A DNA stretch of 64,000 nucleotides from Nitrospirota bacterium (GTDB lineage Bacteria > Nitrospirota > UBA9217): contig CAVUCU010000001.1 of NCBI GenBank assembly GCA_963740085.1, positions 1,120,001 through 1,184,000 on the forward strand, written 5' to 3'. The notes beneath the pieces were generated by a model. That model ran no database searches. It was not told the origin of the DNA and saw only the letters and a program-made list of their open reading frames with translations. This document shows, piece by piece, positions 1-64,000 of this stretch; the first letter of the stretch is position 1; the number at the start of each line of letters is the position of its first letter. The translations under genes and the position numbers were made by a program.

Positions 1-864
1 ATCGCTTCGATGTGGCGGATGAAGCCTGAGCAGATGATCCTCGGCAATGGTTCGGACGAACTGATCCAGGCGATCATCCTCGCCTTCGGCGGACCCGTGC
101 TGGTCCCGGTGCCGACCTTTGCCATGTACGAGATCACCTCCCGTGCGCTTGCGCAGAACGTTGTCGCCGTGCCGCTCAATGATGACTTTGATCTCGACGC
201 TGACGTGATGCTCAAGAAAGCGAAGGAAGGCAAGGCGAAGGTGATCTTCCTCGCCTGTCCGAACAACCCGACAGGGAACCGGTTCTCGGACATAGAGGTC
301 AGGAAGGTCCTTGACCATGCCAATGCCGTGGTCGTGATCGACGAAGCCTATTTTAGTTTTTCAAATAAGACCTGGCTTCCGCTTCTGAAGAAGTATCCCA
401 ACATGATCCTGCTCAGGACGCTTTCGAAGATCGGTTTTGCCGGTCTCCGAATCGGTGCGCTGACTGCCTCGCAGAACGTCATCGATGAACTGAATAAGAT
501 CAGGCTTCCGTACAATATCAACAGCCTGTCCCAGGCGGTCGGGGTGACCGCGCTCAAGCATAAAGAGGTCATCAGACGACAGATTTCCCTGTTGATTTCA
601 GAGCGGGAAAGATTATATAATGCCCTGTCAAGGCTTCCGGGCGTCACTGCCTATCCATCAGAGACCAATTTCATCATGATCAGGGCGGCCACGGATGCCT
701 CGGGCATTCACAAAAAGCTCAAGCAGGCCGGCATCCTCATCAAGAATTTGAGCAAACCAGGCCCACTCAGGAACTGCCTGCGGGTGACCGTAGGGACGCC
801 GGAAGAGAACAGGGAATTCCTGAAGAAGCTTAATGCTATTTTAGCCGCGGATAGACACGGATAA
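1..864 (+). CDS. hisC: Histidinol-phosphate aminotransferase (5'-truncated by window edge)
   Basis: GNGSDELI, PNNPTG, DEAY and RTLSK(PLP-Lys)..GLRIG motifs; directly upstream of hisB. Confidence 0.95.
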   Translation: MASMWRMKPEQMILGNGSDELIQAIILAFGGPVLVPVPTFAMYEITSRALAQNVVAVPLNDDFDLDADVMLKKAKEGKAKVIFLACPNNPTGNRFSDIEVRKVLDHANAVVVIDEAYFSFSNKTWLPLLKKYPNMILLRTLSKIGFAGLRIGALTASQNVIDELNKIRLPYNINSLSQAVGVTALKHKEVIRRQISLLISERERLYNALSRLPGVTAYPSETNFIMIRAATDASGIHKKLKQAGILIKNLSKPGPLRNCLRVTVGTPEENREFLKKLNAILAADRHG

Positions 865-998
865 AAGCGGAAGGTCCACCCGCGAATGAATGTTGATTTT
901 CACGAACAAGGACTTGAGACTATGTCTAGAAAAGACTTTTCAGCCACCTTGTTCAGACTTTGATAATTGATCCGTGTTCATCCGTGCAGATCCGTGGC
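844..998. repeat. Inverted-repeat element with 10-bp periodic arms
   Basis: Left arm gccgcgga-tagacacgga-taaaagcgga; right arm tccgtgttca-tccgtgcaga-tccgtggc; the hisC stop lies in the left arm. Confidence 0.7.
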
Positions 999-1017
999 AA
1001 AGAATTAGGATTAAATC

Positions 1018-1608
1018 ATGTCAAGAAAAGCGACCATCGAACGCAAGACCAAAGAGACGGACATCAGGATGTCCCTCAACCTCGACGGCACAGGCGTGTA
1101 CAGCATCAAGACCTCGGTGCCGTTCATGGACCACATGTTCTCGCACATTGCCAGGCACGGTTTCTTCGACCTTTCGATCAAGGCAAGGGGCGATATTGAG
1201 ATCGACGACCACCACACGGTGGAGGACCTCGGCATCGCCTTCGGCCAGGCCCTCAAAAAGGCGCTCGGGGACAGCAAAGGCATTCGCCGGTATGGCGAGG
1301 CGACCGTACCCATGGACGAGACGCTCGCGCAGGTGTGTATGGACCTTTCCGGCAGGCCCTACCTCGTGTATCAGCTGGACCTGCCGAAGAAGTACAAGCT
1401 CAAGAACTTCGATCCGGGACTTGCCGAGGACTTCTTCCGCTCTGTTGCCAATCACGCAGGCATGAACCTCCATATCCGCATTTTATACGGCCGCGATGTC
1501 CATCACATGCTCGAAGGAGTCTTTAAGGCCTTCGGCCGCGCCCTGGACCAGGCCACGAGCCTCGATCCGAGGATCAAGGGCGTGCTCTCGACAAAAGGGA
1601 AAATTTAA
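1018..1608 (+). CDS. hisB: Imidazoleglycerol-phosphate dehydratase
   Basis: [32 protein letters not shown] and STKG motifs. Confidence 0.98.
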
Positions 1609-1727
1609 CAGCCAGTTCTTTCAGGAGAAATGGGGAATAGGAATGGAGAACTGGAGAGAAGATATATCCGTCGCTTCTCCCTTTCGCCCCTCCCTCCCCC
1701 TTTCCCCTGTGAAGGTTTAAATCTATC

Positions 1728-2366
1728 ATGATAGCAATTATTGATTATGGAATGGGAAATCTCAGGAGCGTCCAGAAGGGCTTTGAACACACGGGCCATG
1801 AGGCCGTGGTCACGAGCGACGCGAAGACGATCCTGAACGCGGACAAGGTCGTGCTGCCCGGCGTGGGCGCGTTCCCTGATTGCATGCGGAACCTGGAGCA
1901 GTACGGCCTTATCGATGCGGTGAAGAAGAGCATCGGCACGGGCAAGCCCTTTCTCGGGATCTGTCTGGGCCTCCAGCTTCTCTTCACGGAAAGCGAAGAG
2001 TTCGGAATATCCAATGGTCTGGACATCATCAAAGGCCGTGTCGTTCGTTTCAAAGGACCTGTATTCGAAACTCCGAACTCCGATCTCGGCACGTTGAAGG
2101 TCCCTCACATGGGCTGGAATTCGCTTTCCTTCAAAAGGAGCCCGCCTGCGTTCGCAGACGTGCCGGAGAACAGCCATGTCTACTTTGTGCATTCGTTCCA
2201 TGTCGTACCGGAGGACAAGGGCGTCATCGCGACCACCACGCCGTATGGCATCGAGTTCGTCTCGAGCATCTGGAAGGACAATATTCTCGCGGTCCAGTTC
2301 CACCCCGAAAAAAGCCAGCAGGTGGGGTTGTCGATCCTGAAACGCTTCGGGGAACAGAAAGGCTAA
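1728..2366 (+). CDS. hisH: Imidazole glycerol phosphate synthase glutaminase subunit
   Basis: IIDYGMGNL, PGVGAF, GICLGLQ, VPHMGWN, YFVHSF and QFHPEKS motifs. Confidence 0.98.
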   Translation: MIAIIDYGMGNLRSVQKGFEHTGHEAVVTSDAKTILNADKVVLPGVGAFPDCMRNLEQYGLIDAVKKSIGTGKPFLGICLGLQLLFTESEEFGISNGLDIIKGRVVRFKGPVFETPNSDLGTLKVPHMGWNSLSFKRSPPAFADVPENSHVYFVHSFHVVPEDKGVIATTTPYGIEFVSSIWKDNILAVQFHPEKSQQVGLSILKRFGEQKG

Positions 2367-2370
2367 TTTC

Positions 2371-2607
2371 ACCGCAGAGGTCGCAGAGAACGCGGAGAAA
2401 CCTAATAATTTTATAATTAATCAGAACCTAAAACCATATGCTCACACGAAGGCACAAAGTACACGAAGGAAAACTATGCATCTTGCTTTTGGTTCAAACC
2501 CGGGAATTAAAGCCTTTCTTCGTGCCTTTGTGGCTTCGTGTGACAATGACTTGAGTAGTTACATTATTCTGTATGTTTTTTTCTCAGCGTCTCAGCGCCT
2601 CCGCGGT
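2371..2607. repeat. Nested periodic inverted-repeat elements (outer 2371-2607, inner about 2442-2543)
   Basis: Outer arms accgcagaggtcgcagagaacgcggag / ctcagcgtctcagcgcctccgcggt; inner arms tcacacgaaggcacaaagtacacgaag / cttcgtgcctttgtggcttcgtgtga. Confidence 0.8.
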
Positions 2608-2627
2608 AAATTTTTTTTGAGGTATTT

Positions 2628-3350
2628 ATGCTTATAATTCCGGCCATCGATCTTAAAGAAGGCAAGTGCGTCCGCCTTGAACAGGGGCTCATGGACAAGG
2701 CCACGGTCTATTCCGACGATCCCGCGACCACGGCAAGGCACTGGGAGTCTCAAGGAGCGGAGTTCCTCCATGTCGTTGACCTGGACGGCGCTTTTGCCGG
2801 CGTGCCGAAAAACCTCGATGCCATCAAGGCGATCCGTGCTGCCATCAAGATCCCGATCGAGGTCGGCGGCGGCATCAGGGACATGGCCACGATCAGGGCC
2901 CTCGTCTCGATCGGCATAGACCGTATCATCCTCGGCACTGCTGCGATCGAAAATCCGGCCTTTGTGCAGGAAGCCTGCAAAGAGTTTCCCGGCAGGATCA
3001 TCGTGGGCATTGATGCAAAAGAAGGCCTCGTGGCGATCAAGGGATGGGCGGAGGTCACGAAGGTGAAGGCAACCGACCTCGCGCAACAAATGCAGGAGCA
3101 TGGCGTCATCGCCGTCATCTACACCGACATCAAGCGCGACGGCATGCTGTCGGGCCCGAATATCGAGGCCACGCAGGCGCTCGCGCGGGCGCTGCATATC
3201 CCGGTCATTGCCTCGGGCGGCGTCCATACGATGAAGGATATTGAGAACCTTCTTACGATACGGTACGCCGGCGTCAGCGGCGTCATCACCGGGAAAGCTA
3301 TCTATAGCGGCTCTCTCAATTTAAAAGAAGCCATCACGTTTATCAAATGA
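2628..3350 (+). CDS. hisA: ProFAR isomerase
   Basis: [42 protein letters not shown] and IASGG motifs. Confidence 0.98.
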
Positions 3351-3382
3351 ACGATAACCAGTGCTCAAGGTAAAATCAGGTT

Positions 3383-3498
3383 TCTCGCAGGGACGCAGAG
3401 CCCGAAGAGAACTACAGTACCAAGATCTAAAAGAATTTTCTGGCATAAGAACTTCAGGGGATTTTAAAGCTCTCTGCGACCTCTGCGCCTCCGCGAGA
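3383..3498. repeat. Periodic-arm inverted-repeat element
   Basis: tctcgcagggacgcagagcccgaagag ... ctctgcgacctctgcgcctccgcgaga. Confidence 0.75.
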
Positions 3499-3542
3499 GA
3501 ATGCCTCTTGATTTTTAATTTTGGAGATTTTATTTATTCGTT

Positions 3543-4403
3543 ATGCTGACTAAAAGGATCATACCCTGCCTGGACGTGAAGGCGGGACGGGTTGTCAAAG
3601 GCGTCAGCTTCGTGAACCTGCGCGACGCCGGGGACCCGGTCGAGATCGCAAAGGTGTACGACGAGCAGGGAGCTGACGAACTGACGTTCCTGGACATCAC
3701 CGCGTCGCACGAGGAGCGCGGCATCATCCTCGACATCGTGCGACGCACGGCGGAGCAGGTCTTCATGCCGCTTACCGTGGGCGGAGGCATCAGGGTCATC
3801 GACGACATCCGCAACCTCCTGCTCGCCGGGTGCGACAAGGTCTCGATCAACACCACCGCGGTCCACGACCCGGAGTTCATCAAGGCCGCTTCCATGCGCT
3901 TCGGCAGCCAGTGCATCGTGGTCGCCATCGACGCGAAACAGGTTGTTGCCCATGACAAGGACTTCAAGCCGCCGCTCACCTGGGCCGACGACCCAAAATA
4001 TAAATCGCTGTTCCTGTCTCGACTCCGCGCTCCTCACCCCTGAGCTCACGAACCCCGCTGGGAGGTCTACACCCATGGCGGCAGAAATCCCATGGGTATC
4101 GACGCGGTTGCATGGGCAAAGAAAATGGAAGAGTACGGCGCGGGGGAGATCCTGCTCACGAGCATGGACCAGGATGGACGGAAGAACGGTTATGATCTGG
4201 CGCTCACGCGCTCTGTTGCCGAAGCGGTCTCGATACCGGTCATTGCCTCCGGCGGCGTGGGGAATCTCGAACACATCTATGACGGTTTTACAAAAGGCAA
4301 AGCCGATGCCGCTCTCGCGGCATCGATCTTTCATTTCAGAGAATATACCATCAGGCAGGCGAAGGAATATTTGAAGGAGCGGGGTGTACCGGTGAGGTTG
4401 TAA
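3543..4403 (+). CDS. hisF: Imidazole glycerol phosphate synthase cyclase subunit, interrupted by an in-frame TGA at 4041-4043 within a loop insertion of about 30 aa
   Basis: [43 protein letters not shown] and ALAASIFH motifs. ORFs 3543-4043 and 4092-4403 are in the same frame. Confidence 0.9.
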
Positions 4404-4433
4404 CATCGCTGCCAAAAATGATCGCCCGTAATA

Positions 4434-4476
4434 AAAAAGCGGCCGGGGATTGAGTACCCTGACCGCTTTTGCTTTT
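4434..4476. terminator. Probable bidirectional intrinsic terminator between hisF and the convergent gene
   Basis: aaaaagcggccggg...ccctgaccgcttttgctttt hairpin with an A tract on one side and a T tract on the other. Confidence 0.65.
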
Positions 4477-4489
4477 CCCAACGCGTTTC

Positions 4490-4744
4490 CTACTTCCCCT
4501 TCACTTCGATCTCCGCGGCACGTGATTCATACTTCACGGTGACCTTCGCGCCGACCTTCAGGTCGCCCTTGACCTTGGTGCTGGAGTCCTTGGCCATTTC
4601 GAATTTCTCGCCGTTCTTGTCCACCACGATGACGTTGTCCTTGACCTCCAGGACCTTGCCGGTGAACTGATACGTCTTTCCTGCAAAGGCTGCCGTTGCC
4701 ATAACCATCACTGCCACTACGACAAATATCATGATGCGCTTCAT
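4490..4744 (-). CDS. Small exported beta-rich (OB-fold-like) hypothetical protein
   Basis: Signal peptide ending AFA; FTGKVLEV...GDLKVGAKVTVKY pattern. Confidence 0.75.
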   Translation of the reverse strand: MKRIMIFVVVAVMVMATAAFAGKTYQFTGKVLEVKDNVIVVDKNGEKFEMAKDSSTKVKGDLKVGAKVTVKYESRAAEIEVKGK

Positions 4745-4785
4745 AAGAAACCCCCTTTAAGATGAGATGATAAACGAAACTCCCC

Positions 4786-4869
4786 GGATCCTTCGCTATG
4801 CTCAGAGTCTACCCTGAATATCCCGAATGAGATATGATGAATCAGGTCCTTCGCTTCGCTCAGGATGAC
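4786..4869. repeat. REP-like repeat (gatccttcgcttcgctcaggatgac type), two partial copies
   Basis: ggatccttcgctatgctcagagt and ggtccttcgcttcgctcaggatgac. Confidence 0.5.
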
Positions 4870-4879
4870 GGCTTTGCCG

Positions 4880-5533
4880 TCACTTTTTCGCCGCGATCCC
4901 CTTCTGGATCGCCTTCACCACGCCGTCGCTGCTTGTCTCGCTGATCTTGAGGAGTATGCCTTTCTTCAAGTAATAGCCAATGAGCGGTGCGGTCTTCTCA
5001 TTATACACGTCAAGCCGTTTGCTGATCGCCTCCACGGTCTCGTCGGCACGCTGTATCGTGGGACTGCCGCACTTTTTGCACTTATCGCCGGGGGCCGGGG
5101 GATTGCTCTTGATGTTGTAGATCTCCTGGCAGGACGGATTGGAACAGGTCCTGCGCGTGGTCAATCGGTCGAGGATCACGTCGCGCGGGACCTCGATGCT
5201 CGCCACGAGGTCAAGCTTGATGTTGAGCTTCGTCAGGATCGCATCGAGCGCGTCGGCCTGCGGGATGGTCCGCGGGAAGCCGTCGAGGAGAAAACCTTTC
5301 TGGCAGTCCTTCTCTTTAAGCCGCTGCTCCATGATGCCCATGATCAATGAATCAGGAACCAGGTCGCCCCGGTCCATGTAGCCCTGCGCTTCTTTGCCGA
5401 GCGCCGTGCCGGCCTTTACCGCGCCGCGCAGAATATCGCCTGTCGAGATCTGGACCGAGCCGTCCAGTGCTGTCAACAGCTTTGCCACCGTGCCCTTGCC
5501 CGCGCCCGGTGCGCCTAAAAGAATGATCCTCAT
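4880..5533 (-). CDS. adk: Adenylate kinase with zinc-lid
   Basis: GAPGAGKGT, ISTGDILR, GFLLDGFPRT, Cys-containing lid and QRAD motif. Confidence 0.97.
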   Translation of the reverse strand: MRIILLGAPGAGKGTVAKLLTALDGSVQISTGDILRGAVKAGTALGKEAQGYMDRGDLVPDSLIMGIMEQRLKEKDCQKGFLLDGFPRTIPQADALDAILTKLNIKLDLVASIEVPRDVILDRLTTRRTCSNPSCQEIYNIKSNPPAPGDKCKKCGSPTIQRADETVEAISKRLDVYNEKTAPLIGYYLKKGILLKISETSSDGVVKAIQKGIAAKK

Positions 5534-5645
5534 TGTTGCTTACCTCCCTGGAGTAAAGTGAATTAGTGCTTCAAGGCGGCCATTATCGTATTATCCGGTA
5601 AAAAAATCAAGAAAAATGGTAACTGCTCAGATCAAAACCGTTTGG

Positions 5646-5735
5646 CCGCAAAGAACGCAAGGAACTCAAAGAAAAAACATGCACCTTGAATTATCAGTAT
5701 TAAATTCTCTCTGCGTTCCTTGCGTTCTTTGCGGT
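5646..5735. repeat. Periodic-arm inverted-repeat element
   Basis: gccgcaaagaacgcaaggaactcaaag ... ctctgcgttccttgcgttctttgcggt (9-bp period). Confidence 0.8.
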
Positions 5736-5754
5736 AAAAAGCAGTCAATCGGAA

Positions 5755-7260
5755 TCACACCATCACCACTTCGTACTGCTCCTGATGCAGATTGGGGTCG
5801 GCCTTGATCACGATCTTCTTCTGAAATTCCTTTTCCAGCTCCTCCACGCCCTGCCGCTCCTCATCGTACATCATATCGGCAACCACGGAGTTCACGGTCA
5901 CGAGGGCCTTCCTTTCCTCGGCTCCGGTAAAGGCCCTGCGGAGCTCGCGGAAGACCTCATAGCAGATGGTGCGGCTCGACTTGACGTATCCGCGTCCTTC
6001 GCAGTAGGGGCACGTGTCGCACAGTGTTCGTCCCAGGCTCTCGCGAATGCGCTTGCGCGTCATCTCGATCAGCCCGATGGGCGAGATGTGCGAGATGGTG
6101 GTCTTGGCCTTGTCGTTCGCGAGCGCCTCCTGCAGCGCCGCGTACACCTTTCGCCGGTTGTCCTCGCGTTCCATATCGATGAAATCGAGGATGAGGATGC
6201 CGCCGATGTTCCGGAGACGCAGCTGGTAGGCGATCTCGCGCACCGCCTCGAGGTTGGTCTTGAGGATCGTGTCTTCGAGCGAACGCTTGCCCACGTACCT
6301 GCCGGTGTTCACGTCGATCGTGGTGAGCGCCTCGGTCTGGTCGAGGATGATGTACCCGCCTGACTTGAGCCAGACCTTCCTGCCGAGGGCCCGCGAGATC
6401 TCGATCTCCACGCCGTAGTGTTCGAAGATGGGGTCGTCGCCTTCGTAGGGCTTCACGCGCCTGCCGAGCTGGGGGATGTAGGAGTCCACGAACTCTTTCA
6501 CCCGGTCGTATTCCTCGGGGGCATCGATGACCAGCCTGTCGACGTCACGGGTGAAAACGTCGCGGATCACCCGGAAGACGAGGTCGAGCTCGTTGTGCAT
6601 CAGCGCCGGGGCCGAGGTCTTCTCTTTTTTCCGCTGGATGGTCTCCCACAGCCGCGAGAGGAACTCGACGTCGGCATTGAAATCGTCCTCGCTCCTGCCC
6701 TGGCTGGCGGTCCGGATGATGTAGCCGGTGTTCGGCTTCCGGAGCCTGCTCACGATCTCCCGGAGCCGGCGCCGCTCCTCGCCGTCCTCGATCCGGCGCG
6801 AGACGCCGATGTGGTTGACGCCCGGCATCATGACCAGGTAGCGGCCGGGGATGCTGATGTAGGTCGTCACGCGCGCGCCCTTGGTGCTGATCGGCTCCTT
6901 GGATACCTGGACCAGGATGTCCTGGCCTTCCTGCAGGAGGTCCTCGATCTGCGTTGCGTGAGAGCGCTTCCGCTTCGGCTCAACCTCGAGTTCCAGGCCC
7001 TCGTCCTCCATCATGGGTGTGTATTCCGACGTGCTGTCGAACACGTCGCCTACATACAGAAAGGCGGCCTTCTCCAGTCCTATGTCCACGAACGACGCCT
7101 GCATGCCGGGAAGGACCTTCATCACGCGCCCTTTGTACACATTGCCTGCCATTCCGCGTTCCTTCTTGCGGTCGATGAATATTTCCGTGACCAGGCCGTT
7201 CTCCAGAAGCGCCACGCGCGTCTCTTCCCGGCCCGCATTTACGATGATCTCAGATGACAT
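5755..7260 (-). CDS. rng: Ribonuclease E/G family (RNase G)
   Basis: GNVYKGRV, S1 domain, KVWLKSGGY, TIDVNTG, QLRLRNIGG..DFIDM and CPYCEG motifs; about 500 aa. Confidence 0.93.
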   Translation of the reverse strand: MSSEIIVNAGREETRVALLENGLVTEIFIDRKKERGMAGNVYKGRVMKVLPGMQASFVDIGLEKAAFLYVGDVFDSTSEYTPMMEDEGLELEVEPKRKRSHATQIEDLLQEGQDILVQVSKEPISTKGARVTTYISIPGRYLVMMPGVNHIGVSRRIEDGEERRRLREIVSRLRKPNTGYIIRTASQGRSEDDFNADVEFLSRLWETIQRKKEKTSAPALMHNELDLVFRVIRDVFTRDVDRLVIDAPEEYDRVKEFVDSYIPQLGRRVKPYEGDDPIFEHYGVEIEISRALGRKVWLKSGGYIILDQTEALTTIDVNTGRYVGKRSLEDTILKTNLEAVREIAYQLRLRNIGGILILDFIDMEREDNRRKVYAALQEALANDKAKTTISHISPIGLIEMTRKRIRESLGRTLCDTCPYCEGRGYVKSSRTICYEVFRELRRAFTGAEERKALVTVNSVVADMMYDEERQGVEELEKEFQKKIVIKADPNLHQEQYEVVMV

Positions 7261-7427
7261 TGTTTCTCCTTGATTGATGGTTTCTTAAACCTATTTTATT
7301 ATACTCTGGAGTTGAACACAAGAAGGAAAATCGAGTGCAGAGAAACAACCTTTGCCGCGGATCAATGCGGAAATGAAAAGGCTCCTTTAGTTACCAAGGG
7401 AGCAATTCTTCTCAAGACAAATAATTT

Positions 7428-7566
7428 TCTCGCAGAGGCGCAGAGTTCGCAGAGAAAAGCTCAAATATTCCGGCTAAAATCAATACGTAAATCGTATGAT
7501 TTAACTCTGCGTCCTCTGCGTGCTCTGCGAGAGACGCCTTTTTGGTTCCGGCTTATCCGGGTTAAG
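7428..7566. repeat. Periodic-arm inverted-repeat element plus ggttccggcttatccgggtt motif
   Basis: tctcgcagaggcgcagagttcgcagag ... ctctgcgtcctctgcgtgctctgcgaga; a related terminal motif recurs at about 45866 (reverse) and about 52319. Confidence 0.75.
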
Positions 7567-7582
7567 ATGACCTAACCGGTCC

Positions 7583-10072
7583 CTAAAACGCCATCGGACT
7601 TATCCACTGGTCCTTTTCCCTGCAGTACATTCCCACGCGCTTTATTCTGAACATCACGGATTGATCTTTCCCGATGTTGAACAGTTGTTCGATCATGTCC
7701 TGTATGCGCGGCTTGAGCTGGTCGTGATCGACCAGCGTACAGACAATGCCATCACGAGCCACGGCAATTGATTCGATGCACGGACGGATGTCCTTCTGCT
7801 TCCCCTCTTTTGCAACGACCACCGATGTCCGCGACAGGAAATCCTTGACCCGCTCTTCGATACCGTCCCGATACGGCGCTGCGATGGTAACGTCATACAC
7901 GTACCTGCCGATGCTGCCGGAAAGGGAAGGGGCTTTCTTCGAAACAACCTTTGATTCAAGTATCCTTACGCCGTCAGGAAGCACATTGTTCAGTCCCTTG
8001 GTGACCTGAAGCAGGTCCGCGAACGGGTCGACCTCCAGGTCAAGATATTCAGTCTCGCTCTCCATGCCCACCGGAAGCGACGGGCCAAAGGCGATCTTCG
8101 GATGAGGGTTGAAACCCCGGGAAAAGGCGATGGGCACCTTTGCACGGACCGCAGCACGATGGAACAGGGTCATGAAATCCAGATGGGAAAGAAAACGGAT
8201 GCGTCCCGACTTGGTGAATTTCATCCTGATGCGGGCGGACATATCAGGCAGTCCCGCGGGTTGAGGCCGGTCTGCCCGCGCGGGTTGCTCCGTTTGTGTT
8301 TGTATCGGTGCCGACGCAGCCGGTTTCCCGAGCGAGGGCGTTCCGCCGTCCGTGCACCCGAGACCGCAATGCTCACACGCCACCCGGCAGTTCTCCGTGG
8401 TCTTCTCCTCCACCGCGCGTTGATACTCGCGCTTCATGAATTCCCGGGTCACACCGCTCCTGACGGCGTCCCAGGGAAGTTCATCCTCCAGCCCGAACGT
8501 CCGTGCTGCATAGGATGAGGCGTCGAGTCCGCATTTCTGAAAGGCTCCGGTCCATTTCTTAAAGTCAAAGTATTCGGTCCAGCCGTCAAAGCGGCACCCG
8601 AGGCGTACAGCCTCTTCGATGACCCTGCCGAGCTGCCGGTCGCCGCGCGCGAATGCCCCTTCCAGCAGGCTCGTCTCGGGGTTGTGGGCCTTCAGGGTGA
8701 TACCGCGCCTCTTCAACCCCTTCTCGAGATAGGCCTGCCTTCTCCGGATCTCCTCGATGGGCGCCTGGCCATGCCACTGGAACGGCGTATGCGGCTTGGG
8801 AACGAAGGTCGAGACGCTGACATTGATCTGCGCCGGCCGCTTGGAGGCGCGTTTGCCGAGGCTCGCGAGTTCGTTGGTGAGCCTGATAATACCGTCAAGG
8901 TCAAGGTCGGTCTCGGTCGGGAGGCCGATCATGAAGTAGAGTTTGATCGTGTTCCATCCGCTCCGGAAGATGGTCTCCGCGGCGTCCATGAGGTCCAGAT
9001 CGGTCACCGGTTTGTTGATGACCCTGCGCAGGCGCTCGGTGCCCGCCTCCGGCGCGAGCGTGAATCCGGTCTTGCGCGTCCCGGCAATGGCCCTGATCAT
9101 CTCCGGCGTGAGCGTGCCCACGCGAAGCGACGGGAGCGAGACCGAAATGCGGCTGTCCCGGTACTTCTCCATCAGCTCGATGATGAGAGGCTGGATCTCC
9201 GAGTAATCGCCTGAGCTCAGCGAGGCGAGAGAAAGTTCGTCATATCCGGTGCAGGCGAGCGATCCGTCGAGCAGCCCTTTCACCGTTTCCGGGCCCCGCT
9301 CCCGGTAAGGCCGGTAGATGATCCCGGCCTGGCAGAACCTGCAGCCGCGGATGCAGCCGCGCGCGACCTCGACGGTCACGCGGTCATGGATCGGTCTCAT
9401 AAGCGGTACGAGAGGTCTGTCAGGATAGGGTGCTGTTTCTATGCTTGCGAGATACCGCCTGCGGACGGTCGTCTTTCCCAGCGAGGGTACGTAAAAACCG
9501 TCTCGTTTCGAGATGGCGCTGAGAAATTCCCGCCTGCCCCGATGTTCCTGCCGGAGCGCCACGATCTCGTGCACGGCCTCCTCGGCCTCGCCGATGAAAA
9601 AGACGTCGATAAAGTCGGAAAGCGGCTCCGGATTCACGGAACAGGGGCCGCCGGCGATGACGAGCGGGTGGCTGTCGGTGCGGTCCTCGGATCGTATCGG
9701 GATCTGTGCAAGCTCCAGCCCGGTCAGGATGTTGGAGTACGAGAGTTCGTACTGGAGGGTGATGCCGATGATGTCGAATTCAGCAAGAGGCAGATTTGAC
9801 TCCAGGCTCGTCAGCGGCCTTCCCGATATGCGGAGCCTGTCCTCATAGTCCGGCCAGGGAGAAAAGACCCGTTCGCATGCCGTGTCCGGCCTGCTGTTCA
9901 GGATGTGGTAGAGGATCCGGATGCCGAGGTGCGACATGCCGACCTCGTAGGTGTCGGGAAAGAAGAGACAGACCGTGGTCTTGACCTGCGCCAGGTCTTT
10001 GTGGATTGCATTGATCTCGGTGTTAATGTACCGCGCGGGCTTGGCGACCAGCGGGAGAAAGTCTTCGAGCAT
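7583..10072 (-). CDS. B12-binding radical SAM protein (TIGR03960-type) fused to a DUF2344/TIGR03936-type C-terminal domain
   Basis: KPARY, YEVGMSHLG, RGCIRGCRFC, FTLAPEAG; C-terminal FLSHLD...GFNPHPK. Confidence 0.9.
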   Translation of the reverse strand: MLEDFLPLVAKPARYINTEINAIHKDLAQVKTTVCLFFPDTYEVGMSHLGIRILYHILNSRPDTACERVFSPWPDYEDRLRISGRPLTSLESNLPLAEFDIIGITLQYELSYSNILTGLELAQIPIRSEDRTDSHPLVIAGGPCSVNPEPLSDFIDVFFIGEAEEAVHEIVALRQEHRGRREFLSAISKRDGFYVPSLGKTTVRRRYLASIETAPYPDRPLVPLMRPIHDRVTVEVARGCIRGCRFCQAGIIYRPYRERGPETVKGLLDGSLACTGYDELSLASLSSGDYSEIQPLIIELMEKYRDSRISVSLPSLRVGTLTPEMIRAIAGTRKTGFTLAPEAGTERLRRVINKPVTDLDLMDAAETIFRSGWNTIKLYFMIGLPTETDLDLDGIIRLTNELASLGKRASKRPAQINVSVSTFVPKPHTPFQWHGQAPIEEIRRRQAYLEKGLKRRGITLKAHNPETSLLEGAFARGDRQLGRVIEEAVRLGCRFDGWTEYFDFKKWTGAFQKCGLDASSYAARTFGLEDELPWDAVRSGVTREFMKREYQRAVEEKTTENCRVACEHCGLGCTDGGTPSLGKPAASAPIQTQTEQPARADRPQPAGLPDMSARIRMKFTKSGRIRFLSHLDFMTLFHRAAVRAKVPIAFSRGFNPHPKIAFGPSLPVGMESETEYLDLEVDPFADLLQVTKGLNNVLPDGVRILESKVVSKKAPSLSGSIGRYVYDVTIAAPYRDGIEERVKDFLSRTSVVVAKEGKQKDIRPCIESIAVARDGIVCTLVDHDQLKPRIQDMIEQLFNIGKDQSVMFRIKRVGMYCREKDQWISPMAF

Positions 10073-10180
10073 GGAACTCCTTAAAGGCAGGGTTCAGGGT
10101 GCAGGGTACGGGGTTCAGCAGGCACTGTCTGGCAGGTCCGGACTTTCCTGAACCCTGTCCCCCGATGTTACACCCTGCTT

Positions 10181-11311
10181 TTAGTAGAACAGCATAAACC
10201 GCCGTGCCTGGATATTCAAGAGAATTCCGAGCGAGAGAAAGGTCGTGATTATGGAGGTCCCCCCGTAGCTCACGAGGGGAAGCGGTACACCGACGACGGG
10301 CACGATGCCTACGGCCATGCCAATGTTGATGAACACATAGAGCGACAGCATGGAGACGATGCCCCCGGCCATCAGCACGCCGAGCCGGTCTTTGGCATTC
10401 TTGGCCGTGTCCACACCAATGAGCAGCAAGGCCACATAGAGGAAAAGCAGAACGCTGCTGCCGACCAATCCGGTCTCCTCCGAGATCACCGCAAAGATGA
10501 AGTCCGTATGGCGCTCCGGCAGGAACGCCATCTGACTCTGTGTGCCTTTGCGGTAACCCCTGCCCGTGATCTGGCCCGAACCCACGGAGATCTTGGACTG
10601 GTTCGCGTGGTAGCCGCTCCCGAGCGGGTCCGAGCTCGGATCGATGAAAGCCTTGATCCGGTTCTGCTGGTACGGCTTGAGAGAACTCCAGATCTTGTGG
10701 CGCACCGGCGACACCAGAAAAACCAGGGATGCGATCGTCGCCCCGACAAGAAGCACGACCACGACTGACCGCAGACGGATGCCGGCAATCATGACGATCA
10801 TGGACGATGTCAGTAACAACATGATCGCGGTCCCCAGGTCCGGCTGCTTGAGCACGAGCACGAGCGGGACCAGGACCATGACCATGGGTATGCCCAGGTC
10901 CTTGAGCTCATAGTTGCCCTGTTTCGGGTCCTCGGCAAAATACCGTGCGAGGGCAAGCGTGAGCGAGATCTTGGCAAGCTCCGATGGCTGGAACGCGAAG
11001 GGGCCTATGGCGAGCCAGCGCTGCGCTCCCATGCCGGTCTTGCCCATGACCATAACGAGGAACAGGAGCACGAGCGAGATCGCATAAAGCACATAGGCAT
11101 ATCGGCCCACGGTGTGATAGTCGGGGATGAGCGAGAGGAACATGACTATCAACCCGATGGAGACCCATACGATCTGTTTCGTGAACAGGGATGATGGTCC
11201 CCTCGACGTATAGGTCGCGCTGTACACCGCCGCAAGGCCGATGAGCGCGATCGTGAACACCGTGAACACCATTCCCCAGGGCAGATTATCGAACCGTCTT
11301 TGGCTCAACAT
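10181..11311 (-). CDS. rodA: Rod shape-determining SEDS protein RodA
   Basis: GAQRW, QPSELAK, KQPDLGT, LPERHTDFIF and PLVSYGG motifs. Confidence 0.96.
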   Translation of the reverse strand: MLSQRRFDNLPWGMVFTVFTIALIGLAAVYSATYTSRGPSSLFTKQIVWVSIGLIVMFLSLIPDYHTVGRYAYVLYAISLVLLFLVMVMGKTGMGAQRWLAIGPFAFQPSELAKISLTLALARYFAEDPKQGNYELKDLGIPMVMVLVPLVLVLKQPDLGTAIMLLLTSSMIVMIAGIRLRSVVVVLLVGATIASLVFLVSPVRHKIWSSLKPYQQNRIKAFIDPSSDPLGSGYHANQSKISVGSGQITGRGYRKGTQSQMAFLPERHTDFIFAVISEETGLVGSSVLLFLYVALLLIGVDTAKNAKDRLGVLMAGGIVSMLSLYVFINIGMAVGIVPVVGVPLPLVSYGGTSIITTFLSLGILLNIQARRFMLFY

Positions 11312-13100
11312 TTTTCAGGTACTCCTCAATGACTCTTTTCGCTATGGGAGCGGCAGCGCTTCCACCATGCCCTCCGTGCTCCACGAGCACGGCCACGGCG
11401 ATCTTCGGATGCACGGCGGGTGCGTAAGCGACGAACCATGCGTGGTCGCTGGTCTCTTCAGAAAGTTTTCGTCCGGCGACCTTCTGCGCAATGACCTGGG
11501 CCGTTCCTGTCTTGCCGGCGACAACCGCGAGCGGGGTAGCAGCCCCATGGGCGGTACCATCCGGTTCGTTGACCACACCGACCAGCGCACTCTGTACTGC
11601 CTCGAGCGCCTTCGGATCAAGTTTGATCGAGCTTTCGTGTTCCGGAGAAAAAACTTTCACAACCCCTGTCTCCCGGTTCCTGGTCCGCTTAAGCAACCGC
11701 GGGCGATGGAAATGTCCGCCATTCGCTACCGCACTCATCATCTGGCAGGCCTGGATCGGGCTGACGAGGACGAAACCCTGGCCTATCGAGTTGATGTACG
11801 TGTCGCCCGGATACCAGGCTTCGCCGGTTCGTTTCTTCTTCCACGCTGTCGTGGGAATAAGCCCCGGCTTTTCGTCAGGCAGAAGGATGCCGGTCAGGCT
11901 CCCATAACCGAGTTTCCGCGCGTACTCGGCTACGCGGTCCCAGCCGATGCGCTCTCCCATGGTATAGAAGTAGACATCGCAGGACTCGACAAGCGCCCGG
12001 TGTAACGAAACCGGACCATGTCCGCCTCTTTTCCAGCACCGGAAGGAGTGCCTGCCGCTCATAAGGTACCCCTTGCAGTCTACGGTATCGTCAGGCTTGA
12101 TCACGCCGGAGTCAAGGCCGGCCAGCGCCACGATGATCTTGAACGTTGAACCGGGCGGATAAACGCTCTGGATCGCGCGGTTGTACATCGGGTGACCCGG
12201 GTCGTTCATGAGCTTCACCCAGTCCTTCGGCGAGATCCCCCGGGGAAAGATGTTCGGGTCGTACGTAGGGTGGCTTGCGAGTGCGAGGATCTCCCCGGTG
12301 TCCGGGTCCATTGCCACGACGGCCCCTGCGCGGCTGCCGAGCCCTTCTTCGGCCGCTTTCTGCGCATCGAGGTCGATGGTAAGGTAGATGTCCGTGCCGG
12401 GCCTTGGCTCCTCGATGCCGAGGTCCTTTACCTTCCTGCCTGCCGCGTTCACCTGGATCATGCGCCTGCCCGCAACCCCGCGCAGCAGTTTATCGTAGAC
12501 CTTTTCAAGCCCCCCCTGGCCGGTCAAAATACCGAGATCTGTCTGCTCTTTCCTGTGCTGGGACACGGTTACCTTGCCGATATAGCCGAACTGATGAGAA
12601 GCCAGTCCCGCATACGGATAATGCCTGAGATGCTCGGGCTCGATGATCGCCCCGGGCAGGTCGTCCTGATGGGCCTCGACCCTGGCCACCTCGTCCCAGG
12701 GCGCCTCTTCCTGGATCTTCACGGGATCATACGTTGTCCTGACATCGTTCGCGTCTTCAAGTATTTTGCGGATGGAATCCGGAGAGATCTTGACGATCGC
12801 CGACAACTTCTCGATCGTGGCATCAAGGTCCTGTGCGTCTTCCGGGATCAGAGAGATATCGAACACGAGCTCATTCTCGACAAGCGGTCTGCCGCTGCGG
12901 TCGTAGATGATGCCCCGCGGCGGTCTGAGCTTCACGGGTCGTATCCGGTTGTTCTCCGCCTGTTCATGGTAATACTCTCCCTTGATCGCCTGAAGATACC
13001 AGAGGCGGATAAAGAGGACCACGGCAAGAAAAATAATGAAGGCCGCCAGGAGCGGAAGCCTTCGCTGAATGCCGGCGGTGCTGTCCTGCTGCTGGTCCAT
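11286..13100 (-). CDS. mrdA: Penicillin-binding protein 2
   Basis: PRG.IYDR, PGSTFK, SCDVYFY and GKTGTAQ motifs; located in the mre operon. Confidence 0.96.
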   Translation of the reverse strand: MDQQQDSTAGIQRRLPLLAAFIIFLAVVLFIRLWYLQAIKGEYYHEQAENNRIRPVKLRPPRGIIYDRSGRPLVENELVFDISLIPEDAQDLDATIEKLSAIVKISPDSIRKILEDANDVRTTYDPVKIQEEAPWDEVARVEAHQDDLPGAIIEPEHLRHYPYAGLASHQFGYIGKVTVSQHRKEQTDLGILTGQGGLEKVYDKLLRGVAGRRMIQVNAAGRKVKDLGIEEPRPGTDIYLTIDLDAQKAAEEGLGSRAGAVVAMDPDTGEILALASHPTYDPNIFPRGISPKDWVKLMNDPGHPMYNRAIQSVYPPGSTFKIIVALAGLDSGVIKPDDTVDCKGYLMSGRHSFRCWKRGGHGPVSLHRALVESCDVYFYTMGERIGWDRVAEYARKLGYGSLTGILLPDEKPGLIPTTAWKKKRTGEAWYPGDTYINSIGQGFVLVSPIQACQMMSAVANGGHFHRPRLLKRTRNRETGVVKVFSPEHESSIKLDPKALEAVQSALVGVVNEPDGTAHGAATPLAVVAGKTGTAQVIAQKVAGRKLSEETSDHAWFVAYAPAVHPKIAVAVLVEHGGHGGSAAAPIAKRVIEEYLKNVEPKTVR

Positions 13101-13613
13101 CTACAACTCCTTTTGAACGTCCCGTCTCACCAGAACCGACATGACGTCCTTTCTGACTATTAACTTCAGTAAAACAGCGCCCAGCACGCCCGTATACAGC
13201 GCCCTGGGAAGGATGCGACCCGCCATCAAGCTGACGACCGGGACCGACCCGTAGAACATCTGCAAAAAGAACGCGATGAAGATCCCTTCCAGCAGGCTGA
13301 AGGCCGCAACGAAGATGCTGTTCAATCGGCTGGCAGGATCGAGCACTCTCCTGCCGAGCAGTCCCGCGGAGAAGCCGATCAATCCCCTGGTCAAACCGGA
13401 AAACCCGATGAAGCTTGCGGAACCGATATCCTGGACCAGCCCGATGGCCATGCCCGCCAGGGCGGCCTCCGCGGGTCCGGTCAGCAGTCCGATGATAAAG
13501 AGCAGGACCAGGGCAAGGTCCGGCTTGATACCGCCGAGCGACAGGGAGTCGATGAGGCTTGCCTGAACGGGGATGATCAAAAGCAGGATAATGAAATACA
13601 CGAGAGGTTTCAT
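13101..13613 (-). CDS. mreD: Rod shape-determining protein MreD
   Basis: Hydrophobic, with KPDL and G...GL.QD; lies between mreC and mrdA. Confidence 0.85.
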   Translation of the reverse strand: MKPLVYFIILLLIIPVQASLIDSLSLGGIKPDLALVLLFIIGLLTGPAEAALAGMAIGLVQDIGSASFIGFSGLTRGLIGFSAGLLGRRVLDPASRLNSIFVAAFSLLEGIFIAFFLQMFYGSVPVVSLMAGRILPRALYTGVLGAVLLKLIVRKDVMSVLVRRDVQKEL

Positions 13614-14416
13614 TTCATGAGCACCAGCACCTCTTCCAGGCGTGAAAAGCTGACCACGGGGTCCGCCAGCACGGTCTGGAATGCGATGGCCTCATGTTTC
13701 GATACGCTGACAACCCTTGCCACGGCAAGACCTTTGGGATAGATGCCATCAAGACCCGACGTGATGAGCAGATCGCCGTCCTGGATATCTGCGTAGTACG
13801 AAACGTATTTGAGTGCGCAATTGACGAGTTTACCCTCGAGCAGCCCTTCTTCGCGGTTGCGCATGACGCGTACGGCGATTGTGCAGCCGGGGTCGGTGAG
13901 GAGCAGGACCTTTGACGTGCCGGGAAGCACGGCGTGGATCTTTCCAACCACCCCGTGCGCGGTGATCACGGCCATGTCTTTCCGGATGCCGTGGTCCGAA
14001 CCCTTGTTCAGGGTAACGGTGCTGGAAGCCGGTGAAGACTCCTTGCCGATCACCTGGGCCATGATGTCCGTCGGCGGATAGAGCCGTTTAAAATCCAGCG
14101 CATCCCGCAGCCGTTCATTCTCGAGCTGCAATTCGTTCATGACGGCGCTCTCAAGCAGCAGATGTTCATTCTCGGCCCGGAGACGCTGGTTCTCCTGCTG
14201 GGTTCCGACGAGAAGAACATACCCCTTTCCGATGGACACGATGGTGTTAAAAGGCCAGCTTATGATACGTTCGAAAAATCCGGAAATGGCCAGTACCGGC
14301 CTTTCCATGAACGTGAACCGCCCCTTCTTTACCTGGATAGTGACCAGCCAGAAGAGGAGGATAAAGAGGGTAAGAATGGACAGAAATTTTTTGTGTTTTA
14401 CGATAAACCCGGGCAT
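13610..14416 (-). CDS. mreC: Rod shape-determining protein MreC
   Basis: Transmembrane helix plus coiled coil (ENQRL, ENERL); NKGSDHG; TSGLDGIYPKGL. Confidence 0.93.
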   Translation of the reverse strand: MPGFIVKHKKFLSILTLFILLFWLVTIQVKKGRFTFMERPVLAISGFFERIISWPFNTIVSIGKGYVLLVGTQQENQRLRAENEHLLLESAVMNELQLENERLRDALDFKRLYPPTDIMAQVIGKESSPASSTVTLNKGSDHGIRKDMAVITAHGVVGKIHAVLPGTSKVLLLTDPGCTIAVRVMRNREEGLLEGKLVNCALKYVSYYADIQDGDLLITSGLDGIYPKGLAVARVVSVSKHEAIAFQTVLADPVVSFSRLEEVLVLMK

Positions 14417-14487
14417 CCGCTTCAGCCGCTTTCCGTTACATAAAAGGGGTATTCTTATGACTCAACTACCCCTCTGCCTTGAAACCA

Positions 14488-14567
14488 TGTCCCCGATACA
14501 GCATTCGGGGATGAACGTGTACTGATGAAACCTGGTGGTCATTCCCGAAGGTTCAATCGGGAATCCG
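14488..14567. repeat. REP-like hairpins
   Basis: tccccgatacagcattcgggga and gtcattcccgaaggttcaatcgggaatcc. Confidence 0.45.
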
Positions 14568-14621
14568 GTATTTTATAATTAACCGCATAGTGTATCTGCC
14601 GGGGTGAAGTAAATGCCCCAA

Positions 14622-15647
14622 CTACATGATGACCTTTTTCAGGATTTCCTCATCATCGAGGACCATGCCGGCCCCGAGCGCCACGCAGGTTAGAGGGTTT
14701 TCGGCGATGATAATGGGAAGGGACGTCTCCTCACGCAGGAAAACGTCAAGCCCCTTCAGCAGCGCGCCTCCGCCGGCAAGCACAATGCCCTTGTCCACAA
14801 TATCGGCCGAAAGCTCCGGCGGCGTGTTCTCGAGCGCCAGCTTGATGCCGTTCAGGATCTGGCTGACCGTTTCCGCGAGCGACTCGCGAACTTCGTCGTC
14901 GTCGAGGACGAGTGTCTTGGGGATGCCGGAGACCAGGTCGCGGCCCTTGATCTCCATCGTATGCCGTTCGTTGTCCGTCTTGTACGCCGAACCGAGTTCG
15001 AGCTTGATCTGTTCGGCCATCATCTCTCCGATCAGAAGGTTGTACTTGCGCTTGATGTAGTTGATGATCGCCTCGTCCATCTTGTCGCCGCCCACGCGGA
15101 TGGCCTTGCTGTAGACCACACCGTCCATGGAGATGACGGCGATGTCCGTGGTTCCGCCGCCGATGTCGACGATCATGTTGCCCGAGGGCTCCGAGATGGG
15201 CAGCCCCGTCCCGATGGCCGCGGCCACGGGCTCCTCGATGAGGAAGACATCCCGTCCGCCGGAGGTGATGGCGGCATCCTTGACCGCGCGCTGCTCCACC
15301 TGCGTGATCCCCGAGGGAACGCCGATGACGATGCGGGGCCGCATGAACGATTTGCGGTTGTGCACCTTGCGGATGAAGTACTTCAGCATCTCGCCGGTGA
15401 TATCGAAATCGGAGATGACGCCGTCCTTGATCGGCCGGATCGTCCTGATGTCGCCGGGCGTGCGGCCGAGCATCCGCTTGGCCTCCACACCCACGGCGAG
15501 CACCTTGCCGGACTTTATGGAAATAGCAACAACGGACGGCTCGTTGCAGATGATCCCCTTCCCTTTCACGTAGACCAGGGTGTTGGCCGTGCCCAGATCG
15601 ATCGCCATGTCATTCGAGAACCAGCCCATGATAGTGTTGATAAACAT
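14622..15647 (-). CDS. mreB: Actin-like rod shape protein MreB
   Basis: [26 protein letters not shown] and LAGGGALL motifs. Confidence 0.98.
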
Positions 15648-15783
15648 TGTTTTGAGAAGCTCCTTTCGATGAGAGAAAAGCCAAGACTGGACAGATCACA
15701 GCAACCGATAGACAACCACGGGTAGCGCCGTGGACGTGACATGCAAATTTTGCGTGGTAATCCATTACACGCGCAGTGAATAC

Positions 15784-16269
15784 TTATTGCCGGCTATCGA
15801 GAGGCCCGTTCGTGCCTGTTGACGAGGCCCCGGGGTGCTGCTCCGACGCGGGCTTTTTCTCGTCGCGCACCGGTGCCGCCAGAACGACCTGCGTCCGCGC
15901 CAGCATGTCGCCGAGCCGCATCCCCCCCCTGTCACCGAGGGCGGTAAGGCCTTCCATGCCGATGACGAGCGGGCAGAGTATCCAGCCCGCGTAGGGTATC
16001 AAAAAAAGAAAATAGGCCAGAACGATCGTGACATTCCTGATGATCGAATCCCGATAGGTCGCCGCGGGCCCGGAATCCTCCAACGAGATCACCCGGATGC
16101 CGATGAGCTTTTTCCCGACACTTTGGCGGTCAAACAGCCCATCGCGGATGAGGATATATCCTGAGGCAGACAAAAAACCGATGACATCCGGCAATCGTGC
16201 CAGGCCGATGATAAGCAGAAGATCGACAAGTCCTGCGACTGCCCTGATTGTCATGTTTGCCCTTTGCAA
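15784..16269 (-). CDS. RDD family membrane protein
   Basis: R.VAGLVD, QSVGKKLIGIRV and RLGDMLART motifs. Confidence 0.85.
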   Translation of the reverse strand: MQRANMTIRAVAGLVDLLLIIGLARLPDVIGFLSASGYILIRDGLFDRQSVGKKLIGIRVISLEDSGPAATYRDSIIRNVTIVLAYFLFLIPYAGWILCPLVIGMEGLTALGDRGGMRLGDMLARTQVVLAAPVRDEKKPASEQHPGASSTGTNGPLDSRQ

Positions 16270-16557
16270 TGAGCCTCCTGCACGTGTTCATACTAGCAGA
16301 ATAAAAAATGTATTTCAAGACTAAAAAAATTCGGGTGCTGAAAAAAGAACAAAAACGGCCTGTGAGAGACGCCCGGCGATGAGGAACGAAGCGCCCGTCC
16401 TCAAAAGAAATAGCGCTTTTCCACGCAAAAAGGTGTATACTGTACCCTTGTCGGGAAGACGTCCGATTCAAACCTGTCCTCATGATCTGTCCTTCCCGGC
16501 AAACAATCCGCAGTTCGCTGCAGCTTGATCATGTCAACCAATGAAAAGGAGAACACT

Positions 16558-16962
16558 ATGCTCGAAAAAGTTAAGGCGGGTGAGAACATTACTTCGTACT
16601 GCACCAAGTGCAAGTTGAACCTTGACCACACGATCGTGGCCGTGACCGGTGAGACCATCGCCAAGGTAAAATGCAAGACCTGCGGCAGTGCTCACAAGTT
16701 CAGAGACCCCGCGGACGTTAAAAAGCCCCGGATAGCGAAAAAGAAGGTGGATGCCGTGAAAACGGCCGAAACCTTGTGGGAGACCAGCCTGTCCGAGACA
16801 AAGGGTAAAGAGCGTGTATATGACATGTCCGGAAAATACCGGATAGGTGATATTGTCCTCCATAGCACCTTTGGCAAGGGTATCGTGCGGAAGCTCTATC
16901 TGAACAAGTGCGACATGCTCTTCAAGGACAAAGAGCGCCTGATGGCGTCGGCGAACCAGTAA
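16558..16962 (+). CDS. Conserved hypothetical Zn-ribbon protein
   Basis: CTKC...H...CKTC..H and H.TFGKG patterns; AAGGAGA RBS before the ATG at 16558. Confidence 0.8.
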   Translation: MLEKVKAGENITSYCTKCKLNLDHTIVAVTGETIAKVKCKTCGSAHKFRDPADVKKPRIAKKKVDAVKTAETLWETSLSETKGKERVYDMSGKYRIGDIVLHSTFGKGIVRKLYLNKCDMLFKDKERLMASANQ

Positions 16963-17000
16963 CCTGCATTATTCGTATCTACTCAGGCCAAAATCTGTTA

Positions 17001-17092
17001 GCCGCGAAAGAACGCAAGGATCGCAAAGAGAATTAAAACTGAAACACATGGGTGCAGGTTTTTTCTTTGAGTTCTTTGCGATCTTTCGCGGC
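17001..17092. repeat. Periodic-arm inverted-repeat element
   Basis: gccgcgaaagaacgcaaggatcgcaaag ... ctttgagttctttgcgatctttcgcggc. Confidence 0.8.
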
Positions 17093-17120
17093 AAACGCTA
17101 TTGTTCTTTTATCCCCCGAC

Positions 17121-18293
17121 ATGCTCAAATCCAGCATCCTCATCACCTGCCCCAAAGGTATACCCCCTTTTCTGAAGCAGGAACTGATCAACGGGAACTT
17201 CCCCGTGCTGTCCGAAAACATCGCCGGCGTCGGGACCGAGGGCAGCCTCGACGATGCCATGAGCCTGAATCTTTCACTTCGCACGGGCCACCGTGTGCTG
17301 GTCGTTCTCAGGGAATTCCGGGCCAGGGACGCAGACGAACTCTATCATGCCTTGCATGACATCGCCTGGGAGCAGCACATCCCCGAGGACGGGTATCTCT
17401 GCGTCACTTCGAGCGTCAGCAACCCGACGATCAAGGACTCGCGCTTCGCAAGCCTGAAATGCAAAGACGCCATTGTCGACCGCATAAAAGAAAAATGCGG
17501 AGTACGGCCCGACTCCGGCCCCGAACGGGACCGGTCCGTGGTTCATCTCTACTGGAAAGAGGACCGGTGTTCGGTGTATCTCGACACCTCGGGAGAACCG
17601 CTCTCGCGTCGCGGCTACCGGAAGATCCCGCTGGGCGCGCCCATGCAGGAGACGCTGGCCGCCGCGGTCGTGCTTGCCACCGGCTGGGACGGCACGGGAA
17701 ACTTCATCAACCCCATGTGCGGCAGCGGCACGCTTGCTATCGAGGCGGCGCTCATCGGCCTGGACCGCGCGCCGGGGCTCCTCAGGGGCAACTTCGGGTT
17801 CATGCACCTCAAAGGCTATAGCGAAGCGCGCTGGAACGAGCTGCGCGAGGCATCACGGAAGAAGGCAAAAAAAAGCCTGCCGGGGAAGATCATCGCCACG
17901 GACATCAGCCCTCATGCCGTCGAAGCAGCGCGGAAAAATGCGGCCACGGCCGGCGTGGAACACCTCATCGACTTCGGAGTCTGCGACTTTTCCGACACTC
18001 CCCTGCCCGGGAACAGCGGCGTCATCGTGCTGAATCCCGAGTACGGCGAACGGATGGGCGAGGTCCAAAAGCTCGAGGCCACCTACAAGGACATCGGCGA
18101 TTATCTCAAGCAGAAATGCAGGGGATTTTCCGGCTACGTGTTCACGGGCAGCCCGATCCTCGCCAAAAAGATAAGCCTGAAGCCGAAGAGGACCTTTCAA
18201 TTCTTCAACAGCGGGATCGAGTGCCGGTTGCTTGAATACGAGCTGTATGAAGGGACCAGAAAGTTCAAAAGACCGAAACCGTCGCAGGACTGA
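17121..18293 (+). CDS. THUMP-domain SAM-dependent RNA methyltransferase (RlmL/YpsC-like)
   Basis: KDAIVD, DTSGEPL.RRGYR, APMQETLAA, PMCGSGT and NPEYGER motifs. Confidence 0.9.
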   Translation: MLKSSILITCPKGIPPFLKQELINGNFPVLSENIAGVGTEGSLDDAMSLNLSLRTGHRVLVVLREFRARDADELYHALHDIAWEQHIPEDGYLCVTSSVSNPTIKDSRFASLKCKDAIVDRIKEKCGVRPDSGPERDRSVVHLYWKEDRCSVYLDTSGEPLSRRGYRKIPLGAPMQETLAAAVVLATGWDGTGNFINPMCGSGTLAIEAALIGLDRAPGLLRGNFGFMHLKGYSEARWNELREASRKKAKKSLPGKIIATDISPHAVEAARKNAATAGVEHLIDFGVCDFSDTPLPGNSGVIVLNPEYGERMGEVQKLEATYKDIGDYLKQKCRGFSGYVFTGSPILAKKISLKPKRTFQFFNSGIECRLLEYELYEGTRKFKRPKPSQD

Positions 18294-18478
18294 GACTCTC
18301 CCCCGGGCATTTCAGTCATGGCCGGAACGCGGTTGACTGAACGTGAAAATCAGCATCGGCACCGTTTCCCCCGTCAATGATCCAGCCGGAAAGTAAAATA
18401 TGATTTGCCATATCGGTCCTCCTGCGTTATTATGCAAAGTTGTTTGAACAAACCATCTTCTCCCTGCAAGGAAGGCAA

Positions 18479-20344
18479 ATGCTTCAGATCACGAACCTGG
18501 AAAAATCCTATGGCAAACAACTGCTCTTCGACGGCGTCAGCTTCACCGTCAACCCGCGAGAGCGCGTCGGGCTCGTGGGCCGGAACGGCCACGGAAAGTC
18601 CACGCTCTTCCGCATGATCCTCGGCGAAGAGCACCAGGATGCCGGCACGATCACCACGCCATCGGGATACACCATCGGCCATTTGTCCCAGCACATCCAT
18701 TTCACCGAGGACACCGTGCTCAAGGAGGCCTGCCTGGCCCTTCCGAAGAATGAAGACCATATCGATGAATCATACAAGGCGGAGGCCGTCCTCCATGGAC
18801 TCGGGTTCGCCAATGATGACTTCGACCGGCCGCCTTCCTCGCTGTCCGGCGGATACCAGGTGCGTTTGAACCTGGCAAAAGTCCTGGTGTCGGGACCCAA
18901 CCTCCTGCTCCTTGACGAGCCCACGAATTATCTCGACATCGTCTCGGTCCGGTGGATCACGCAGTTCCTTCGCGCGTGGAGGAACGAGCTTATCATCATC
19001 ACCCACGACCGCGACTTTATGGACAGCGTCACCACCCATACCATGATCATCCACCGCTGCAAGATGCGGAAGGTCGCCGGGAGCACTCAGAAGCTCTATG
19101 ACCAGATCCTGCTGGAGGAAGAGATCTACGAGAAGACGCGCCAGAATGACGAAAAGAAGCGCAAAGAGGTTGAGCAGTTCATTAACCGGTTCCGCGCCCA
19201 GGCAACCAAGGCCAGCGCTGTCCAGTCGCGCATCAAGGCGCTCGCAAGGCACGAAACGCTCGGAAAGCTCGACGAGATCAAAAACCTCGACTTCAAGTTC
19301 CGGTCCGCGCCGTTTGAAGCGAAATGGCTGATGACCGTGGAGGACCTGTCCTTTGGATTCGAGAAGGACGGCCCGATGCTGATCGACGGACTCTCCTTTG
19401 CCGTGGGCAAGAAGGACCGCATTGCCGTGATCGGAAAGAACGGCAAGGGCAAGACCACGCTGCTGAACCTGCTGGCGAGGGAAATGTCGCCGACGAACGG
19501 AGAAATCAAGCTGCACCCCAATACAAAGATCGCCTACTTCGGGCAGACCAATATCGACCGTTTGCGTCCCGAAAAGACCGCGCTCCAGGAGATCATGGAC
19601 GCGCATCCGGACTATGCCCAGGGTGAGTCCCGCGCGATCTGCGGGCTCATGATGTTCGAGGGCGACAACGCTCTCAAGAAGGTGAGCGTGCTTTCCGGCG
19701 GGGAGAGGAGCCGGGTGCTGCTCGGCAAACTGCTCGTCTCGCCGGCCAACCTCCTGCTCCTCGACGAACCCACGAACCACCTGGACATGGAATCCATCGA
19801 CTCGCTGATCGAGGCTATCGAGGTCTTTGACGGCGCCGTCGTGATCGTGACCCACAGCGAGTTGATCCTGGAGGCCGTGGCTACCAAGCTCATCGTCTAT
19901 GATAACGATAGTGTATCGGTCTTCGAAGGAACATATTTTGATTTCCTCGATCGTGTGGGCTGGAGCGACGAGGGCGGGGTGCGCATAAAGAAGGGGAAGA
20001 AACAGGGCATCGATAAGAACGGCAGCAGAAAAGATTCAAAAAAGATCCGCGCCGCCATACTCACTGATAAATCGCGGAGCCTGAGCACGCTCAAAAAGAA
20101 GATCGCCGACATCGAAGAAGAGATCACAAAGCTCGAATTTGATGTGGAGCAGGACACGCAAAGACTCCTTGAAGTATCGGTCAAGGGCGAGGCACTGTCC
20201 ATCAAGCGGTTGTCGCAGGCCCTCCGCGATAACAAGGCGCGGATCGATACGCGCTTTGCGGAGCTCCAGGCCATCACCACCGAGCACGATGAAAAAGCGA
20301 AAGAGTTCGACCAGCAGTTGAACGAGCTGGCGCAGATATCGTAA
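18479..20344 (+). CDS. ABC-F family ATPase
   Basis: Two ABC domains (GRNGHGKST, LSGG, LLDEPTN; GKNGKGKTT, LSGGE), C-terminal coiled coil, no transmembrane segment. Confidence 0.93.
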   Translation: MLQITNLEKSYGKQLLFDGVSFTVNPRERVGLVGRNGHGKSTLFRMILGEEHQDAGTITTPSGYTIGHLSQHIHFTEDTVLKEACLALPKNEDHIDESYKAEAVLHGLGFANDDFDRPPSSLSGGYQVRLNLAKVLVSGPNLLLLDEPTNYLDIVSVRWITQFLRAWRNELIIITHDRDFMDSVTTHTMIIHRCKMRKVAGSTQKLYDQILLEEEIYEKTRQNDEKKRKEVEQFINRFRAQATKASAVQSRIKALARHETLGKLDEIKNLDFKFRSAPFEAKWLMTVEDLSFGFEKDGPMLIDGLSFAVGKKDRIAVIGKNGKGKTTLLNLLAREMSPTNGEIKLHPNTKIAYFGQTNIDRLRPEKTALQEIMDAHPDYAQGESRAICGLMMFEGDNALKKVSVLSGGERSRVLLGKLLVSPANLLLLDEPTNHLDMESIDSLIEAIEVFDGAVVIVTHSELILEAVATKLIVYDNDSVSVFEGTYFDFLDRVGWSDEGGVRIKKGKKQGIDKNGSRKDSKKIRAAILTDKSRSLSTLKKKIADIEEEITKLEFDVEQDTQRLLEVSVKGEALSIKRLSQALRDNKARIDTRFAELQAITTEHDEKAKEFDQQLNELAQIS

Positions 20345-20399
20345 AAAGACGATCTCGATGAGCAACAGGTTACACGCGGAGAAACCTAAATGCACGTGA

Positions 20400-20545
20400 G
20401 CCACAAGGCGCATGAGTCACAAAATAAATGAAATTGTACTGTTTATGTACTGCCTCACCGCTTCGGCGATTACGTTTTCCATTTCAAGTTCTTATTTCTT
20501 CTCTGTGATTTCTGTGCTTTATGTGGCCAGTACCGCTTTTAGGAG
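20400..20545. repeat. Periodic-arm element whose internal sequence is shared with about 49998-50158
   Basis: Shared gattacgtt....catttcaa.ttctt core followed by a ctgtg-periodic arm. Confidence 0.6.
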
Positions 20546-20607
20546 AGATCTCAATCCTGTTGATCCTGTAGTCCTGTCAAAGATTTATTGACTTTTTTGG
20601 TGATGCC

Positions 20608-22581
20608 GTGATGAAAGGCTTCAACCGCTTTCTCCTTCAATTCCGTCAAGATGTAAAGCAATGGCTTTTCTTCATGCTTTACCTGTCTTTCTTCCGCGTC
20701 TCTTTCATCCTCTATTTCAGAAGCAGGATCGAGCCCGCCACCGGCCTCTCCGATGTTGTGATGACAGCGCTGAACGGGCTGCGCTACGACTCCATGGTCT
20801 CCACCTGGTGGCTCCTGGTCCCTTTCCTGGCAAGCATCGCAGCCGGCTTCGCGAACTTCGACCGCCTCGCTGAACGCATCCGAACAGCCTTTGGCGCCCT
20901 TTTTATTCTCCTGACATCCATCGCCTGGGTCTTCACCTTCGTCTACTTCAAGGAATACAACGAGCAGTTCAACTACTTTATCTTCAACCTGTATTACGAC
21001 GACACAAAAGCGATCATGCAGACGATCTGGGCTGATTACCATCCCATTCCTGTGCTGATCATCATCAGCGTCATCTCGGTCATCGCGCTCTCGATAAGGA
21101 AGCGCTTCGTGCGGAACAGTATCGTCTCAAGGGAAACCGTTGCGCGTCCATTTTCACCGGTGTCCCGTGTCCTGGTGAGCCTGCTCATCCTCTCACTGCT
21201 CGTCGTGGCAGCTCGCGGTTCGATCGGACGCCGTCCGGCGCAGCGCAAGGACGCTGGCATCAGCAGGGACGCGTTCCTGAACAAGGCGGTGGTGAACCCT
21301 TATTTTTCGCTGCTCTTTGCCGTTCAGGACCACGTTCTTCAGACCGGCCTGGCAGGACTCGAACAATTCCTGCCTGACCGCAATGTGAGAAAAGCCGCTC
21401 AGGAACTGTTCCATGATCCGCGGTCCTTCGACAACCTCGATGCCTATCTGGAAAAGCACGCGAAGGGGCCGAAGGCCGTGCCGCCGCGCCATATTTTTCT
21501 GGTCGTCATGGAGAGCTACGATGCCTGGCCCTTCATCAAGAAGTACGCGTCCCTCGGCCTGACGGAAAATCTCTCCCGTCTCGCGAAGAACGGCATTTTC
21601 ATCGAGAACTTCGTGCCGGCCTCCGACGGGACCATGCAGTCGCTCACCGCGATCATAACGAGCATCCCCTATTCTCACGTTGAGATCAATTATCAGTTCA
21701 CGGCCCGAAGGCCTTATCCGTCGTCGCTGTTCGAGACGTTCAAGCGTCTCGGTTACCGTACGAGGCTGTTCTATGGAGGATATTTGAGCTGGCAGCGGTT
21801 CGGGGATTTCGCGAAGGACCAGGGTGCGGAGGAGATCTACGGGGCGCCGCATATGAGCACGGGCGCTGCAACCCACGAATGGGGCGTGGATGACGAATAT
21901 CTGCTCAACTTCGTCGCGAACACGGTGGATGACAGCCGGCCGAGCTTCAACATCATCATGACGACAAGCTACCACCCGCCCTATAATGTGGATGTGTGGG
22001 GCAAGGGATTTCCGTTGAAGCAGGTACCGCCCGATATCGCGCCGCTGTTCGACAATACCACAAGCCTCAGGATGCTCGGCCACTTGTGGTATTCGGACAA
22101 ATGTCTCGGCGACTTTGTGAAGAAGATCGAGAACAAGCTGCACCGTCCGCTCTTCGCCTTCACGGGCGACCATTTCGGCCGCAAGTTCATCAATGCGAGG
22201 CCGGAATTCTTCGAGCGCTCGGGGGTGCCGTTCATCTTATACGGGAGGGACGTGCTCAACGGGATCGCTGTGCCGCAGGGCGTTGCGGGCTCCCATATCG
22301 ACATCGGACCTACTCTCGTCGAGCTCGCGGCGCCAAAAGGGTTTACCTACTATTCGGTCGGACAAGACCTTCTCGCCCCGAGGAAAGAGTTTTTAGGCAT
22401 CGGCTGGTTCCGGGTAATCGGGAAGGATTTCATCCTCGATGTGTCGGGGGCTCCGCGGTTCTATCCGCTCCCGGGCAAAGCACTGCCAAAAAATCTGCCT
22501 GACATGAGTGCGTTGAAAGCGACGTTTGACCGCGCGTACGGCATCGGATGGTGGCGGGTGAGAAAAGGGGAAAAGCTGTAA
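20608..22581 (+). CDS. LTA synthase / phosphoglycerol transferase family sulfatase-like membrane protein
   Basis: N-terminal transmembrane helices with GLRYD; VVMES, WGVDD, TTSYHPPY and TGDH motifs. Confidence 0.88.
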   Translation: MMKGFNRFLLQFRQDVKQWLFFMLYLSFFRVSFILYFRSRIEPATGLSDVVMTALNGLRYDSMVSTWWLLVPFLASIAAGFANFDRLAERIRTAFGALFILLTSIAWVFTFVYFKEYNEQFNYFIFNLYYDDTKAIMQTIWADYHPIPVLIIISVISVIALSIRKRFVRNSIVSRETVARPFSPVSRVLVSLLILSLLVVAARGSIGRRPAQRKDAGISRDAFLNKAVVNPYFSLLFAVQDHVLQTGLAGLEQFLPDRNVRKAAQELFHDPRSFDNLDAYLEKHAKGPKAVPPRHIFLVVMESYDAWPFIKKYASLGLTENLSRLAKNGIFIENFVPASDGTMQSLTAIITSIPYSHVEINYQFTARRPYPSSLFETFKRLGYRTRLFYGGYLSWQRFGDFAKDQGAEEIYGAPHMSTGAATHEWGVDDEYLLNFVANTVDDSRPSFNIIMTTSYHPPYNVDVWGKGFPLKQVPPDIAPLFDNTTSLRMLGHLWYSDKCLGDFVKKIENKLHRPLFAFTGDHFGRKFINARPEFFERSGVPFILYGRDVLNGIAVPQGVAGSHIDIGPTLVELAAPKGFTYYSVGQDLLAPRKEFLGIGWFRVIGKDFILDVSGAPRFYPLPGKALPKNLPDMSALKATFDRAYGIGWWRVRKGEKL

Positions 22582-22625
22582 GGGCGGCACCCGAACCTTC
22601 GCGATAAAAACCTGTCCGTTCCCTT

Positions 22626-23162
22626 CTATTTCCCCGAAGTCAATTCCTTGATCGTTTGCTTTATCGTAACCGCATCGGGCGCATTGGGCGCTAATTCAAG
22701 ATACCGGTTCAACTCTTTTACGGCCTCCGGCTTCTTGTGCAGGTCAAACGCCAGCACCACGCCGAGATTGCGGTGTCCATTGGGGAAGTTGGGGTCGATC
22801 TTGAGCGCCTTGCGGTACTGCTCAACCGCCTGGTCAAACTTGCGTACCCCGCGATAGCAGGTCCCCTGGTCCACCAGCACGTTCACATTCTTCGGCTCAA
22901 GGGCGAGGGCCTTCCCATAAGCATCGATGGCCTCGGCGAAGCGCTGCGAATCCATCAAGGCGTTGCCGAGATCGGTCCAGGCCTGTGCGTTCTTCGGCGC
23001 CATCTTTGCCGCCTGCGCCATCTGGTCGATCTGAAGCTGCGCCGGCGGCGGCACCGCAGGCGCATACGTTATCTGCTGCTGCTGCTTCTGCTCCTGCTTC
23101 TGACATCCGAAGGCCACCAGCATCACCAACAACACAACCGCTACTATAACGATCTTTTTCAT
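22626..23162 (-). CDS. TPR lipoprotein
   Basis: Lipobox AFGC; TPRs (AWTDLGNALM..., A.EQYRKALKIDP). Confidence 0.85.
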   Translation of the reverse strand: MKKIVIVAVVLLVMLVAFGCQKQEQKQQQQITYAPAVPPPAQLQIDQMAQAAKMAPKNAQAWTDLGNALMDSQRFAEAIDAYGKALALEPKNVNVLVDQGTCYRGVRKFDQAVEQYRKALKIDPNFPNGHRNLGVVLAFDLHKKPEAVKELNRYLELAPNAPDAVTIKQTIKELTSGK

Positions 23163-23248
23163 GATTCCTCCTTAAGAGAGATGACAGACGAAGGACCGAT
23201 GCTTATCGTTAAGCCGGTCTTCCGCCTTCAGCCTTCCACCTTCTGTAC

Positions 23249-23566
23249 TTACCTTTTAATGAACGAACAGCAGTAATCGCTCAGTCTTTTTACTTTCATC
23301 GTGAACTTGGAATTGGGGGCCACTGCAAAGGACCCGCCGTCCTTGACCGGCATCCAGTTCTTCTCGCCCGGCAGGAGCACCTCAAGATCGCCGGACATGA
23401 TCTCCATGATCTCCTTGTCGGACGTGTTGAACTCGTACACACCGGGCAGCATCACGCCGAGGGTCTTCTTGGAGCCGTCGGGAAAGACCACCGTCCTGCT
23501 GGTCACCTTGCCGTCGAAATAGATGTTCGCCTTTTTGACCACGGTAACGTTCTTGAATTCTGACAT
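23249..23566 (-). CDS. ppnP: Pyrimidine/purine nucleoside phosphorylase (DUF1255)
   Basis: [31 protein letters not shown] and DYCCS motifs. Confidence 0.93.
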
Positions 23567-23587
23567 TTTTCACCTCCAAAAGTATCC

Positions 23588-23678
23588 GTAATGAGTGAAA
23601 AGTGATGCGTGAGGCGAAACGTCTCTTCGATGGCTTACTCCTTACCCCTCACACTTCACCCTTCACACTTCACGGCTT
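23588..23678. repeat. Degenerate heptamer inverted tracts
   Basis: gtaatga-gtgaaaa-gtgatgc-gtgaggc ... cttaccc-ctcacac-ttcaccc-ttcacac-ttcacgg. Confidence 0.6.
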
Positions 23679-23680
23679 CT

Positions 23681-25375
23681 CTATCTCGTCAAATGCCGGT
23701 ACTTGATCCGGTGGGGCTGGTCCGCGTCGGCGCCAAGCCGTTTCTTCCGGTCTTCCTCATACTCCGAATAGTTCCCGTCAAAGAAAACCACCTTGCTCTC
23801 GCCTTCGAAGGCAAGCATGTGCGTCGCGATCCTGTCGAGGAACCAGCGGTCGTGGCTGATCACCACGGCGCAGCCCGCGAAGTTCTCGAGCCCCTCCTCG
23901 AGCGCCCGCATGGTGTTCACGTCGATGTCGTTCGTGGGCTCGTCGAGCAGCAGCACGTTCGCCTCCTCCTTCAGGACCCGCGCGAGGTGCACCCGGTTCC
24001 GCTCCCCGCCCGAGAGCACGCCGACCTTCTTCTGCTGGTCGGTGCCCCCGAAGTTGAAGCGCGACACATAGGCGCGGGAGTTCATCAAAAGCTTGCCGAG
24101 CTGGACCTGCTCCTGGCCGCCGGTGATCACCTCCCAGATGGTCTTGTTCGGGTCGAGCACGTCGCGGCTCTGGTCAACATACCCGAGCTTCACGGTCTCG
24201 CCGACCCTGATCGTGCCGGTGTCCGGCTTGTCCTGGCCCGTGATCATGCGGAAGAGCGTGGTCTTGCCCGCTCCGTTCGGCCCGATCACGCCCACAATGC
24301 CGCCCGGCGGGAGCATGAAGCTCATGCCCTCGACGAGGATGTTGTCACCGTAGGCCTTGGTCACGTTCTCGGCCTCGATCACCACCTTGCCGAGCCGCGG
24401 TCCCGGGGGTATGTAGATCTCCAGTTCCTTGCCGCGCGCCTCCGTCTGCTGGCGAAGCAGCTCTTCGTAGGACGTTATGCGCGCCTTTGATTTCGCATGC
24501 CTGCCCTTGGGCGACATCCTGATCCACTCGAGTTCGCGCTGGAGCGTCTTCTGGCGTTCGCTCTCGGACTTCTCCTCGAGCTTCAGCCGGGTTCCCTTCT
24601 GTTCCAGCCAGGAAGAGTAGTTGCCCTTCCACGGGATGCCCTGGCCGCGGTCGAGTTCGAGGATCCAGCCTGCAACGTTATCAAGGAAGTAGCGGTCGTG
24701 GGTCACGGCAATGACCGTGCCCTCGTATTTCTGGAGATGGTGCTCGAGCCAGGCAACGGATTCAGCATCGAGATGGTTCGTGGGCTCGTCGAGAAGAAGG
24801 ATGTCCGGCTTCTGGAGCAGCAGTCTGCAGAGCGCCACGCGCCGCTTCTCGCCGCCGGAAAGCACCTTCACCACCGTATCGCCGGGCGGGCAGCGCAGGG
24901 CGTCCATGGCCATCTCGAGCCTGCTGTCCAGCTCCCAGGCGTTCAGATGGTCGAGCTTTTCCTGCACCTTGCCCTGGCGTTCGATGAGCTTGTTCATCTC
25001 ATCATCAGACATGGGATCGGCGAAGCTCTCGTTGATCTTGTTGTACTCGTTCATCAGGTTTACGGAGTCCTGCACACCCTCCTCAACGACCTGACGCACG
25101 GTCTTCGCGGGGTCGAGCTTCGGCTCCTGTTCGAGAATGCCGACCGTATAGCCCGAGGCGACAACGACCTCTCCGACGAACTCCTTGTCCAAGCCGGCCA
25201 TGATCCGGAGAAGCGAGCTCTTGCCCGATCCGTTCAGGCCGAGCACGCCGATCTTGGCGCCGTAGAAGTAGGAAAGGTAGATGTCCTTCAGCACCGGCTT
25301 CTTGTCGTAGAACTTGCCCACCCCCACCATGGAGTAGATGATCTTGTTCGGTTCAGCTGCCATAGGCGTTTTCAT
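23681..25375 (-). CDS. ettA: Energy-dependent translational throttle protein EttA
   Basis: [34 protein letters not shown] and HRIKYR motifs. Confidence 0.97.
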
Positions 25376-25441
25376 TCCTTCCGGGAAAATAGTAAGGTCT
25401 TTTGTACACTGTATGATGGGTGCATGTCAATAATAAAAAAG

Positions 25442-26012
25442 GTTCTTCTGCCTTTTCTGTGGGTCTCTTAATTACGGGTATCGCTTTTTATTCTTCATGA
25501 ACAATCTGTTTCCCGAATGTTATCTAAGTTGGCCATTGTCCCAGGTGTGCATGGATTTTTTTGGGCAGCTCATCACTCGGCCGCGCAGCATGCCGGGAAG
25601 ATGTACAGCACCTCCACCCTGATATGCAGGACTCGCATCACTCCACCCTCGCCCTTTAAAAAAGGGCTCGGCCGTGTCTGCCTTGTCTTGTTCTGGTAAC
25701 TATGATCTGTGCTGCATTGCTCTGCGCGGCTTTCGCTCAGAGCTACCCGGCGCAGGGGAACGGCAGAACTCTTTGCCTTTCCAGAAGCCCCTGCATCCCA
25801 TGAACAGGTTCGCGCACAAGCATGCCAAGGGAGAAAAGACCGAAGTTGCCACAAAGCCAGGCAGACACACCGTGCTCTTGCGATAACGCGGGTGCAGGCG
25901 GCCAATCTAAGGGAAGTGCTGCGACACTCGAAAGGCTTATTATCAATACCGGCAATCATGCCCTGCGCGGAGCTGTGAACTGGGGTGCAGAATAAAATAG
26001 GACCGCGACATG
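25442..26012. ncRNA. Copy 1 of a repeated non-coding structured element (candidate ncRNA or MITE)
   Basis: Colinear and highly similar to about 55223-55855; compensatory base changes in stems; no credible ORF. Confidence 0.6.
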
Positions 26013-26077
26013 ATAAAAAAGGCACGGCACGATGGTGAGCCTGAGAGAACTATACGGTGAAGGTCTTTGCGCAGGTA

Positions 26078-26263
26078 TCATATCCCATGGCAGGCGGAAC
26101 AGAGGTCCGGCAGGCGAAGCTTACCCTTGGTGTCGGCTCCTTTTGCCGCTGCATTATGCTGGATGACTCCCTCCTGGTGCGGGTTGTGACAGGTGGAGCA
26201 GGTAACACGCCCGCGCGGCACGATCGGCAGGATGACAGAGAGCCTTTCTTCGGCTTTATTCAT
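26078..26263 (-). pseudogene. C-terminal fragment of a multiheme cytochrome c
   Basis: CSTCHNPH and CSACH; no signal peptide or upstream part found. Confidence 0.6.
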
Positions 26264-26284
26264 ATTGTTGAAGGTGCACGCGCT

Positions 26285-27211
26285 CTAAGCCTTCAGCATC
26301 TCCTCGATCGTTATCTGCACCGAATCGCAGAGCGAGGGAAGATCGTAGCCGCCTTCGAGCACGAATATCACCGGACAGGAAGCGCAGGAACAGGAATCCA
26401 GGATGCTCCGGACGATCGCGCGGATGCCTTCATGCGTGACACGAATGTTCGCGTGGGTGTCGTTCACATGGATGTCGTAGCCGGCGGACACGAGGATCAT
26501 GTCCGGATTGACCTGTCGAACAATGCTGGGAAGGATATTTTGATAGACATAGATATAATCTTTATCGCCCGACCCCGCCAATATCGGCATATTGTACGTG
26601 AAACCCGCGCCCTTGCCCCTGCCCCGCTCCATGTCCTTGCCCGAACCGGGATAGTAGGGGTACTGGTGCGTGCTGAAATAAAAAACGGCATCATCCTCTT
26701 CGAAGATGTGCTGCGTTCCGTTCCCATGGTGGGCGTCGAAGTCGATGATGAACACGCGCTCATACCCCTGGGCCAGGGCATACCGGGCGCCGATCGCGAC
26801 ATTGTTGAAGATGCAGAACCCCATGCCCCGGTCCGCCTCGGCGTGGTGCCCGGGAGGCCGTATTGCGCAGAACGCGCGCTCGATGGTTCCCTTCAGGCAT
26901 TGGTCCACCGCCTCCATGACCGCGCCCGCGGCATGGAGCGCCGCCTCAAGCGTTCCCGGAGACAGATACGTGTCCGGATCCAGCTCTCCTGCTCCGAAGT
27001 TTTTGATCTTCTCAATGTACTCGCGCGTATGCACGCGGGCGAGGTCCTCAATGCCGGCCCGGCGCGGCTTCAGGAGGATCAGGTCGGGCCAGAAGCGGGA
27101 GGTTTTAAGGATGGCGTGAATGGCCTCGAGCCGGTCTTTGGAGTCGGGATGCCACACCGGCGGCTCGTGTCGCAGGAAGACTTCATCGTAGACGAACCCG
27201 ACTCTTTTCAT
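26285..27211 (-). CDS. Histone deacetylase family protein (AcuC/AphA-like)
   Basis: RPPGHHA, GFCIFNNVA, DFDAHHGNGTQ, SAGYD and LEGGY motifs. Confidence 0.95.
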   Translation of the reverse strand: MKRVGFVYDEVFLRHEPPVWHPDSKDRLEAIHAILKTSRFWPDLILLKPRRAGIEDLARVHTREYIEKIKNFGAGELDPDTYLSPGTLEAALHAAGAVMEAVDQCLKGTIERAFCAIRPPGHHAEADRGMGFCIFNNVAIGARYALAQGYERVFIIDFDAHHGNGTQHIFEEDDAVFYFSTHQYPYYPGSGKDMERGRGKGAGFTYNMPILAGSGDKDYIYVYQNILPSIVRQVNPDMILVSAGYDIHVNDTHANIRVTHEGIRAIVRSILDSCSCASCPVIFVLEGGYDLPSLCDSVQITIEEMLKA

Positions 27212-27267
27212 AAAAGGATCTTACCCTCGCTTCAGGGCATTGCCGGAGCAACGGCGGAAACACCCGA

Positions 27268-27849
27268 TCAATAGTGGAAAGCCTGGAGATCCGCCTTCAT
27301 GCGCTCAACGGCGGCCCGGAGCGACGTTGCGGAAGGCAGGGACGGCTTCTCCCCGAGGGTTGACCTGACGAGTTCGTCAGCCGCGGCGGACAGCACCGCC
27401 TGCTGTTCCTTGAGACGGACGATTTTTTCACGGATTCCTCTCCGCATGCCGTCCAGCTCCTCGGCCAGCAATTGGAACTCTTCCTCTTTACTGAGACTGA
27501 CCTCGCTCGCCAGATCGCCGCCGCCAATTCTCATAATGTCCTTTTTGATGGAATAGAGCGGCGGGGAAAGCCTCTTCCAGAGAGAATTGATGGTAGTGGC
27601 CAGGATGGCGGCGAATACCAGCAATGAGATCACGTGAACGCCGACCGTGACCGGCAGCAGCAGTTCGCTCGTCGTTTTAATATCGATGTAGGATGAATAG
27701 CGTATTGCATCCAACCTTTTTCCCGCCAGGTAGGAAAACAGCATGATCGTGGCCGCCGCCCATATGGCTGCAACGGCGACAAATCTCAGGATAAAACGCG
27801 ATTGAAAATCTTTATCGATAAAATATTTTTTTCTGTTAATGGCCGGCAT
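27268..27849 (-). CDS. Short 2-TM HAMP-domain membrane protein
   Basis: RKKYFIDKDFQ N-terminus, two transmembrane helices, GDL...EF..LA HAMP pattern and coiled coil. Confidence 0.75.
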   Translation of the reverse strand: MPAINRKKYFIDKDFQSRFILRFVAVAAIWAAATIMLFSYLAGKRLDAIRYSSYIDIKTTSELLLPVTVGVHVISLLVFAAILATTINSLWKRLSPPLYSIKKDIMRIGGGDLASEVSLSKEEEFQLLAEELDGMRRGIREKIVRLKEQQAVLSAAADELVRSTLGEKPSLPSATSLRAAVERMKADLQAFHY

Positions 27850-27864
27850 GATTGGCTCCCGTAT

Positions 27865-28437
27865 TTATGTTCTCATCTCCGAAAGACTGCGCTCGATTTT
27901 TTTAACGTTATTCGACAGGTCTCCCGTTATCTGTTTGAGCGCAACCCCGTCCTTGTCCTGTTGGATGAGGTCGGACACTTTTTTCGACTGACTGTCAATG
28001 GCGGCAAGTGCGTCCCTGACCGCATGAATGCGGCCCCGGTATTGCGAGGCCATCTCATTCAGCAGGTCCGCCATGTCCGTAAGGTTGTCCTTCCGGCGAA
28101 ATTTGATATTGCCGGTCAGATCGCCCTGGGCGATCCTGGCTGCCTCCAGGCCGATACGGTAAGCCGGGCCGACTATGCGGTGGGAATAGACCAGATGAAG
28201 CGCCACCATCGCCAGAACGATGAGAACAGAGGTAACGGCATAGAGCATCGCAACTCTCCAGAACAGTACGTTCCCGATCTCGCGCACCTGGGCCTGTACG
28301 TTATGATAGCCTTCGCCAAGATCCGCAGGGAACGACCAGAACACGCCCCATCCGGTGATCACGGCGCCGAGCACTACGATCGCCAGCGAGTTAATAAAGA
28401 GAAACAACCGGTAATTTCTTCGGGTGGTGAGTCCCAT
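27865..28437 (-). CDS. Short 2-TM HAMP-domain membrane protein
   Basis: SHRIVGP.YR...GDL...FRRKD..D.A..LN HAMP pattern. Confidence 0.78.
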   Translation of the reverse strand: MGLTTRRNYRLFLFINSLAIVVLGAVITGWGVFWSFPADLGEGYHNVQAQVREIGNVLFWRVAMLYAVTSVLIVLAMVALHLVYSHRIVGPAYRIGLEAARIAQGDLTGNIKFRRKDNLTDMADLLNEMASQYRGRIHAVRDALAAIDSQSKKVSDLIQQDKDGVALKQITGDLSNNVKKIERSLSEMRT

Positions 28438-28678
28438 GGCACGCCTCCTGGTTCAGGATCACTTTCGTTCTTATACGGAATACTTTAACAAAAGTCTTCC
28501 AATAGTGCAAGGATCATTAACGTGAAATGAAAATGCGGCTTGCTTTGGTCCGGGTAACTTGATATCATTGGGATACGATCATGATGCTTTACCATGCATC
28601 AGCTGTGTTCAACATAACCGGACAGGAAGATGAATAGAATGAGCATGACATCGTTCGCTCGCAATTTTTAAGGAGCAC

Positions 28679-29822
28679 ATGGAGCATGGTTTTAGGTCAT
28701 ACGGTGTTTTTTTCATGGAGTCTTCCTTGTTCTTTGTCAGGTCCGCGCGGCAGAAGCCTTTCATTCCGGAGGGGCTGCGAGAGTGCAAGGAATGTCATGA
28801 AGACAACGAAGGGCTCTTTACGCGGATCCGATGCAAGCTCCACCTGTCTTCGTTGCCATCAGGCGCCGCAGGGTACGCGGGAGCCCATTGGCCATTATAT
28901 TGCAACCAATAGCGTCGATCTTGGGGCCGGTATGCCGCCCTCACAATTAACTCCTGGTGGAGACTTCGGCTATTTAAAGAAGAGCTACTTCTGGAAAACC
29001 GCGGGAACGACAGGGCGCAGCCCTGGTGAACGGCACGGCCATAACATTGTTGCGGACGACTATGGGTATATCGCAGACAGTAAGATGTTGAGCAAACCGG
29101 GAGAAGTCTATCCCAATGGCCGGCTTTCCTGTATCAGCTGCCATGATCCGCACGGAAAAATTTCGAACGGTGTATATCGCATGCTGGGGGGAATTGGCTA
29201 TAAAACAAGTTTAGTGCCGGGCATGGTTTTCAATGCCGATGCACCTGTCGCTGTTGCTCCACACGACTACAACAGGTCTGAGGCCGTTACGGACACGAGG
29301 GTCGCGTATGGCAAGGGGATGTCCGAATGGTGCTCAAATTGCCATACGAACGGATGTTCAGGCGCGTATGGACATCCTGTCTGCAACGGTGCCCGGTGCA
29401 CGACTGAGATCATCTCCAATTACGGCGCCTATGTGAAATCAGGTGATATCAATGGAAGAAGGGACGCTTCATATACTTCACTCGTTCCATTCGAAGAAGG
29501 GACCGACGACAGGTCGATGCTCGCACAGCATGCCCGATTCGACGGCAGCTATGCATCGGGTCCCGGGTATGGTTCCAATGTTATGTGCCTCACCTGTCAC
29601 AGGGCTCATGCATCATCCTGGGACCATATGACCCGATGGAACATGACTGCGACCTTTATCGTTTATAAAGGCGTTTACCCGGGAACCGATAATAGTTCAT
29701 CTGAGGAGTATGCTCAGGGTCGCACGGCTGCCGAGACGCAAAGAGCCTTCTATGACAGACCGCATACGCAGTTTGCTAGCTACCAGAGGGGTCTTTGCAA
29801 CAAGTGTCATATAAGAGACTGA
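28679..29822 (+). CDS. OmcS-family hexaheme cytochrome, paralog 4 (N-terminus broken by frameshifts)
   Basis: TPGGDFG, GERHGHNIVA, CISCHDPHG, TRVAYG.GMSEWC, CLTCHRAHAS and QR.LCNKCH. AEAFHSGGAA and ECKECH are readable in shifted frames near 28750-28800. Confidence 0.85.
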
Positions 29823-29889
29823 GGTGCCCTCAACTCATCGCATTCGTCGGATATCTTCTTCGAGACCCCTCATTCCCGCTCATCGCGTC

Positions 29890-30165
29890 TTATCGGGTTG
29901 TGCCGCTCCCTATCTCGACCGGTTGTGTGTGGCAGCGCTGACAATCCAGCAAGGGAAATGCGACCTTGTCATGGCAAACGCCGCAGTATTGACCGTTGAC
30001 AATCTGAAACAGGGTATACTTCGTTGCGCCCTTCTTCACGTTGGGAAATATCTCCGGGTGGCAGACCTCGCAGCCGTTCCGGACAGCGTGTTTCTTATGC
30101 GAAAAAAGCACCCTGTCCATCCAGGGTGCTTTTAAATCTATCAGAAAGTCCTTTTGCGGTTTCAA
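29890..30165 (-). pseudogene. c7-type triheme cytochrome domain, probably a truncated gene
   Basis: FSHKKH, CEVCH, CGVCH..VAFPL and CQRCH; no signal peptide upstream. Confidence 0.6.
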
Positions 30166-30301
30166 GTGTGGCCGCAGAGTGTTGTTCAGCAGCCTGTCAG
30201 ATGAACGATGATATCCGGAGCGGTGGTTTTTTTACCTCTCTGTGCCGGGGGATGCGCCTCGCACCACGACCACGAGCCGGCATGCTTTGTTGAAAAGGGC
30301 G

Positions 30302-31207
30302 CTATTCAGCGATCTCATATATCTGGACGCGGTTATTGCCCCTGTCCGCGACAAAAAACTCTCCCTCATCATTGATACAGGCTTGCGACGGATAGCGGAG
30401 CAGGCCTTCCTTCCATCCCATGGCCATCTGCCGCCCCTGGAATGTTCCATCCTGGCCGATAATGACGATGTCCCCGCCGGTCTGGTCAACAAGGTAAATG
30501 GTCCCCTTCTTGTCCGTGGTGATGCTGGTCGGGAAGTACACGGTATCTTTCATGCTTTGCGTCAAAGGGGTAAATTTTTTGGCATCCTTGGGAGCGGAAT
30601 AGACAACGGATTCAACGCTGTCGATCAGCAGGACCGTTTCCCTGGGATCAACCGCAAGGTCGGAAATGAACCCGTAATTGTCCGGGAAGGCGATGTTTCT
30701 CAGGAATTTTCCTTCGGCATCAAGCACCACGACATTCGCCGAAAAAATATCCAGAACATACAGGTTGCCGTTCGCGGCTACCTTGAAGCTCCGAGGCACG
30801 ATCGGCGAGGAGCCGGGCATCCCGGACGGTTCAACGTATCCCTTGAACTCTCCCTCGGGACTCAGGCGCACGATACGCCGCTGTTTTTCATCAAGTGCCA
30901 GGATGTTCCCGCTGCCGTCGATCTGCAGTCTCACCGGATAGGTTAATTGCGGCACTTTCAAGTCCGGTCCGGCCACCAATGTCTTGTTCTGGAAGGAGTA
31001 TCGCACGAGCCTGCCGTTGCCCGTATCGGCCACCACAAATTGCGAGTCCTTGCCGCAGGCAACGCCCTCGGGCTTCTTGAATCCCTTTTGCTGCGAATCC
31101 TGATACACGCTCACGATATGCTGCAGCTTCACCACGGCGAATCCCGTCGAGCTCAGGATAAAAAGCGCGGTCAGCGTTGTCAGGGCGGTCCGAATGATCA
31201 TTCTCAT
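30302..31207 (-). CDS. Exported NHL-repeat beta-propeller protein (distal osc-cluster gene)
   Basis: Signal peptide; P.GVA...VADTGNGR and VADRGNNRVQ repeats. Confidence 0.88.
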   Translation of the reverse strand: MRMIIRTALTTLTALFILSSTGFAVVKLQHIVSVYQDSQQKGFKKPEGVACGKDSQFVVADTGNGRLVRYSFQNKTLVAGPDLKVPQLTYPVRLQIDGSGNILALDEKQRRIVRLSPEGEFKGYVEPSGMPGSSPIVPRSFKVAANGNLYVLDIFSANVVVLDAEGKFLRNIAFPDNYGFISDLAVDPRETVLLIDSVESVVYSAPKDAKKFTPLTQSMKDTVYFPTSITTDKKGTIYLVDQTGGDIVIIGQDGTFQGRQMAMGWKEGLLRYPSQACINDEGEFFVADRGNNRVQIYEIAE

Positions 31208-31214
31208 GATTGCA

Positions 31215-32511
31215 TTACCTCTTCAGCTGTTCGTGGCACTGGACGCAGAGATCCATGCCGAATTGAAAGTGGGCCAGGCGTTTCTGGTCAGATCCGTGCG
31301 ATTTATGGCAGCTCAGGCAGTCGAGCGTCAGGTTCTTGTTCCTCGGGTCTATTGCCTTTTCTCCTATCGGGTGCGACGAATGATGCGTGAAGTCGTGACA
31401 GGTGCTGCAGAGCGCAATGACGTCCTTGTCATTCAGCAGGAGGACATTATCGGAGGCATGAGGAGAATGGCAGGTCGTGCACATCCCTTGCTCCACGGGA
31501 ACGTGCTTGGAAAGGGCCTTCTCCTGTCTCGTGATCGTGTCCTTGTGACAACCACCGCAGACGTCCTTCATCGAGTCCCCCTATCAGGAGGGACGCCTGC
31601 TTCGAAGCGTGAGGGTTATGACAGTTCAGACAGCCCCGACGGTCCAGCAGGGGCCAGTGGATCCGGTTCTTCGACAAGGCCGAATTGACCATGTCGTAGT
31701 GGCATCCGCGGCAGAGCTCAAAGCCGGTCTTCTTGGTCTTGAACGGCGTTGTTGAGGTGGGCTCTTCGTGACACTGGTTGCACAACTTATTTGCGACCGG
31801 GGGGTGCACGGTATCATAGAGCAGGGAGCTCCGCGATGACCCGTGCGGATTATGGCACGTCGTGCAACGGGCATTGCCGACAGGATAATTCGCATGGGCT
31901 TTGAGGAAGAACGGCTTGTCGGTCTGATGGCAGTCCTTGCAGAGGCCGGGGACGTCCTTCTTGAGGAGATGAAGGGCCGCGGTCGACGCGTGGGGATCGT
32001 GGCACGTCAGGCATCCCGATGACACGGGCTTGTGCTTGCGTTTCGCCTTGTCTATTGCGTCGCCCAGTTCCTTGTGGCACTCAACGCAGAGTTTGTTGCC
32101 GGCAAGTTTGAGATTGTACTTGTTGGCCGCCGCGTGGGGGTCATGACATTTGACACAGCCTCCCTCTGCAACGACCTTGTGACTGCTCTTCGCCTTTTCG
32201 GGTATTACCGCCGCATGGCACGTATAGCATATCTTGCTGGTATCGGCCGTCAGAAGCTTGGCGTGTGAGGAGGTATGCGGGCTGTGGCATCCGATGCATT
32301 CTCCCTGCCTGAGCGGCGTATGCACAAAGGCGTTCTTCAGCTTTTCGGCGAACGTCGTGTGACAGCCAAGGCAGATCTTACCCTCGGCCCCGGGTTTCAG
32401 CTTGAAATTGTCCTTCGCATCCGAGCGGATGACGGCGGCCGCAAGAGAACAGGTGACGATGAGCAGTATCAAAACGATCCTGGTTTTCATATTCGACGTT
32501 ATCCTTTTCAT
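31215..32511 (-). CDS. 16-heme cytochrome c (one frameshift near 31575)
   Basis: 11 CxxCH motifs in ORF 31447-32532 and 5 in ORF 31215-31571; the ATG at 32511 overlaps the upstream stop. Confidence 0.88.
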
Positions 32512-34490
32512 TGCTTGCCCACGATATGGCATGTCTCACAGGACCGTGCAGCAAAGGGCGGATGCATCACCTGTTTGAAAAATTTCGGGTCCTTGGACGT
32601 ATGGGGATCATGGCAGTGTCTGCAATCCATGCTTTTCGGGTCGATCCCGATATGGGACTTCACGAACGAATCACGGGTAAAATCGTGACAGTTGCCGCAC
32701 AGTTCCGGTACCTTCTGGACGAGCAGGGTGGTCTGGGCCGAGAAATGGGGCATATGGCACGTCAGACAGTTCCCTTCGGCTGGAGAATGCACATTTTCCT
32801 TCCCCATCCTCTCTTTCATGTCCTTGTGGCAGGTCAGGCAGAGGTCCGGGCTCTGCGCCAGAAGAAGACTTTTCAGTTTCGACTTGTGAGGACTGTGGCA
32901 CTTCGTACACTCTCCGCCCGTGACCGGAGCATGCTTGCTGGCGCCTTCCTTAAGCGCTTTCTCCAGGTCAGGGTGGCAGGTGAAGCAGATCGCGTCCTGT
33001 TTTTGCACGAGCATCCCGCCGATGTTGCTGCCGTGCGGGTCATGGCAGGTGAGGCAATCGCCCGCGACGAATGGCGGATGATTGGTCCCCCCGACCTCCT
33101 CTTTCATGAGGTCGCCGTGGCACTGCTTGCAAAGATCGGAGCCCGAGGCCTTCAGGATCTTCGGAATGTCGGAGCCGTGGGGATTGTGGCACGCGTTGCA
33201 CTGGCCACTGGTCACCGGCTGATGGGTATAATTCCTCGCAAATTTCAGTTCCGCGTCGGAATGGCAGGAGTAGCAGACCGTGTCCATCCTGTTTTTCAGC
33301 ATATTCTGGAAATTCGAGCCATGGGGATTATGACAGGAGGTGCACATATCCGCGTCGAACGGCGAATGGGGGCTCTTGCTTTTCTTAGATTCTTTCGTCT
33401 TTTCATGGCAGGTAAAACAGAGCTCACCGTCCTTTGCCAGAAGCAATTTCTCGTTCTTGGCGGCATGGGGTGCGTGACAGGTCAGGCAGCCCTTGCCGGT
33501 GGTGACCGCGGCATGGGAGACGGCTGTCGTTTCTCCCTTGTCGGGATGACAGCTGAAACACAGCTTGTTGCCGGCATCGGCAAGGAGCTTCGAATTCTCC
33601 GAATCATGGGGATTGTGGCAGGAAAGGCACATGCCGCCCTGGAACGGCGCGTGTTCGATCTTGCCGCCGGCCTTGAGCCCGGCCTGATCGTGGCACTGAT
33701 AACAGAGCTCCCCTCCGCTGAGCGTCGTATCGAAGGGCTTATCGGAGGTTGCGGGCTTGTGACACATGTCGCAGCTCACCGCAGCCATGGGGTTATGCAC
33801 ACTTGTCTTCAGGAGCTTGGCCTGTACCGAAGAATGGGGGTTGTGACACGTTGTACAGGTCTTGCTGCGAACAGGATACCCGCCATGCGCCTTCTTGAAG
33901 GGTTCCTTCTCGCTGTCGTGACACGCCAGGCAGAGCGCAGGTTCTGCGGTCTTCAGCAGGTTCGCCTCGTCGGAGCCATGGGAAACGTGGCATACGCTGC
34001 ATCCGCCGGTCTGCAGGGGCTTATGCACCACTTTCTTTTCGAACTGTTCCCTTGCGTGGCACTGATAGCAGAGGTCGGTCCCTTCGGCTTTGAGCAGGTG
34101 GTCCGACTGCGATGCATGCGGGTTATGGCAGAGCGCGCATTGCCCGTTCTTCAGCACGCTGTGGACATGCGCCTTGGTCAAGCCGAGCTTCTCCTGGCTG
34201 TGGCAGGGGAAGCAGACCTGGTTGCCGACGCCCTTGAGAATGAGCTTGGGGACGATCCCGTGGCGGAGGTGACAACTTTCGCATTTCTTTTCTTTCGCCA
34301 CCGGATGGACATACTTCATCGAAAAATATTTTTGCTCGAATTTGGTATGGCAGTCGAGGCAGTCCTTGCGGGCGAACGTCTGTCTGTTCAACGAGGGGCC
34401 GCACGAGCTCAGGAATATCGATCCTGCAAGGACAATAAGCGCTGCCGCGGCGGCAACGGCATAGATACGGTTTTTCATGAGTGGGACCAT
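32508..34490 (-). CDS. 26-heme cytochrome c, probable lipoprotein
   Basis: 26 CxxCH motifs counted in paired CxxCH..PH / CxxCH repeats; lipobox LSSC. Confidence 0.93.
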   Translation of the reverse strand: MVPLMKNRIYAVAAAAALIVLAGSIFLSSCGPSLNRQTFARKDCLDCHTKFEQKYFSMKYVHPVAKEKKCESCHLRHGIVPKLILKGVGNQVCFPCHSQEKLGLTKAHVHSVLKNGQCALCHNPHASQSDHLLKAEGTDLCYQCHAREQFEKKVVHKPLQTGGCSVCHVSHGSDEANLLKTAEPALCLACHDSEKEPFKKAHGGYPVRSKTCTTCHNPHSSVQAKLLKTSVHNPMAAVSCDMCHKPATSDKPFDTTLSGGELCYQCHDQAGLKAGGKIEHAPFQGGMCLSCHNPHDSENSKLLADAGNKLCFSCHPDKGETTAVSHAAVTTGKGCLTCHAPHAAKNEKLLLAKDGELCFTCHEKTKESKKSKSPHSPFDADMCTSCHNPHGSNFQNMLKNRMDTVCYSCHSDAELKFARNYTHQPVTSGQCNACHNPHGSDIPKILKASGSDLCKQCHGDLMKEEVGGTNHPPFVAGDCLTCHDPHGSNIGGMLVQKQDAICFTCHPDLEKALKEGASKHAPVTGGECTKCHSPHKSKLKSLLLAQSPDLCLTCHKDMKERMGKENVHSPAEGNCLTCHMPHFSAQTTLLVQKVPELCGNCHDFTRDSFVKSHIGIDPKSMDCRHCHDPHTSKDPKFFKQVMHPPFAARSCETCHIVGKQ

Positions 34491-34513
34491 CCTGTCTCCC
34501 TGATTGCGGTTTG

Positions 34514-36220
34514 TTAATCTTTCAGATACACCTTAATATCGGCGCTGCTTCTGAGCTTTGCGACCCAGTCGGCAAGCCCTGCCTGGACGTGTTCACGATA
34601 CAACTGCTTTGCGATCGGCTCCCTGACCGTGAGATAGTCCTCGGTCTCCGGAGGGAACACGGACACGACGGAAATGACATAGAAATAGCCTTCCGGGCTC
34701 TCGTACAGCCTGAAATCCCCGGCGCCCGCTCCCGACAGGGCGGCCTTGAGGCCCTCGTCCAGTTCCGTTGTCACGAGGATCGTTCCGTTCAACTTCAGGA
34801 GTCCCTCTGCATCCTTGGCAACCTGCCCGCCAGCGTTTTTTTGTATCCAGGAAAGCTGGTCGCCTGCCCGGAGTTTTTGCATGGCATCCTCCGCGTCGCT
34901 CCTTTTCTTGAAAACGACGCTGTCCAGCTTCATCGACTCGGGCGACGTGTAGTCGGCGCGGTGGCCTTCATAATATGTCTTGATCTCCGATTCCATGACC
35001 TTGATATCAGGCAGAACGACCTTCTGCACAAACATGCCGAAGACCAGGGAGTTCTCGTAGGTCCGGACCAGGACGCCATACGCCTCGGTCTTTTCAATGC
35101 CTTCGAGCTTTGCCTCTTTCACGAGGACCTTTCTCTCTATCAGCCCGTCCAGGACATCATATTTTTGAGCTTTCAGCTCTTTCTTACCGATGGCGCGTTC
35201 GACACCGTGAAAGTATTTCCGCTGCACTGCCGCGGCCAGGTCCGACACCTTTATCTGTTCGTCGCCCCCGATGACGGTGATCACACGCTCATCTTTTAAT
35301 AACTTGTCGAACTCGTCGACCGAGGCCCCCAGGTCAAGGCTGTCGAGCAGTTTCGTGTCGGTCTTGGCGAGCTTCGTTTTCAGGGTTTCGATGAATTGTT
35401 GTGATGCCTCCGCTTTCTTGAGCCGGAGCGCCTCCTGCGCGGCCCATTCCCTCTTGTCCGGAGACTCCTCGCGGCGGGTGTCCTCCAGCTTCACGAGCAC
35501 ATATCCCCCGGGCACGGATATGACCGGGCTTACGGAACCCGTCCCCATCGTAAGAAGCGCGTCGCCGATCGCAGGGATGGTCTCGCTGCCTTTCATATAG
35601 CCGCCTTCTATTATCCCCTTCTTTGTCTTGCCCTTGCTGGCGGCAACGGCCTTGTCCGCAAGCTTGTCAAAACTGCCGCCTGCCCTGACCTCCGTCTCCA
35701 TGTGCTTCGCATCAGCTTCATTCGGGAACAGGACCGACTCGAACTTCCATTCCCTGATGGCTTTTTCATAGAGATTCTCAACCACGCTTTCATCGGCCTT
35801 CACGTCCTTTACCGCCTGCTTCATGAGAAGGGTTCTCAGGGCCTTTTGGGAGTAGTTCTCCACCTCTTCCCTGACCTCCGGCAGTTCGTTCAGCCCGATC
35901 CTCTTTGCCTCCTGCACAATAAGCCGCGCGTCGATCATGCGCTTCAACAGGCCGGCATAATCGATCCGCCCCGGTTTTTTCTCATCGGCCTTTTTCACGG
36001 CCGCCATCTCGTCTGCGTTTTCCTTTGCCTCTGCCATCTGAGCGTGCAGGGCGGAAATTTCCTGCTGATACTCTTCCCGGGTGATGGGTTCGCTGTTCAC
36101 CATTGCCACGGTTTCCTTGCCGTCGATAAGGGGAAGTTTGTGCGTTGCTACACATGCCGTCGTTCCCGCCATCAGGACAACAAGCAACAGAAGACCGAAC
36201 CGTGACGCAATGCTATTCAT
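34514..36220 (-). CDS. oscH: SurA/PpiC-type peptidyl-prolyl isomerase chaperone lipoprotein (OscH-like)
   Basis: VAMVNSEPIT SurA-like N-terminus, two rotamase-like regions (GSVSPVI...GYVLVKL), C-terminal LRSSADIKVY; position in the cluster. Confidence 0.75.
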   Translation of the reverse strand: MNSIASRFGLLLLVVLMAGTTACVATHKLPLIDGKETVAMVNSEPITREEYQQEISALHAQMAEAKENADEMAAVKKADEKKPGRIDYAGLLKRMIDARLIVQEAKRIGLNELPEVREEVENYSQKALRTLLMKQAVKDVKADESVVENLYEKAIREWKFESVLFPNEADAKHMETEVRAGGSFDKLADKAVAASKGKTKKGIIEGGYMKGSETIPAIGDALLTMGTGSVSPVISVPGGYVLVKLEDTRREESPDKREWAAQEALRLKKAEASQQFIETLKTKLAKTDTKLLDSLDLGASVDEFDKLLKDERVITVIGGDEQIKVSDLAAAVQRKYFHGVERAIGKKELKAQKYDVLDGLIERKVLVKEAKLEGIEKTEAYGVLVRTYENSLVFGMFVQKVVLPDIKVMESEIKTYYEGHRADYTSPESMKLDSVVFKKRSDAEDAMQKLRAGDQLSWIQKNAGGQVAKDAEGLLKLNGTILVTTELDEGLKAALSGAGAGDFRLYESPEGYFYVISVVSVFPPETEDYLTVREPIAKQLYREHVQAGLADWVAKLRSSADIKVYLKD

Positions 36221-36308
36221 TAAAACTCCTTCGCTCGTGGATATTCACGATTTTACCGGTTGTTATTTTTTAAAGCAAGGCATAAATATACCACAAATCT
36301 TTTAATGT

Positions 36309-36324
36309 TGCAATCAATATGCCA
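36309..36324 (-). promoter_or_regulatory. Sigma-54 -24/-12 promoter upstream of the PPIase-cytochrome genes
   Basis: Minus strand TGGCATATTGATTGCA matches TGGC-N7-TTGCA. Confidence 0.7.
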
Positions 36325-36420
36325 GTCGCCAGCAGCTTATGGTAACTCATAACTGCTCATTTTTTAATAAAAATCCGACTGCCCGGGATGGTTCACCATA
36401 TAACCCGAAGGTGCGTACAT

Positions 36421-36454
36421 GGTAAAATGACCGGATTGTCGTGGTCATTTTACC
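36421..36454. promoter_or_regulatory. Candidate enhancer-binding protein site (perfect 12-bp inverted repeat)
   Basis: ggtaaaatgacc-N10-ggtcattttacc about 100 bp upstream of the sigma-54 promoter; similar to tggtcaaatgacca at 55057-55070. Confidence 0.5.
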
Positions 36455-36509
36455 GGAGAGGCATTGCATGACCTATATATGTGCCGAATGCCGCCTTCAT
36501 CCGGAGCCT

Positions 36510-39500
36510 TCATTGCTGCTCGATCATTTTTCGTATTGCGCTTGCCATGTCAGCCGCAAGTGCATGGACGGTATTGATCCGCCCCCAGTCGAACAGGTAT
36601 ACGGCGTCGTCCCCTTCATTGCGGCTGCTGGACGACCATACGACCTGCTGGTTCCTTCGGTTTATCAGCAGCAGGGAAAATCCAACCTTCGGTTTGCCGG
36701 AACCGACGGCGTGCTCCCGGTAATCCAGGACCCTGCCGGTAAGGATCAGGTCTGCATTCAATTCGCCCGCTATGAGATCGGCGTCCGAAAGGGATATTCC
36801 CTCGTACATGATTATCCGGTAATCGAGCAGTTTCTCTATGATAAGGCCGGGTTCTACGACGGTGAAATGTCCTCCTTTGATAAGCTCTCTCAGGAAATGC
36901 AGCGCCATGATCTCGCCTGCATATTTCCTGCTGCTTTCATTTGTAAAGGGCATTATGGCTATCCGGGGCGGCGCGTCAGCGTCGAGCACGGTCACCGTAT
37001 GCGTCATGCGTTCACCCGGCGTTGCATTTACCGGCTTCCCGAGTGTCACGATGATCGTCTTGTTGTCTTCATAGTGTCTATCGTCAATGAGGGCCAGGGT
37101 GATGGCGCCGGTCGTTTCCCCTGCCCTGATGGTGAGGGGGCCCGGCGTCATGACCCGGTAGTTCTTCCCGTCAACTGCTGTCCCGCTTACTGTAAAGGGC
37201 ACCATCACGTCCTTGCCGTGTACGGCAGAGAGCTGCACGGTCACCACAGCCGAGCCGTTGTTCTCCCGCACTTCCTGTCCCGGCGCAGTGAAGGTCACCG
37301 TGGGCTCGGGGTCGTTGTCGATGATCGTATAGGTATGGACGGTCTGTTTGCCCAGGACCGCGTTGACGGGGTTCGAGAGCGTCACCTCGATCGTCTCGTT
37401 GTCTTCGTGGAGCTTGTCATCGATGATCCCGATGTCGATGGTCTTGGACAGCTCCCCGGGCTCGAAGACGAGCGTGCCGTTTTTGAGGGTATAGTCCGTG
37501 GTGTTCTCTGCCGTACCGCCCGTGATCGCGTATTCCACGCTGGCCCGCTTGCCGCTTGCCTCGCTCAACGATACTTCGATCTTCGCAGGGCCCTTTCCTT
37601 CATCTCCACTGGAGTCCTTCAATGTGAAGGCTACGGCCGGGGGTGGATCGTTGTCTCTGATGGTTATGATGTTGACCGGGTGCGCGCCAAGGGTCGCGTT
37701 CACCGGAGTCCCCATGGTCACGATGATCGTCTCATTGTCCTCGTAGAGGTGATCGTCTATCGGCGTGATGGTGATGGTCCCGCTTTTCTCTCCGGCCTTG
37801 ATGACCAGCGGGCCTGGCGTGATGGTGTAATCGGTCCCTTCCTGCGCTGTCCCGCTCACGGTGAAGGGCACGGTCACGTCCTTGCCGTGTATGGCGGAGA
37901 GCTGCATTGTCACCATTGCCGGCCCGTTGTTCTCCTGCACTTCCTGTCCCGGCGCAGTGAAGGTCACCGTGGGCTCGGGGTCGTTGTCGATGATCGTATA
38001 GGTATGGACGGTCTGTTTGCCCAGGACCGCGTTGACGGGGTTTGCGAGCGTCACCTCGATCGTCTCGTTGTCTTCGTGGAGCTCGTCGTCGATGATCCCG
38101 ATGTCGATGGTCTTGACTGTCTCCCCGGGCTCGAAGACGAGCGTGCCGTTCGTGAGGGTATAATCCTTGTTGTTCTCTGCCGTGCCGCCCGTGATCGCGT
38201 ATTCCACGCTGGCCCGCTTGCCGCTGGCCTCGCCCAGGGATACTTCGATCTTCGCAGGGCCCTTACCTTCATCTCCACTGGAGTCCTTCAATGTGAAGGC
38301 TACGGCCGGGGGTGGATCGTTGTCTCTGATGGTTGTGATGTTGACCGGGTGCGCGCCAAGGGTCGCGTTCACCGGAGTCCCCATGGTCATGATGATCGAC
38401 TCATTGTCCTCGTAGAGGTGATCGTCTATCGGCGTGATGGTGATGGTCCCGCTTGTCTCGCCGGCCTTGATGACCAGCGGGCCTGGCGTGATGGTGTAAT
38501 CGGCCCTTTCCTGCGCTGTCCCGCTCAAGGTGAAGGGCACGGTCACGTCCTTGCCGGAGACAACGGAGAGCTGTACTGTTACCACAGCCGGCCCGTTGTT
38601 CTCCTGCACTTCCTGTCCCGGCGCAGTGAAGGTCACCGTGGGCTCGGGGTCGTTGTCGATGATCGTATAGGTATGGACGATCTGTTTGCCCAGGATCGCG
38701 TTGACGGGGTTCGAGAGCTTCAATTCGATCGTCCTGTCGCCGCGGTAGAGCTTGTCATCGACGATCCCGATGTCGATGGTCTTGGACAGCTCCCCGGGTT
38801 CGAAGACGAGCGTGCCGTTCTTGAGGGTATAATCCTTGTTGTTCTCTGCCGTGCCGCCCGTGATCGTGTATGCCACGCTGGCCCGCTTTCCGCTCGCCTC
38901 GCTCAACGATACTTCGATCTTCGCAGGGCTCTTTCCCTCATCTCCCTGAGACTCCTGGAACAGGAAGTCGACGGCTGGAGGCGGATCATTTTCAACGATG
39001 GTCTCGGTCTGCTGGGTTTGGGCACCCGCGGTCGCGTTTACCGGCGCTTCCATGGTAACGATGATCGTCTTATTGTCCTCGTACAGCTTATTATCCATGA
39101 GGGCCAGGGTGATAGCGCCGGTCGTTTCCCCTGCCCTGATGGTGAGCGGGTTCGGGGTCATGACCCGGTAGTTCTTTCCGTCAATTGCTGTCCCGCTCAG
39201 CGTAAAAGGCACGGTCACGTCCTTGCCGGATGCGGCAGAGAGTTTCAGGGATGCGGTTACCTTTCCCATGTCCTCCTTGACTTCCTGTCCCGGCGCAGTG
39301 AAGGTCACCGTGGGCTCGGGGTCGTTGTCGATGATCGTATAGGTATGGACGGTCTGTTTGCCCGGGACCGCGTTGACGGGGTTCGAGAGCGTCACCTCGA
39401 TCGTCTCGTTGTCTTCGTGGAGCTTGTCATCGATGATCCCGATGTCGATGGTCTTGACTGTCTCCCCGGGCTCGAAGACGAGCGTGCCGTTCGTGAGGGT

Positions 39501-42500
39501 ATAGTCGGTGTTGTTCTCTGCCGTGCCGCCCGTGATCGCGTATTCCACGCTGGCCCGCTTTCCGCTCGCTCCGCTCAACGATACTTCGATCTTCGCAGGA
39601 CTCTTACCTTCATCTCCACTGGAGTCCTTCAATGCGAAGGCCACGACCGGCGGAGGGTCGCTCTCCACAACAGTCACCCGGTGCACCGGGTGCGCGCCCA
39701 GCGTTGCGTTCACCGGGGCCCCTATCGACACAAAGATCACCTTATTGTCCTCGTACAGCTTATCATCCATGAGGGCCAGGGTGATAGCGCCGGTCGTTTC
39801 CCCGGCCTTGATGAAGAGCGGGCCTGGGGTCACGACCCGGTAGTTCTTCCCGTCAATCGCTGTCCCGCTCACCATAAAGGGCACGATCACGTCCTTGCCG
39901 GAGACCGGGGAGAGCTTTACGGATATTGTTATCTCTCCGTCGGCCTCCCTGACGTCCTGTGCCGGCGAGGCGAAGGACACTGACGGGGGAGGGTCGTTCT
40001 CGACAATGGTATAGGTATGGACCGTCTGTTTGCCGAGGACCGCGTTGACGGGGTTCGAGAGCGTCACCTCGATCGTCTTGTTGTCATTGTATATCCTGTC
40101 ATCGATGATCCTCATGTCGATGCTCTTGGACGTCTCTCCGGGCTTAAAGGCAAGCGTCCCGTTTTTCAGGACAAAGTTCCTGCCGTTGACGGCCGTGCCG
40201 CCCGTGACCGCGTACGCCAGCGTGACCTTCCTGCTGCCGGCCGCGCTCAGCGATACAGGGATCTTCGCAAGACCCTTCTTCTCATACCCTGCAGAGCCTG
40301 ACGCGACAAAACTTACAGTTGGAGCCGGCTCTTCACTTGCCGTTGGTTTCGATGCAATATCGGTTTGCCCTGGTAAAGTACGCGTATGCACACGGGTATT
40401 TCCCAGGATTGCGTTGACGGGGTTCGAAAGCGTCACCTCGATCGACTCGTTGTCCTGATGGAGTGTGTCATCGATGCTTCCAATATCGATGGTCTTGACT
40501 GTCTCCCCGGGCTCGAAGACAAGCATGCCTCTTGTCCGCGTATGATCTTTTGTTTGAGCGGCAATACCTCCGGCGATCGCATACTCTATCGTGGTCCTTC
40601 TGCCGCTGACCGTGCTCAGCACTACGTTGATCTTTTCAGGACCCTGCCCCTCTTCACCAGGAGCGTCCTTGGACTGGAAATCAACGACCGGCGGAGGGTC
40701 GCTCTCCACGACAGTCAACCGGTGCACCGGGTGCGCGCCCAGCGTCGCGTTCACCGGGGCCCCTATCGACACGAAGATCACCTTATTGTCCTCGTACAGC
40801 TTATCATCCATGAGGGCCAGGGTGATAGCGCCGGTCGTTTCCCCGGCCCTGATGAAGAGCGGGCTTGGGGTCACGACCCGGTAGTTCTTCCCGTCAATCG
40901 CTGTCCCGCTCACCATAAAGGGCACGATCACGTCCTTGCCGGATGCGGCAGAGAGTTTTACGGATACGGTTACTTTTTCACTCGTCCTCCCTGATCTCCT
41001 GTGCCGGCGAGGCGAAGGTCACTGACGGGGGAGGGTCGTTCTCGACAATGGTATAGGTATGGACCGTCTGTTTGCCCAGGACCGCGTTGACGGGGTTCGA
41101 AAGCGTCACCTCGATCGTCTTGTTCTCATTGTATATCCTGTCATCGATGATCCTCATGTCGATGCTCTTGGACGTCTCTCCGGGCTTAAAGACAAGCGTC
41201 CCGTTTTTCAGGACAAAGTTCCTGCCGGTTACGGCCGTGCCGCCCGTGACCGCGTACGCCACCGTGATAGTTTTACTGCTCTTTGCGTCCAACGATGCAA
41301 TAAGAACAGCGCGTCCAACTGATTCCTTACCCCGGGAAGCGGCTGCGGAAAAAGAAACCGCAGGGGGAAGATCGTTATCAATAATGGTATAGGTATGGAC
41401 GGTCTGTTTGCCCAGGACCGCGTTGACGGGGTTCGAGAGCGTCACCTCGATCGTCTCGTTGTCTTCGTGGAGCTTATCGTCGATGATCCCGATGTCGATG
41501 CTCTTGGACAGCTCCCCGGGCTCGAGGACGAGCGTGCCGTTTTTCAGGGTGTAGTCCCTGTTGTTTGCCGCAGTACCGCCCGTGACCGCATACTTTACCG
41601 TAATTCTTTTTCTGCTTAGGGCGCTCAGCGCGACGTCGATCCTCGCGGGCGTTACGCCTTCATCCCCGCTGGATTCCTTCATTAAAAGGCAACGGCAGGG
41701 GGCGGATCGCTCTCAACAACGGCCAGGCGGTGCACCAGGCTCTTACCTGGCGTTGCATTGACGGGCTTCCCGAGGGTCACGATGATCGTCTTGGTGCCAT
41801 CATCATATTGCTTATCGTCAATGAGGGCCAGGGTGATTGCGCCGGTGATCGTGCCTGCCTTGATCGTGAGCGGGTTGGGGGACATGATCCGGTAGTTCTT
41901 CCCGTCAACTGCTGTCCCGCTCACGGTAAAGGGCACGATCACGTCCTTGCCGGAAACAACAGAGAGCTTTACTGATACGCTTACTTTTCCCGCGTTCTCC
42001 CGCACTTCCTGTCCCGGCGCAGTGAAGGTCACCGTGGGCTCGGGGTCGTTGTCGATGATCGTATAGGTATGGACCGTCTGTTTGCCCAGGACCGCGTTGA
42101 CGGGGTTCGAGAGCGTCACCTCGATCGTCTCGTTGTCTTCGTGGAGCTTGTCATCGATGATCCCGATGTCGATGGTCTTGGACAGTTCCCCGGGCTCGAA
42201 GACGAGCGTGCCGTTTTTGAGGGTATAGTCCGTATTGTTCTCTGCCGTGCCGCCCGTGATCGCGTATTCCACGCTGGCCCGCTTGCCGCTTGCCTCGCTC
42301 AACGATACTTCGATCTTCGCAGGGCTCTTTCCCTCATCTCCACTGGAGTCCTTCAGCACAAAGGCTACGGCCGGGGGAGGATCGTTGTCTCTGATGGTTA
42401 TGATGTTGACCGGGTGCGCGCCAAGGGTCGCGTTCACCGGAGCCCCCATGGTCACGATGATCGTCTCATTGTCCTCATAGAGGTGATCGTCTATCGGCGT

Positions 42501-44513
42501 GATGGTGATGGTCCCGCTTTTCTCTCCGGCCTTGATGACCAGCGGGCCCGGCGTGATGGTATAATCGGTCCCTTCCTGCGCTGTCCCGCTCACGGTGAAG
42601 GGCACGGTCACGTCCTTGCCGTGTATGGCGGAGAGCTGCATTGTCACCATTGCCGGCCCGTTGTTCTCCTGCACTTCCTGTCCCGGCGCAGTGAAGGTCA
42701 CCGTGGGCTCGGGGTCGTTGTCGATGATCGTATAGGTATGGACCGTCTGTTTGCCCAGGACCGCGTTGACGGGGTTCGCGAGCGTCACCTCGATCGTCTC
42801 GTTGTCTTCGTGGAGCTCGTCGTCGATGATCCCGATGTCGATGGTCTTGACTGTCTCCCCGGGCTCGAAGACGAGCGTGCCGTTCGTGAGGGTATAATCC
42901 TTGTTGTTCTCTGCCGTGCCGCCCGTGATCGCGTATTCCACGCTGGCCCGCTTGCCGCTGGCCTCGCCCAGGGATACTTCGATCTTCGCAGGGCCCTTAC
43001 CTTCATCTCCACTGGAGTCCTTCAATGCGAAGGCTACGGCCGGGGGTGGATCGTTGTCTCTGATGGTTGTGATGTTGACCGGGTGCGCGCCCGGGGTCGC
43101 GTTCACCGGGGTCCCCATGGTCATGATGATCGACTCATTGTCCTCGTAGAGGTGATCGTCTATCGGCGTGATGGTGATGGTCCCGCTTGTCTCTCCGGCC
43201 TTGATGACCAGCGGGCCTGGCGTGATGGTGTAATCGGCCCTTTCCTGCGCTGTCCCGCTCAAGGTGAAGGGCACGGTCACGTCCTTGCCGGAGACAACGG
43301 AGAGCTGTACTGTTACCACAGCCGGCCCGTTGTTCTCCTGCACTTCCTGTCCCGGCGCAGTGAAGGTCACCGTGGGCTCGGGGTCGTTGTCGATGATCGT
43401 ATAGGTATGGACGATCTGTTTGCCCAGGATCGCGTTGACGGGGTTCGAGAGCTTCAATTCGATCGTCCTGTCGCCGCGGTAGAGCTTGTCATCGACGATC
43501 CCGATGTCGATGTCTTTGGACAGCTCCCCGGGTTCGAAGACGAGCGTGCCGTTTTTGAGGGTATAGTCGGTTTTGTTCTCTGCCGTGCCGCCCGTGATCG
43601 TGTATGCCACCGTTACTTTCCTGGGGCTGGGCGCGCTCAGCAGGACAGCTATTTTGGCGGGTGACACGCTTTCATCCCTGTCCAGCCTCCGCAACGCAAA
43701 ATTCACGAAAACGTCCCGAAGGCCGACCCCGGTCACCGGCGAGACATAGTCGACCCTGGGTTTGAATTTCCCTTCGCTCTCGTCACTATCGCTCTCAACA
43801 CCGGAGGCAAAGCCGGCGAGGGAACCCGCAAGCTCGGCCGTAGCCTTATCAAGCAGGACCTTCGGATCTTCGATCCGGCCAATGCCGAGAAGGCCCGGCG
43901 AGTCATCGCCGGACAGGGTGACGCTGTGGGCCCATTTTATCTCCGGGTTTTCCCCGGTCGAGACCAGGCGGGCAGAGAGGGCAAGTTTCGGGGGGTCCTT
44001 TTCATTGTAAAGCTCAAGATCGGTAATAAGCACTCCTGCTGCTCCGCCATCCTCCTTGAATACACGGGCATTCACCGAGCTTATACTTCCGGTATCGCGC
44101 ATGCGGATTTTTTCCATCAAACGATCCAGGTCCGCCTGCGCCATGACCTCCAATCCCTGGCCTTTCAGTTTGTCCAATAAGGCCCGATGTATCTCAGCCA
44201 GCGGAGCGGACGAGTTGCTCAGGTTCGCGATGGGTAAAACCGCGACCCGGCCGATATGGTCCACGCGAATGTCTCCGGGCGCGGGTCCTTTCACGGCCGC
44301 GCACCCCAGAAGGAGCAGAAGAACCGCGCACAGGACCGCAACAGGCATGCGGAACGTCCTTTCCCGCAGGTCCCTGGTGCGTTCGCGATCATGTTGGAAG
44401 TGGTCAGGCATTATTTTCATACGGCGGCCAACGGGCCGGTCTTCGATACCGTTATTATTTTCCGAGAGGTCCTGGAGGGTTCGAGAAATAGCGTGTGCGA
44501 AAGATGAGAACAT
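36510..44513 (-). CDS. Giant lipoprotein (about 2600 aa): CsgG/DUF799-like domain, about 20 Calx-beta repeats, second CsgG-like domain; OscG-like; split by two single-base frameshifts (about 41683 and 40978)
   Basis: Lipobox LLGC; RVAVLPIANLS and RIAIMPFTNES domains; ~111-aa repeats with GTA..DY...GTLVF.PGE..KTI.I.IIDD..HEDNET...L.NP.NA. Confidence 0.85.
37261..43610. repeat. Near-identical 1.6-kb intragenic duplication (37261-38876 and 41995-43610), built from two-domain units of about 669 bp
   Basis: Matching ends at a constant offset of 4734 bp. Confidence 0.85.
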
Positions 44514-44687
44514 GGTTCTTTCTTAAATAAGTTGAAAAAGCCTAAAAACTGCAGACCAGCCAACAAAAAGCCGAAGCTTTGACACGGATAAAAGCCGACA
44601 AGAAAGATGATTTTCACTGATACGTCAAAGCATTCTCAGTGCGAATCATAGCGCGGCCTTTGCCGCAACCAAAATGCAAGACATCCT

Positions 44688-45032
44688 GCCACCAAAGCCA
44701 CAAAAAATATATACCTCTTAATTTTATGGCTCTTTCGCATTTTAGTTGAAAACAAGTTATCAATAAGCATTAACAAGGGAATCATTCCACCTAAACACAA
44801 ATCCGTTTTCGCGCAGAGACGCAGAGGCGCGAAGAAAGGATAAAATAAAAATGATCACAAAAACTTTTATCTAGAACCTTCTATTCCAGCATTGAAGCAT
44901 TCATCAGGCATCTTCTGCCGTTTTTCTCTGCGTACTCTGCGGCTTTGCGCGAGAAAGACGTTTGTCGTTTCTTTTCAACTTATTTACGAATGAACCATTT
45001 TGTTATTATGTGCTTTTTGTGCCTTTTGTGGC
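44688..45032. repeat. Nested periodic-arm inverted-repeat elements
   Basis: Outer gccaccaaagccacaaa ... tgtgctttttgtgccttttgtggc; inner tcgcgcagagacgcagaggcgcgaag ... ctctgcgtactctgcggctttgcgcga. Confidence 0.65.
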
Positions 45033-45079
45033 CATGTTCCATCCGTTTATCTTAGGGGACAGCATGGCCGCTCATCCGA

Positions 45080-45673
45080 TCAAAAAAGTTTATTCAGGAC
45101 GTCGATGACGGCCGCCCGGGTGACGTCGTCCATCGGCCGCCCGCCTCCGCCAAAGAGCCGGTCCCCGGCGGTTATGCCGCCCTGGGTGGAAGACGCGGTC
45201 CATACCACCTTTCCGGTCTGCGTCTCGATCATCTGAACGCTGAGGGAAACGATATTTGCGGACGTCGTGCTTGAACGCACCTCTCCGTACTCCCGCACGA
45301 CCCCCGTTATGACGGCGTCGGCCTTGACAATGCCCCCCAGTTTTACGGCATCCTCAGCCGAGGGAGCGGACGATTTCTCGATCCCCGCCCGCACCATGCC
45401 CCGCGCGACCTCTCCCGCGGGAAGCACGTAGAGGGAGCCGGTAGACAGCAGCATGTTCATGAAAACATCCCTGACCCTGCTTGACGCAAGAGGCTCTTTT
45501 GTGAGATTTTCGAACGGCATGACCGCGACGATCCGCACCGACGCCAGATCGAAGTTCGGATCATGATAGACCTCGAGCCCGGAACGCGACGCGCACGCTG
45601 ACAGGAAAACCAGCAGCAGGGAAAGCATGATCGGCACGGACTTTCGGAACCGGCCCGATGTCTCAATCTTCAT
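45080..45673 (-). CDS. CsgG/DUF799-like lipoprotein (OscF-like)
   Basis: Lipobox LSAC; VAVMPFENLT, ADAVITG.V.EY and TGKVVW motifs; position in the cluster. Confidence 0.8.
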   Translation of the reverse strand: MKIETSGRFRKSVPIMLSLLLVFLSACASRSGLEVYHDPNFDLASVRIVAVMPFENLTKEPLASSRVRDVFMNMLLSTGSLYVLPAGEVARGMVRAGIEKSSAPSAEDAVKLGGIVKADAVITGVVREYGEVRSSTTSANIVSLSVQMIETQTGKVVWTASSTQGGITAGDRLFGGGGRPMDDVTRAAVIDVLNKLF

Positions 45674-45865
45674 ATTATTTCCAATAACCCGCAGGATAGA
45701 AGCAGCACCCACCATGTTGATCGTGAACAATCTCTCTTACCTCCTGTTCGTTAATGTCCGTTTCATATAAACCAGCCGCTGAAAATATTCCTTGTTATAA
45801 AGAGCGCACGGATTTTTCAATGTTCTCCGTGGTTATATCTTGCGGCTGCAATTACCATTGTATCA

Positions 45866-46033
45866 CCTAACCCGGACAATCCGGAACTAAAATAATGAAA
45901 CCAAAAGGCGTCTCGCGCAGAGCCGTAGCCTGCACTTGCGTGAGCGCGGCCATAAACCAAGCTCGCAGAGAACAACAAAAAAAATAGAGCCGCGATTCAT
46001 GTCTTTCTCGGCGTCTCTGCGCCTCAGCGGGAA
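45866..46033. repeat. Periodic-arm element; inverted copy of the 59.9-60.3 kb unit
   Basis: aggcgtctcgcgcagagccg...aagctcgcagagaacaac and tctttctcggcgtctctgcgcctcagcg are reverse complements of the 60 kb repeat arms. Confidence 0.7.
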
Positions 46034-46202
46034 GATGCCTTATGGATCTTGACGTGATAGAACAATAAAAGAAAAAAATGAACTGAATATCTACAAATTA
46101 AAATAAAAATGCATTGACGCTTTCAGGCTCTTCTATGTGCCTTCCATGCTTTCTGTGGCAAAAGATTCTTGCCATTGTGAGTAACCTTTGACCTATTAGC
46201 TT

Positions 46203-48452
46203 CTAAAAATACGCCCTCAGGTTCGTGCTGAATATTTTTGAAGCCGATCTGCCTTCGTCCGACTTGCTCAGGGTATCCTGATACGCGGCGGCCAGGTAGG
46301 TGGTCCGGGTGATCTTCCACGTCAGGGACGGACCCCAGGTCCTGACCCTTGAGTTCTTTTCGGACTCCCAGCTCTCGGTATACGCAAAGGAGAACTCGAG
46401 AGACCCGCCGAAGAACGGCGACCAGTTGAACGCATAATTCTGCGACCTCTTGGTCGTAGTCCTGGGTGGCTACGGTGCTCATACCGGCGACGAGGTAGAG
46501 CGTATCGACGGGATGATAGGTGGCCGTCTCATCGGTCCTGTCGGTCCACGTTATAGATTCCTGCGTGCCCCCTCCTGAACTGTGCGTCCTCGACGAATCA
46601 TAATTGAAGCTCAGGTTCAGCGTACGGTGGGGCTGAATACTCGCTCCGGCGATGAGGTCCGTGCTGTCCACGCGTTCGCCCGTGTCCTGGTCCTTAAAGG
46701 TCATCCCTCCCGAGGCCGTCAGGACCACGCCTTGATAGACATCCGCGTGATTATGCAGGAAGACGCTGTTCGTATTGGAACGTCCGCTGGTGGTCTCCTC
46801 AAACCTCCCGCTGTAGGACAGATTGTGGCGGAGCGTCTTGAGGGGGACCGCGTCGAGGGACGCGTCCGCGACATACGCAAAGCCGTGGTCCGTGGGTTCG
46901 GAAAAATCCTCCCTGCCGGCGCGCGCGTTTTCGGAAAAGACCCTGCTGAGACGATGGGACGTTGTCAGCATGTTTGAAAGGGTCCAGCGCTGCTGCCCGG
47001 AAGGCTCCTGCTTGGAGAGAAAATATGAGAGATTGTAATACAGGTTCGCGCTTTCCAGAAGCAGCGCCTTGCCGTCGAAATTATAGGTCTGGGTCGAAGT
47101 GGTCTTCTTCCCCCTTGCCTGCTCCGCTGATGTGCTCGAAATGGCCTGGATCTCCGTCACGAAGATATCGGGATATCCTGAGGCGCCCTGCACCGCCGGC
47201 GAGAGGGGTTTCACCACGACCTTTATATATCTCGTGTTGACCGATGAAAAGGTGATCTCGAAACGGTTTTCGAATTGCCCGAACGGGGCAGAGGACAGGG
47301 TTGTGTACAGGCTCCAGTTCAGGTTGTCGGAGCTCGTATAGACGTCCCAGGAGAAGGAGCCGGCGATAACCGACGGAAGCTCCCTGTCCACCCAAACCCG
47401 GAGCGTGTTCACATCCTGGGCAAGAGAAAAATCGAGGCCGATGTTCCGTTCCCGCGTGTCTCCTCCGATGATGGACGGCATCCCGATGTTGACCCCGGCG
47501 CTTGTTGTAAGGTTTCCGTCCACCAGCGCGGAATTCGATGCAAGGGCGCCGTCAACAGGCGTATCATCGATGGACGAAAGCCCGGCAAAAGGGCACCAGG
47601 CCGATGTCCAGCGTCCCCGTTCCGCTGACCGAGGTGGTCAATTCATTGTAGCTGACGTTGTAGCTCGTATCGAACGAGACGCCGGTTATGGAAAAAACTG
47701 TTGGCATACTCCGCCCTCCCGACGTGGCTCAGGCTCCGGGTCTCGAGGCCGGACAGCCGGTCGGTGGTAACGATGTAGGTCGGCCTGTACTGCATCGAAA
47801 TAGTGTCGGTCGGCGTATAATTCATGGTAAGACCTGCGTAGTCACGGACGACGTCCTGGGTGGCATGATCGATGTCATAGACATGCGATCGTTCGACCCG
47901 CCCCTCGATGGAGGGAAGGTCCCGTACCGGGGGATACAGGCCCATGATGCCTGAATAGAGCTCGTTGATATTGGTAATTGCCGGCGACCCGGTGGACGAC
48001 GACGTCTCCTCCCGCCGGCTGTATCTGGCTCCGGCTGTGTAGACCGGGGACCTCAGCGTCAGGTCCACCAGCGGCTGGACCCTCGTCAGCGTCGAATCCG
48101 TCCAGACGCCGTCGGTGATCGTTGTGCTGTCTGTTTTGTCAAAAAGGCCGCTCGCATACAGCCTGAGATACGGGTAGAGGGTCTTCGACAACGACAGGTT
48201 GTAGCGCTGGGTGTACGAGTCGGTCTTCGTGTGGCTTGAATTGCCCTGGACGTCCTGGGAATCGGAGGCCAGATTGCTGTATCCGAGGTCCACGTAACCG
48301 CCGATCCCTTCCGCGGCCGCGCTGCAGGGAAAGAGCGAGGCCGAAAGGAACAGAAGCGTTGGAAAGACCACGGCCGCTGCCGCACAACTCCGGAGGACGG
48401 ACCGCCACTGCTGAACGGATCCAGCTGGTCTTGATTTGCGAACAGGATCCAC
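46203..48452 (-). CDS. Outer-membrane beta-barrel protein with inserted beta-sandwich domain (OscE-like); frameshifted near 47.6 kb and 46.45 kb
   Basis: Signal peptide, amphipathic S/T/Y-rich beta strands; the shifted C-terminal frame ends ...STNLRAYF* (aromatic beta-signal) at 46203. Confidence 0.7.
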
Positions 48453-48459
48453 CGGGCTT

Positions 48460-49860
48460 TTACCTCTCCCCCATCATGGCCACCCACTGCGCGTCCACGC
48501 CGATGTCAAGCTCCATGACCGTCTGGTTGCCGATGAGATTGACGCTCTGGAGCGAGTTTTTCCGCGGCACCACCAGGTACAGCTCGTTTTCCTCACCGTC
48601 TATCGCCATGCCGGCTACGCCCTCTCCCGCCGGGATCCGGTCGATCGGCATGTCCAGGCCCGGCTGGTACACCGAAACCAGGGGATCGAACCGCCTGCCG
48701 ACATAGATGCGGTCTGTCCTGGTGTCGACCTTCAAGGCTCTCGCTCCCGTGCCGACGGAGATCCGCTGAACGACGGCGAGCGACGAGGTGTCGATGACCG
48801 AAAGGTATGAGGAGAGCGAATGAATGACATAGAGCCTGTCCCCGTTGCGGTTCAATTGCCCCCGCAGCGGGCCCGCGTCAACGGAGATCGTCGCGGTAAC
48901 CTGTCTCGCAGCGAGGTCGATGATGGAAATGGAATCCGACTGGGTATTGAAGACATAGGCCTTTTTGCCGGACGAATCGACGAGGACCGTGTTCGGTCCG
49001 TTGCCTACATTGATCCGCTCCAGTTCGATGAAGGAAACAGGGTCGATGATGCTCACCGTGTTCGAACCGTTGTTCGCCGTCATCAGGATGCGGCCGTCCG
49101 GCGTGAGCGCCGGCTCCTGGGGACGGTCGCCGGCATTGAGCACTATCCTGTGGATGATCTCGTTGCTGGATACGTCTATGATGTCCACGGAGTCCTCGCC
49201 GGAGAGCGCCACATAGGCCCGTTGCCGAGCCTGGTCGAGGACGATGCCCCGCGGGTCCGCCCCCGTGGCTATGACATCCACAACCCTGCCTGCCTTCTTA
49301 TTGAAGACGGTTATGTCGTTCGAACCCTGATTCACCACATATCCCATAAGGGCCGTGATCGGTTTTTTGGGCCGGTCGAGGGAAAAAGAGGGGCTGAAGC
49401 CGAACCGGTCCCGTATTGCCTCCTTGGGACGCAGTGTTCCTTCCAGGACAGAGGCCCTGCCTTTGCGCACCTCAAAGGAGAACGGCTCCAGCAGCGGCTC
49501 TTCTGGCACGAGCAGGGCGTTTTCCCCTGCTTCTCCCCGGAGAAAGGCCTCATGGGTGCGGAATGCAAGGCCTTTGTACAGACCGGGAGGAACTCTGCCG
49601 GAGGCAACGAGGCGTTGTCTGTTTATCGTACTGACGCTGAATTCGGTTATCGCGAGCGTGAGGGGAAATTCCGTGCCGTCGTCCCGACGCGCGACGATCT
49701 CGCTGAGGTCGAACCTGAGCCGTTCCGCCTCTCCGGGAAGGGGCTCGACATAGAGGAATATCTCCCCTTCCTCTTCAAGGGGCGGCTTCAGGCGGGCGGT
49801 GGTTGCAAAGCAGCCGGAAAGAAATACAACCGTGATGAGAAGAAAATATAAACGTCTCAT
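48460..49860 (-). CDS. oscD: YVTN/YncE-type beta-propeller lipoprotein (OscD-like)
   Basis: Lipobox LSGC; YVVNQGSNDITV, ANNGSNTVSIID and AYVFNTQSDSISIID repeats; position in the cluster. Confidence 0.75.
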   Translation of the reverse strand: MRRLYFLLITVVFLSGCFATTARLKPPLEEEGEIFLYVEPLPGEAERLRFDLSEIVARRDDGTEFPLTLAITEFSVSTINRQRLVASGRVPPGLYKGLAFRTHEAFLRGEAGENALLVPEEPLLEPFSFEVRKGRASVLEGTLRPKEAIRDRFGFSPSFSLDRPKKPITALMGYVVNQGSNDITVFNKKAGRVVDVIATGADPRGIVLDQARQRAYVALSGEDSVDIIDVSSNEIIHRIVLNAGDRPQEPALTPDGRILMTANNGSNTVSIIDPVSFIELERINVGNGPNTVLVDSSGKKAYVFNTQSDSISIIDLAARQVTATISVDAGPLRGQLNRNGDRLYVIHSLSSYLSVIDTSSLAVVQRISVGTGARALKVDTRTDRIYVGRRFDPLVSVYQPGLDMPIDRIPAGEGVAGMAIDGEENELYLVVPRKNSLQSVNLIGNQTVMELDIGVDAQWVAMMGER

Positions 49861-50180
49861 GGGGTTCCTTTCTCAGAAGATCGGTGTAACGTCAAATAGT
49901 AACCACAGAGCGCACAGAGACATATGTAAAATTACTCAAAACCTGTGTTCTCTGTCGTTCTCTTGCTACAAGTAGTTATTCTATAAAAGCAGATTGAGCC
50001 AAAGAATGCACAGAAGATCACATCAAGAATATAAATGATTGAAAACAATAGTGTTTGGGCAATACCTAACTGAATTGGTGATTACGTTAGTCATTTCAAC
50101 TTCTTGTTTTTTTCTGTGTGAATTATGTGCTTTTTATCGCTAACTGCCGTTTACGGGTTTATTTCATTTTCAGCATTTTT

Positions 50181-50806
50181 CCTGTGTTCTTTGCGGTTAA
50201 TTGGTTCGGTCCTGAAAGTCACATAATTCTATAACTACTTAAATTGACCGCATAGAACACAAAGATCACAAGGATTTTAACGAATGAAAACATAATGGTT
50301 TCATATCTCTCCTGTTTCCCCTTCTCTGCGTTCTTTGCGTTCTTTGCGGTAAATTGGTTCAGGTCCTGGAAAGTCACATAATTCTATAACTACTCAAATT
50401 GACCGCAAAGAACACAAAGATCACAAGGATTTTAAGAATGAAAACATAATGGTTTCATATCTCTCCTGTTTCCCCTTCTCTGCGTTCTCTGCGTTCTTTG
50501 TGGTTAATTGGTTCGGTCCTGAAAGTCACATAATTCTATAACTACTTAAATTGACCGCAAAGAGCACAAAGATCAACAAGGATTTTAAGAATGAAAACAT
50601 AATGGGTTCATATCTCTCTGGTTCCCGTCCTCTGCGTTCTCTGCGTTCTCTGTGGTAAATTGGTTCGGTCCTGAAAGTCACATAATTCTATAATACTCAA
50701 ATTGACCGTCAGTAGAACACAAAGATCACAAGGATTTAAAATAAATATTTTTATCCTCTGTGTTCCCTCTGTGGTTTACTCTGCGTTCTCTGCGGTTAAT
50801 TGGTTC
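50181..50806. repeat. Tandem array of four ~153-bp units, each a periodic-arm inverted-repeat element
   Basis: Units start at 50201, 50354, 50508 and 50660 (ttggttcggtcctgaaagtcacataattc...); arms accgcaaagaacacaaagatcacaagg / ctctgcgttctttgcgttctttgcggt. Confidence 0.9.
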
Positions 50807-50817
50807 TAGCGGCAGCG

Positions 50818-52106
50818 CTATGGATATACCCCTACATGGCATTTGTTGCAAAGTGTATCCTGCGAGGGAGCAAATTTCGTCGCCGGCATGTCATAATACG
50901 CCCGCAAGGCCTCTGCCTCCGTGCGCCCCTGCCCGTAGGGCTGTTCAGGCTGCCCTTCCTGGGAATACGATCCATTGTTCTCGATAAAGCTTGTTTCAGC
51001 ATTCCATCTCATGATGCCGTCCCACCCCGACGCGTGCGCCCGGTGGCAGGTAAGGCACGTCACCTGCGCCGTTGTGTCGGGACCAGTGAGCCAGGAATCA
51101 TCGCTTTTTGCATGCGCCTTGAGGGTCGCGTAGTCCGTGATTCCCTCCTCGAAGGGAACGAGCGAAAGATAGGACGTATTCACCAATCCCGTGAGATCGC
51201 CGCTTTTAATATATGCATTATAGTTGGCCGCCTTGATTGCGCCGAGGTTGGCGGCGTTGCCTGTCGGGTGAAGCAGGTTCGTCTTCCCGGGCCAGGTTGT
51301 CGTATGCATGTCCGGGTGGCAGTTCCTGCACCACTCCGACATGCCTGCACCGTAGGCCACGCGGGTCTGCGTTGTTGCTTCCGACCTGTTGTATGTGTCC
51401 GGCGCGACGGCGGCGGGAGGATCGTTCACAAAGGCAAAACCGCCGGTCAAGGATTTCGGCAGATAGCCCTTTCCGCCCAGCATCCGGTACACACCCACCG
51501 CCTTGTTGGCTTCAGGATCGGGACTGGACGCGTAGGAGCCCGAGCCGATAATGGGGCTCCAGGTCGTGGATATGGATCCGTCGAAATTCCTCCGGTATTT
51601 TCCATGGGGGTCGTGACAGCTTATGCAGGACAAGCCATCCGAGGGATAGGTCCCGCCCGGGGCAGCGGAATAGGTGCTGTCGCTATCGTACAGGAAGTCG
51701 GCTGCCACGATATTGTGTCCATGCCTTTCTCCAAGGCTGGATATGGGCGGCAGCCCGGGACCCGGGACCCAGGAGAAGGTCTTTTTGAGCCATCCGAAAT
51801 CTCCGCCCGGCGTGAGCTGTTTGGGAGGCATGCCCTGCGGGAGCTCGCTGAACGGCGTGCTTACATGGTAGTCCGTCGGACCGATGTCGCCCGGCTGCTG
51901 ATGGCAATACAGGCAGGTTGAACTGGCATCCTGTTCCCGCAGGAGAGAAGGCCCGCTGATCGAGAGAATGTCGGTACCGTGTATCGAGTGACAAGCAACG
52001 CACGTACCGACGCCGCCGTCGTGGAAAGCCGCTGAACCGCTTTCCAGCCGATGATAATAAGGGCTGTTGTCAACAGACCCCTGATGATGGTCGTCAGTAT
52101 TTTCAT
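50818..52106 (-). CDS. OmcS-family hexaheme cytochrome, paralog 3 (frameshift in signal peptide near 52040)
   Basis: In-frame FHDGGVGTCVACHSIH, CLYCH, TPGGDFGW, CISCHDPHGKYRR, WCRNCH, CLTCHRAHASG and LCNKCH; six CxxCH motifs. Confidence 0.9.
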
Positions 52107-52211
52107 CTCATCACAGCGTAAATGCGGCATTCCAGGTGAATGCCGATACATCTGAATCCAGGGACATTACTCAGTTAAAAATCAAATTCGACTCAACATG
52201 AAAAAAAATTT

Positions 52212-52340
52212 ACCGCGAAGACGCCAAGAACGCAAAGAAATCTCTAACTCCTGGTATTTAACCGAAGAATCTTTAGCATTCCTTCGCGACCTTCGCGCCT
52301 TGGCGGTTCCAAGGTTTTGGTTCCGGGCTGTCCGGGTCAG
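52212..52340. repeat. Periodic-arm inverted-repeat element
   Basis: accgcgaagacgccaagaacgcaaag ... ccttcgcgaccttcgcgccttggcggt, followed by ggttccgggctgtccgggt. Confidence 0.8.
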
Positions 52341-52428
52341 ATAGACTTATAATTACATGAAGACAGACGAAATTGCAATAAAATAAATGGCAGAATGGAC
52401 CCGCTTATGCTCATCATAACAGCTTAGG

Positions 52429-52461
52429 AAAAAGAAGGGCTGGATTTCTCCAGCCCTTCTT
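52429..52461 (-). terminator. Intrinsic terminator after omcS paralog 2
   Basis: aagaagggctgga-tttc-tccagcccttctt hairpin with a minus-strand U tract. Confidence 0.75.
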
Positions 52462-52494
52462 AGGTACATACATTATGCTGCGACTAGGTGGATA

Positions 52495-53731
52495 TTAGTC
52501 TTTTGCGTGGCACTTGTTGCAAAGCGAACGCTGGTAGCTGGCATACTTTGTTTCGGGCTGGTTGTTGTAAGCAGCCGATGTTTCTGCCGTGGTGCGGCCC
52601 ATTGCATATTTTGCAGCTGTTGGCGATCGTGCTCGTTGAATCGGTGCCCGGCCATACGCCGTCAGCAGCGATGAACTCGCCTTCGTTCTGCCACCTGGTC
52701 ATGTGCGCGAAGCCGGTTGCATGCGCCCTGTGGCACGAAAGGCACATAACTCTGGATGACGTTGCAGCCTGTGCATTGACGGTGTTGGCTGCTGTCTGGA
52801 GGGCTGCCATGTCGGACGTATTGTCTGTCTGGAAAGGAACGATCGTGTCGAAGCCGGAAGCGCCCGTCAGACCGCTGCCCAGATAGGCGTTGTAGTTTGC
52901 TGCAACTGCTGCGCTGAAGCCCTGGTTTACCGGGTGGGTCAGCTTGGTGCTGGTGGCGCTGTGCATGTCAGGATGGCAGGTTGCGCACCAGTCGGAGATG
53001 CCGGCGCCATAGGCCTCGGCCGTCTGCGAGACTGCCTCTGTCCTGTTGTAGGTGGATGCAACGAAGCGTTGGAATGTCGCGGTGAAGGTCTTGCCGCCTG
53101 AACCGGCCGTGGAGCCCGGTCCACGAAGGAGACGGAACACGCCGACTGCCTGGCCTGCTGCCGGGAGCGTGCTGTTGGTGTAGGAGCCGGAGCCGATGAT
53201 CGGGGCGCCCGTGGTTGCCATGGCGCCAGTGGAAAGCCTTCTCAGTTTGCCATGGTTGTCATGGCAGCTGTTGCAGGAAAGCTGGGTTGCATCCATGTCG
53301 CCGCCCGGGGCGGTCGTGTTCTGCGCATCAGCAACGTAACCGGGGAGGGCGACTGCTACGACGTTGTGGCCATGTCTCTCGCCAAGTTCTGTTGAAGAGG
53401 AGCCGGACCGAGGGGACCAGGTATAGGTCTTGAGGAGCCAGCCGAAGTCGCCGCCCGGGGTCATCTGAAGCGGGGGTACGCCGGCGGTAACTGTCGGGGT
53501 GAGGATATGATAGCTGCCTGCTGATGGTGAGCCGTGGCAGGAAGCGTTCGCGCAGGTGGAGGTGATGTCCCCGGCGATAAGGAGAGCTGAGGCGCTCTGA
53601 CCGTCATGGATGTCGTGGCAGCCCATGCACTCTGCAACGCCGCCGGAATGGAACGCATAGCTTGCGGTGCTGAGGCCGATTATTACGGCAAAAGCAGCTA
53701 CAAGGATAAGACTAAATTTAACGATTTTCAT
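52495..53731 (-). CDS. omcS: OmcS-like nanowire cytochrome, paralog 2 (frameshift near 52615)
   Basis: AFHSGGVAECMGCHDIH, LQMTPGGDFGW and CLSCHRAHA; the shifted frame ends ASYQRSLCNKCHAKD*; GGAGG RBS before 53731. Confidence 0.88.
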
Positions 53732-53750
53732 TACATCCTCCTGAATTTTG

Positions 53751-53830
53751 CTCCGGCAGACCAGCCATCCCGCTTCCGGGATCTGTGACTTTGTGCCCCC
53801 ATCTTGCAATGGGTTTACTCTTTTCGGAGG
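53751..53830 (-). ncRNA. GEMM-I riboswitch, A20 (cGAMP / GEMM-Ib) type
   Basis: Minus strand cctccgaaaaGAGTAAACCCATT-GCAA-GATGGG-GGCACAAAGTCACAGATCCC..GGGATGGCTGGTCTGCCGGAG, in the omcS 5' UTR. Confidence 0.85.
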
Positions 53831-53857
53831 ATCGATTGTGCCGGCAATGCCGACATA

Positions 53858-53917
53858 TTTTACTTCTCACTTTTTACTTCTTACTTCTTACTTTTTACTT
53901 CTTACTTCTTACTTACT
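53858..53917. repeat. (TTACTTC)n heptamer tract
   Basis: About 8 degenerate ttacttc/ttacttt units. Confidence 0.85.
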
Positions 53918-53977
53918 GTCTGCTTTTTAACGACCTCGGTAGTTCATCACCTCCTTTATTTATCGTCCAGCTTGTTT

Positions 53978-54937
53978 TCAGTTGTAACTGATCCTGAAAA
54001 CGCTGACCCCTTGATTTTTTGCCTGGTTCACGAAGATCTTGTCGTTCATGACTTCCACTTGCTGCGGGGCGAAAAGGCTGCCCCGGTCTGTGCCGCGGTG
54101 TCCGAACTGCATCTGGAAATTGAAGTCCTTGTCATAGACCATGATCACGCTTTTGAGAATATCGGCCACGTAGATAAATCCCTTGTCATCCGATGCAATT
54201 CCTCCCACGACATTGAACTTTCCATCGAGGCTGCCCGGGGTGCCGAAGGATGCCACCTTGTGGTCGAGGGACATTCTGAAGGCCGCGAACAGCGTAGGCA
54301 CCGTGAAGAGCATGCTGCCGTCCCGGTCCACGTTGAAGCCGACCATTTCGTTCTTGGAATCGGGCTTGTCTTCCTTGACGAGCAAGGCCCCGACGTCATA
54401 GCCGTCTACGAATGTTCCGCTGGAATCCGTGACCACGATCTTTCTTGCCTGAAAGTCGGCAAGGTAGATGTTCCCGTTCTTGTAGACAAGACGATTCGGC
54501 CGAAGCTGTGAAAACTCCTGAGGAAGCCCCTTGAGTTCCACGGTATCCTTCAGTTCTCCGCGGTAATTACAGCGCAGCACTGAAATGATATTCCCCCTGG
54601 CATCCCATTTGGAGGAGAGCACGAGGATGTTGCCGTCCTTTTCAGCGGCAACATCGATTATGTTGCCGAGTGCCTGGTCGTTGCCGAAGCGGTAGATCTC
54701 CATGCCTACGGAATTGAATATGCTGACAGTGCCCTGGTTGATGACGTATATTTCTCCGCGCTCCTGGTCGCTGGACAGCCCCGGCCAGGTGTAGGGGATC
54801 CTGCCGGTAAAGTCGGAGAAGGTGTAGAGATAGGAAGCGTTTATTGCTGCAGTTGCATTTGTTGAGCAGAAGAGCAACAGCAGGATCGCTGTTACCGTTG
54901 CGAGGGATGTCATATTTTTTAAATGAAGGTCTTTCAT
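53978..54937 (-). CDS. Exported NHL-repeat protein directly upstream of omcS
   Basis: Signal peptide; IYLAD, GKFNVVGGIASD..G.IYVAD and FG.RG...G.LFAP repeats; GAGG RBS before 54937. Confidence 0.85.
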   Translation of the reverse strand: MKDLHLKNMTSLATVTAILLLLFCSTNATAAINASYLYTFSDFTGRIPYTWPGLSSDQERGEIYVINQGTVSIFNSVGMEIYRFGNDQALGNIIDVAAEKDGNILVLSSKWDARGNIISVLRCNYRGELKDTVELKGLPQEFSQLRPNRLVYKNGNIYLADFQARKIVVTDSSGTFVDGYDVGALLVKEDKPDSKNEMVGFNVDRDGSMLFTVPTLFAAFRMSLDHKVASFGTPGSLDGKFNVVGGIASDDKGFIYVADILKSVIMVYDKDFNFQMQFGHRGTDRGSLFAPQQVEVMNDKIFVNQAKNQGVSVFRISYN

Positions 54938-54965
54938 TTTTTCCTCTGCATTTGACTGCTTATAG

Positions 54966-54981
54966 TGCAATGGCTATGCCA
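54966..54981 (-). promoter_or_regulatory. Sigma-54 -24/-12 promoter for the NHL-omcS operon
   Basis: Minus strand TGGCATAGCCATTGCA; IHF-like tttcaatatgtta just upstream. Confidence 0.7.
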
Positions 54982-55222
54982 TGAGATTAACCACATATAA
55001 CATATTGAAAGTGTTATGTTTATCTTTTGGAATGGGAATTTAAACATACGTGTATCTGGTCAAATGACCATTCTCCTATAGTCATATTCCCATAAGGACT
55101 GCTTAAAACAGGGTTTCTATCGTTTGGGGCAAAACAGGGGAAATTATTGCGGTAAAGAGGGGGGAATAAGCCGCAAGAGGCCGATCCGGGAACGTGCGGG
55201 GTTGGGTAAAGCTTTTAAAATT

Positions 55223-55905
55223 GGATCTTCTGACTTTTATGTGGGTCGTTTAACAGCAAGTACCGCTATTTATTCAACATCAATAGTCTGTTTTCTGAAT
55301 ATCATCTCAGTTGGCACTGTCCCACTTGTGCATCGATTTTTTTGGGCAGCTCATCGCTCGGCCGCGCAGCATGCAGGGATATATACTGTACTCAGCCCTG
55401 ATATGCAGGTCTCGCATCACTCCACCCTCACCCTTTGAAAAAGGGTTCGGCCGTGTCTGCCTTGTCTTGTTCTTGCAACTACGATCTGTGCAGCATTGCT
55501 CTGCGCATCTTTCGTTCAGAGCTACCCGGCGCAGGGGAGAGGCAGAATTTTAAAGGCTACCCCACTAAGTGCAGAATTAACCTCAACGGGATTTGGGGAG
55601 ATACTCATATCTTTGCCGTTCCAGAAGCCCCTGCATCCCATGAACAGGTTCGCGCACAAGCCATGGTAAGGTAGAAAAGAACGATGTTGCCACAAAGCCA
55701 GGCAGACGCACCGTGCTCTTGCGATAACGCGGGTGCAGGCGGCCAATCTAAGGGAAGCGCTGCGATGCTCGAAAAAGCTCGTTATCAGTACCGGCAATCA
55801 TGCCCTGCGCGGAGCTGTGAACTGGGGTGCAGAAAAAAAATAGGATCGTGATATGTGCCGAGTTAAGAACAGATAAAAACGACCCACACAAAACCCGGAA
55901 GACCC
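55223..55905. mobile_element. Copy 2 of the repeated structured non-coding element, bounded by imperfect 29-bp terminal inverted repeats (MITE-like)
   Basis: ggatcttctgacttttatgtgggtcgttt ... aaacgacccacacaaaacccggaagaccc (24/29 complementary); core homologous to 25442-26012. Confidence 0.6.
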
Positions 55906-55933
55906 TTAAAATTTTGCTATCCCTGGAAGAAGC

Positions 55934-55967
55934 AAAAAAAAGGAGGACCGGCGAATGCCGGCCCTCC
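55934..55967 (-). terminator. Intrinsic terminator after omcS paralog 1
   Basis: ggaggaccggc-gaat-gccggccctcc hairpin with a minus-strand U8 tract. Confidence 0.75.
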
Positions 55968-55990
55968 CGAGAATGCAGCTTCAAAATATA

Positions 55991-57271
55991 TTAATCCTTC
56001 GCGTGGCACTTATTGCAAAGCGACCTCTGATAAGAGGCGTAATGCATTGTCGTGCCGTTGTAGGCCGCGGTCGTCTCTGCAACGGTGCGGCCCATCGCGT
56101 ACTTAGCTGCGTTGGCGATCGTGCTTGGGGAGTCAGTGCCCGGCCATACGCCGTCAGCAGCGATGAACTCTCCATCATTGTTCCATCTGGTCATGTGCGC
56201 CCAGCCAGAGGCGTGCGCCCGGTGGCAGGAAAGGCACATGACCCTGTCGACCGTGCCGGCCGGACCGTTGCGATTCGAGCCGTCACTGTTTGCAAGGGCC
56301 TTGAGGGCGGTGATGCTTCTCAAGTTGTCCGTCTGGAAGGGGACGATGGAATCGTACGAGTTGGCCGCTGTCACTCCCGTTGTAAGTCCGCTGCCCAGAT
56401 AGGAGTTGTAGGTGGCGACCTCGGCGGCGCTCAGGCCCTGGTTCACCGGGTGCGTCATCTTCGTGCTGCTGGCCGTATGCATGTCTGGATGGCAGGTTGC
56501 GCACCATTCCGATATGCCGTATCCGTAGGCCACGCGGGTGGGAGCAGCTGTTGTCTCCGCCCTGTTGTAGGTGTCCGGGGCGATTGCGTTAAAAACCACG
56601 GTAAAGGTCTTGCCGCCTGATCCGGCTGTAGAACCCGGACCGCGAAGCAGGCGATAGGAGCCGACTGCCTGGCCCGCTACCGGGTCAGTGCTTGACTTGT
56701 AGGAACCGGAAGCGATGATCGGCGCTCCTTTTACTCCCCAGGTCGGGTTCGTTATTAACCCGATTCTTCTCAGCTTGCCGTGGTTGTCATGGCAGCTGTT
56801 GCACCCAAGGAGAGATGCATTCATGTCTCCGCCAGGAGCAGTCGAGTTCTGTCCATCTGCAACGAAACCGGGAAGGTCCATTGCCACGATGTTGTGGCCA
56901 TGTCTCTCGCCCAGTTCTGTCGAAGAGGAACCCGACCGCGGAGACCACGTATAGGTCTTCAAGAGCCAGCCGAAGTCACCGCCCGGGGTCATCTGAAGCG
57001 GGGGTACGCCTGCGGTGACTGTCGGGGTGAGAATGTGATAGCTTCCTGCCGACGGATTGCCGTGGCAGGATGCGTTGGCGCAGGTGGAGCTTATGTCGCC
57101 GGCGATCAGGAGCGCTGAGGGGCTTTGGCCGTCGTGAATGTTGTGGCAGCCCATGCACTCCGCTACACCGCCGGAATGGAACGCGTAGCTCGTAGCACTG
57201 AGCCCAACGATAAGCAGGGCTGCAGCCAGGGCAACGAGACTACCTTTGACTATTTTATTGACCATCTTCAT
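55991..57271 (-). CDS. omcS: OmcS-like nanowire cytochrome, paralog 1 (intact)
   Basis: AFHSGGVAECMGCHNIH...LQMTPGGDFGW...TRVAYG...CLSCHRAHASG...YQRSLCNKCHAKD; five CxxCH and one CX4CH. Confidence 0.93.
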   Translation of the reverse strand: MKMVNKIVKGSLVALAAALLIVGLSATSYAFHSGGVAECMGCHNIHDGQSPSALLIAGDISSTCANASCHGNPSAGSYHILTPTVTAGVPPLQMTPGGDFGWLLKTYTWSPRSGSSSTELGERHGHNIVAMDLPGFVADGQNSTAPGGDMNASLLGCNSCHDNHGKLRRIGLITNPTWGVKGAPIIASGSYKSSTDPVAGQAVGSYRLLRGPGSTAGSGGKTFTVVFNAIAPDTYNRAETTAAPTRVAYGYGISEWCATCHPDMHTASSTKMTHPVNQGLSAAEVATYNSYLGSGLTTGVTAANSYDSIVPFQTDNLRSITALKALANSDGSNRNGPAGTVDRVMCLSCHRAHASGWAHMTRWNNDGEFIAADGVWPGTDSPSTIANAAKYAMGRTVAETTAAYNGTTMHYASYQRSLCNKCHAKD

Positions 57272-57292
57272 GTACTCCTCTGGGTGATACAG

Positions 57293-57373
57293 CTCCGGTA
57301 GCCCGGCAATCCTGAGTCTCAGGACCCGATAGCTTTGTGCCCCTGCCTTGCGACAGGTTTACCCTTTCAGAGG
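57293..57373 (-). ncRNA. GEMM-I riboswitch, G20 (c-di-GMP-I) type
   Basis: Minus strand cctctgaaAGGGTAAACCTGTC-GCAA-GGCAGG-GGCACAAAGCTATCGGGTCCTGAG..CTCAGGATTGCCGGGCTACCGGAG. Confidence 0.85.
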
Positions 57374-57522
57374 AACGTTTGCGTTAGCAATGCGGGCGGA
57401 TATGCATGCAACGAATCCGGACGCGGCATAGCGACTTCGATTTATTTTCGATTTATTGTCGAGGGAAAAACTAAAGGAATTAATAGTGGGTCCGAGCGAA
57501 ATAGCAGACAGTAAGTAGTAAT

Positions 57523-57551
57523 ACCTTAGCAATAGTCTGCATGGATGTCAA
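57523..57551 (-). promoter_or_regulatory. Candidate sigma-70 promoter for omcS paralog 1
   Basis: Minus strand TTGACA-N17-TAAGGT. Confidence 0.5.
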
Positions 57552-57655
57552 GTAAAATATCAAATAACCATTAAAAAAAGTTTATTGGTGCCATTACAAC
57601 ATAACTATATAATATAATGGAGTTTTATTCCCTACCGCATGCGTGGAATATTTAG

Positions 57656-57684
57656 TTGACGTTTAAAAAAAACCATGTTACTGT
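57656..57684 (+). promoter_or_regulatory. Candidate sigma-70 promoter for the TMTC-like genes
   Basis: TTGACG-N17-TACTGT with an extended -10 TG. Confidence 0.45.
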
Positions 57685-57835
57685 TCGACTGTCTAAATAA
57701 ATTTTAACTATCAGGTTGAAGGTTGTAAGACTGAAGGTTGAAGCATGTTTTTTACCTTCAGTCTCACCTGAAGCCTAGCACCTTCAGTCTATCCTACTTG
57801 TTACTTCATCCTGACGAGTTTATATCACCTGTCAG

Positions 57836-59886
57836 TTGCCAAATATGATGATGAAGACGAACGATTCCAATGCCAACCTCAAGATCTCCCTATTGCTCAT
57901 CGTCTCGACCCTGCTTGTCTTCGCTAAGGTCGGCGGGATGGAGTTCCTCTCCTACGACGATAATCTGTACGTCACCGACAATCAGACAGTCTTGGGGGGG
58001 CTGTCATGGAGCAATGCGGCATGGGCCTTCACTACCATGCACGCGGCCAACTGGCACCCGCTCACCTGGTTGTCGCTCATGCTCGACATCCAGCTCTTTG
58101 GTCCCCGCCCCGGCGCCCTGCACCTGATCAATGTCCTGTTTCATGCCGTCAACGCGGTCCTGCTCTTTCTGATATTGGCGCGCATGACGGGCGCTCGGTG
58201 GCGCAGCGCCTTTGTCGCCGCCCTCTTCGCCATTCATCCCCTGCACGTGGAATCGGTGGCATGGGTGGCCGAGCGCAAGGACGTTCTGAGCGTCTTGTTC
58301 GGTCTGTTGACCATCTGGGCCTATGTACGCTATGCAGCTCGTACCGCACTGTTCATCATACGCATGGGTGGTCCTCTTCTTTGTCCTCAGCCTGCTGAGC
58401 AAACCGATGCTGGTAACCATGCCATTCCTGCTTCTGCTTCTGGACTACTGGCCGCTCGGCCGCATGGGCGGCCTCCATCAACCTGTTCCTGGAACGGTTC
58501 CGGACCCACCGCAGACATCATTGACCCGGTTGATCATGGAGAAGGTCCCGCTTCTTGTCCTCTGCGCCGCATCGAGCGTCGGTGACCGTGGTGGCGCAGA
58601 AGCACGGCGACGCAATGGCCGATCTTCTTTCACTCAGTCTGGGAGTTCGTCTGGCCAATGCCGCGGTCGGCTACGCGCGGTATCTCGGAAAGACCTTCTG
58701 GCCCGCATCGTTCTCGGTTTTTTATCCACATCCCGGAGCTGCCTTGCCGGTATGGCAGTCAGTTGGGTGCCTTTCTTCCTTCTCATCCTGATCACTGTCC
58801 TTGTCCTGCTGCGACTCAGGCAATCTCCCTGGCTTGCAGTCGGCTGGTTCTGGTTCATAGGGACGCTGGTTCCCGTTATCGGACTGGTGCAGGTGGGAGC
58901 GCAGTCGATAGCGGACCGGTACACCTATTTTCCTCTGATCGGGATATTCATAATGATCGCCTGGGAGGCGCCCGGACCTGCTCAAGGGTCTGCGCATCGG
59001 TCCGCGGGCGCTTGGGGCAGCGTCAATGCTGGTGATCGTTGTACTCTCGGGACTCACGTGGAGACAGCTCGGTTTCTGGGAGAGCGATGAAACGCTGTTC
59101 CGCCATGCGAACAGCGTGACGAAGGACAACTGTGTTGCCCAGGCAAGCCTCGCCGAGGCCCTTCTCCGGAAGGGCGACCTCGAAGAGGCATACGGCTTAT
59201 TCCAGAAAACGCTGCGGCTTTGCCCCAGACGACCAACAGTCTTGGTACAATCTCGGCGTGTTGCAGAAGAACAGGGGCGAGCTGCCCGAGGCGGAATACG
59301 CCCTGCGTGAGGCATTGCGGCTGAAGCCCGGCTATACGTCACGGCCTGGTCCAATCTGGGCGCGGTTTACGTTGCTACGGGTCGCGTCCCCGAGGCGATA
59401 GACGCCCTTCTCGAAGCGGCCCGGCTTGCGCCCGGCGACGCTTCGATCAAGTTCAACCTCGGTTCCGTCTATGAAAAGTCAGGACGATTCGCCGAGGCGA
59501 TCGAGGCCTATCGAGAGGCAGTACGGCTCAAACCGGACTATGCGGCTGCCTGGAACAATCTCGGTATTGCGTATAAGAACTCGGGGCGGATCCCGGAGGC
59601 GGCCACCGCATTCCGGCAAGCGGCTCAGATCCGGTCCAACGATCCCGTTGCCTGGTACAACCTCGGCATCCTCTATTCCAAGTCAGGGGATTTCGCCGGG
59701 GCTGTTGAGGCCTTTCGCGAGGCAACGCGCCTCGGGCCGGACCACGCCGAGTCATGGCACCAGCTCGGACTCGCTTACTTGTCTTTGGGGAGAAGGCAGG
59801 AAGCTCTCGAGGTAATGCAGACATTGCAATCGCTCGATGCTGGAATGGCCGAGGACCTGCGGCGCCGGATAGGTCGTGGGCGGTGA
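57836..59886 (+). pseudogene. TMTC-like GT-C membrane glycosyltransferase with C-terminal TPRs, multiple frameshifts
   Basis: YDD..YV, NWHPLTW, HPLHVESVAWVAERKD, SKPM and ADRYTY motifs and TPRs are spread over several frames. Confidence 0.8.
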
Positions 59887-59901
59887 AGCCCGGCGCACCC
59901 G

Positions 59902-60276
59902 GTTGTTCTCTGCGAGCTTAGCGGCTCTGCGCGAGACGCCTTGCTTTTGACCTGAATAGATACCATATGTTCTAAAACGTCTAAGAATAAAAACTTTTTC
60001 GCGCTGAGGCGCGGAGACGCCGAGAAAGAGATGAATCCTTAATCTCCTTAATCTTTGTTTTTTGTTGTTCTCTGCGAGCTTAGCGGCTCTGCGCGAGACG
60101 CCTTGCTTTTGACCTGAATAGATACCATATGTTCTAAAACGTCTAAGAATAAAAACTTTTTCGCGCTGAGGCGCAGAGACGCCGAGAAAGAGATGAAGCT
60201 TAAATCCATTTTTTTGTTGTTCTCAGCGAGCTTGGCGGCTCTGCGCGAGACGCCTTGCTTCTGACCTGAATAGATA
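59902..60276. repeat. Tandem duplication (about 2.4 units of 150-160 bp) of a periodic-arm element
   Basis: gttgttctctgcgagcttagcggctctgcgcgagacgccttgct recurs at 59902, 60064 and 60216. Confidence 0.9.
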
Positions 60277-60340
60277 TAGATACCAGCCACAGAAGTCTTC
60301 TAGAACCCAAGGAAAAGCGAAAACTAAAATAAATTTCATT

Positions 60341-62294
60341 ATGGAACGATCTAATAAGGCCAAATACTACCTCGCCGGCTTAATTGCACTCATAACATTT
60401 GCTGTGTATCTCCATGCCCTTCAAAATAATTTTGTTGCACTGGATGATGATGCTTATATCTTCGATAATCTGCATATCCGTTCGTTCAACCTGTCGTTTC
60501 TTCGCTGGGCCTTTCTTGGTTTTTACGCCTCCAACTGGCACCCCCTCACCTGGATGTCCCATGCCCTGGATTATGCCTTATGGGGACTGAACCCCCTGGG
60601 GCATCACCTGACCAACATAATCCTCCACGCGGTCAACACCTTCATCGTGGTAATTCTGGCAATGAGACTGCGGGAAGCATTGACCTGGACCACGGAACAA
60701 ACAAAGCCGGCGGCATTCCTGCATGAGCGGACGATGCTTATAACAGGAGCAGTAACCGGGATGCTCTTCGGCCTCCACCCCCTTCATGTGGAATCGGTTG
60801 CATGGGTTGCTGAAAGGAAGGACCTTCTCTGCGCATTATTCTTCCTGCTGAGCATCATGTCCTATGCGAACTACGCAAGGTGCAAGGAGTCAGGGGGCAG
60901 GGGTCAGGGGTCAGGAACCGGGAACCAGGAACCAGGAGTGGGTCCCAAGAAGATATTCATCAATAGGCATTATCTGCTTTCCCTTGTCCTTTTCGTCCTG
61001 GCGCTCATGAGCAAACCGATGGCGGTTACCCTTCCCGCTGTCTTATTGATCTTAGACTGGTACCCTTTTAACAGGATATATTCCCTGAAGACCTTTCGCT
61101 CCGCGCTCGTGGAGAAACTGCCGTTTATTGCTTTGAGCCTTATGTCATCGATTTTGACCGTGCTTGCGCAGGGCGCCGGACGCGCCATTGTACCGATCAC
61201 GTTCGTTCCAGTACCAGTGCGTCTTCTCGTGGCAGCCAGGTCCCTGATCGTTTATCTGTGGAAGATGGCCGTTCCCGTGAACCTGGTCCCCTTTTACCCT
61301 TATCCGGAAAATGCATCACTCCTTTCCGGAAAATATCTTCTGGCCGTTGCCGGTGTGGTCGCTATTACGGTGACCTGTCTGGTTCTCGCTAAAAAACAGA
61401 AATTATGGCTTTCAGGTTGGGGTTATTTTGTGATCACCCTCGTCCCCGTTATCGGCATTGTGCAGGTCGGCGGTCAGGCAATGGCGGACAGATATACTTA
61501 TCTGCCAAGTCTTGGACCATTCCTCCTCGTGGGATGCGCGGTGGCATGGCTTTTTGACCGTATGAACGCATCAAGGAAGCGATGGATACCGGCCGCAAAT
61601 ATCATCGTTGTTGCAGCGATCGTTCTTGCGTCTTGCCTAATGGCATATTTGACCTTCCAGCAGATCGGCGTGTGGAAAAACAGCCTTGTCGTTCTTAATT
61701 ACATCCTGGACAAGGAGCCGCACAATAGTCCTCAAGTCTATCTATACCGTGGAATGGCGCTCGAAAAAGCGGGCCAGCCGGAACGCGCTCTTGAAGATTA
61801 CGATCAGGCGATCGCCCTGGACCCATCGTATCCCGATGCTTATGATAACCGAGGCCTGTTGTATCAGAAGAAGGGCCAGGTGGATAACGCCATCAAGGAT
61901 TTCAGCAGATCAATTCTGCTGGACCCATCATCCGGGAAAGCCTATTTCAATCTGGGGGTCATCTATGCCGAGACTGGTTTGTACGGTCAGGCGATAGAAA
62001 ATTTCAGCAGCTCCCTGACCATGAGATCCTGCATTTGCGGACGCATATGCCAATCGCGGTATTACCTATGCCCTCACCGGTCGCCGTGACATGGCATTGG
62101 CGGATTTCAACAAAGCGATCGAATTGAATGGCCGTTCGCCTGATGCTTATTTTAATCGTGGAAAGTTATATGATTCGATGGGCCGAAAAGAGCTTGCTCT
62201 CGCTGATCTTCAAAAGGCCTGTGCCTTAGGGGACGCGGGCGGATGCAGCGCATTACAGGATTTGCGCACGGAGCCTGTGGTCACGGGAAAATAG
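60341..62294 (+). CDS. TMTC-like GT-C glycosyltransferase with TPRs (frameshift near 62.02 kb)
   Basis: LDD..YI, NWHPLTW, HPLHVESVAWVAERKD, SKPMAV and ADRYTYLP motifs; TPRs continue into ORF 62091-62294. Confidence 0.85.
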
Positions 62295-62305
62295 CGAGAC
62301 CTCAC

Positions 62306-62334
62306 TTGACAGTGAATATAAATAGTTATAGATT
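62306..62334 (+). promoter_or_regulatory. Candidate sigma-70 promoter
   Basis: TTGACA-N17-TAGATT. Confidence 0.45.
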
Positions 62335-62455
62335 ACTTCCTGTACCCGTTGAAATTGCCCTGCTTTGAATTAAGTGCCTCGTCTACAAAACGCCATTGGA
62401 GATCGCGGCCTCAAGCCGTTGCACTTCGAGATAGAATCCGCGAGTATTTACCATT

Positions 62456-62806
62456 ATGAAAAAAACACTTTTAGTAGTATCCGTTTTATTAATAATATAT
62501 TTCGTAGTTTTTGACGATAGGAAGCCATCTTGCCATTATCTGGGTCCTCGAAAGGGCTTGATTCAATATTATATAAATTTTTTAAGGAGAATAGATCAAT
62601 ATGACGCAAACAACATGGAAATATCGCTGAAGAATATAAGAACTTTGGAAGTTGATAAACGAACAGGCAAGAGAACTTGTGATGGTCAGATTATTGTTTT
62701 AGATAAGCAAAATGCCAATATATTGCAGACGAGTGAAATAGAGTTCTCTGCGGAATGGTCTGAACAGGATAATAAATTTAGGTACCGTGTAAACAACATC
62801 AAATAA
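62456..62806 (+). CDS. AT-rich hypothetical membrane-anchored or exported protein
   Basis: N-terminal hydrophobic segment; abuts the downstream gene. Confidence 0.6.
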   Translation: MKKTLLVVSVLLIIYFVVFDDRKPSCHYLGPRKGLIQYYINFLRRIDQYDANNMEISLKNIRTLEVDKRTGKRTCDGQIIVLDKQNANILQTSEIEFSAEWSEQDNKFRYRVNNIK

Positions 62807-62808
62807 TT

Positions 62809-63867
62809 ATGAATAAACAAATAAATTTAGAGACGAATAACAATAACTTCAATATCATTAGATTCTTGGCCGCATCTCTCGTAGTATTCAGTCATTCATT
62901 CCCACTATCAAAATCAGAGGAGCCTCTTGCAAATTTAAGTGGTTTTTTAACTTTCGGATTGTTGGCAGTCTATATTTTTGTTTTTATAAGTGGCTTCTTA
63001 GTGACTAAGAGTTGGATAGATACACACGATAATGCATTGTTTATAAAAAAACGATTTCTAAGAATCTTCCCGGGACTGATAAGCGTAACATTATTTAGTG
63101 CTTTCATAATTGGACCCCTCGTTACTTATGTTCCGCTCGCTGAATACCTAAAAGACCCACTCACCATTATATATTTAAGAAACATTTATTTATATCCTCT
63201 TTCCTCTCACCTGCCTGGTGTCTTCGAAAATAATCCATTCCCTCATGTTGTTAATGGCTCCCTATGGTTGATACCTGTATTAGTTCTTCTGTATGCCTCT
63301 CTTGCTATTTTTGGCCTACTGAAATTAATTAATAGAAAGCCTTATATGGCATTATTTACTGTTTTTCTTTTTGTGCTATTATTCCTCGATATGTCAAATC
63401 CCTTTTTGGGCAATCGGGCAATCCTTTATATGCCTGCTGATGATTTGTTGTACTCATCACTATTCTTCTATGTTGGAGTGTTGTGCTATCTTTATCGAGA
63501 TAGAATTGTTTTAAAACATAGCCTGGCTATACTATCAGTAATATTACTTCTTTTGTCTTTTGAACTACCTCAGGGACTTGTAATTAGCTTTTTTACTTTG
63601 CCATATTTAACACTATATTTTGCTTTTCTCGATATTTCAGCACTGCGGAAATTTAATCGAATGACAGATTTGTCTTATGGTATTTATCTTTATGCGTATC
63701 CAATACAACAGACTATTATGCATTTTTTTAGAAAACAATTAAATGTCATAGCATTTTTCACAGTATCATATTTTATTACGCTTATTATTGCCTACCTTTC
63801 AGCGCATCTAATTGAGAAACCATTTCTGAAATTCAAGAATGTACGAGTTATCGCAAGTCATCAATAA
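62809..63867 (+). CDS. Acyltransferase-3 (OafA-like) membrane O-acyltransferase
   Basis: R..AA..V..SH, F.ISGFL, KRFLRIFP, VNGSLW, SYGIYLY and IEKP motifs. Confidence 0.92.
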   Translation: MNKQINLETNNNNFNIIRFLAASLVVFSHSFPLSKSEEPLANLSGFLTFGLLAVYIFVFISGFLVTKSWIDTHDNALFIKKRFLRIFPGLISVTLFSAFIIGPLVTYVPLAEYLKDPLTIIYLRNIYLYPLSSHLPGVFENNPFPHVVNGSLWLIPVLVLLYASLAIFGLLKLINRKPYMALFTVFLFVLLFLDMSNPFLGNRAILYMPADDLLYSSLFFYVGVLCYLYRDRIVLKHSLAILSVILLLLSFELPQGLVISFFTLPYLTLYFAFLDISALRKFNRMTDLSYGIYLYAYPIQQTIMHFFRKQLNVIAFFTVSYFITLIIAYLSAHLIEKPFLKFKNVRVIASHQ

Positions 63868-64000
63868 TATTTTCTCCCTAAACGCAGAGATCTCCTGAAA
63901 TTGATTTATCCTATAAACGGCAGTTGGCCACCAGGCGCAGAGGGCACAGACAAAAGCTTGAAAATTTTAACGCTATTCTCGTTCACAGAGTTTTTCTTCT

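Follow-up and report, generated by a model that had tools for sequence, protein, structure and literature searches.

Insertion sequences of the ISL3 family are defined by terminal inverted repeats that start with GG, by AT-rich target duplications of 8 bp and by a DDE_Tnp_ISL3 transposase. Modular organization is known from the BOX repeats of Streptococcus pneumoniae, which combine a few kinds of sub-unit in variable number and order. The miniature elements named TIMEs depend on a transposase family other than ISL3 and generate 5-bp duplications. They are presented, in an excerpt of PMC4133298, as mosaic, Tn3-derived and non-autonomous. According to a passage of PMC10969869, transcripts of the Correia elements of Neisseria and the ERIC elements of enterobacteria fold into stable hairpins, whose cutting by RNase III or RNase E alters the levels of neighbouring mRNAs; the same passage mentions BOX for possible T-box-like motifs.

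The repeat analyzed here occurs twice in the window, a 64,000-nucleotide stretch of a Nitrospirota genome. It is best explained, at a probability that we put at about 80%, as a MITE mobilized by an ISL3 transposase and carrying folded modules as its passenger. No published description of this element was found in the literature on Nitrospirota, Geobacter or ISL3 MITEs, supplements aside.

Copies, ends and partner insertion sequence

The two same-orientation copies reported in an earlier note on this DNA were confirmed, with copy 1 starting at 25441, one base before the noted position. They are ∼90% identical, and a repeat search of the window returned a 157-nt core pair (25612-25768 and 55391-55547) at 90% identity. 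The imperfect 29-bp terminal inverted repeats ascribed to copy 2 are present (24 of 29 positions match), as is its insertion of ∼60 nt at a hairpin tip, which measures 57 columns in a pairwise alignment or 62 nt by BLAST and is placed at a central ggcagaa/tctttgcc palindrome. The 8-bp direct repeats around copy 2 had been missed. In copy 1, homology to the other copies ends at 26012, and a search of that side gave no terminal repeat match. Since its right end is lost, its target duplication cannot be scored, and the loss of the right inverted repeat has probably rendered it immobile.

Table 1. Features of the two element copies (positions in the window)
Feature	Position	Strand	Remarks
MITE copy 1	25441..26012	+	572 bp; left end intact, right inverted repeat absent
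Copy 1 left terminal inverted repeat (IRL)	25441..25469	+	5 mismatches vs copy 2 IRL; family TIR pattern, 0 mismatches
Copy 1 L module	25547..25769	- (inferred sense)	L HMM positions 1-224, E 4e-78
Copy 1 R module	25770..25997	+ (inferred sense)	R HMM positions 1-211, E 2.2e-68; row of alignment A2
Copy 2 left target-site duplication TTAAAATT	55215..55222	.	read in sequence
MITE copy 2	55223..55905	+	complete, 683 bp
Copy 2 IRL	55223..55251	+	24/29 complementary to 55877-55905
Copy 2 L module	55328..55547	-	L HMM positions 1-223, E 3.7e-72; inverted relative of R
Extra segment, copy 2	55548..55609	+	62 nt at head-to-head junction; sub-family of copies only
Copy 2 R module	55610..55839	+	R HMM positions 1-211, E 2.1e-66; first row of A2
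Copy 2 right terminal inverted repeat (IRR)	55877..55905	-	pairs with IRL at 24/29
Copy 2 right target-site duplication TTAAAATT	55906..55913	.	read in sequence; perfect 8-bp match to left

The BLASTN search for further copies that had been proposed revealed 12 near-full copies and fragments in the host genome (44 BLAST pieces, 45 matches), the best of which match copy 2 with E = 0 to 1e-250. Within the Nitrospirota family, 46 of 64 genomes matched the element at E<=0.001 and 18 did not. The terminal repeat pattern was present in 39 of the 64, with 19 hits in the host genome and 51 in genome G048, while the reversed pattern used as a control gave one hit overall. Perfect 8-bp duplications, 84% A+T, were found at 15 of 23 IRL-IRR pairs (11 of 17 MITE-sized, 4 of 6 IS-sized). 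A degenerate transposase, which the earlier note had named as a refuting find, was not detected inside the element by tblastn with the ISL3 transposase (E<=10), and the only ORFs there are short and unconserved between copies. Terminal repeats, duplications, many copies and the lack of an internal transposase bear out the suggestion of a mobile element of MITE type.

Empty sites were sought in two ways. The left flank (54300-55214) had no DNA-level counterpart in the eight other genomes of the genus, and among mixed-organism metagenome contigs from four DNA runs none joined the two flanks. One of these contigs spans the left junction (55100-55333) with a single difference, and the summed depth of the element bins was several-fold above that of the flanks. 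Viral contigs yielded one match, limited to an 18-nt motif; the module was absent from them.

A 1378-bp insertion sequence with near-identical ends and the target duplication TGATATCT was identified in related genomes, and its ORF matches the Pfam families DDE_Tnp_ISL3 (3.6e-72) and HTH_Tnp_ISL3. Its left end is identical to the IRL of copy 2 at 23 of 25 positions and its right end to the IRR at 29 of 32; just 25-32 nt per end are shared with the MITE, the interiors being unrelated. The 1378-bp end-to-end spacing recurs in 7 of the 30 ISL3 loci examined, and none of the 30 contains an R module. ISL3 transposase was found in 21 of the 64 family genomes. There was no match in the host genome (98.5% complete) or in G048, which is also MITE-rich. 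The proposed search for an autonomous partner thus succeeded in relatives and failed in the host, whose copies appear now stranded. The case for current activity is weakened by this; since orphan MITEs are common, MITE membership is unaffected.

This is almost certainly, judging from the ends and duplications, a MITE family moved in trans by an ISL3-family transposase with duplication of 8 bp. The transposase would bind the 25-29-bp terminal inverted repeats and excise the element, which would insert into AT-rich DNA, 8 bp being duplicated. The 1378-bp insertion sequence would be the autonomous counterpart, and the interior a passenger of non-IS origin. A TnpB/IscB guide RNA and an IS110 bridge RNA were also considered and rejected, there being no cognate gene beside the window copies: no TnpB zinc-ribbon match was obtained in the genome, and none of its four IS110-family genes adjoins these copies. 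One IS110-family gene is nested in another element copy, as a later insertion.

The placement of the copies at the two ends of a cytochrome island, as described earlier, did not hold. CXXCH motifs mark the genes at 31447-34490, 50818-53809 and 55991-57271, so copy 2 sits within the cytochrome-rich stretch, and the association looks coincidental because copies occupy many other genome sites. An OmcS-like cytochrome gene precedes copy 2, which lies 28 nt beyond the gene's terminator and 253 nt short of the next gene; copy 1 ends 66 nt before a gene for 564 aa. We rejected a composite transposon that would enclose the cytochrome genes between the left end of copy 1 and the right end of copy 2: the latter copy is flanked by a duplication of its own, and the outer 8-mers are unlike (ATAAAAAA vs TTAAAATT). 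In Nitrospirota MAGs, these repeats account for many puzzling signals of "structured" intergenic sequence, and masking them is advisable before a search for riboswitches or sRNAs; they also break assemblies.

Head-to-head modules and their predicted fold

The interior, as read from profile matches, consists of two related modules of ∼220 nt placed head to head, L being an inverted relative of R. The L HMM aligns to the opposite strand of an R unit over positions 7-223 of 224 (E 9.1e-12), and the R HMM matches L units in reverse, weakly. In one metagenome contig the 62-nt segment is missing and 55547 is joined directly to 55610. R modules also occur without L, both in further elements with ISL3 ends, where they adjoin the right terminus, and as short tandem arrays in other genera; this reuse indicates a modular family. 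Between copies, modules have been swapped, inverted or deleted in mosaic fashion, and one metagenome variant has the entire R interior replaced by 16 nt. The R unit is trailed by a conserved A-rich tail and an AGGATC(G/A)TG motif. The module was found in 43 of 45 Nitrospirota-titled loci and in none of 35 others. No recurrent partner protein gene was seen among the 10 ORFs neighbouring the tandem arrays, all of them ordinary genes, including AsmA/YhdP-like, GGDEF and T2SS ATPase genes.

A long rod with interruptions is predicted for each self-folding module. It comprises a closing helix of ∼27 bp, in which an internal loop and a U-G pair are fixed, and hairpins further in. The proposed covariation alignment was built from 57 R units of several genera, less than 93% identical (alignment A2), in which 88.2% of cells are paired. 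Both sides change in 17 of 42 pairs compared with 8.4 in shuffles, and in 67 cells compared with 24.1, with none of 500 shuffles reaching either observed value; such shuffle statistics are inflated by related sequences, and kinship alone can beat every shuffle without structure. Slid controls gave 9-11 pairs and 9-28 cells. Compensatory change therefore exceeds both kinds of control. The U-G pair is kept in 56 of the 57 sequences, 3 of 10 outer closing-helix pairs are invariant, and in one sub-group (12 of 57) the outer helix contains a bulge or a C-C mismatch. The arms of this helix are nearly invariant, which fits DNA recognition by a protein as well as it fits an RNA.

The consensus fold energy of R is lower on the plus strand (-83.0 vs -75.6) and that of L on the minus strand (-85.1 vs -80.1). 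Among pairs predicted on both strands, to which the tally was restricted because single-strand prediction is circular, G-U prevails over A-C in 50 vs 31 cells and 15 vs 8 columns. One pair appears as U-G (28), C-G (15) or U-A (3) and never as A-C. The strand signal is modest.

A search at the Rfam gathering score gave no match inside either copy, and at E<=10 there was none within 55223-55905; four related loci returned five weak, chance-level hits, all below half the gathering score. The element had not been recognized as RNase P, tmRNA or a group I/II intron, and in keeping with this no Rfam family matches it; covariance models of other families, including HEARO, GOLLD, ROOL and 6S, did not match either. 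Scans found no sigma-70-like promoter or terminator attributable to the element. Candidate sigma-54/sigma-70 promoter motifs, and a reading of the AGGATC(G/A)TG tail as a start-codon signal, were discarded for unfit spacings. Single R units between same-strand genes are sense in 11 cases and antisense in 14 (p = 0.69), an absence of bias that speaks against selection by the host for a strand-specific role in mRNA. R units occupy 17 convergent and 4 divergent regions. An apparent bias toward convergent downstream genes (56 vs 22) disappeared when counts were made per intergenic region, with arrays collapsed.

Explanations for the conserved fold

The folded modules are supported by sequence comparison, and from it we infer a biological role. 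Selection on a single strand quite probably maintains the fold, the strand being plus for R and minus for L. The role judged most likely, still at somewhat less than even odds, is that read-through transcripts would form stable double-stranded rods that are processed by RNase, with a Correia/ERIC-like effect on neighbouring mRNAs and no dedicated host function; if transcribed, the rods could change respiratory-gene expression. It is less likely, and in our view unlikely in itself, that the hairpins help the element to spread by acting as single-stranded DNA. It is doubtful, too, that the R, L and U modules form a new structured nucleic-acid class of one uncultured Nitrospirota family, whose rod (RNA or single-stranded DNA), with its invariant closing helix, symmetric-looking internal loop and U-G pair, would be a protein-binding platform with ISL3-ended MITEs as vehicles; if so, the transposon would be spreading a functional folded unit and not junk.

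The earlier note had favoured a conserved folded RNA. One of its compensatory pairs is genuine (Gccctt..aagggC vs Accctt..aagggT), and the fold is indeed maintained by compensatory change, within two self-closing ∼220-nt modules. A single transposon-borne gene for a large structured non-coding RNA, spanning all 570-680 nt and held by long-range stems, is scarcely credible. The complementarities behind that proposal do exist in copy 2 (8/8 at 114-121/612-619 and at 140-147/583-590, 13/16 at 233-248/470-485), and the central palindrome has the extra 62 nt at its tip; however, the complementarities arise for free because the two halves are related by inversion, and the R half is conserved without L in other genera and in arrays. 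The supposed pairing of agtg..cact vs agcg..tgct also failed, as the T/C at 25917/55758 covaries instead, within its own module, with the final A/G of 'gcagacA/G' (A-U in 29 and G-C in 12 of 57 sequences). In the 12 aligned copies, variation of this A/G is not accompanied by change in its proposed L partner. In 11 copies from the genome itself the consensus fold uses local and not long-range helices, and the whole-element fold shows no strand preference (-115.3 vs -119.7). Smaller genes, for a new trans-acting or protein-binding RNA of ∼220 nt spread by MITEs in the manner of tRNA- or 7SL-derived SINEs, would suit the covariation above controls, the invariant closing helix with its fixed loop and U-G pair (56/57), the conserved tail and motif, the confinement to one bacterial family (43/45 vs 0/35 loci) and the lack of an Rfam match. 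We consider them improbable: promoter-like site and terminator were both not found, the 18 of 64 family genomes without a match show that the module is not essential, no conserved 'master' locus was seen, no protein gene recurs among the 10 ORFs by the arrays, and the distribution (convergent 17, divergent 4) is that of a selfish intergenic repeat.

DNA palindromes can gain compensatory changes by template switching, without selection. There is a small but appreciable chance that the fold is functionless, consisting of old nested palindromes kept complementary by DNA-level events, for instance template switching in quasi-palindromes or inter-copy recombination, with the covariation reflecting sub-family history. 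Such an origin would agree with the mosaic exchange of modules, the variant with its R interior reduced to 16 nt, the unbiased orientation, the better conservation of arms than interior and the ability of related sequences to outdo all shuffles. Perfecting of palindromes should, however, erase mismatches, yet different genera have retained both the internal loop and the U-G pair (56/57); U-G intermediates connect C-G and U-A at one pair from which A-C is absent, and the energetically favoured strand of R is opposite to that of L, as homology predicts. The family is a clean natural example of conserved folded modules being shuffled by a transposon, one that could help to tell element-serving from host-serving folds.

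Comparison with described elements

With ISL3 insertion sequences and their MITE derivatives the element has in common the 25-29-bp terminal inverted repeats starting with GG, the 8-bp AT-rich duplications and the DDE_Tnp_ISL3 transposase of the partner; unlike in those insertion sequences, whose interior is unshared, the passenger here is a pair of predicted structured modules. BOX resembles it in modular make-up but lacks ISL3 ends, and its module sequences and sizes are unrelated. TIMEs employ another transposase family and duplicate 5 bp, whereas the duplications here are of 8 bp. As in the portion of PMC4133298 that describes TIMEs, only the ends are common with the IS or transposon partner, and the interiors are foreign mosaics. 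Correia and ERIC, as characterized in part of PMC10969869, are likewise small, multi-copy, intergenic and bounded by terminal inverted repeats. They are, however, single hairpins of 100-155 bp built by those repeats, whereas the present element would form internal rods of ∼220 nt, two per element.

Ends, duplications and spread of the element

Whole-length alignment confirmed the two same-orientation copies described in the earlier note, and the best reading of them is a selfish ISL3-type MITE (a non-autonomous transposon) with passenger modules that keep a rod fold. A repeat search of the window gave a 157-nt core common to both copies (90% identity), and copy 2 carries a mid-element surplus of 57-62 nt relative to copy 1. 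The imperfect 29-bp terminal inverted repeats reported for copy 2 match at 24/29 positions, and the 8-bp direct repeat around this copy is the hallmark of transposition. Copy 1 retains the left repeat; beyond 26012 it shares no homology with any other copy, and a search for its right inverted repeat found none. A 36-nt fragment of a U-type module (55179-55214), also seen beside many other copies in the same genome and in the relative G048, lies immediately left of copy 2, which was thus inserted next to, or into, the remains of an older repeat.

Features of the two copies and of their surroundings (window positions)
Feature	Position	Strand or orientation	Remark
MITE copy 1	25441-26012	same as copy 2	whole-length alignment with copy 2
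MITE copy 2	55223-55905	same as copy 1	whole-length alignment with copy 1
Direct repeat TTAAAATT, 8 bp	55215-55222, 55906-55913		both sides of copy 2
L module of copy 2	55328-55547	antisense	
R module of copy 2	55610-55839	sense	
Two c-di-GMP-I-type riboswitch aptamers	57293-57372, 53752-53829	minus	Rfam scan

In several relatives the same ends occur at a spacing of 1378 bp. One such pair (L055:301-1678, in a relative) has the duplication TGATATCT, and the L055 ORF matches DDE_Tnp_ISL3 (3.6e-72) and HTH_Tnp_ISL3. Perfect 8-bp duplications, with an A+T content of 84%, were present at 15 of the 23 left-right end pairs examined (11/17 MITE-sized, 4/6 IS-sized). The sequence common to the MITE and the 1378-bp IS amounts to just 25-32 nt per end, and a degenerate transposase, the alternative named in the earlier note, was not found inside the MITE (tblastn with the ISL3 transposase, E<=10). 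The ISL3 transposase was identified in 21/64 genomes of the bacterial family; it is absent from the window's own genome (98.5% complete), and the local MITE copies therefore now look stranded. Nor was it found in G048, the most MITE-rich relative (51 end hits, 86% complete).

BLASTN for further copies, as the earlier note had proposed, yielded 44-45 matches to copy 2 in its own genome, comprising 12 near-full copies plus fragments. Copy 2 has matches in 46/64 family genomes (E<=0.001), and the terminal-repeat pattern (<=2 mismatches) is present in 39/64; the reversed pattern, used as a control, gave 1 hit across all genomes. The R module was detected by HMM in 43/45 Nitrospirota-titled loci and in 0/35 loci titled otherwise, which match the 18-nt search motif only, as does one viral contig. 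By record title and HMM check, the modules are confined to uncultured Nitrospirota. DNA metagenome contigs over the region contained no empty site. Outside the window, a copy of 2139 bp (locus L060, G000:C1:1497009-1499147) has an intact duplication, AAAAGACT; nested in this MITE variant is a 402-aa IS110-family ORF, in which the domains DEDD_Tnp_IS110 and Transposase_20 were recognised. Upstream of this ORF, a stretch of 32 nt agrees at 31/32 positions with an insert in the R module of the window copies.

Interior modules and their predicted rod fold

The modules were defined on an alignment of the 12 own copies, between which blocks are swapped or inserted as units. The L HMM, over its positions 7-223 of 224, matched an R unit in opposite orientation (E 9.1e-12), and the R HMM gave weak reverse matches to L units; judged by these matches, the L module is an inverted relative of the R module. 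The element layout is therefore IRL - L (antisense) - junction - R (sense) - IRR, where IRL and IRR are the terminal inverted repeats, and the 62-nt extra segment of copy 2 is located at the head-to-head junction of L and R. In other genera R occurs without L and forms, with a different module (U) upstream of it, ISL3-ended elements of ~520 bp. A second MITE variant in the own genome has two U-type modules in inverted order. Tandem arrays of R modules (period 427-460 bp) lie between ordinary genes in two same-genus genomes. Such arrays (L050-L054, from G047 and G049) contain 2-3 U + R units with 95-97% matches and lack ISL3 ends between units. In metagenome contigs (runs X3 and X4), the R interior (163 nt, 55644-55808) is replaced by a 16-nt hairpin; this variant keeps the outer helix and has a summed depth of 61.9 in X3.

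The predicted consensus fold of 57 R units from several genera (alignment A2, <93% identical) is a long interrupted rod. Its outer helix has a U-G pair in 56/57 sequences, and its other parts are a fixed internal loop, second and third helices (12-13 bp and GCAUGC-type, respectively) and inner hairpins. In the 42-pair structure, 88.2% of cells were paired (shuffles, mean 84.9%; slid controls, 26-46%), 17 pairs changed on both sides (shuffles 8.4, 0 of 500 reaching 17; slid 9-11) and 67 cells changed on both sides (shuffles 24.1, 0 of 500 reaching 67; slid 9-28), figures that overstate the case because the structure was derived from A2 itself and the sequences are related. Even so, the compensated pairs are clear in the alignment: columns 47-290 (A-U 28, G-C 16), 61-276 (C-G 48, U-A 5, U-G 3) and 121-187 (A-U 29, G-C 12). 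Counting against the fold, columns 45-292 are mismatched or bulged in 12/57 sequences.

The earlier note had seen in the repeat a candidate large structured RNA or MITE with covarying stems. Compensatory changes are indeed found in the R rod (17 of 42 pairs, against 8.4 in shuffles), and the complementarity of the long-range stems is real, but a single large RNA is not needed for them, since the L and R halves are inverted relatives. Consensus fold energies favoured the plus strand for R (-83.0 vs -75.6, 61 sequences) and the minus strand for L (-85.1 vs -80.1, 25 sequences), which agrees with the prediction from inverse homology; the whole element had no strand preference (-115.3 vs -119.7). 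Because counting wobbles on a one-strand structure would be circular, the count was restricted to pairs predicted for either strand alike (38 pairs), and there G-U exceeded A-C (50 vs 31 cells, 15 vs 8 columns). As a pointer to the folded strand this excess is suggestive only, and because single-stranded DNA also tolerates G-T wobbles, it does not prove the RNA nature of the fold.

Genomic setting and possible role

Copy 2 lies 28 nt beyond the terminator (55941-55968, minus) of the OmcS-like gene 55991-57271. This multihaem gene and another OmcS-like one at 52484-53809 each have an aptamer directly upstream, one a GGC variant (60.2 bits) and the other c-di-GMP-I (56.3 bits). In Geobacter, extracellular cytochromes are under riboswitch control, and the arrangement in this Nitrospirota genome mirrors it. 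Two genes lying side by side (31447-34490, minus) contain 11 and 26 CXXCH haem-binding motifs. Tandem repeats, ~10-11 units of 669-672 bp (sub-period 336 bp, 37003-43719), lie inside the very long minus-strand ORFs 36510-40931 and 41682-44513; next to the cytochrome genes there is thus a giant protein made of repeats. Another intergenic repeat family (labelled D11-D13, D15, D18, I3 and I5), unrelated to the MITE, consists of ~152-162-bp units repeated a few times in tandem (50157-50806, 59896-60276) and has inverted matches ~14 kb away (45978-46033, 84-93% complementary).

No Rfam family matched the element (cmscan), and simple scans found no promoter-like sites in either copy. Gene context was assessed with a crude codon-bias gene caller, arrays being collapsed to intergenic regions. 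Of 90 regions with R units, 44 were dropped (two-module elements, or one side without a called gene); the other 46 were convergent (17), tandem (25) or divergent (4). In tandem regions the R unit was sense in 11 and antisense in 14 (p = 0.69), and R units thus show no host-directed orientation. By the region counts, the units avoid promoter regions in the manner of selfish repeats.

Literature searches gave no earlier account of this element. The more interesting point is that a transposon family retains, in different genera, a 220-nt rod whose arms are invariant. Most likely, the fold of these passenger modules would take effect when neighbouring transcription reads through the element. In this it may resemble the Correia and ERIC elements as described in a review.

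Follow-up and report, generated by a model that had tools for sequence, protein, structure and literature searches.

Does a lipoprotein gene of ~2,660 codons (~2,663 on reading across the breaks, each marked X) at the OscG position of a nanowire cluster encode OscG, and if so, what might its extra length do? The gene lies in a 64,000-nucleotide stretch, which we call the window, of the genome of an uncultured bacterium; its closest named relatives are Nitrospirota MAGs. In Geobacter sulfurreducens, OscG of the osc (omcS-companion) cluster reportedly binds OmcS. From the designation of oscC as GSU2501, we deduce that this protein is GSU2497, which PMC3495685 annotates only as "lipoprotein." Geobacter OscG is needed for OmcS secretion, according to PMC13194489. 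The discussion of PMC13712944 treats the secretion, mounting, and retention of cytochrome nanowires as an open question and favors a porin-like pathway with helper proteins.

We examined the position of the gene within its cluster. As the initial annotation had placed it, the gene stands between an OscF-like lipoprotein and a PPIase; an OmcS homologue is present in the same cluster (Table 1). The conserved order is OmcS-like protein, beta-propeller, ~770-aa protein, ~200-aa GNA1162-like lipoprotein, the protein under study, PPIase, and the 26-haem, 12-haem, and NHL proteins. This full order is common to Geobacter sp. AOG1 and Geobacteraceae metagenome-assembled genomes (MAGs), and near-complete versions are found in Rokubacteria, Schekmanbacteria, and a MAG labelled Nitrospira japonica. 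Relatives of the OscE-like gene are single ORFs of 728 to 812 aa (14 loci among the matches listed), and the OscE-like protein is modelled as a large beta-barrel (pLDDT 87.3) that resembles PapC, TonB-dependent receptors, and MtrB in a generic way. Promoter and terminator scans at both ends of the OscG-like gene gave nothing above shuffles.

TABLE 1 Features of the OscG-like gene and its neighbors, in window coordinates
Feature	Position	Strand	Basis or remark
OscG-like gene, whole (three ORFs)	36510..44513	-	ORF listing; likely true start is Met at 44348
Putative signal peptide; lipobox LLLGC, its Cys71 encoded at 44303	44301..44348	-	By eye from translation
N domain, PelC/GNA1162-like alpha/beta fold	43770..44300	-	Homology to modelled short form P0011
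Linker motif KFKPRVDYVSP, belonging with N domain; array insertion point directly behind	43737..43769	-	Conservation in homologues
Calx-beta array, 20 domains in 10 alternating A-B units (two domains and 669-672 nt per unit)	36975..43715	-	Pfam, repeat search, repeat-built HMM
Frame break 1: one base short after T run when set against 4 paralogous copies; creates TAA	41682..41690	-	Paralogous-copy alignment (site 41684-41690)
Frame break 2: one surplus base when set against 3 paralogous copies; creates TGA	40978..40983	-	Paralogous-copy alignment
Non-canonical linker TDIASKPTASEE, the sole one in the array, between domains 10 and 11	40329..40364	-	Repeat split
1.87-kb segmental duplication, copy	37014..38876	-	Partner 41745-43610; 95.6% identity, dN/dS 0.26
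1.87-kb segmental duplication, partner copy	41745..43610	-	Partner 37014-38876
C domain, fold as in N domain; first strand RIAIMPF from 36965	36513..36992	-	Homology and short-form model
OscF-like lipoprotein (GNA1162-like PF05643, LpoB PF13036), directly upstream of OscG-like gene	45080..45730	-	Pfam, synteny
OscE-like large outer-membrane beta-barrel (predicted), split by indels	46123..48452	-	Homologues, model
Beta-propeller lipoprotein (OscD-like)	48460..49860	-	Pfam, synteny
SurA-like PPIase (OscH-like), directly downstream of OscG-like gene	34514..36220	-	Pfam, synteny
OmcS homologue, nanowire subunit	55991..57271	-	E 2.2e-86 to OmcS 6ef8, residues 31-426 vs 1-407

The assembled gene consists of three minus-strand ORFs, at 44513-41682 (943 aa), 41682-40978 (234 aa), and 40931-36510 (1473 aa), the first and third of which share a common frame. 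Read through, they encode a signal peptide with a lipobox, followed by an N domain, 10 two-domain units that make up the 20 Calx-beta domains, and a C domain. Homology of the end domains to the OscG-position protein, on which the initial annotation depended, was clear: the Geobacter sp. AOG1 locus (L048) matched with E values of 1.5e-38 for the N domain and 3.1e-41 for the C domain, and of five Geobacteraceae/Geobacterales loci, four matched at 1e-31 to 4e-35 and the fifth (L054) at 1e-39 and 2e-37. The same two domains, directly joined, form a short protein of ~375 aa in Geobacter sp. AOG1, in Geobacteraceae MAGs, and across many other phyla. Short forms of 376 to 410 aa, with N joined straight to C, are 66 to 68% identical in the C domain and 57 to 59% in the N domain (58% for the N domain of short form P0011), and a short-form profile matches 895 clusters. 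No Calx-beta sequence lies between N and C at 50 of 52 named-genome loci. Profile matches of ~1,560 to 1,680 nt, considered as candidates for a 150- to 190-aa insertion, were ruled out, as they take in the upstream OscF-like paralogue. The claim that Geobacter OscG has no array holds for the Geobacter-lineage forms compared, which are 370 to 451 aa long and without Calx-beta. By sequence and position, judged against Geobacter-lineage proteins at the same position, the gene is probably a member of the OscG family.

The end domains had been described as CsgG/DUF799-like. No Pfam family passed its cut-off in either of them, and the N domain had no match. The C domain reached only subthreshold scores, for LpoB (PF13036; 16.9 bits versus a cut-off of 22.3) and TolB_N, and the short form P0011 scored similarly below threshold for LpoB (21.8 versus 22.3) and for GNA1162-like (PF05643, DUF799; 18.4 versus 25.9). 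Pfam CsgG matched none of the window ORFs, the end domains, or P0011. The fold evidence comes from a model of P0011 and is extended to the N and C domains by homology. This model (pLDDT 81.5, pTM 0.81) contains two copies of one alpha/beta fold. The top Foldseek matches were the PelC dodecamers 5t10, 5t11, and 5t0z (E ~2e-9, target TM 0.73 to 0.83), followed by PelBC 9h80, GNA1162 4hrv, LpoB, and CsgG; in addition, the family profile weakly matches PelC 9h80_C (E 4.6e-4). The earlier description thus survives as a fold class, GNA1162 (DUF799)/LpoB/CsgG-like with PelC closest, and not as a Pfam assignment.

Structure prediction further suggested that the N and C domains bind each other. The pair reached an ipSAE of 0.86, against 0.00 for the best of three controls, with at least 74% contact agreement between runs and a partner pLDDT of at least 77; among solved complexes, 58 of 80 reach the ipSAE mark, as do 2 of 110 mismatched pairs, and the alignments contained full-length short homologues, which may favor an intramolecular interface. 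If the ends pack together, the array would more likely form a loop set into the interdomain linker than a stalk or spacer that keeps them apart. The "long stalk" of the initial annotation is therefore retained as a long Calx-beta extension and revised in its predicted geometry. In the linker itself, residues F204, P206, and S212 are invariant or nearly so across 71 homologues.

What fills the linker is a Calx-beta array of the size first reported (about 20 tandem domains of ~111 aa). Pfam Calx-beta (PF03160) matched all three ORFs with E values of 1e-89, 1e-30, and 2e-164, whole-ORF scores of 297, 106, and 538 bits, and 6, 2, and 11 stretches, respectively. Scanning all six frames of the complete genome with PF03160 returned 20 matches, all above the 27-bit cut-off and all within 36975-43706 of the window. 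Splitting at the linker motif and searching with a repeat-built HMM each also gave 20 domains, of 109 to 113 aa. The array and the segmental duplication were analyzed by repeat search and blastn; the repeat search recovered the two-domain period of 669 to 672 nt, with 9 to 11 copies per family of that period at 61 to 99% identity. Tandem Repeats Finder reported no array at this gene because the period exceeds the longest it allowed (500 nt). For each domain in the window, the best match is another domain of the same array (65 to 99% identity), compared with 55 to 76% in a relative (L050). Contigs of other sequencing runs connect the repeats differently, so the exact number of 20 may differ between strains or include assembly error.

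One A-B unit aligns to both domains of the NCX1 CBD1-CBD2 tandem (3us9, E 2.4e-21), and Pfam LapA-domain matches overlap the repeats. The acidic motif of Calx-beta domains binds Ca2+. A regular expression for this motif, DD..[YH]EDN[EK], found it in 15 of the 20 domains. The array is acidic and without cysteine. We also considered a fixed hairpin of 10 domains out and 10 back around the mid-array linker. This arrangement is not supported, as the non-canonical linker divides the domains 10|10 here and 12|8 in L050, and another homologue (G018) has three long linkers.

A survey of length variation in the family, suggested in the initial annotation, indicated that such extensions recur. Among 127 two-domain representatives, 14 carry Calx-beta arrays of 2 to 14 domains at the same interdomain site, and 15 carry N-terminal extensions, six of which were scanned and are Ig-like, PKD, or MBG arrays. 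Of the 26 matches within the order of the host, 15 fall in open frames 586 to 1962 aa long. Full-length homologues in a single ORF include P0020 (972 aa), P0176 (1481 aa), and P0232 (1936 aa), and array length among homologues ranges from 2 to ~25 domains. Calx-beta-extended OscG is a recurrent variant of a known component rather than a one-off. Our search found no published account of it; the osc-cluster survey of Shen et al. 2025 (Cell Chem Biol), outside that search, may show OscG length variation.

Taken together, the best explanation, to which we assign a probability of about 0.68, is a single OscG-family lipoprotein gene encoding a packed PelC-like core with an amplified Calx-beta loop that would serve as a reach or tether arm. 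The protein would be an outer-membrane-directed lipoprotein and the third part of a proposed OscE-F-G module for secretion and mounting of the OmcS filament. Its N and C domains, as two copies of a PelC/GNA1162-like fold, would pack together as in the ~375-aa form, and by analogy with PelC and PelB, this core may sit with the OscF-like lipoprotein beneath the large OscE-like barrel. The array may have arisen when a pair of Calx-beta domains, related to the NCX CBD1-CBD2 tandem, entered the interdomain linker and grew to 20 domains by tandem and segmental duplication. The resulting loop, probably stiffened by Ca2+, would project from the complex as an adhesin-like element, most likely at the cell surface, farther out, or beside the wire base, and would be less likely to set a fixed distance. 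Sequence analysis shows the architecture, homology, synteny, recurrence, and array dynamics; the fold and N-C packing are predicted, while ring formation and the location, ligand, and reach or tether function of the arm are only inferred.

Alternatively, the array might have a structural role within the periplasm, as a strut, fence, or spacer running from the outer-membrane complex to the cell wall or inner membrane, and not be a surface or filament-binding arm. The nearest fold is that of PelC, which is located on the periplasmic side of the outer membrane, a placement with which the PDB entry titles agree. By the +2 sorting rule for lipoproteins, the lipobox followed by Ala at +2 fits an inner-leaflet outer-membrane destination; moreover, the loop has no visible export signal. 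However, arrays that vary from 2 to ~25 domains among homologues are poorly suited to spanning a fixed distance, and elsewhere in the family it is the N terminus that is extended, by Ig-like, PKD, or MBG arrays. Acidic, cysteine-free arrays that evolve in concert are typical of surface adhesins, and this array has all of these properties together with strain-level rearrangement. We regard a periplasmic element as rather unlikely. Going beyond the reach or tether arm, the loop might exit the periplasm through or beside the OscE-like barrel and act as a Ca2+-stiffened leash along the first OmcS subunits or to minerals or partner cells, a speculative reading to which we give low odds. If it were true, the wire would be held on the cell with its presentation set by the arm, and array length would be under fast strain-level selection, as for surface adhesin length.

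The frame breaks, noted initially as two 1-nt breaks, are single-base indels relative to the paralogous copies and are probably consensus errors. They could instead be genuine, with the OscG-like gene and much of the osc-type cluster constituting a true pseudogene that makes no full-length product. Searches by tblastn with intact relatives placed frame changes in the OscE-like gene (at ~47681, 47590, and 46446), an OmcS-like paralogue (~52600-52690), and the 12-haem cytochrome gene (~31565-31573), besides the two in the OscG-like gene; seven or eight changes within ~27 kb of the locus also fit real decay of the cluster. A further OmcS-like copy, the third, lacks both an in-frame start and a signal peptide. 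Furthermore, internal stops are absent from rpoC (open frame of 1414 aa), rpoB (1365 aa), and dnaE (1187 aa), so errors are not spread evenly through the assembly. In run X1, the version with the deletion has a depth of 0 at the rows listed for 46457, 47586, and 47681, but the X1 contig over 47506-47742 has two gaps and one other letter. The extra bases at 46457/8 are absent from X2, X3, and X5 contigs, and those at 47586/7 and 47681 are absent from X3 and X5 contigs. In our interpretation of the contig alignment, break 2 is read through in frame by two X5 contigs and one X3 contig, from runs that make up a small share and represent relatives rather than the same strain; none of the listed contigs covers break 1, and hence they give no evidence there. 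The low dN/dS between the duplicated blocks and the retention of all 20 domains above the Pfam cut-off also argue against decay. In similarly contiguous assemblies of relatives, the same gene is broken elsewhere (L013, L014, and L050), and in G006 it is intact. On balance, we think it improbable that the gene is a pseudogene. A division into three separate genes, one for an N-terminal lipoprotein that includes six and a half Calx-beta domains, one for a small protein of two domains, and one for a C-terminal protein, would account for the assembled stops at 41682-41684 and 40978-40980 and the start codons after each, but this is very hard to credit, as ORF2 and ORF3 begin within Calx-beta domains and have no signal peptide, the domain register is unbroken across both breaks, and single-ORF homologues are known.

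OscG was already known as an osc-cluster component; a 20-domain Calx-beta arm in an OscG-like lipoprotein appears to be undescribed. One nanowire helper has repeatedly gained long adhesin-type arrays, at the interdomain linker (Calx-beta) or at the N terminus (Ig-like, PKD, or MBG), which points to some part of OscG facing outward or touching the filament. The natural length series, from 0 to ~25 domains, offers a handle on OscG function. In addition, the structural link of the OscF and OscG lipoproteins to PelC suggests, by analogy, that the OscEFG module is laid out like PelBC.

Comparison with known systems shows where this protein departs from each. It resembles OscG of the G. sulfurreducens osc cluster in being a lipoprotein, in its place after the OscF-like lipoprotein and before the PPIase, and in gene order, and it shares homologous N and C domains with the OscG-position protein of Geobacter sp. 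AOG1 and Geobacteraceae MAGs. It differs in length from the Geobacter-lineage forms because 20 Calx-beta domains sit between the two core domains. PelC of the PelBC exopolysaccharide exporter (5t10, 5t11, 5t0z, and 9h80) is the best structural match of each short-form core domain, but here one chain holds two tandem PelC-like domains alongside a separate one-domain OscF-like paralogue, the cargo is a cytochrome filament rather than a polysaccharide, and PelC has no repeat array. The repeats themselves resemble NCX CBD1-CBD2 and Calx-beta/LapA-type adhesins; however, here the array is inserted within a lipoprotein and does not form the bulk of an adhesin secreted by a type 1 secretion system, and in Na+/Ca2+ exchangers Calx-beta lies in a cytoplasmic loop. 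Finally, the CsgG/CsgE/CsgF curli channel likewise achieves lipoprotein-based outer-membrane export of an extracellular fiber, and CsgG has an alpha/beta core of the same fold class (4uv2, E 4.4e-5), although the likeness is only partial, TM-scores are low (0.23/0.37), and Pfam CsgG has no match here. The export channel is probably a separate OscE-like barrel, in contrast to CsgG, in which the lipoprotein itself forms the channel.

Three ORFs, of 943, 234, and 1473 aa, extend over exactly positions 36510 to 44513 of the window on the minus strand, all of them filled with Calx-beta domains (Pfam). When the whole 3.46-Mb genome was searched in six frames with PF03160, there were 20 matches, all of which exceeded the cut-off and fell in this gene. 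When the gene was read through in one piece, with X placed at both breaks, it comprised ~2,663 codons and encoded 20 Calx-beta domains of 109 to 113 aa, arranged back to back and interrupted only once, by a Ser/Thr/Pro-rich linker of 12 residues that separates domains 10 and 11. The Calx-beta-expanded OscG-like lipoprotein proposed in the initial annotation is borne out as one gene. At the DNA level, the array repeats in A-B pairs of domains, each 669 to 672 nt long, with 9 to 11 copies per repeat family of that period (61 to 99% identity). One such pair matched the CBD1-CBD2 tandem of the Na+/Ca2+ exchanger (3us9) with an E value of 2.4e-21, in an alignment that spans both domains. The array contains no cysteine and is acidic (Asp plus Glu, 13.5%, versus Lys plus Arg, 8%), and 15 of its 20 domains carry the motif DD..[YH]EDN[EK].

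Duplicated 1.87-kb blocks inside the array are 95.6% identical, with a dN/dS of 0.26. Every domain has its closest match within the window's own array (65 to 99%), versus 55 to 76% for the array at the related locus L050, indicating that arrays grow and homogenise within lineages.

The gene lies in a cluster with a homologue of OmcS, the cytochrome nanowire subunit (55991 to 57271; full-length match to 6ef8, E = 2.2e-86). The order is OmcS-like protein, beta-propeller lipoprotein, ~770-aa protein, ~200-aa GNA1162-like lipoprotein, the protein with the N and C domains, SurA-like PPIase, ~26-haem cytochrome, 12-haem cytochrome, and NHL protein. The same order is found in Geobacter sp. AOG1 and Geobacteraceae MAGs; Rokubacteria, Schekmanbacteria, and a MAG labelled Nitrospira japonica have it nearly complete. 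In the osc (omcS-companion) operon of Geobacter sulfurreducens, folding is assigned to OscH, secretion to OscE/F/G, and morphology to OscD, with oscC as GSU2501 (PMC13194489); the window cluster fits this description. From the osc lettering, OscG would be GSU2497, which is listed simply as "lipoprotein" (PMC3495685). Cluster position and homology to Geobacter-lineage proteins support the OscG assignment made earlier, and the homology and synteny of the gene, like its architecture, are direct observations. Neighboring features are listed below.

Coordinates and state of genes neighboring the OscG-like gene in the window
Feature	Position	Strand	State
OscE-like gene	46123-48452	-	Split by indels into two ORFs, garbled C terminus; frame changes near 47681, 47590, and 46446
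OmcS-like paralogue, second	52484-53809	-	Frame change near C terminus, about 52600-52690
OmcS-like paralogue, third	50818-52137	-	Frame open; upstream region without start codon or signal peptide
OmcS-like paralogue, fourth	28656-29819	+	On the opposite strand
12-haem cytochrome	31218-32532	-	361-aa ORF versus about 430 aa in relatives; frame change near 31565-31573

For the OscE-like protein of L050, a close relative, modelling gave a large beta-barrel whose centre holds a beta-sandwich insert (pLDDT 87.3); the model resembles PapC, TonB-dependent receptors, and MtrB only in a generic way (TM 0.2 to 0.33). In this protein (L050:5583-7826), the sandwich occupies model residues 335 to 441, mid-barrel; the window copy weakly matches the NedA-like galactose-binding family (PF22633, E = 0.0066). 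Between the OscF-like and OscG-like genes lies a spacer (44514 to 45079) that is unusually long (570 to 730 nt) and lower in G+C, unlike in most relatives, where the two genes overlap. Contigs from the public sequencing runs X1, X2, and X3 part from the window at 44806 to 44837, and some link 44835 or 44996 to about 46007 or 46187.

The N-terminal end of the protein consists of a lipobox (LLLGC) and a domain without a Pfam match, and the C-terminal end gave only sub-threshold matches to LpoB and TolB_N. Searching with the C domain recovered close relatives of 376 to 410 aa in which N is joined directly to C, with identities to the window of 66 to 68% for the C domain and 57 to 59% for the N domain. 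A profile of this short form retrieved 895 clusters, whose proteins typically have ~375 aa and lack Pfam domains. One short form, P0011, was modelled with AlphaFold2 from a 71-sequence alignment (pLDDT 81.5, pTM 0.81); the model predicts a core with one fold present twice: strand-helix-helix-helix-three strands-helix. Foldseek placed PelC dodecamers on top (E of about 2e-9, target TM 0.73 to 0.83), followed by PelBC, GNA1162, LpoB, FlgT, the TolB N domain, and CsgG; by sequence, the family profile weakly matched PelC (E = 4.6e-4).

The N and C domains of the window protein are also predicted to pack against each other. When they were supplied as two chains, the runs agreed in at least 74% of contacts, with a partner pLDDT of at least 77; a caveat is that the input alignments included full-length short homologues, which may bias the prediction towards this interface. 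The array is inserted right behind a conserved linker motif, KFKPxxDYxSP, and right ahead of the C domain's first strand, so its two ends should lie close together, making it a loop rather than a spacer between distant ends. The initial annotation had described a stalk; the long Calx-beta insertion stands, but an inserted loop fits better than a stalk shape, given a predicted N-C binding score of 0.86 versus 0.00 for the best of three controls (58 of 80 solved complexes reach the mark for this score, as do 2 of 110 mismatched pairs).

Among named genomes, N adjoins C in 50 of 52 loci, in open frames of 356 to 468 aa or, at two loci, split; the remaining 2 of 52, both Nitrospirota, carry Calx-beta arrays. 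In the 64 genomes of the window's order, which form a single family, the C domain (E ≤ 1e-20) occurs in 23 genomes with 26 matches. Fifteen matches lie in frames of 586 to 1962 aa, counted as long by length and, for those newly seen, not by domain content; four lie in frames of 376 to 408 aa, and the other seven in frames of 278 to 425 aa, many at contig ends. Calx-beta domains number about 25 in the relative G018, 20 at L050, and 7 in G004, with a frame change in each gene; the gene of G023 is partial, and the short form is present in both G022 and G024. The G018 gene (L013) has two 50- to 60-aa linkers within its array, at residues 674 to 723 of the first ORF and 1176 to 1235 of the second, with the hydrophobic stretches PLIMLAMAG... 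and PLMMLAMAD.... G006, from the window's genus, encodes an intact 1584-aa protein (L015:8358-13109) in which six MBG_3 repeats and one Big_2 match precede the N domain and Calx-beta is absent; this extension type is independent of the Calx-beta insertion.

More broadly, both domains are present in 127 of the 150 best representatives (50% identity). Ninety-seven of these are short (median, 387 aa), 15 have an N-terminal extension, and in 15 an insert separates N from C, which in 14 cases is an array of 2 to 14 Calx-beta domains (custom HMM). Of 18 long representatives scanned with Pfam, 11 contain Calx-beta, 6 contain Ig-like/PKD/Y_Y_Y/MBG types, and 2 contain neither.

The two frame breaks could reflect consensus error, a strain mixture, or real decay of the locus. 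Alignment with paralogous repeat copies showed one base missing after a T run at break 1 (41684 to 41690) and one extra at break 2 (40978 to 40983). ORF1 and ORF3 lie in one frame, with only the intervening 700 nt shifted; ORF2 and ORF3 begin mid-domain, without a signal peptide. Further frame changes at the locus affect the OscE-like gene (three), an OmcS-like paralogue (one), and the 12-haem cytochrome gene (one), and rpoC, rpoB, and dnaE of the same genome are intact. Contigs from four public runs (X1, X2, X3, and X5, of which X3 and X5 represent relatives) were aligned to 40700 to 49900. The extra base at 46457/8 is missing in X2, X3, and X5 contigs, and those at 47586/7 and 47681 are missing in X3 and X5 contigs; over 47506 to 47742, an X1 contig is near-identical to the window with two gaps. 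By manual reading of the alignment, two X5 contigs match the window letters at break 2 except for the loss of one C at 40983, and a single X3 contig is in frame (REDMGKV); these contigs may come from other strains or repeat copies, since past the joint they fit other repeat copies better. Break 1 lies outside the cover of the contigs listed. We put the odds at about two in three that the breaks are consensus errors or strain-mixture artefacts, with real decay the less likely explanation. At L063 and L064, loci in two other named long-contig MAGs, short OscG-like genes are divided into two or three ORFs, so breaks in this gene are not limited to the window.

We propose that the OscG core, with its one-domain paralogue OscF, would act in a PelC-like manner beneath the OscE barrel and that the inserted array would form a Ca2+-stiffened arm. 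A fixed periplasmic spacer fits such an arm less well than a reach or tether at the surface or in contact with the filament, a location we infer, because arrays differ in length (2 to about 25 domains), repeats of other adhesin types were gained independently elsewhere in the protein, and the array lacks cysteine and evolves in concert. Our literature search found no paper that treats Calx-beta together with OmcS, and the discussion in PMC13712944 presents nanowire secretion and mounting as an unanswered question. The Calx-beta-bearing OscG is a recurrent, apparently undescribed variant of a known component and may provide a handle on nanowire mounting.

Follow-up and report, generated by a model that had tools for sequence, protein, structure and literature searches.

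Electrons leave cells along OmcS filaments. The closest described counterpart of the present locus is the omcS-omcT leader of G. sulfurreducens, in which, as here, OmcS-family genes are preceded by a GEMM-I riboswitch and an NHL gene lies upstream; locus L046 of a Geobacteraceae MAG has the order NHL gene, riboswitch with A at the equivalent of Vc2 position 20 (A20), OmcS-like gene and second paralog. PMC6456294, in the parts that deal with these RNAs, presents the Geobacter riboswitches as ON switches for extracellular electron-transfer genes, which is also the role proposed here, and describes them as acting on terminators, with one switch for the omcST operon, for which responses to cGAMP as well as to c-di-GMP are reported. 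The Gs1761 and Gm0970 riboswitches of the cGAMP-binding class GEMM-Ib share A20 in the same fold with one of our two aptamers, RS2; their selectivity has been measured (about 1200-fold, as quoted in PMC6456294), whereas RS2 is known from sequence alone.

A second precedent comes from Desulfobacca acetoxidans, where neighbouring and nearly alike GEMM-I aptamers differ, as here, by G or A at a ligand-contacting base (Sherlock et al. 2022, PMC9481103). The in-line probing reported there showed a preference for c-di-GMP in the G forms and, in the A form, a gain of affinity for cGAMP with little loss of affinity for c-di-GMP. As described in that part of the paper, these aptamers are of the terminator type and are paired with AdoCbl switches; unlike ours, they are not placed on paralogous cytochrome genes and are not translational. 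The idea that a single G/A base sets specificity is already published, and Desulfobacca is the precedent for neighbouring G and A aptamers (PMC9481103).

The 64,000-nt stretch of DNA analysed here (the window) differs from the Geobacter case in that each of two sister OmcS genes has its own switch, the two switches differ at position 20 and are predicted to act on the Shine-Dalgarno sequence, and the host belongs to the Nitrospirota. An earlier note on this DNA had read the A20 switch by the example of Geobacter, which is a different host. In our opinion the probable interpretation is that two GEMM-I ON switches gate two sister OmcS genes, the first (RS1) responding to c-di-GMP and the second (RS2) being either cGAMP-selective or dual. 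All genes, leaders, promoter elements and terminators described below lie on the minus strand.

The two aptamers and the base at position 20

A cmscan search of the whole window returned exactly two matches at the gathering score (35 bits for RF01051 and 59 bits for RF03167), so that the full GEMM-I folds claimed earlier, with no strand given, are found before both genes. RS1 (57293..57372) scores 60.4 bits with RF01051 and 60.2 bits with RF03167, and RS2 (53752..53829) scores 56.3 bits with RF01051. At the window scan the RF03167 model, the c-di-GMP-I-GGC variant, was marginally the best-scoring family for RS1. Its score clears the cut-off by only 1.2 bits and is the same as that of RF01051, and the junction after P1a, which is GCGAA in RF03167, is ACAAA in RS1, i.e., the ordinary c-di-GMP-I form; we therefore do not assign RS1 to the variant.

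The difference at position 20 reported in the earlier note is borne out by the Rfam alignment. At position 11 of the RF01051 model, which is unpaired and lies immediately 5' of the first pair, RS1 reads GAAAG-G-GUAAACC and RS2 reads GAAAAG-A-GUAAACC; the base concerned lies at 57363 in RS1 (G) and at 53819 in RS2 (A). Model position 11 was equated with Vc2 G20 by reading the Rfam consensus together with the relevant part of Keller 2018 (PMC6140456). The pocket bases that map to A47 and C92 in our reading of the same consensus (the AAA junction and the C preceding the 3' strand of P1) do not vary in any of the 21 sequences. On P1b, RS1 and RS2 each carry a GNRA loop, GCAA. In the 21 distinct homologous leaders the share of paired cells is 96%, compared with 89.8% in shuffles, and none of 500 shuffles reaches the observed value; both partners change in four of the six P1b pairs and four of the ten P2 pairs, and pairing over the whole structure drops to 38–54% of cells when the partners are slid by 1–3 columns.

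Position 20 is A in 10 and G in 11 of the 21 distinct homologous OmcS riboswitches. The nearest relative of RS2 shares 90.8% identity with it over the aptamer (L033), yet carries G, and A20 occurs in no fewer than four distinct parts of the protein tree. The NHL-linked riboswitch of a same-genus genome (G004) is also A20, and a third A20 riboswitch is present elsewhere in the host genome (L006). A misread or misassembled base at 53819, with both aptamers really being G20, is scarcely credible: although the nearby assembly holds at least two probable errors, these are indels rather than substitutions, and A is found at this position in 10 of the 21 homologues, from independent assemblies. As a weak hint in the same direction, position 53819 is absent from the 40 best-supported differences (462 further ones exist) in contigs whose bases at 53802 and 53808 are changed.

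The G20 base of RS1 predicts c-di-GMP as its ligand; in the binding results of PMC6140456, wild-type Vc2 bound cGAMP only at 10 μM. The case of A20 is less uniform. The same source gives the Vc2 G20A mutant as bispecific, with a Kd of 120 nM for cGAMP and 53 nM for c-di-GMP, and describes Cbe 1-2 as an A20 aptamer that is likewise bispecific; Gs1761, also A20, is the selective example (about 1200-fold for cGAMP, cited in PMC6456294), and still binds c-di-GMP by way of a protonated adenine (PMC6140456). P1 stability may shape ligand selectivity, according to PMC6140456, and P1 of RS1 and RS2 is only 5 bp long and competes with a 7–8-bp helix. The earlier note had assigned the two switches opposite specificities. 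The half of that claim concerning G20 stands; the word "opposite" goes further than the evidence, because published A20 aptamers span the range from cGAMP-selective to bispecific. By its sequence RS2 would belong to the A20 class with gained affinity for 3',3'-cGAMP; this class includes selective and dual switches alike, and we lean towards the dual reading.

These considerations lend some weight to an alternative that we regard as possible but on balance unlikely, namely that both switches respond to c-di-GMP in the cell and that A20 of RS2 is a tolerated, bispecific variant that shifts the threshold, giving two dose responses to the same signal. The affinities of Vc2 G20A, the residual c-di-GMP binding by Gs1761 (PMC6140456) and the Desulfobacca A variant, which keeps most of its c-di-GMP affinity in the data presented in PMC9481103, all agree with it. 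So do the A/G flips between near-identical homologues; this alternation is equally compatible with near-neutral drift in a bispecific pocket and with real retuning. The third A20 riboswitch in the genome and the retention of A20 in the NHL-linked switch of the same-genus genome argue against it. Whichever signals are read, a natural pair of sister genes with switches that differ at the ligand-reading base offers a clean test bed for in vivo signal retuning.

The anti-Shine-Dalgarno helix

The complementarity between the 5' strand of P1 and the gene's own Shine-Dalgarno region is exact in both leaders, just as the earlier note had written it. In RS1 the anti-Shine-Dalgarno strand UUCCUCUG (57368..57375) overlaps the 5' strand of P1 and pairs with the Shine-Dalgarno region CAGAGGAG (57275..57282), located 3 nt 5' of the ATG at 57271. 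In RS2 the corresponding strand AUCCUCC (53826..53832), which also overlaps the 5' strand of P1, pairs with the Shine-Dalgarno sequence GGAGGAU (53735..53741) preceding the ATG at 53731. Thus, in both leaders the anti-Shine-Dalgarno strand is the 5' P1 strand plus an extension of 2–3 nt. The helix is kept beyond chance: 95.8% of its cells are paired across the 21 distinct homologous leaders. Two double changes were seen, A-U to G-C in the L076 leader and C-G to U-A in RS1; the helix is otherwise mostly invariant, an invariance that is partly owed to the Shine-Dalgarno sequence itself.

Folding predictions point the same way. The ligand-free minimum-free-energy folds, at −42.6 kcal/mol for RS1 and −39.8 kcal/mol for RS2, are predicted to hold the anti-Shine-Dalgarno helix, and the alternatives with P1 formed are predicted to be weaker by 10.9 and 8.8 kcal/mol, respectively. 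The mean unpaired probability of the Shine-Dalgarno sequence in the predicted fold without ligand is 0.03 in RS1 and 0.012 in RS2. The distance from aptamer to ATG is only 16–22 nt, and a terminator scan between aptamers and ATGs found none in either leader. In the mechanism we envisage, the 5' P1 strand with 2–3 upstream bases would, when ligand is absent, pair with the Shine-Dalgarno sequence and mask the ribosome site; ligand binding would lock P1 into the aptamer and free that site. Translational ON control, the logic given in the earlier note, is well supported for both riboswitches because of the combination of GEMM-I folds with the anti-Shine-Dalgarno design, to which are added the predicted ligand-free folds and the retention of the helix in 21 related riboswitches.

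Candidate cGAMP synthases

Described Hypr synthases include GacA, a Rec-GGDEF protein, GSU1937 (HAMP-GGDDF) and MxGacB (GAF-GGDEF). The host genome has 23 GGDEF loci, and no Rec-GGDEF enzyme of the GacA type with Ser348 was found among them. Five of the 23 fall outside the motif pattern used; four of these read D at position 348 by eye and the fifth ends before it. Ser348 is found only together with GGDDF in a HAMP protein and with GGEEF in a GAF protein, so that the search for a GacA-type Hypr GGDEF, suggested in the earlier note, yielded two atypical proteins in place of the expected one. Their domain layouts match those of GSU1937 and MxGacB as given in the portions of PMC8835794 and bioRxiv 10.1101/600031 that describe them, and both motifs depart from the GacA rule as set out in PMC6456294. 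The HAMP protein (TM/4HB-HAMP-GGDDF with Ser348) agrees with all three features given for the HAMP-GGDDF cGAMP synthase GSU1937 in section 2.3 of PMC8835794. The GAF protein has a spacer 2 residues longer; its combination of Ser348 with GGEEF is reported as inactive and absent in nature in the relevant part of PMC6456294.

Orthologues of the GAF-GGDEF protein (E ≤ 1e-40) are present in 24 of 24 family genomes and matches to the HAMP-GGDDF protein (E ≤ 1e-20) in 22 of 24. From their sequences, the two Ser348 GGDEF families are candidate cGAMP synthases and core genes of the family; the literature searched contained no link between Nitrospirota and cGAMP. Their conservation, and the GSU1937 feature set of one of them, count against the proposal that c-di-GMP is the common signal of both switches. 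In favour of that proposal, neither a GacA-type enzyme nor a SMODS/CD-NTase match was found in the genome, and co-occurrence of A20 switches with Ser348 GGDEFs across the family genomes gave no signal. For example, two genomes (G012 and G023) have A20 switches and lack the HAMP-GGDDF orthologue, and a third (G021) has the GAF enzyme and no GEMM-I whatever.

For the strictest division of labour, in which c-di-GMP would drive paralog 1 and 3',3'-cGAMP paralog 2, with cGAMP supplied by a family-wide Ser348 GGDEF and the NHL-riboswitch-OmcS module swapped between phyla, we have little confidence. If it were true, Hypr-cGAMP regulation of extracellular electron transfer would extend beyond Geobacter and Myxococcus into the Nitrospirota, and if the GAF-GGEEF enzyme were the source, the published Ser348/GGDEF rule would be broken.

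Genes, promoters and state of the assembly

Paralog 1 (55991..57271) is an intact OmcS-family hexahaem cytochrome of 426 aa. Residues 31–426 align with residues 1–407 of PDB 6ef8, the solved OmcS filament subunit, at an E-value of 2.2e-86; all six haem motifs are present, the second being CX4CH. The inter-subunit His ligand of the OmcS filament, His16, has an aligned His in paralog 1 (chnih vs CHTMH in the 6ef8 alignment). Paralog 2 (52484..53731 as assembled) is 75% identical to paralog 1 and has five haem motifs followed by an out-of-frame tail, the sixth motif being lost from the frame by a frameshift near codon 370. Thus, the description of two closely similar OmcS paralogs holds as regards homology, but in this assembly the full set of six haem sites is found in paralog 1 alone. 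The genuine C-terminus of paralog 2 (52495..52623) lies in the +1 frame, where CNKCH, the sixth haem motif, is followed by a sequence ending in AKD and a stop; this part shares 78% identity with residues 386–426 of paralog 1. A third, more distant OmcS-like paralog (50833..52044; 50% identity) has no riboswitch, and its signal peptide (from about 52106) is in a different frame from the gene body.

These defects bear on a further alternative, that the RS2 unit is decaying, with paralogs 2 and 3 pseudogenes, the G/A difference now without function and paralog 1 alone at work. The frameshift in paralog 2, the out-of-frame signal peptide of paralog 3 and the broken OmcS behind the A20 switch of the same-genus genome G004 (three TGA and one TAG in the match; a 15-aa ORF) are in its favour. 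However, metagenome contigs with 90–99% likeness from three of four runs are one base shorter precisely at the break (~52618–52622), at two alternative places (52618 in X2; 52622 in X4 and X19), so the frameshift has the look of an assembly error, either in the consensus or as an indel. Elsewhere paralog 2 is stop-free, the RS2 aptamer, anti-Shine-Dalgarno strand and Shine-Dalgarno sequence are intact, and a compensatory change relative to relatives is seen at 53808/53802. We judge decay to be quite improbable.

The NHL-repeat protein gene (53978..54937; Pfam NHL) is the conserved upstream partner, the order NHL-riboswitch-OmcS being kept in related loci. A sigma-54-type −24/−12 element, TGGCATAGCCATTGCA (54966..54981), lies 29 nt 5' of its start codon and matches TGGCAY-N5-TTGCW exactly; the window contains 2 exact matches vs 0.11 expected. 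Of 14 related loci, 13 have a similar element ahead of the NHL gene, and RpoN is encoded in the host genome. Sigma-70-like sites are no more frequent than chance predicts (4 vs 4.0 expected), and the sigma-70 promoter once proposed for paralog 1 finds no support in them. Nor does the sigma-54 promoter proposed for paralog 2 stand as worded: the only good site sits before the NHL gene, which lies upstream of RS2, so sigma-54 may drive paralog 2 only by read-through from the NHL promoter, RS2 and its OmcS gene being, as we infer, co-transcribed with NHL. Sigma-54 promoter, NHL gene, predicted GEMM-I translational switch and OmcS form a unit that is conserved in uncultured Nitrospirota of the subsurface. 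RS2, which would belong to the A20 class with gained 3',3'-cGAMP affinity, is embedded in this unit. RS1 would read c-di-GMP and control a gene that stands by itself and is followed by a terminator of its own.

That terminator, 3' of paralog 1, has a 12-bp stem followed by T7 (55941..55968; terminator scan). A likely terminator 3' of paralog 2, a hairpin with a T-run (52432..52458), was read from the sequence and is absent from the scan list. The spacer between NHL and RS2 holds 7.9 copies of the 7-nt tandem repeat TTACTTC (53860..53914). A genomic repeat in two halves (55216..55911) separates the terminator of paralog 1 from the sigma-54 promoter; the genome holds over 20 copies of it, at 74–92% identity, and its metagenome depth is high.

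Paired GEMM-I aptamers and the base at position 20

The presence of two GEMM-I switches that differ by G and A at a single ligand-contacting position is confirmed. A scan of the whole window with Rfam models returned exactly two matches at the gathering score, both of the GEMM-I clan, so that the full GEMM-I folds claimed for both leaders were borne out by the covariance check. RS1, the aptamer preceding OmcS-family paralog 1 (57372-57293, minus strand), scores 60.2 bits with the variant model RF03167 (cut-off 59) and 60.4 bits with RF01051; its junction is the ordinary ACAAA, where the RF03167 model has GCGAA, and RS1 is therefore treated as plain GEMM-I. RS2, the aptamer preceding paralog 2 (53829-53752, minus strand), scores 56.3 bits with RF01051. 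In the Rfam alignment, RS1 has G (57363) and RS2 has A (53819) at the base equivalent to Vc2 position 20, as originally read; the base called is unpaired and lies 5' of the first P1a pair. The whole genome holds six GEMM-I matches, with G at this position in four and A in two, as judged by eye from the sequences.

In Vc2, as described by Keller et al. (2018; PMC6140456), one of the ligand's guanines pairs through its Hoogsteen edge with G20, and A at position 20 is a feature of cGAMP riboswitches. The same paper describes the G20A mutant of Vc2 as bispecific, binding cGAMP at 120 nM and c-di-GMP at 53 nM, with the wild type binding cGAMP at only 10 uM. The opposite ligand specificities that the earlier note predicted for RS1 and RS2 are unproven; it is more likely, in our opinion, that RS2 reads both dinucleotides.

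It should be mentioned that the genome's other A20 GEMM-I (locus L006, C7:19714-19790, minus strand) is of the terminator type and precedes a gene whose 498-aa product is lipoprotein-like and carries CSSFTYSGWGTC repeats. Relatives also hold a third GEMM-I subtype (CUCAGAGCAAACC ... GACGCAGAGC), which combines A20 with a G within the AAA junction, the site of the intercalating adenine (for example, G004:C12:950536-950624, G018:C9:281781-281869, and L177).

Systems of this kind are already known. In Geobacter, GEMM-I control of omcST is established, as are Hypr GGDEFs and A20 switches for cGAMP (PMC6456294). For Desulfobacca, homologous aptamers that lie next to each other and differ at the same base have been published, with measured ligand shifts (PMC9481103), and OmcS genes have been reported in Thermodesulfovibrionia MAGs (PMC8478452). 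A literature search combining Nitrospir* and riboswitch with c-di-GMP and cytochrome found a single review. What is new here is the phylum and the translational platform.

Expression platform, promoters, and locus layout

The mechanism proposed for RS1 and RS2, a translational ON switch in which the 5' strand of P1 masks the Shine-Dalgarno (SD) sequence until ligand frees it, is well supported. The complementarity of the 5' P1 strand to the gene's own SD is indeed present in both leaders, counting two to three extra upstream bases. The predicted anti-SD:SD helix is part of the minimum-free-energy fold of both leaders (ViennaRNA; RS1, -42.6 kcal/mol; RS2, -39.8 kcal/mol), in which the SD is unpaired with a probability of 0.03 in RS1 and 0.012 in RS2, and folds forced to contain P1 are weaker by 10.9 and 8.8 kcal/mol, respectively. 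The cost of forming P1 could plausibly be paid by tight ligand binding. The anti-SD helix is also kept across 21 distinct, aligned homologous leaders, pairing in 95.8% with two double changes, compared with 97.1% for P1; the inner helices show good covariation, and the whole structure outscores 500 of 500 shuffles and every slid-partner control. Much of the anti-SD helix is invariant among these leaders, partly because the SD is constrained anyway.

The earlier promoter claims for paralogs 1 and 2 proved largely wrong. The sigma-70 promoter ascribed to paralog 1 was rejected as unsupported: the window scan yielded 4 sites where 4.0 would arise by chance, all of them more than 300 nt away from RS1, and the perfect TTGACA hexamer at 57551-57546 is accompanied by a second hexamer that matches at only 3/6 positions. 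The sole candidate for a sigma-54 site at RS2, CGGCACAATCGATCCT at 53843-53828, has three mismatches and was rejected; matches with up to three mismatches number 177 across the window against 252 expected, i.e., below chance. RpoN is encoded in the genome, and a sigma-54-type element (54981-54966, minus strand) precedes the NHL-repeat gene (54937-53978, minus strand); of 14 related loci, 13 have a sigma-54-like element at the corresponding place upstream of NHL. The sigma-54 consensus also occurs in exact form at a second site in the window, 36309-36324 (minus strand; TGGCATATTGATTGCA).

In transcription order, RS1 and paralog 1 (57271-55991, minus strand) are followed by a strong intrinsic terminator (55968-55941, minus strand), a multi-copy non-coding repeat made up of two halves and about 700 bp long (55216-55911; also at 25434-26012), the sigma-54-type element, and the NHL gene. 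The spacer from the NHL stop codon to RS2 contains 7.9 tandem copies of the 7-nt unit TTACTTC (53860-53914). Paralog 2 (53731-52484 as assembled, minus strand) is followed by a hairpin with a T-run, beyond which lies paralog 3, a more distant OmcS-like gene (52044-50833, minus strand). More than 20 copies of the 700-bp repeat are present in the genome (74-92% identity), and environmental metagenomes cover it at very high depth. A further OmcS-like gene, the fourth, is shorter (394-aa open frame; 28776-29819, plus strand) and aligns to paralog 1 in two pieces.

Candidate cGAMP synthases

The earlier note had tied its reading to a Hypr GGDEF cGAMP synthase in the genome. Two GGDEF proteins with the serine of such enzymes were found, both with atypical motifs (GGDDF and GGEEF), and are candidate synthases. 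The survey covered 23 GGDEF loci (from 24 matches, two being halves of one domain), most of which have Asp at the specificity residue, described in PMC6456294 as Ser348 in GacA, 9 residues past the base-binding Asn.

The first Ser protein is a 4HB/HAMP-GGDDF protein (C4:646152-647531) that shares HAMP, Ser348, and GGDDF with GSU1937, as the latter is described by Tan et al. (2022; PMC8835794). Among 30 matched loci in relatives, 21 combine Ser with GGDD[F/Y]; Ser is replaced by Asn at one locus and by Asp at five distant ones, and the remaining three do not match the motif pattern. Geobacteraceae MAGs hold full-length homologues of 33-37% identity with the same motifs. The second, a GAF-GGDEF protein (C1:729518-730657 of the same genome), has Ser, GGEEF, and a 25-residue spacer, a combination retained by 25 of 25 family orthologues (L209-L233), and it shares its GAF architecture with M. 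xanthus GacB (bioRxiv 10.1101/600031). In PMC6456294, GGDE[F/Y] is given as the sole motif of enzymes with Ser/Thr-348, and the Ser/GGEEF pairing is reported as inactive and absent from natural enzymes. By its motifs, the conserved GAF-GGEEF protein is a natural exception to the GGDE[F/Y] rule.

Across 15 genomes, A20 switches and Ser348 GGDEFs gave no co-occurrence signal, both enzymes being core genes. Two relatives (G012 and G023) have A20 switches without a HAMP-GGDDF orthologue, and another (G021) has the GAF enzyme without GEMM-I. The SMODS domain, the one CD-NTase family searched, was not found in the genome (98.5% complete).

Relatives, evolution of the pair, and frame breaks

The nearest OmcS relatives are in Nitrospirota MAGs (65-72% identity), with Geobacteraceae at only 42-47%; an identical riboswitch is common to a same-genus genome and a Nitrospirota MAG. 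By tblastn, most related loci have the order NHL, GEMM-I, OmcS, often then a second paralog. Relatives usually have one riboswitch per operon; here, a paralog with a terminator of its own has a second one. A pair of OmcS switches, one with A and one with G, is also present in G023, a genome of another genus, where they lie on two short contigs.

Position 20 is G in 11 and A in 10 of the 21 leaders; in relatives, A/G calls were read for 41 of 78 over-cut-off GEMM-I matches (80 listed; nine genomes). A protein tree of 24 rows (three too-short OmcS rows left out, paralog 2 trimmed to 368 residues) places paralogs 1 and 2 as sisters with 100/100 support and A-type switches at no fewer than four separate places. 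The RS2 aptamer is 90.8% identical to that of G-type locus L033 and only 71.9% to RS1. Thus, base 20 flips often between close relatives. The riboswitch-linked OmcS proteins of L046 (a Geobacteraceae MAG) and L064 (genome G006, of the window's genus) group at 100/100, which suggests that the NHL-riboswitch-OmcS module may have been transferred between phyla.

Two frame breaks lie within 2 kb. In paralog 2, the C-terminus and the haem motif 6 that precedes it are in the +1 frame, and the paralog 3 signal peptide (MKILTT..., from about 52106) is out of frame with the mature haem-binding part (50833-52146, minus strand), the break falling at about 52060-52100. Contigs from 4 of 22 listed environmental runs were aligned to the window; they represent relatives at 90-99% likeness, the best run sharing at most 0.16 of sampled words. 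Exactly at the paralog 2 break, these contigs drop one base (52618 in X2; 52622 in X4 and X19) or give zero cover (X1), and as relatives' sequences they do not settle this strain's own frameshift or base 53819. Because of these one-base gaps, together with the break in paralog 3, we lean towards assembly indels rather than real decay. Cover of paralog 2 by RNA-library contigs (X19) was rejected as evidence of expression. Haem motif 2 is CX4CH (CANASCH) in paralogs 1 (56080-57160) and 2 (52600-53630) and CXXCH in all 15 other full-length homologues examined.
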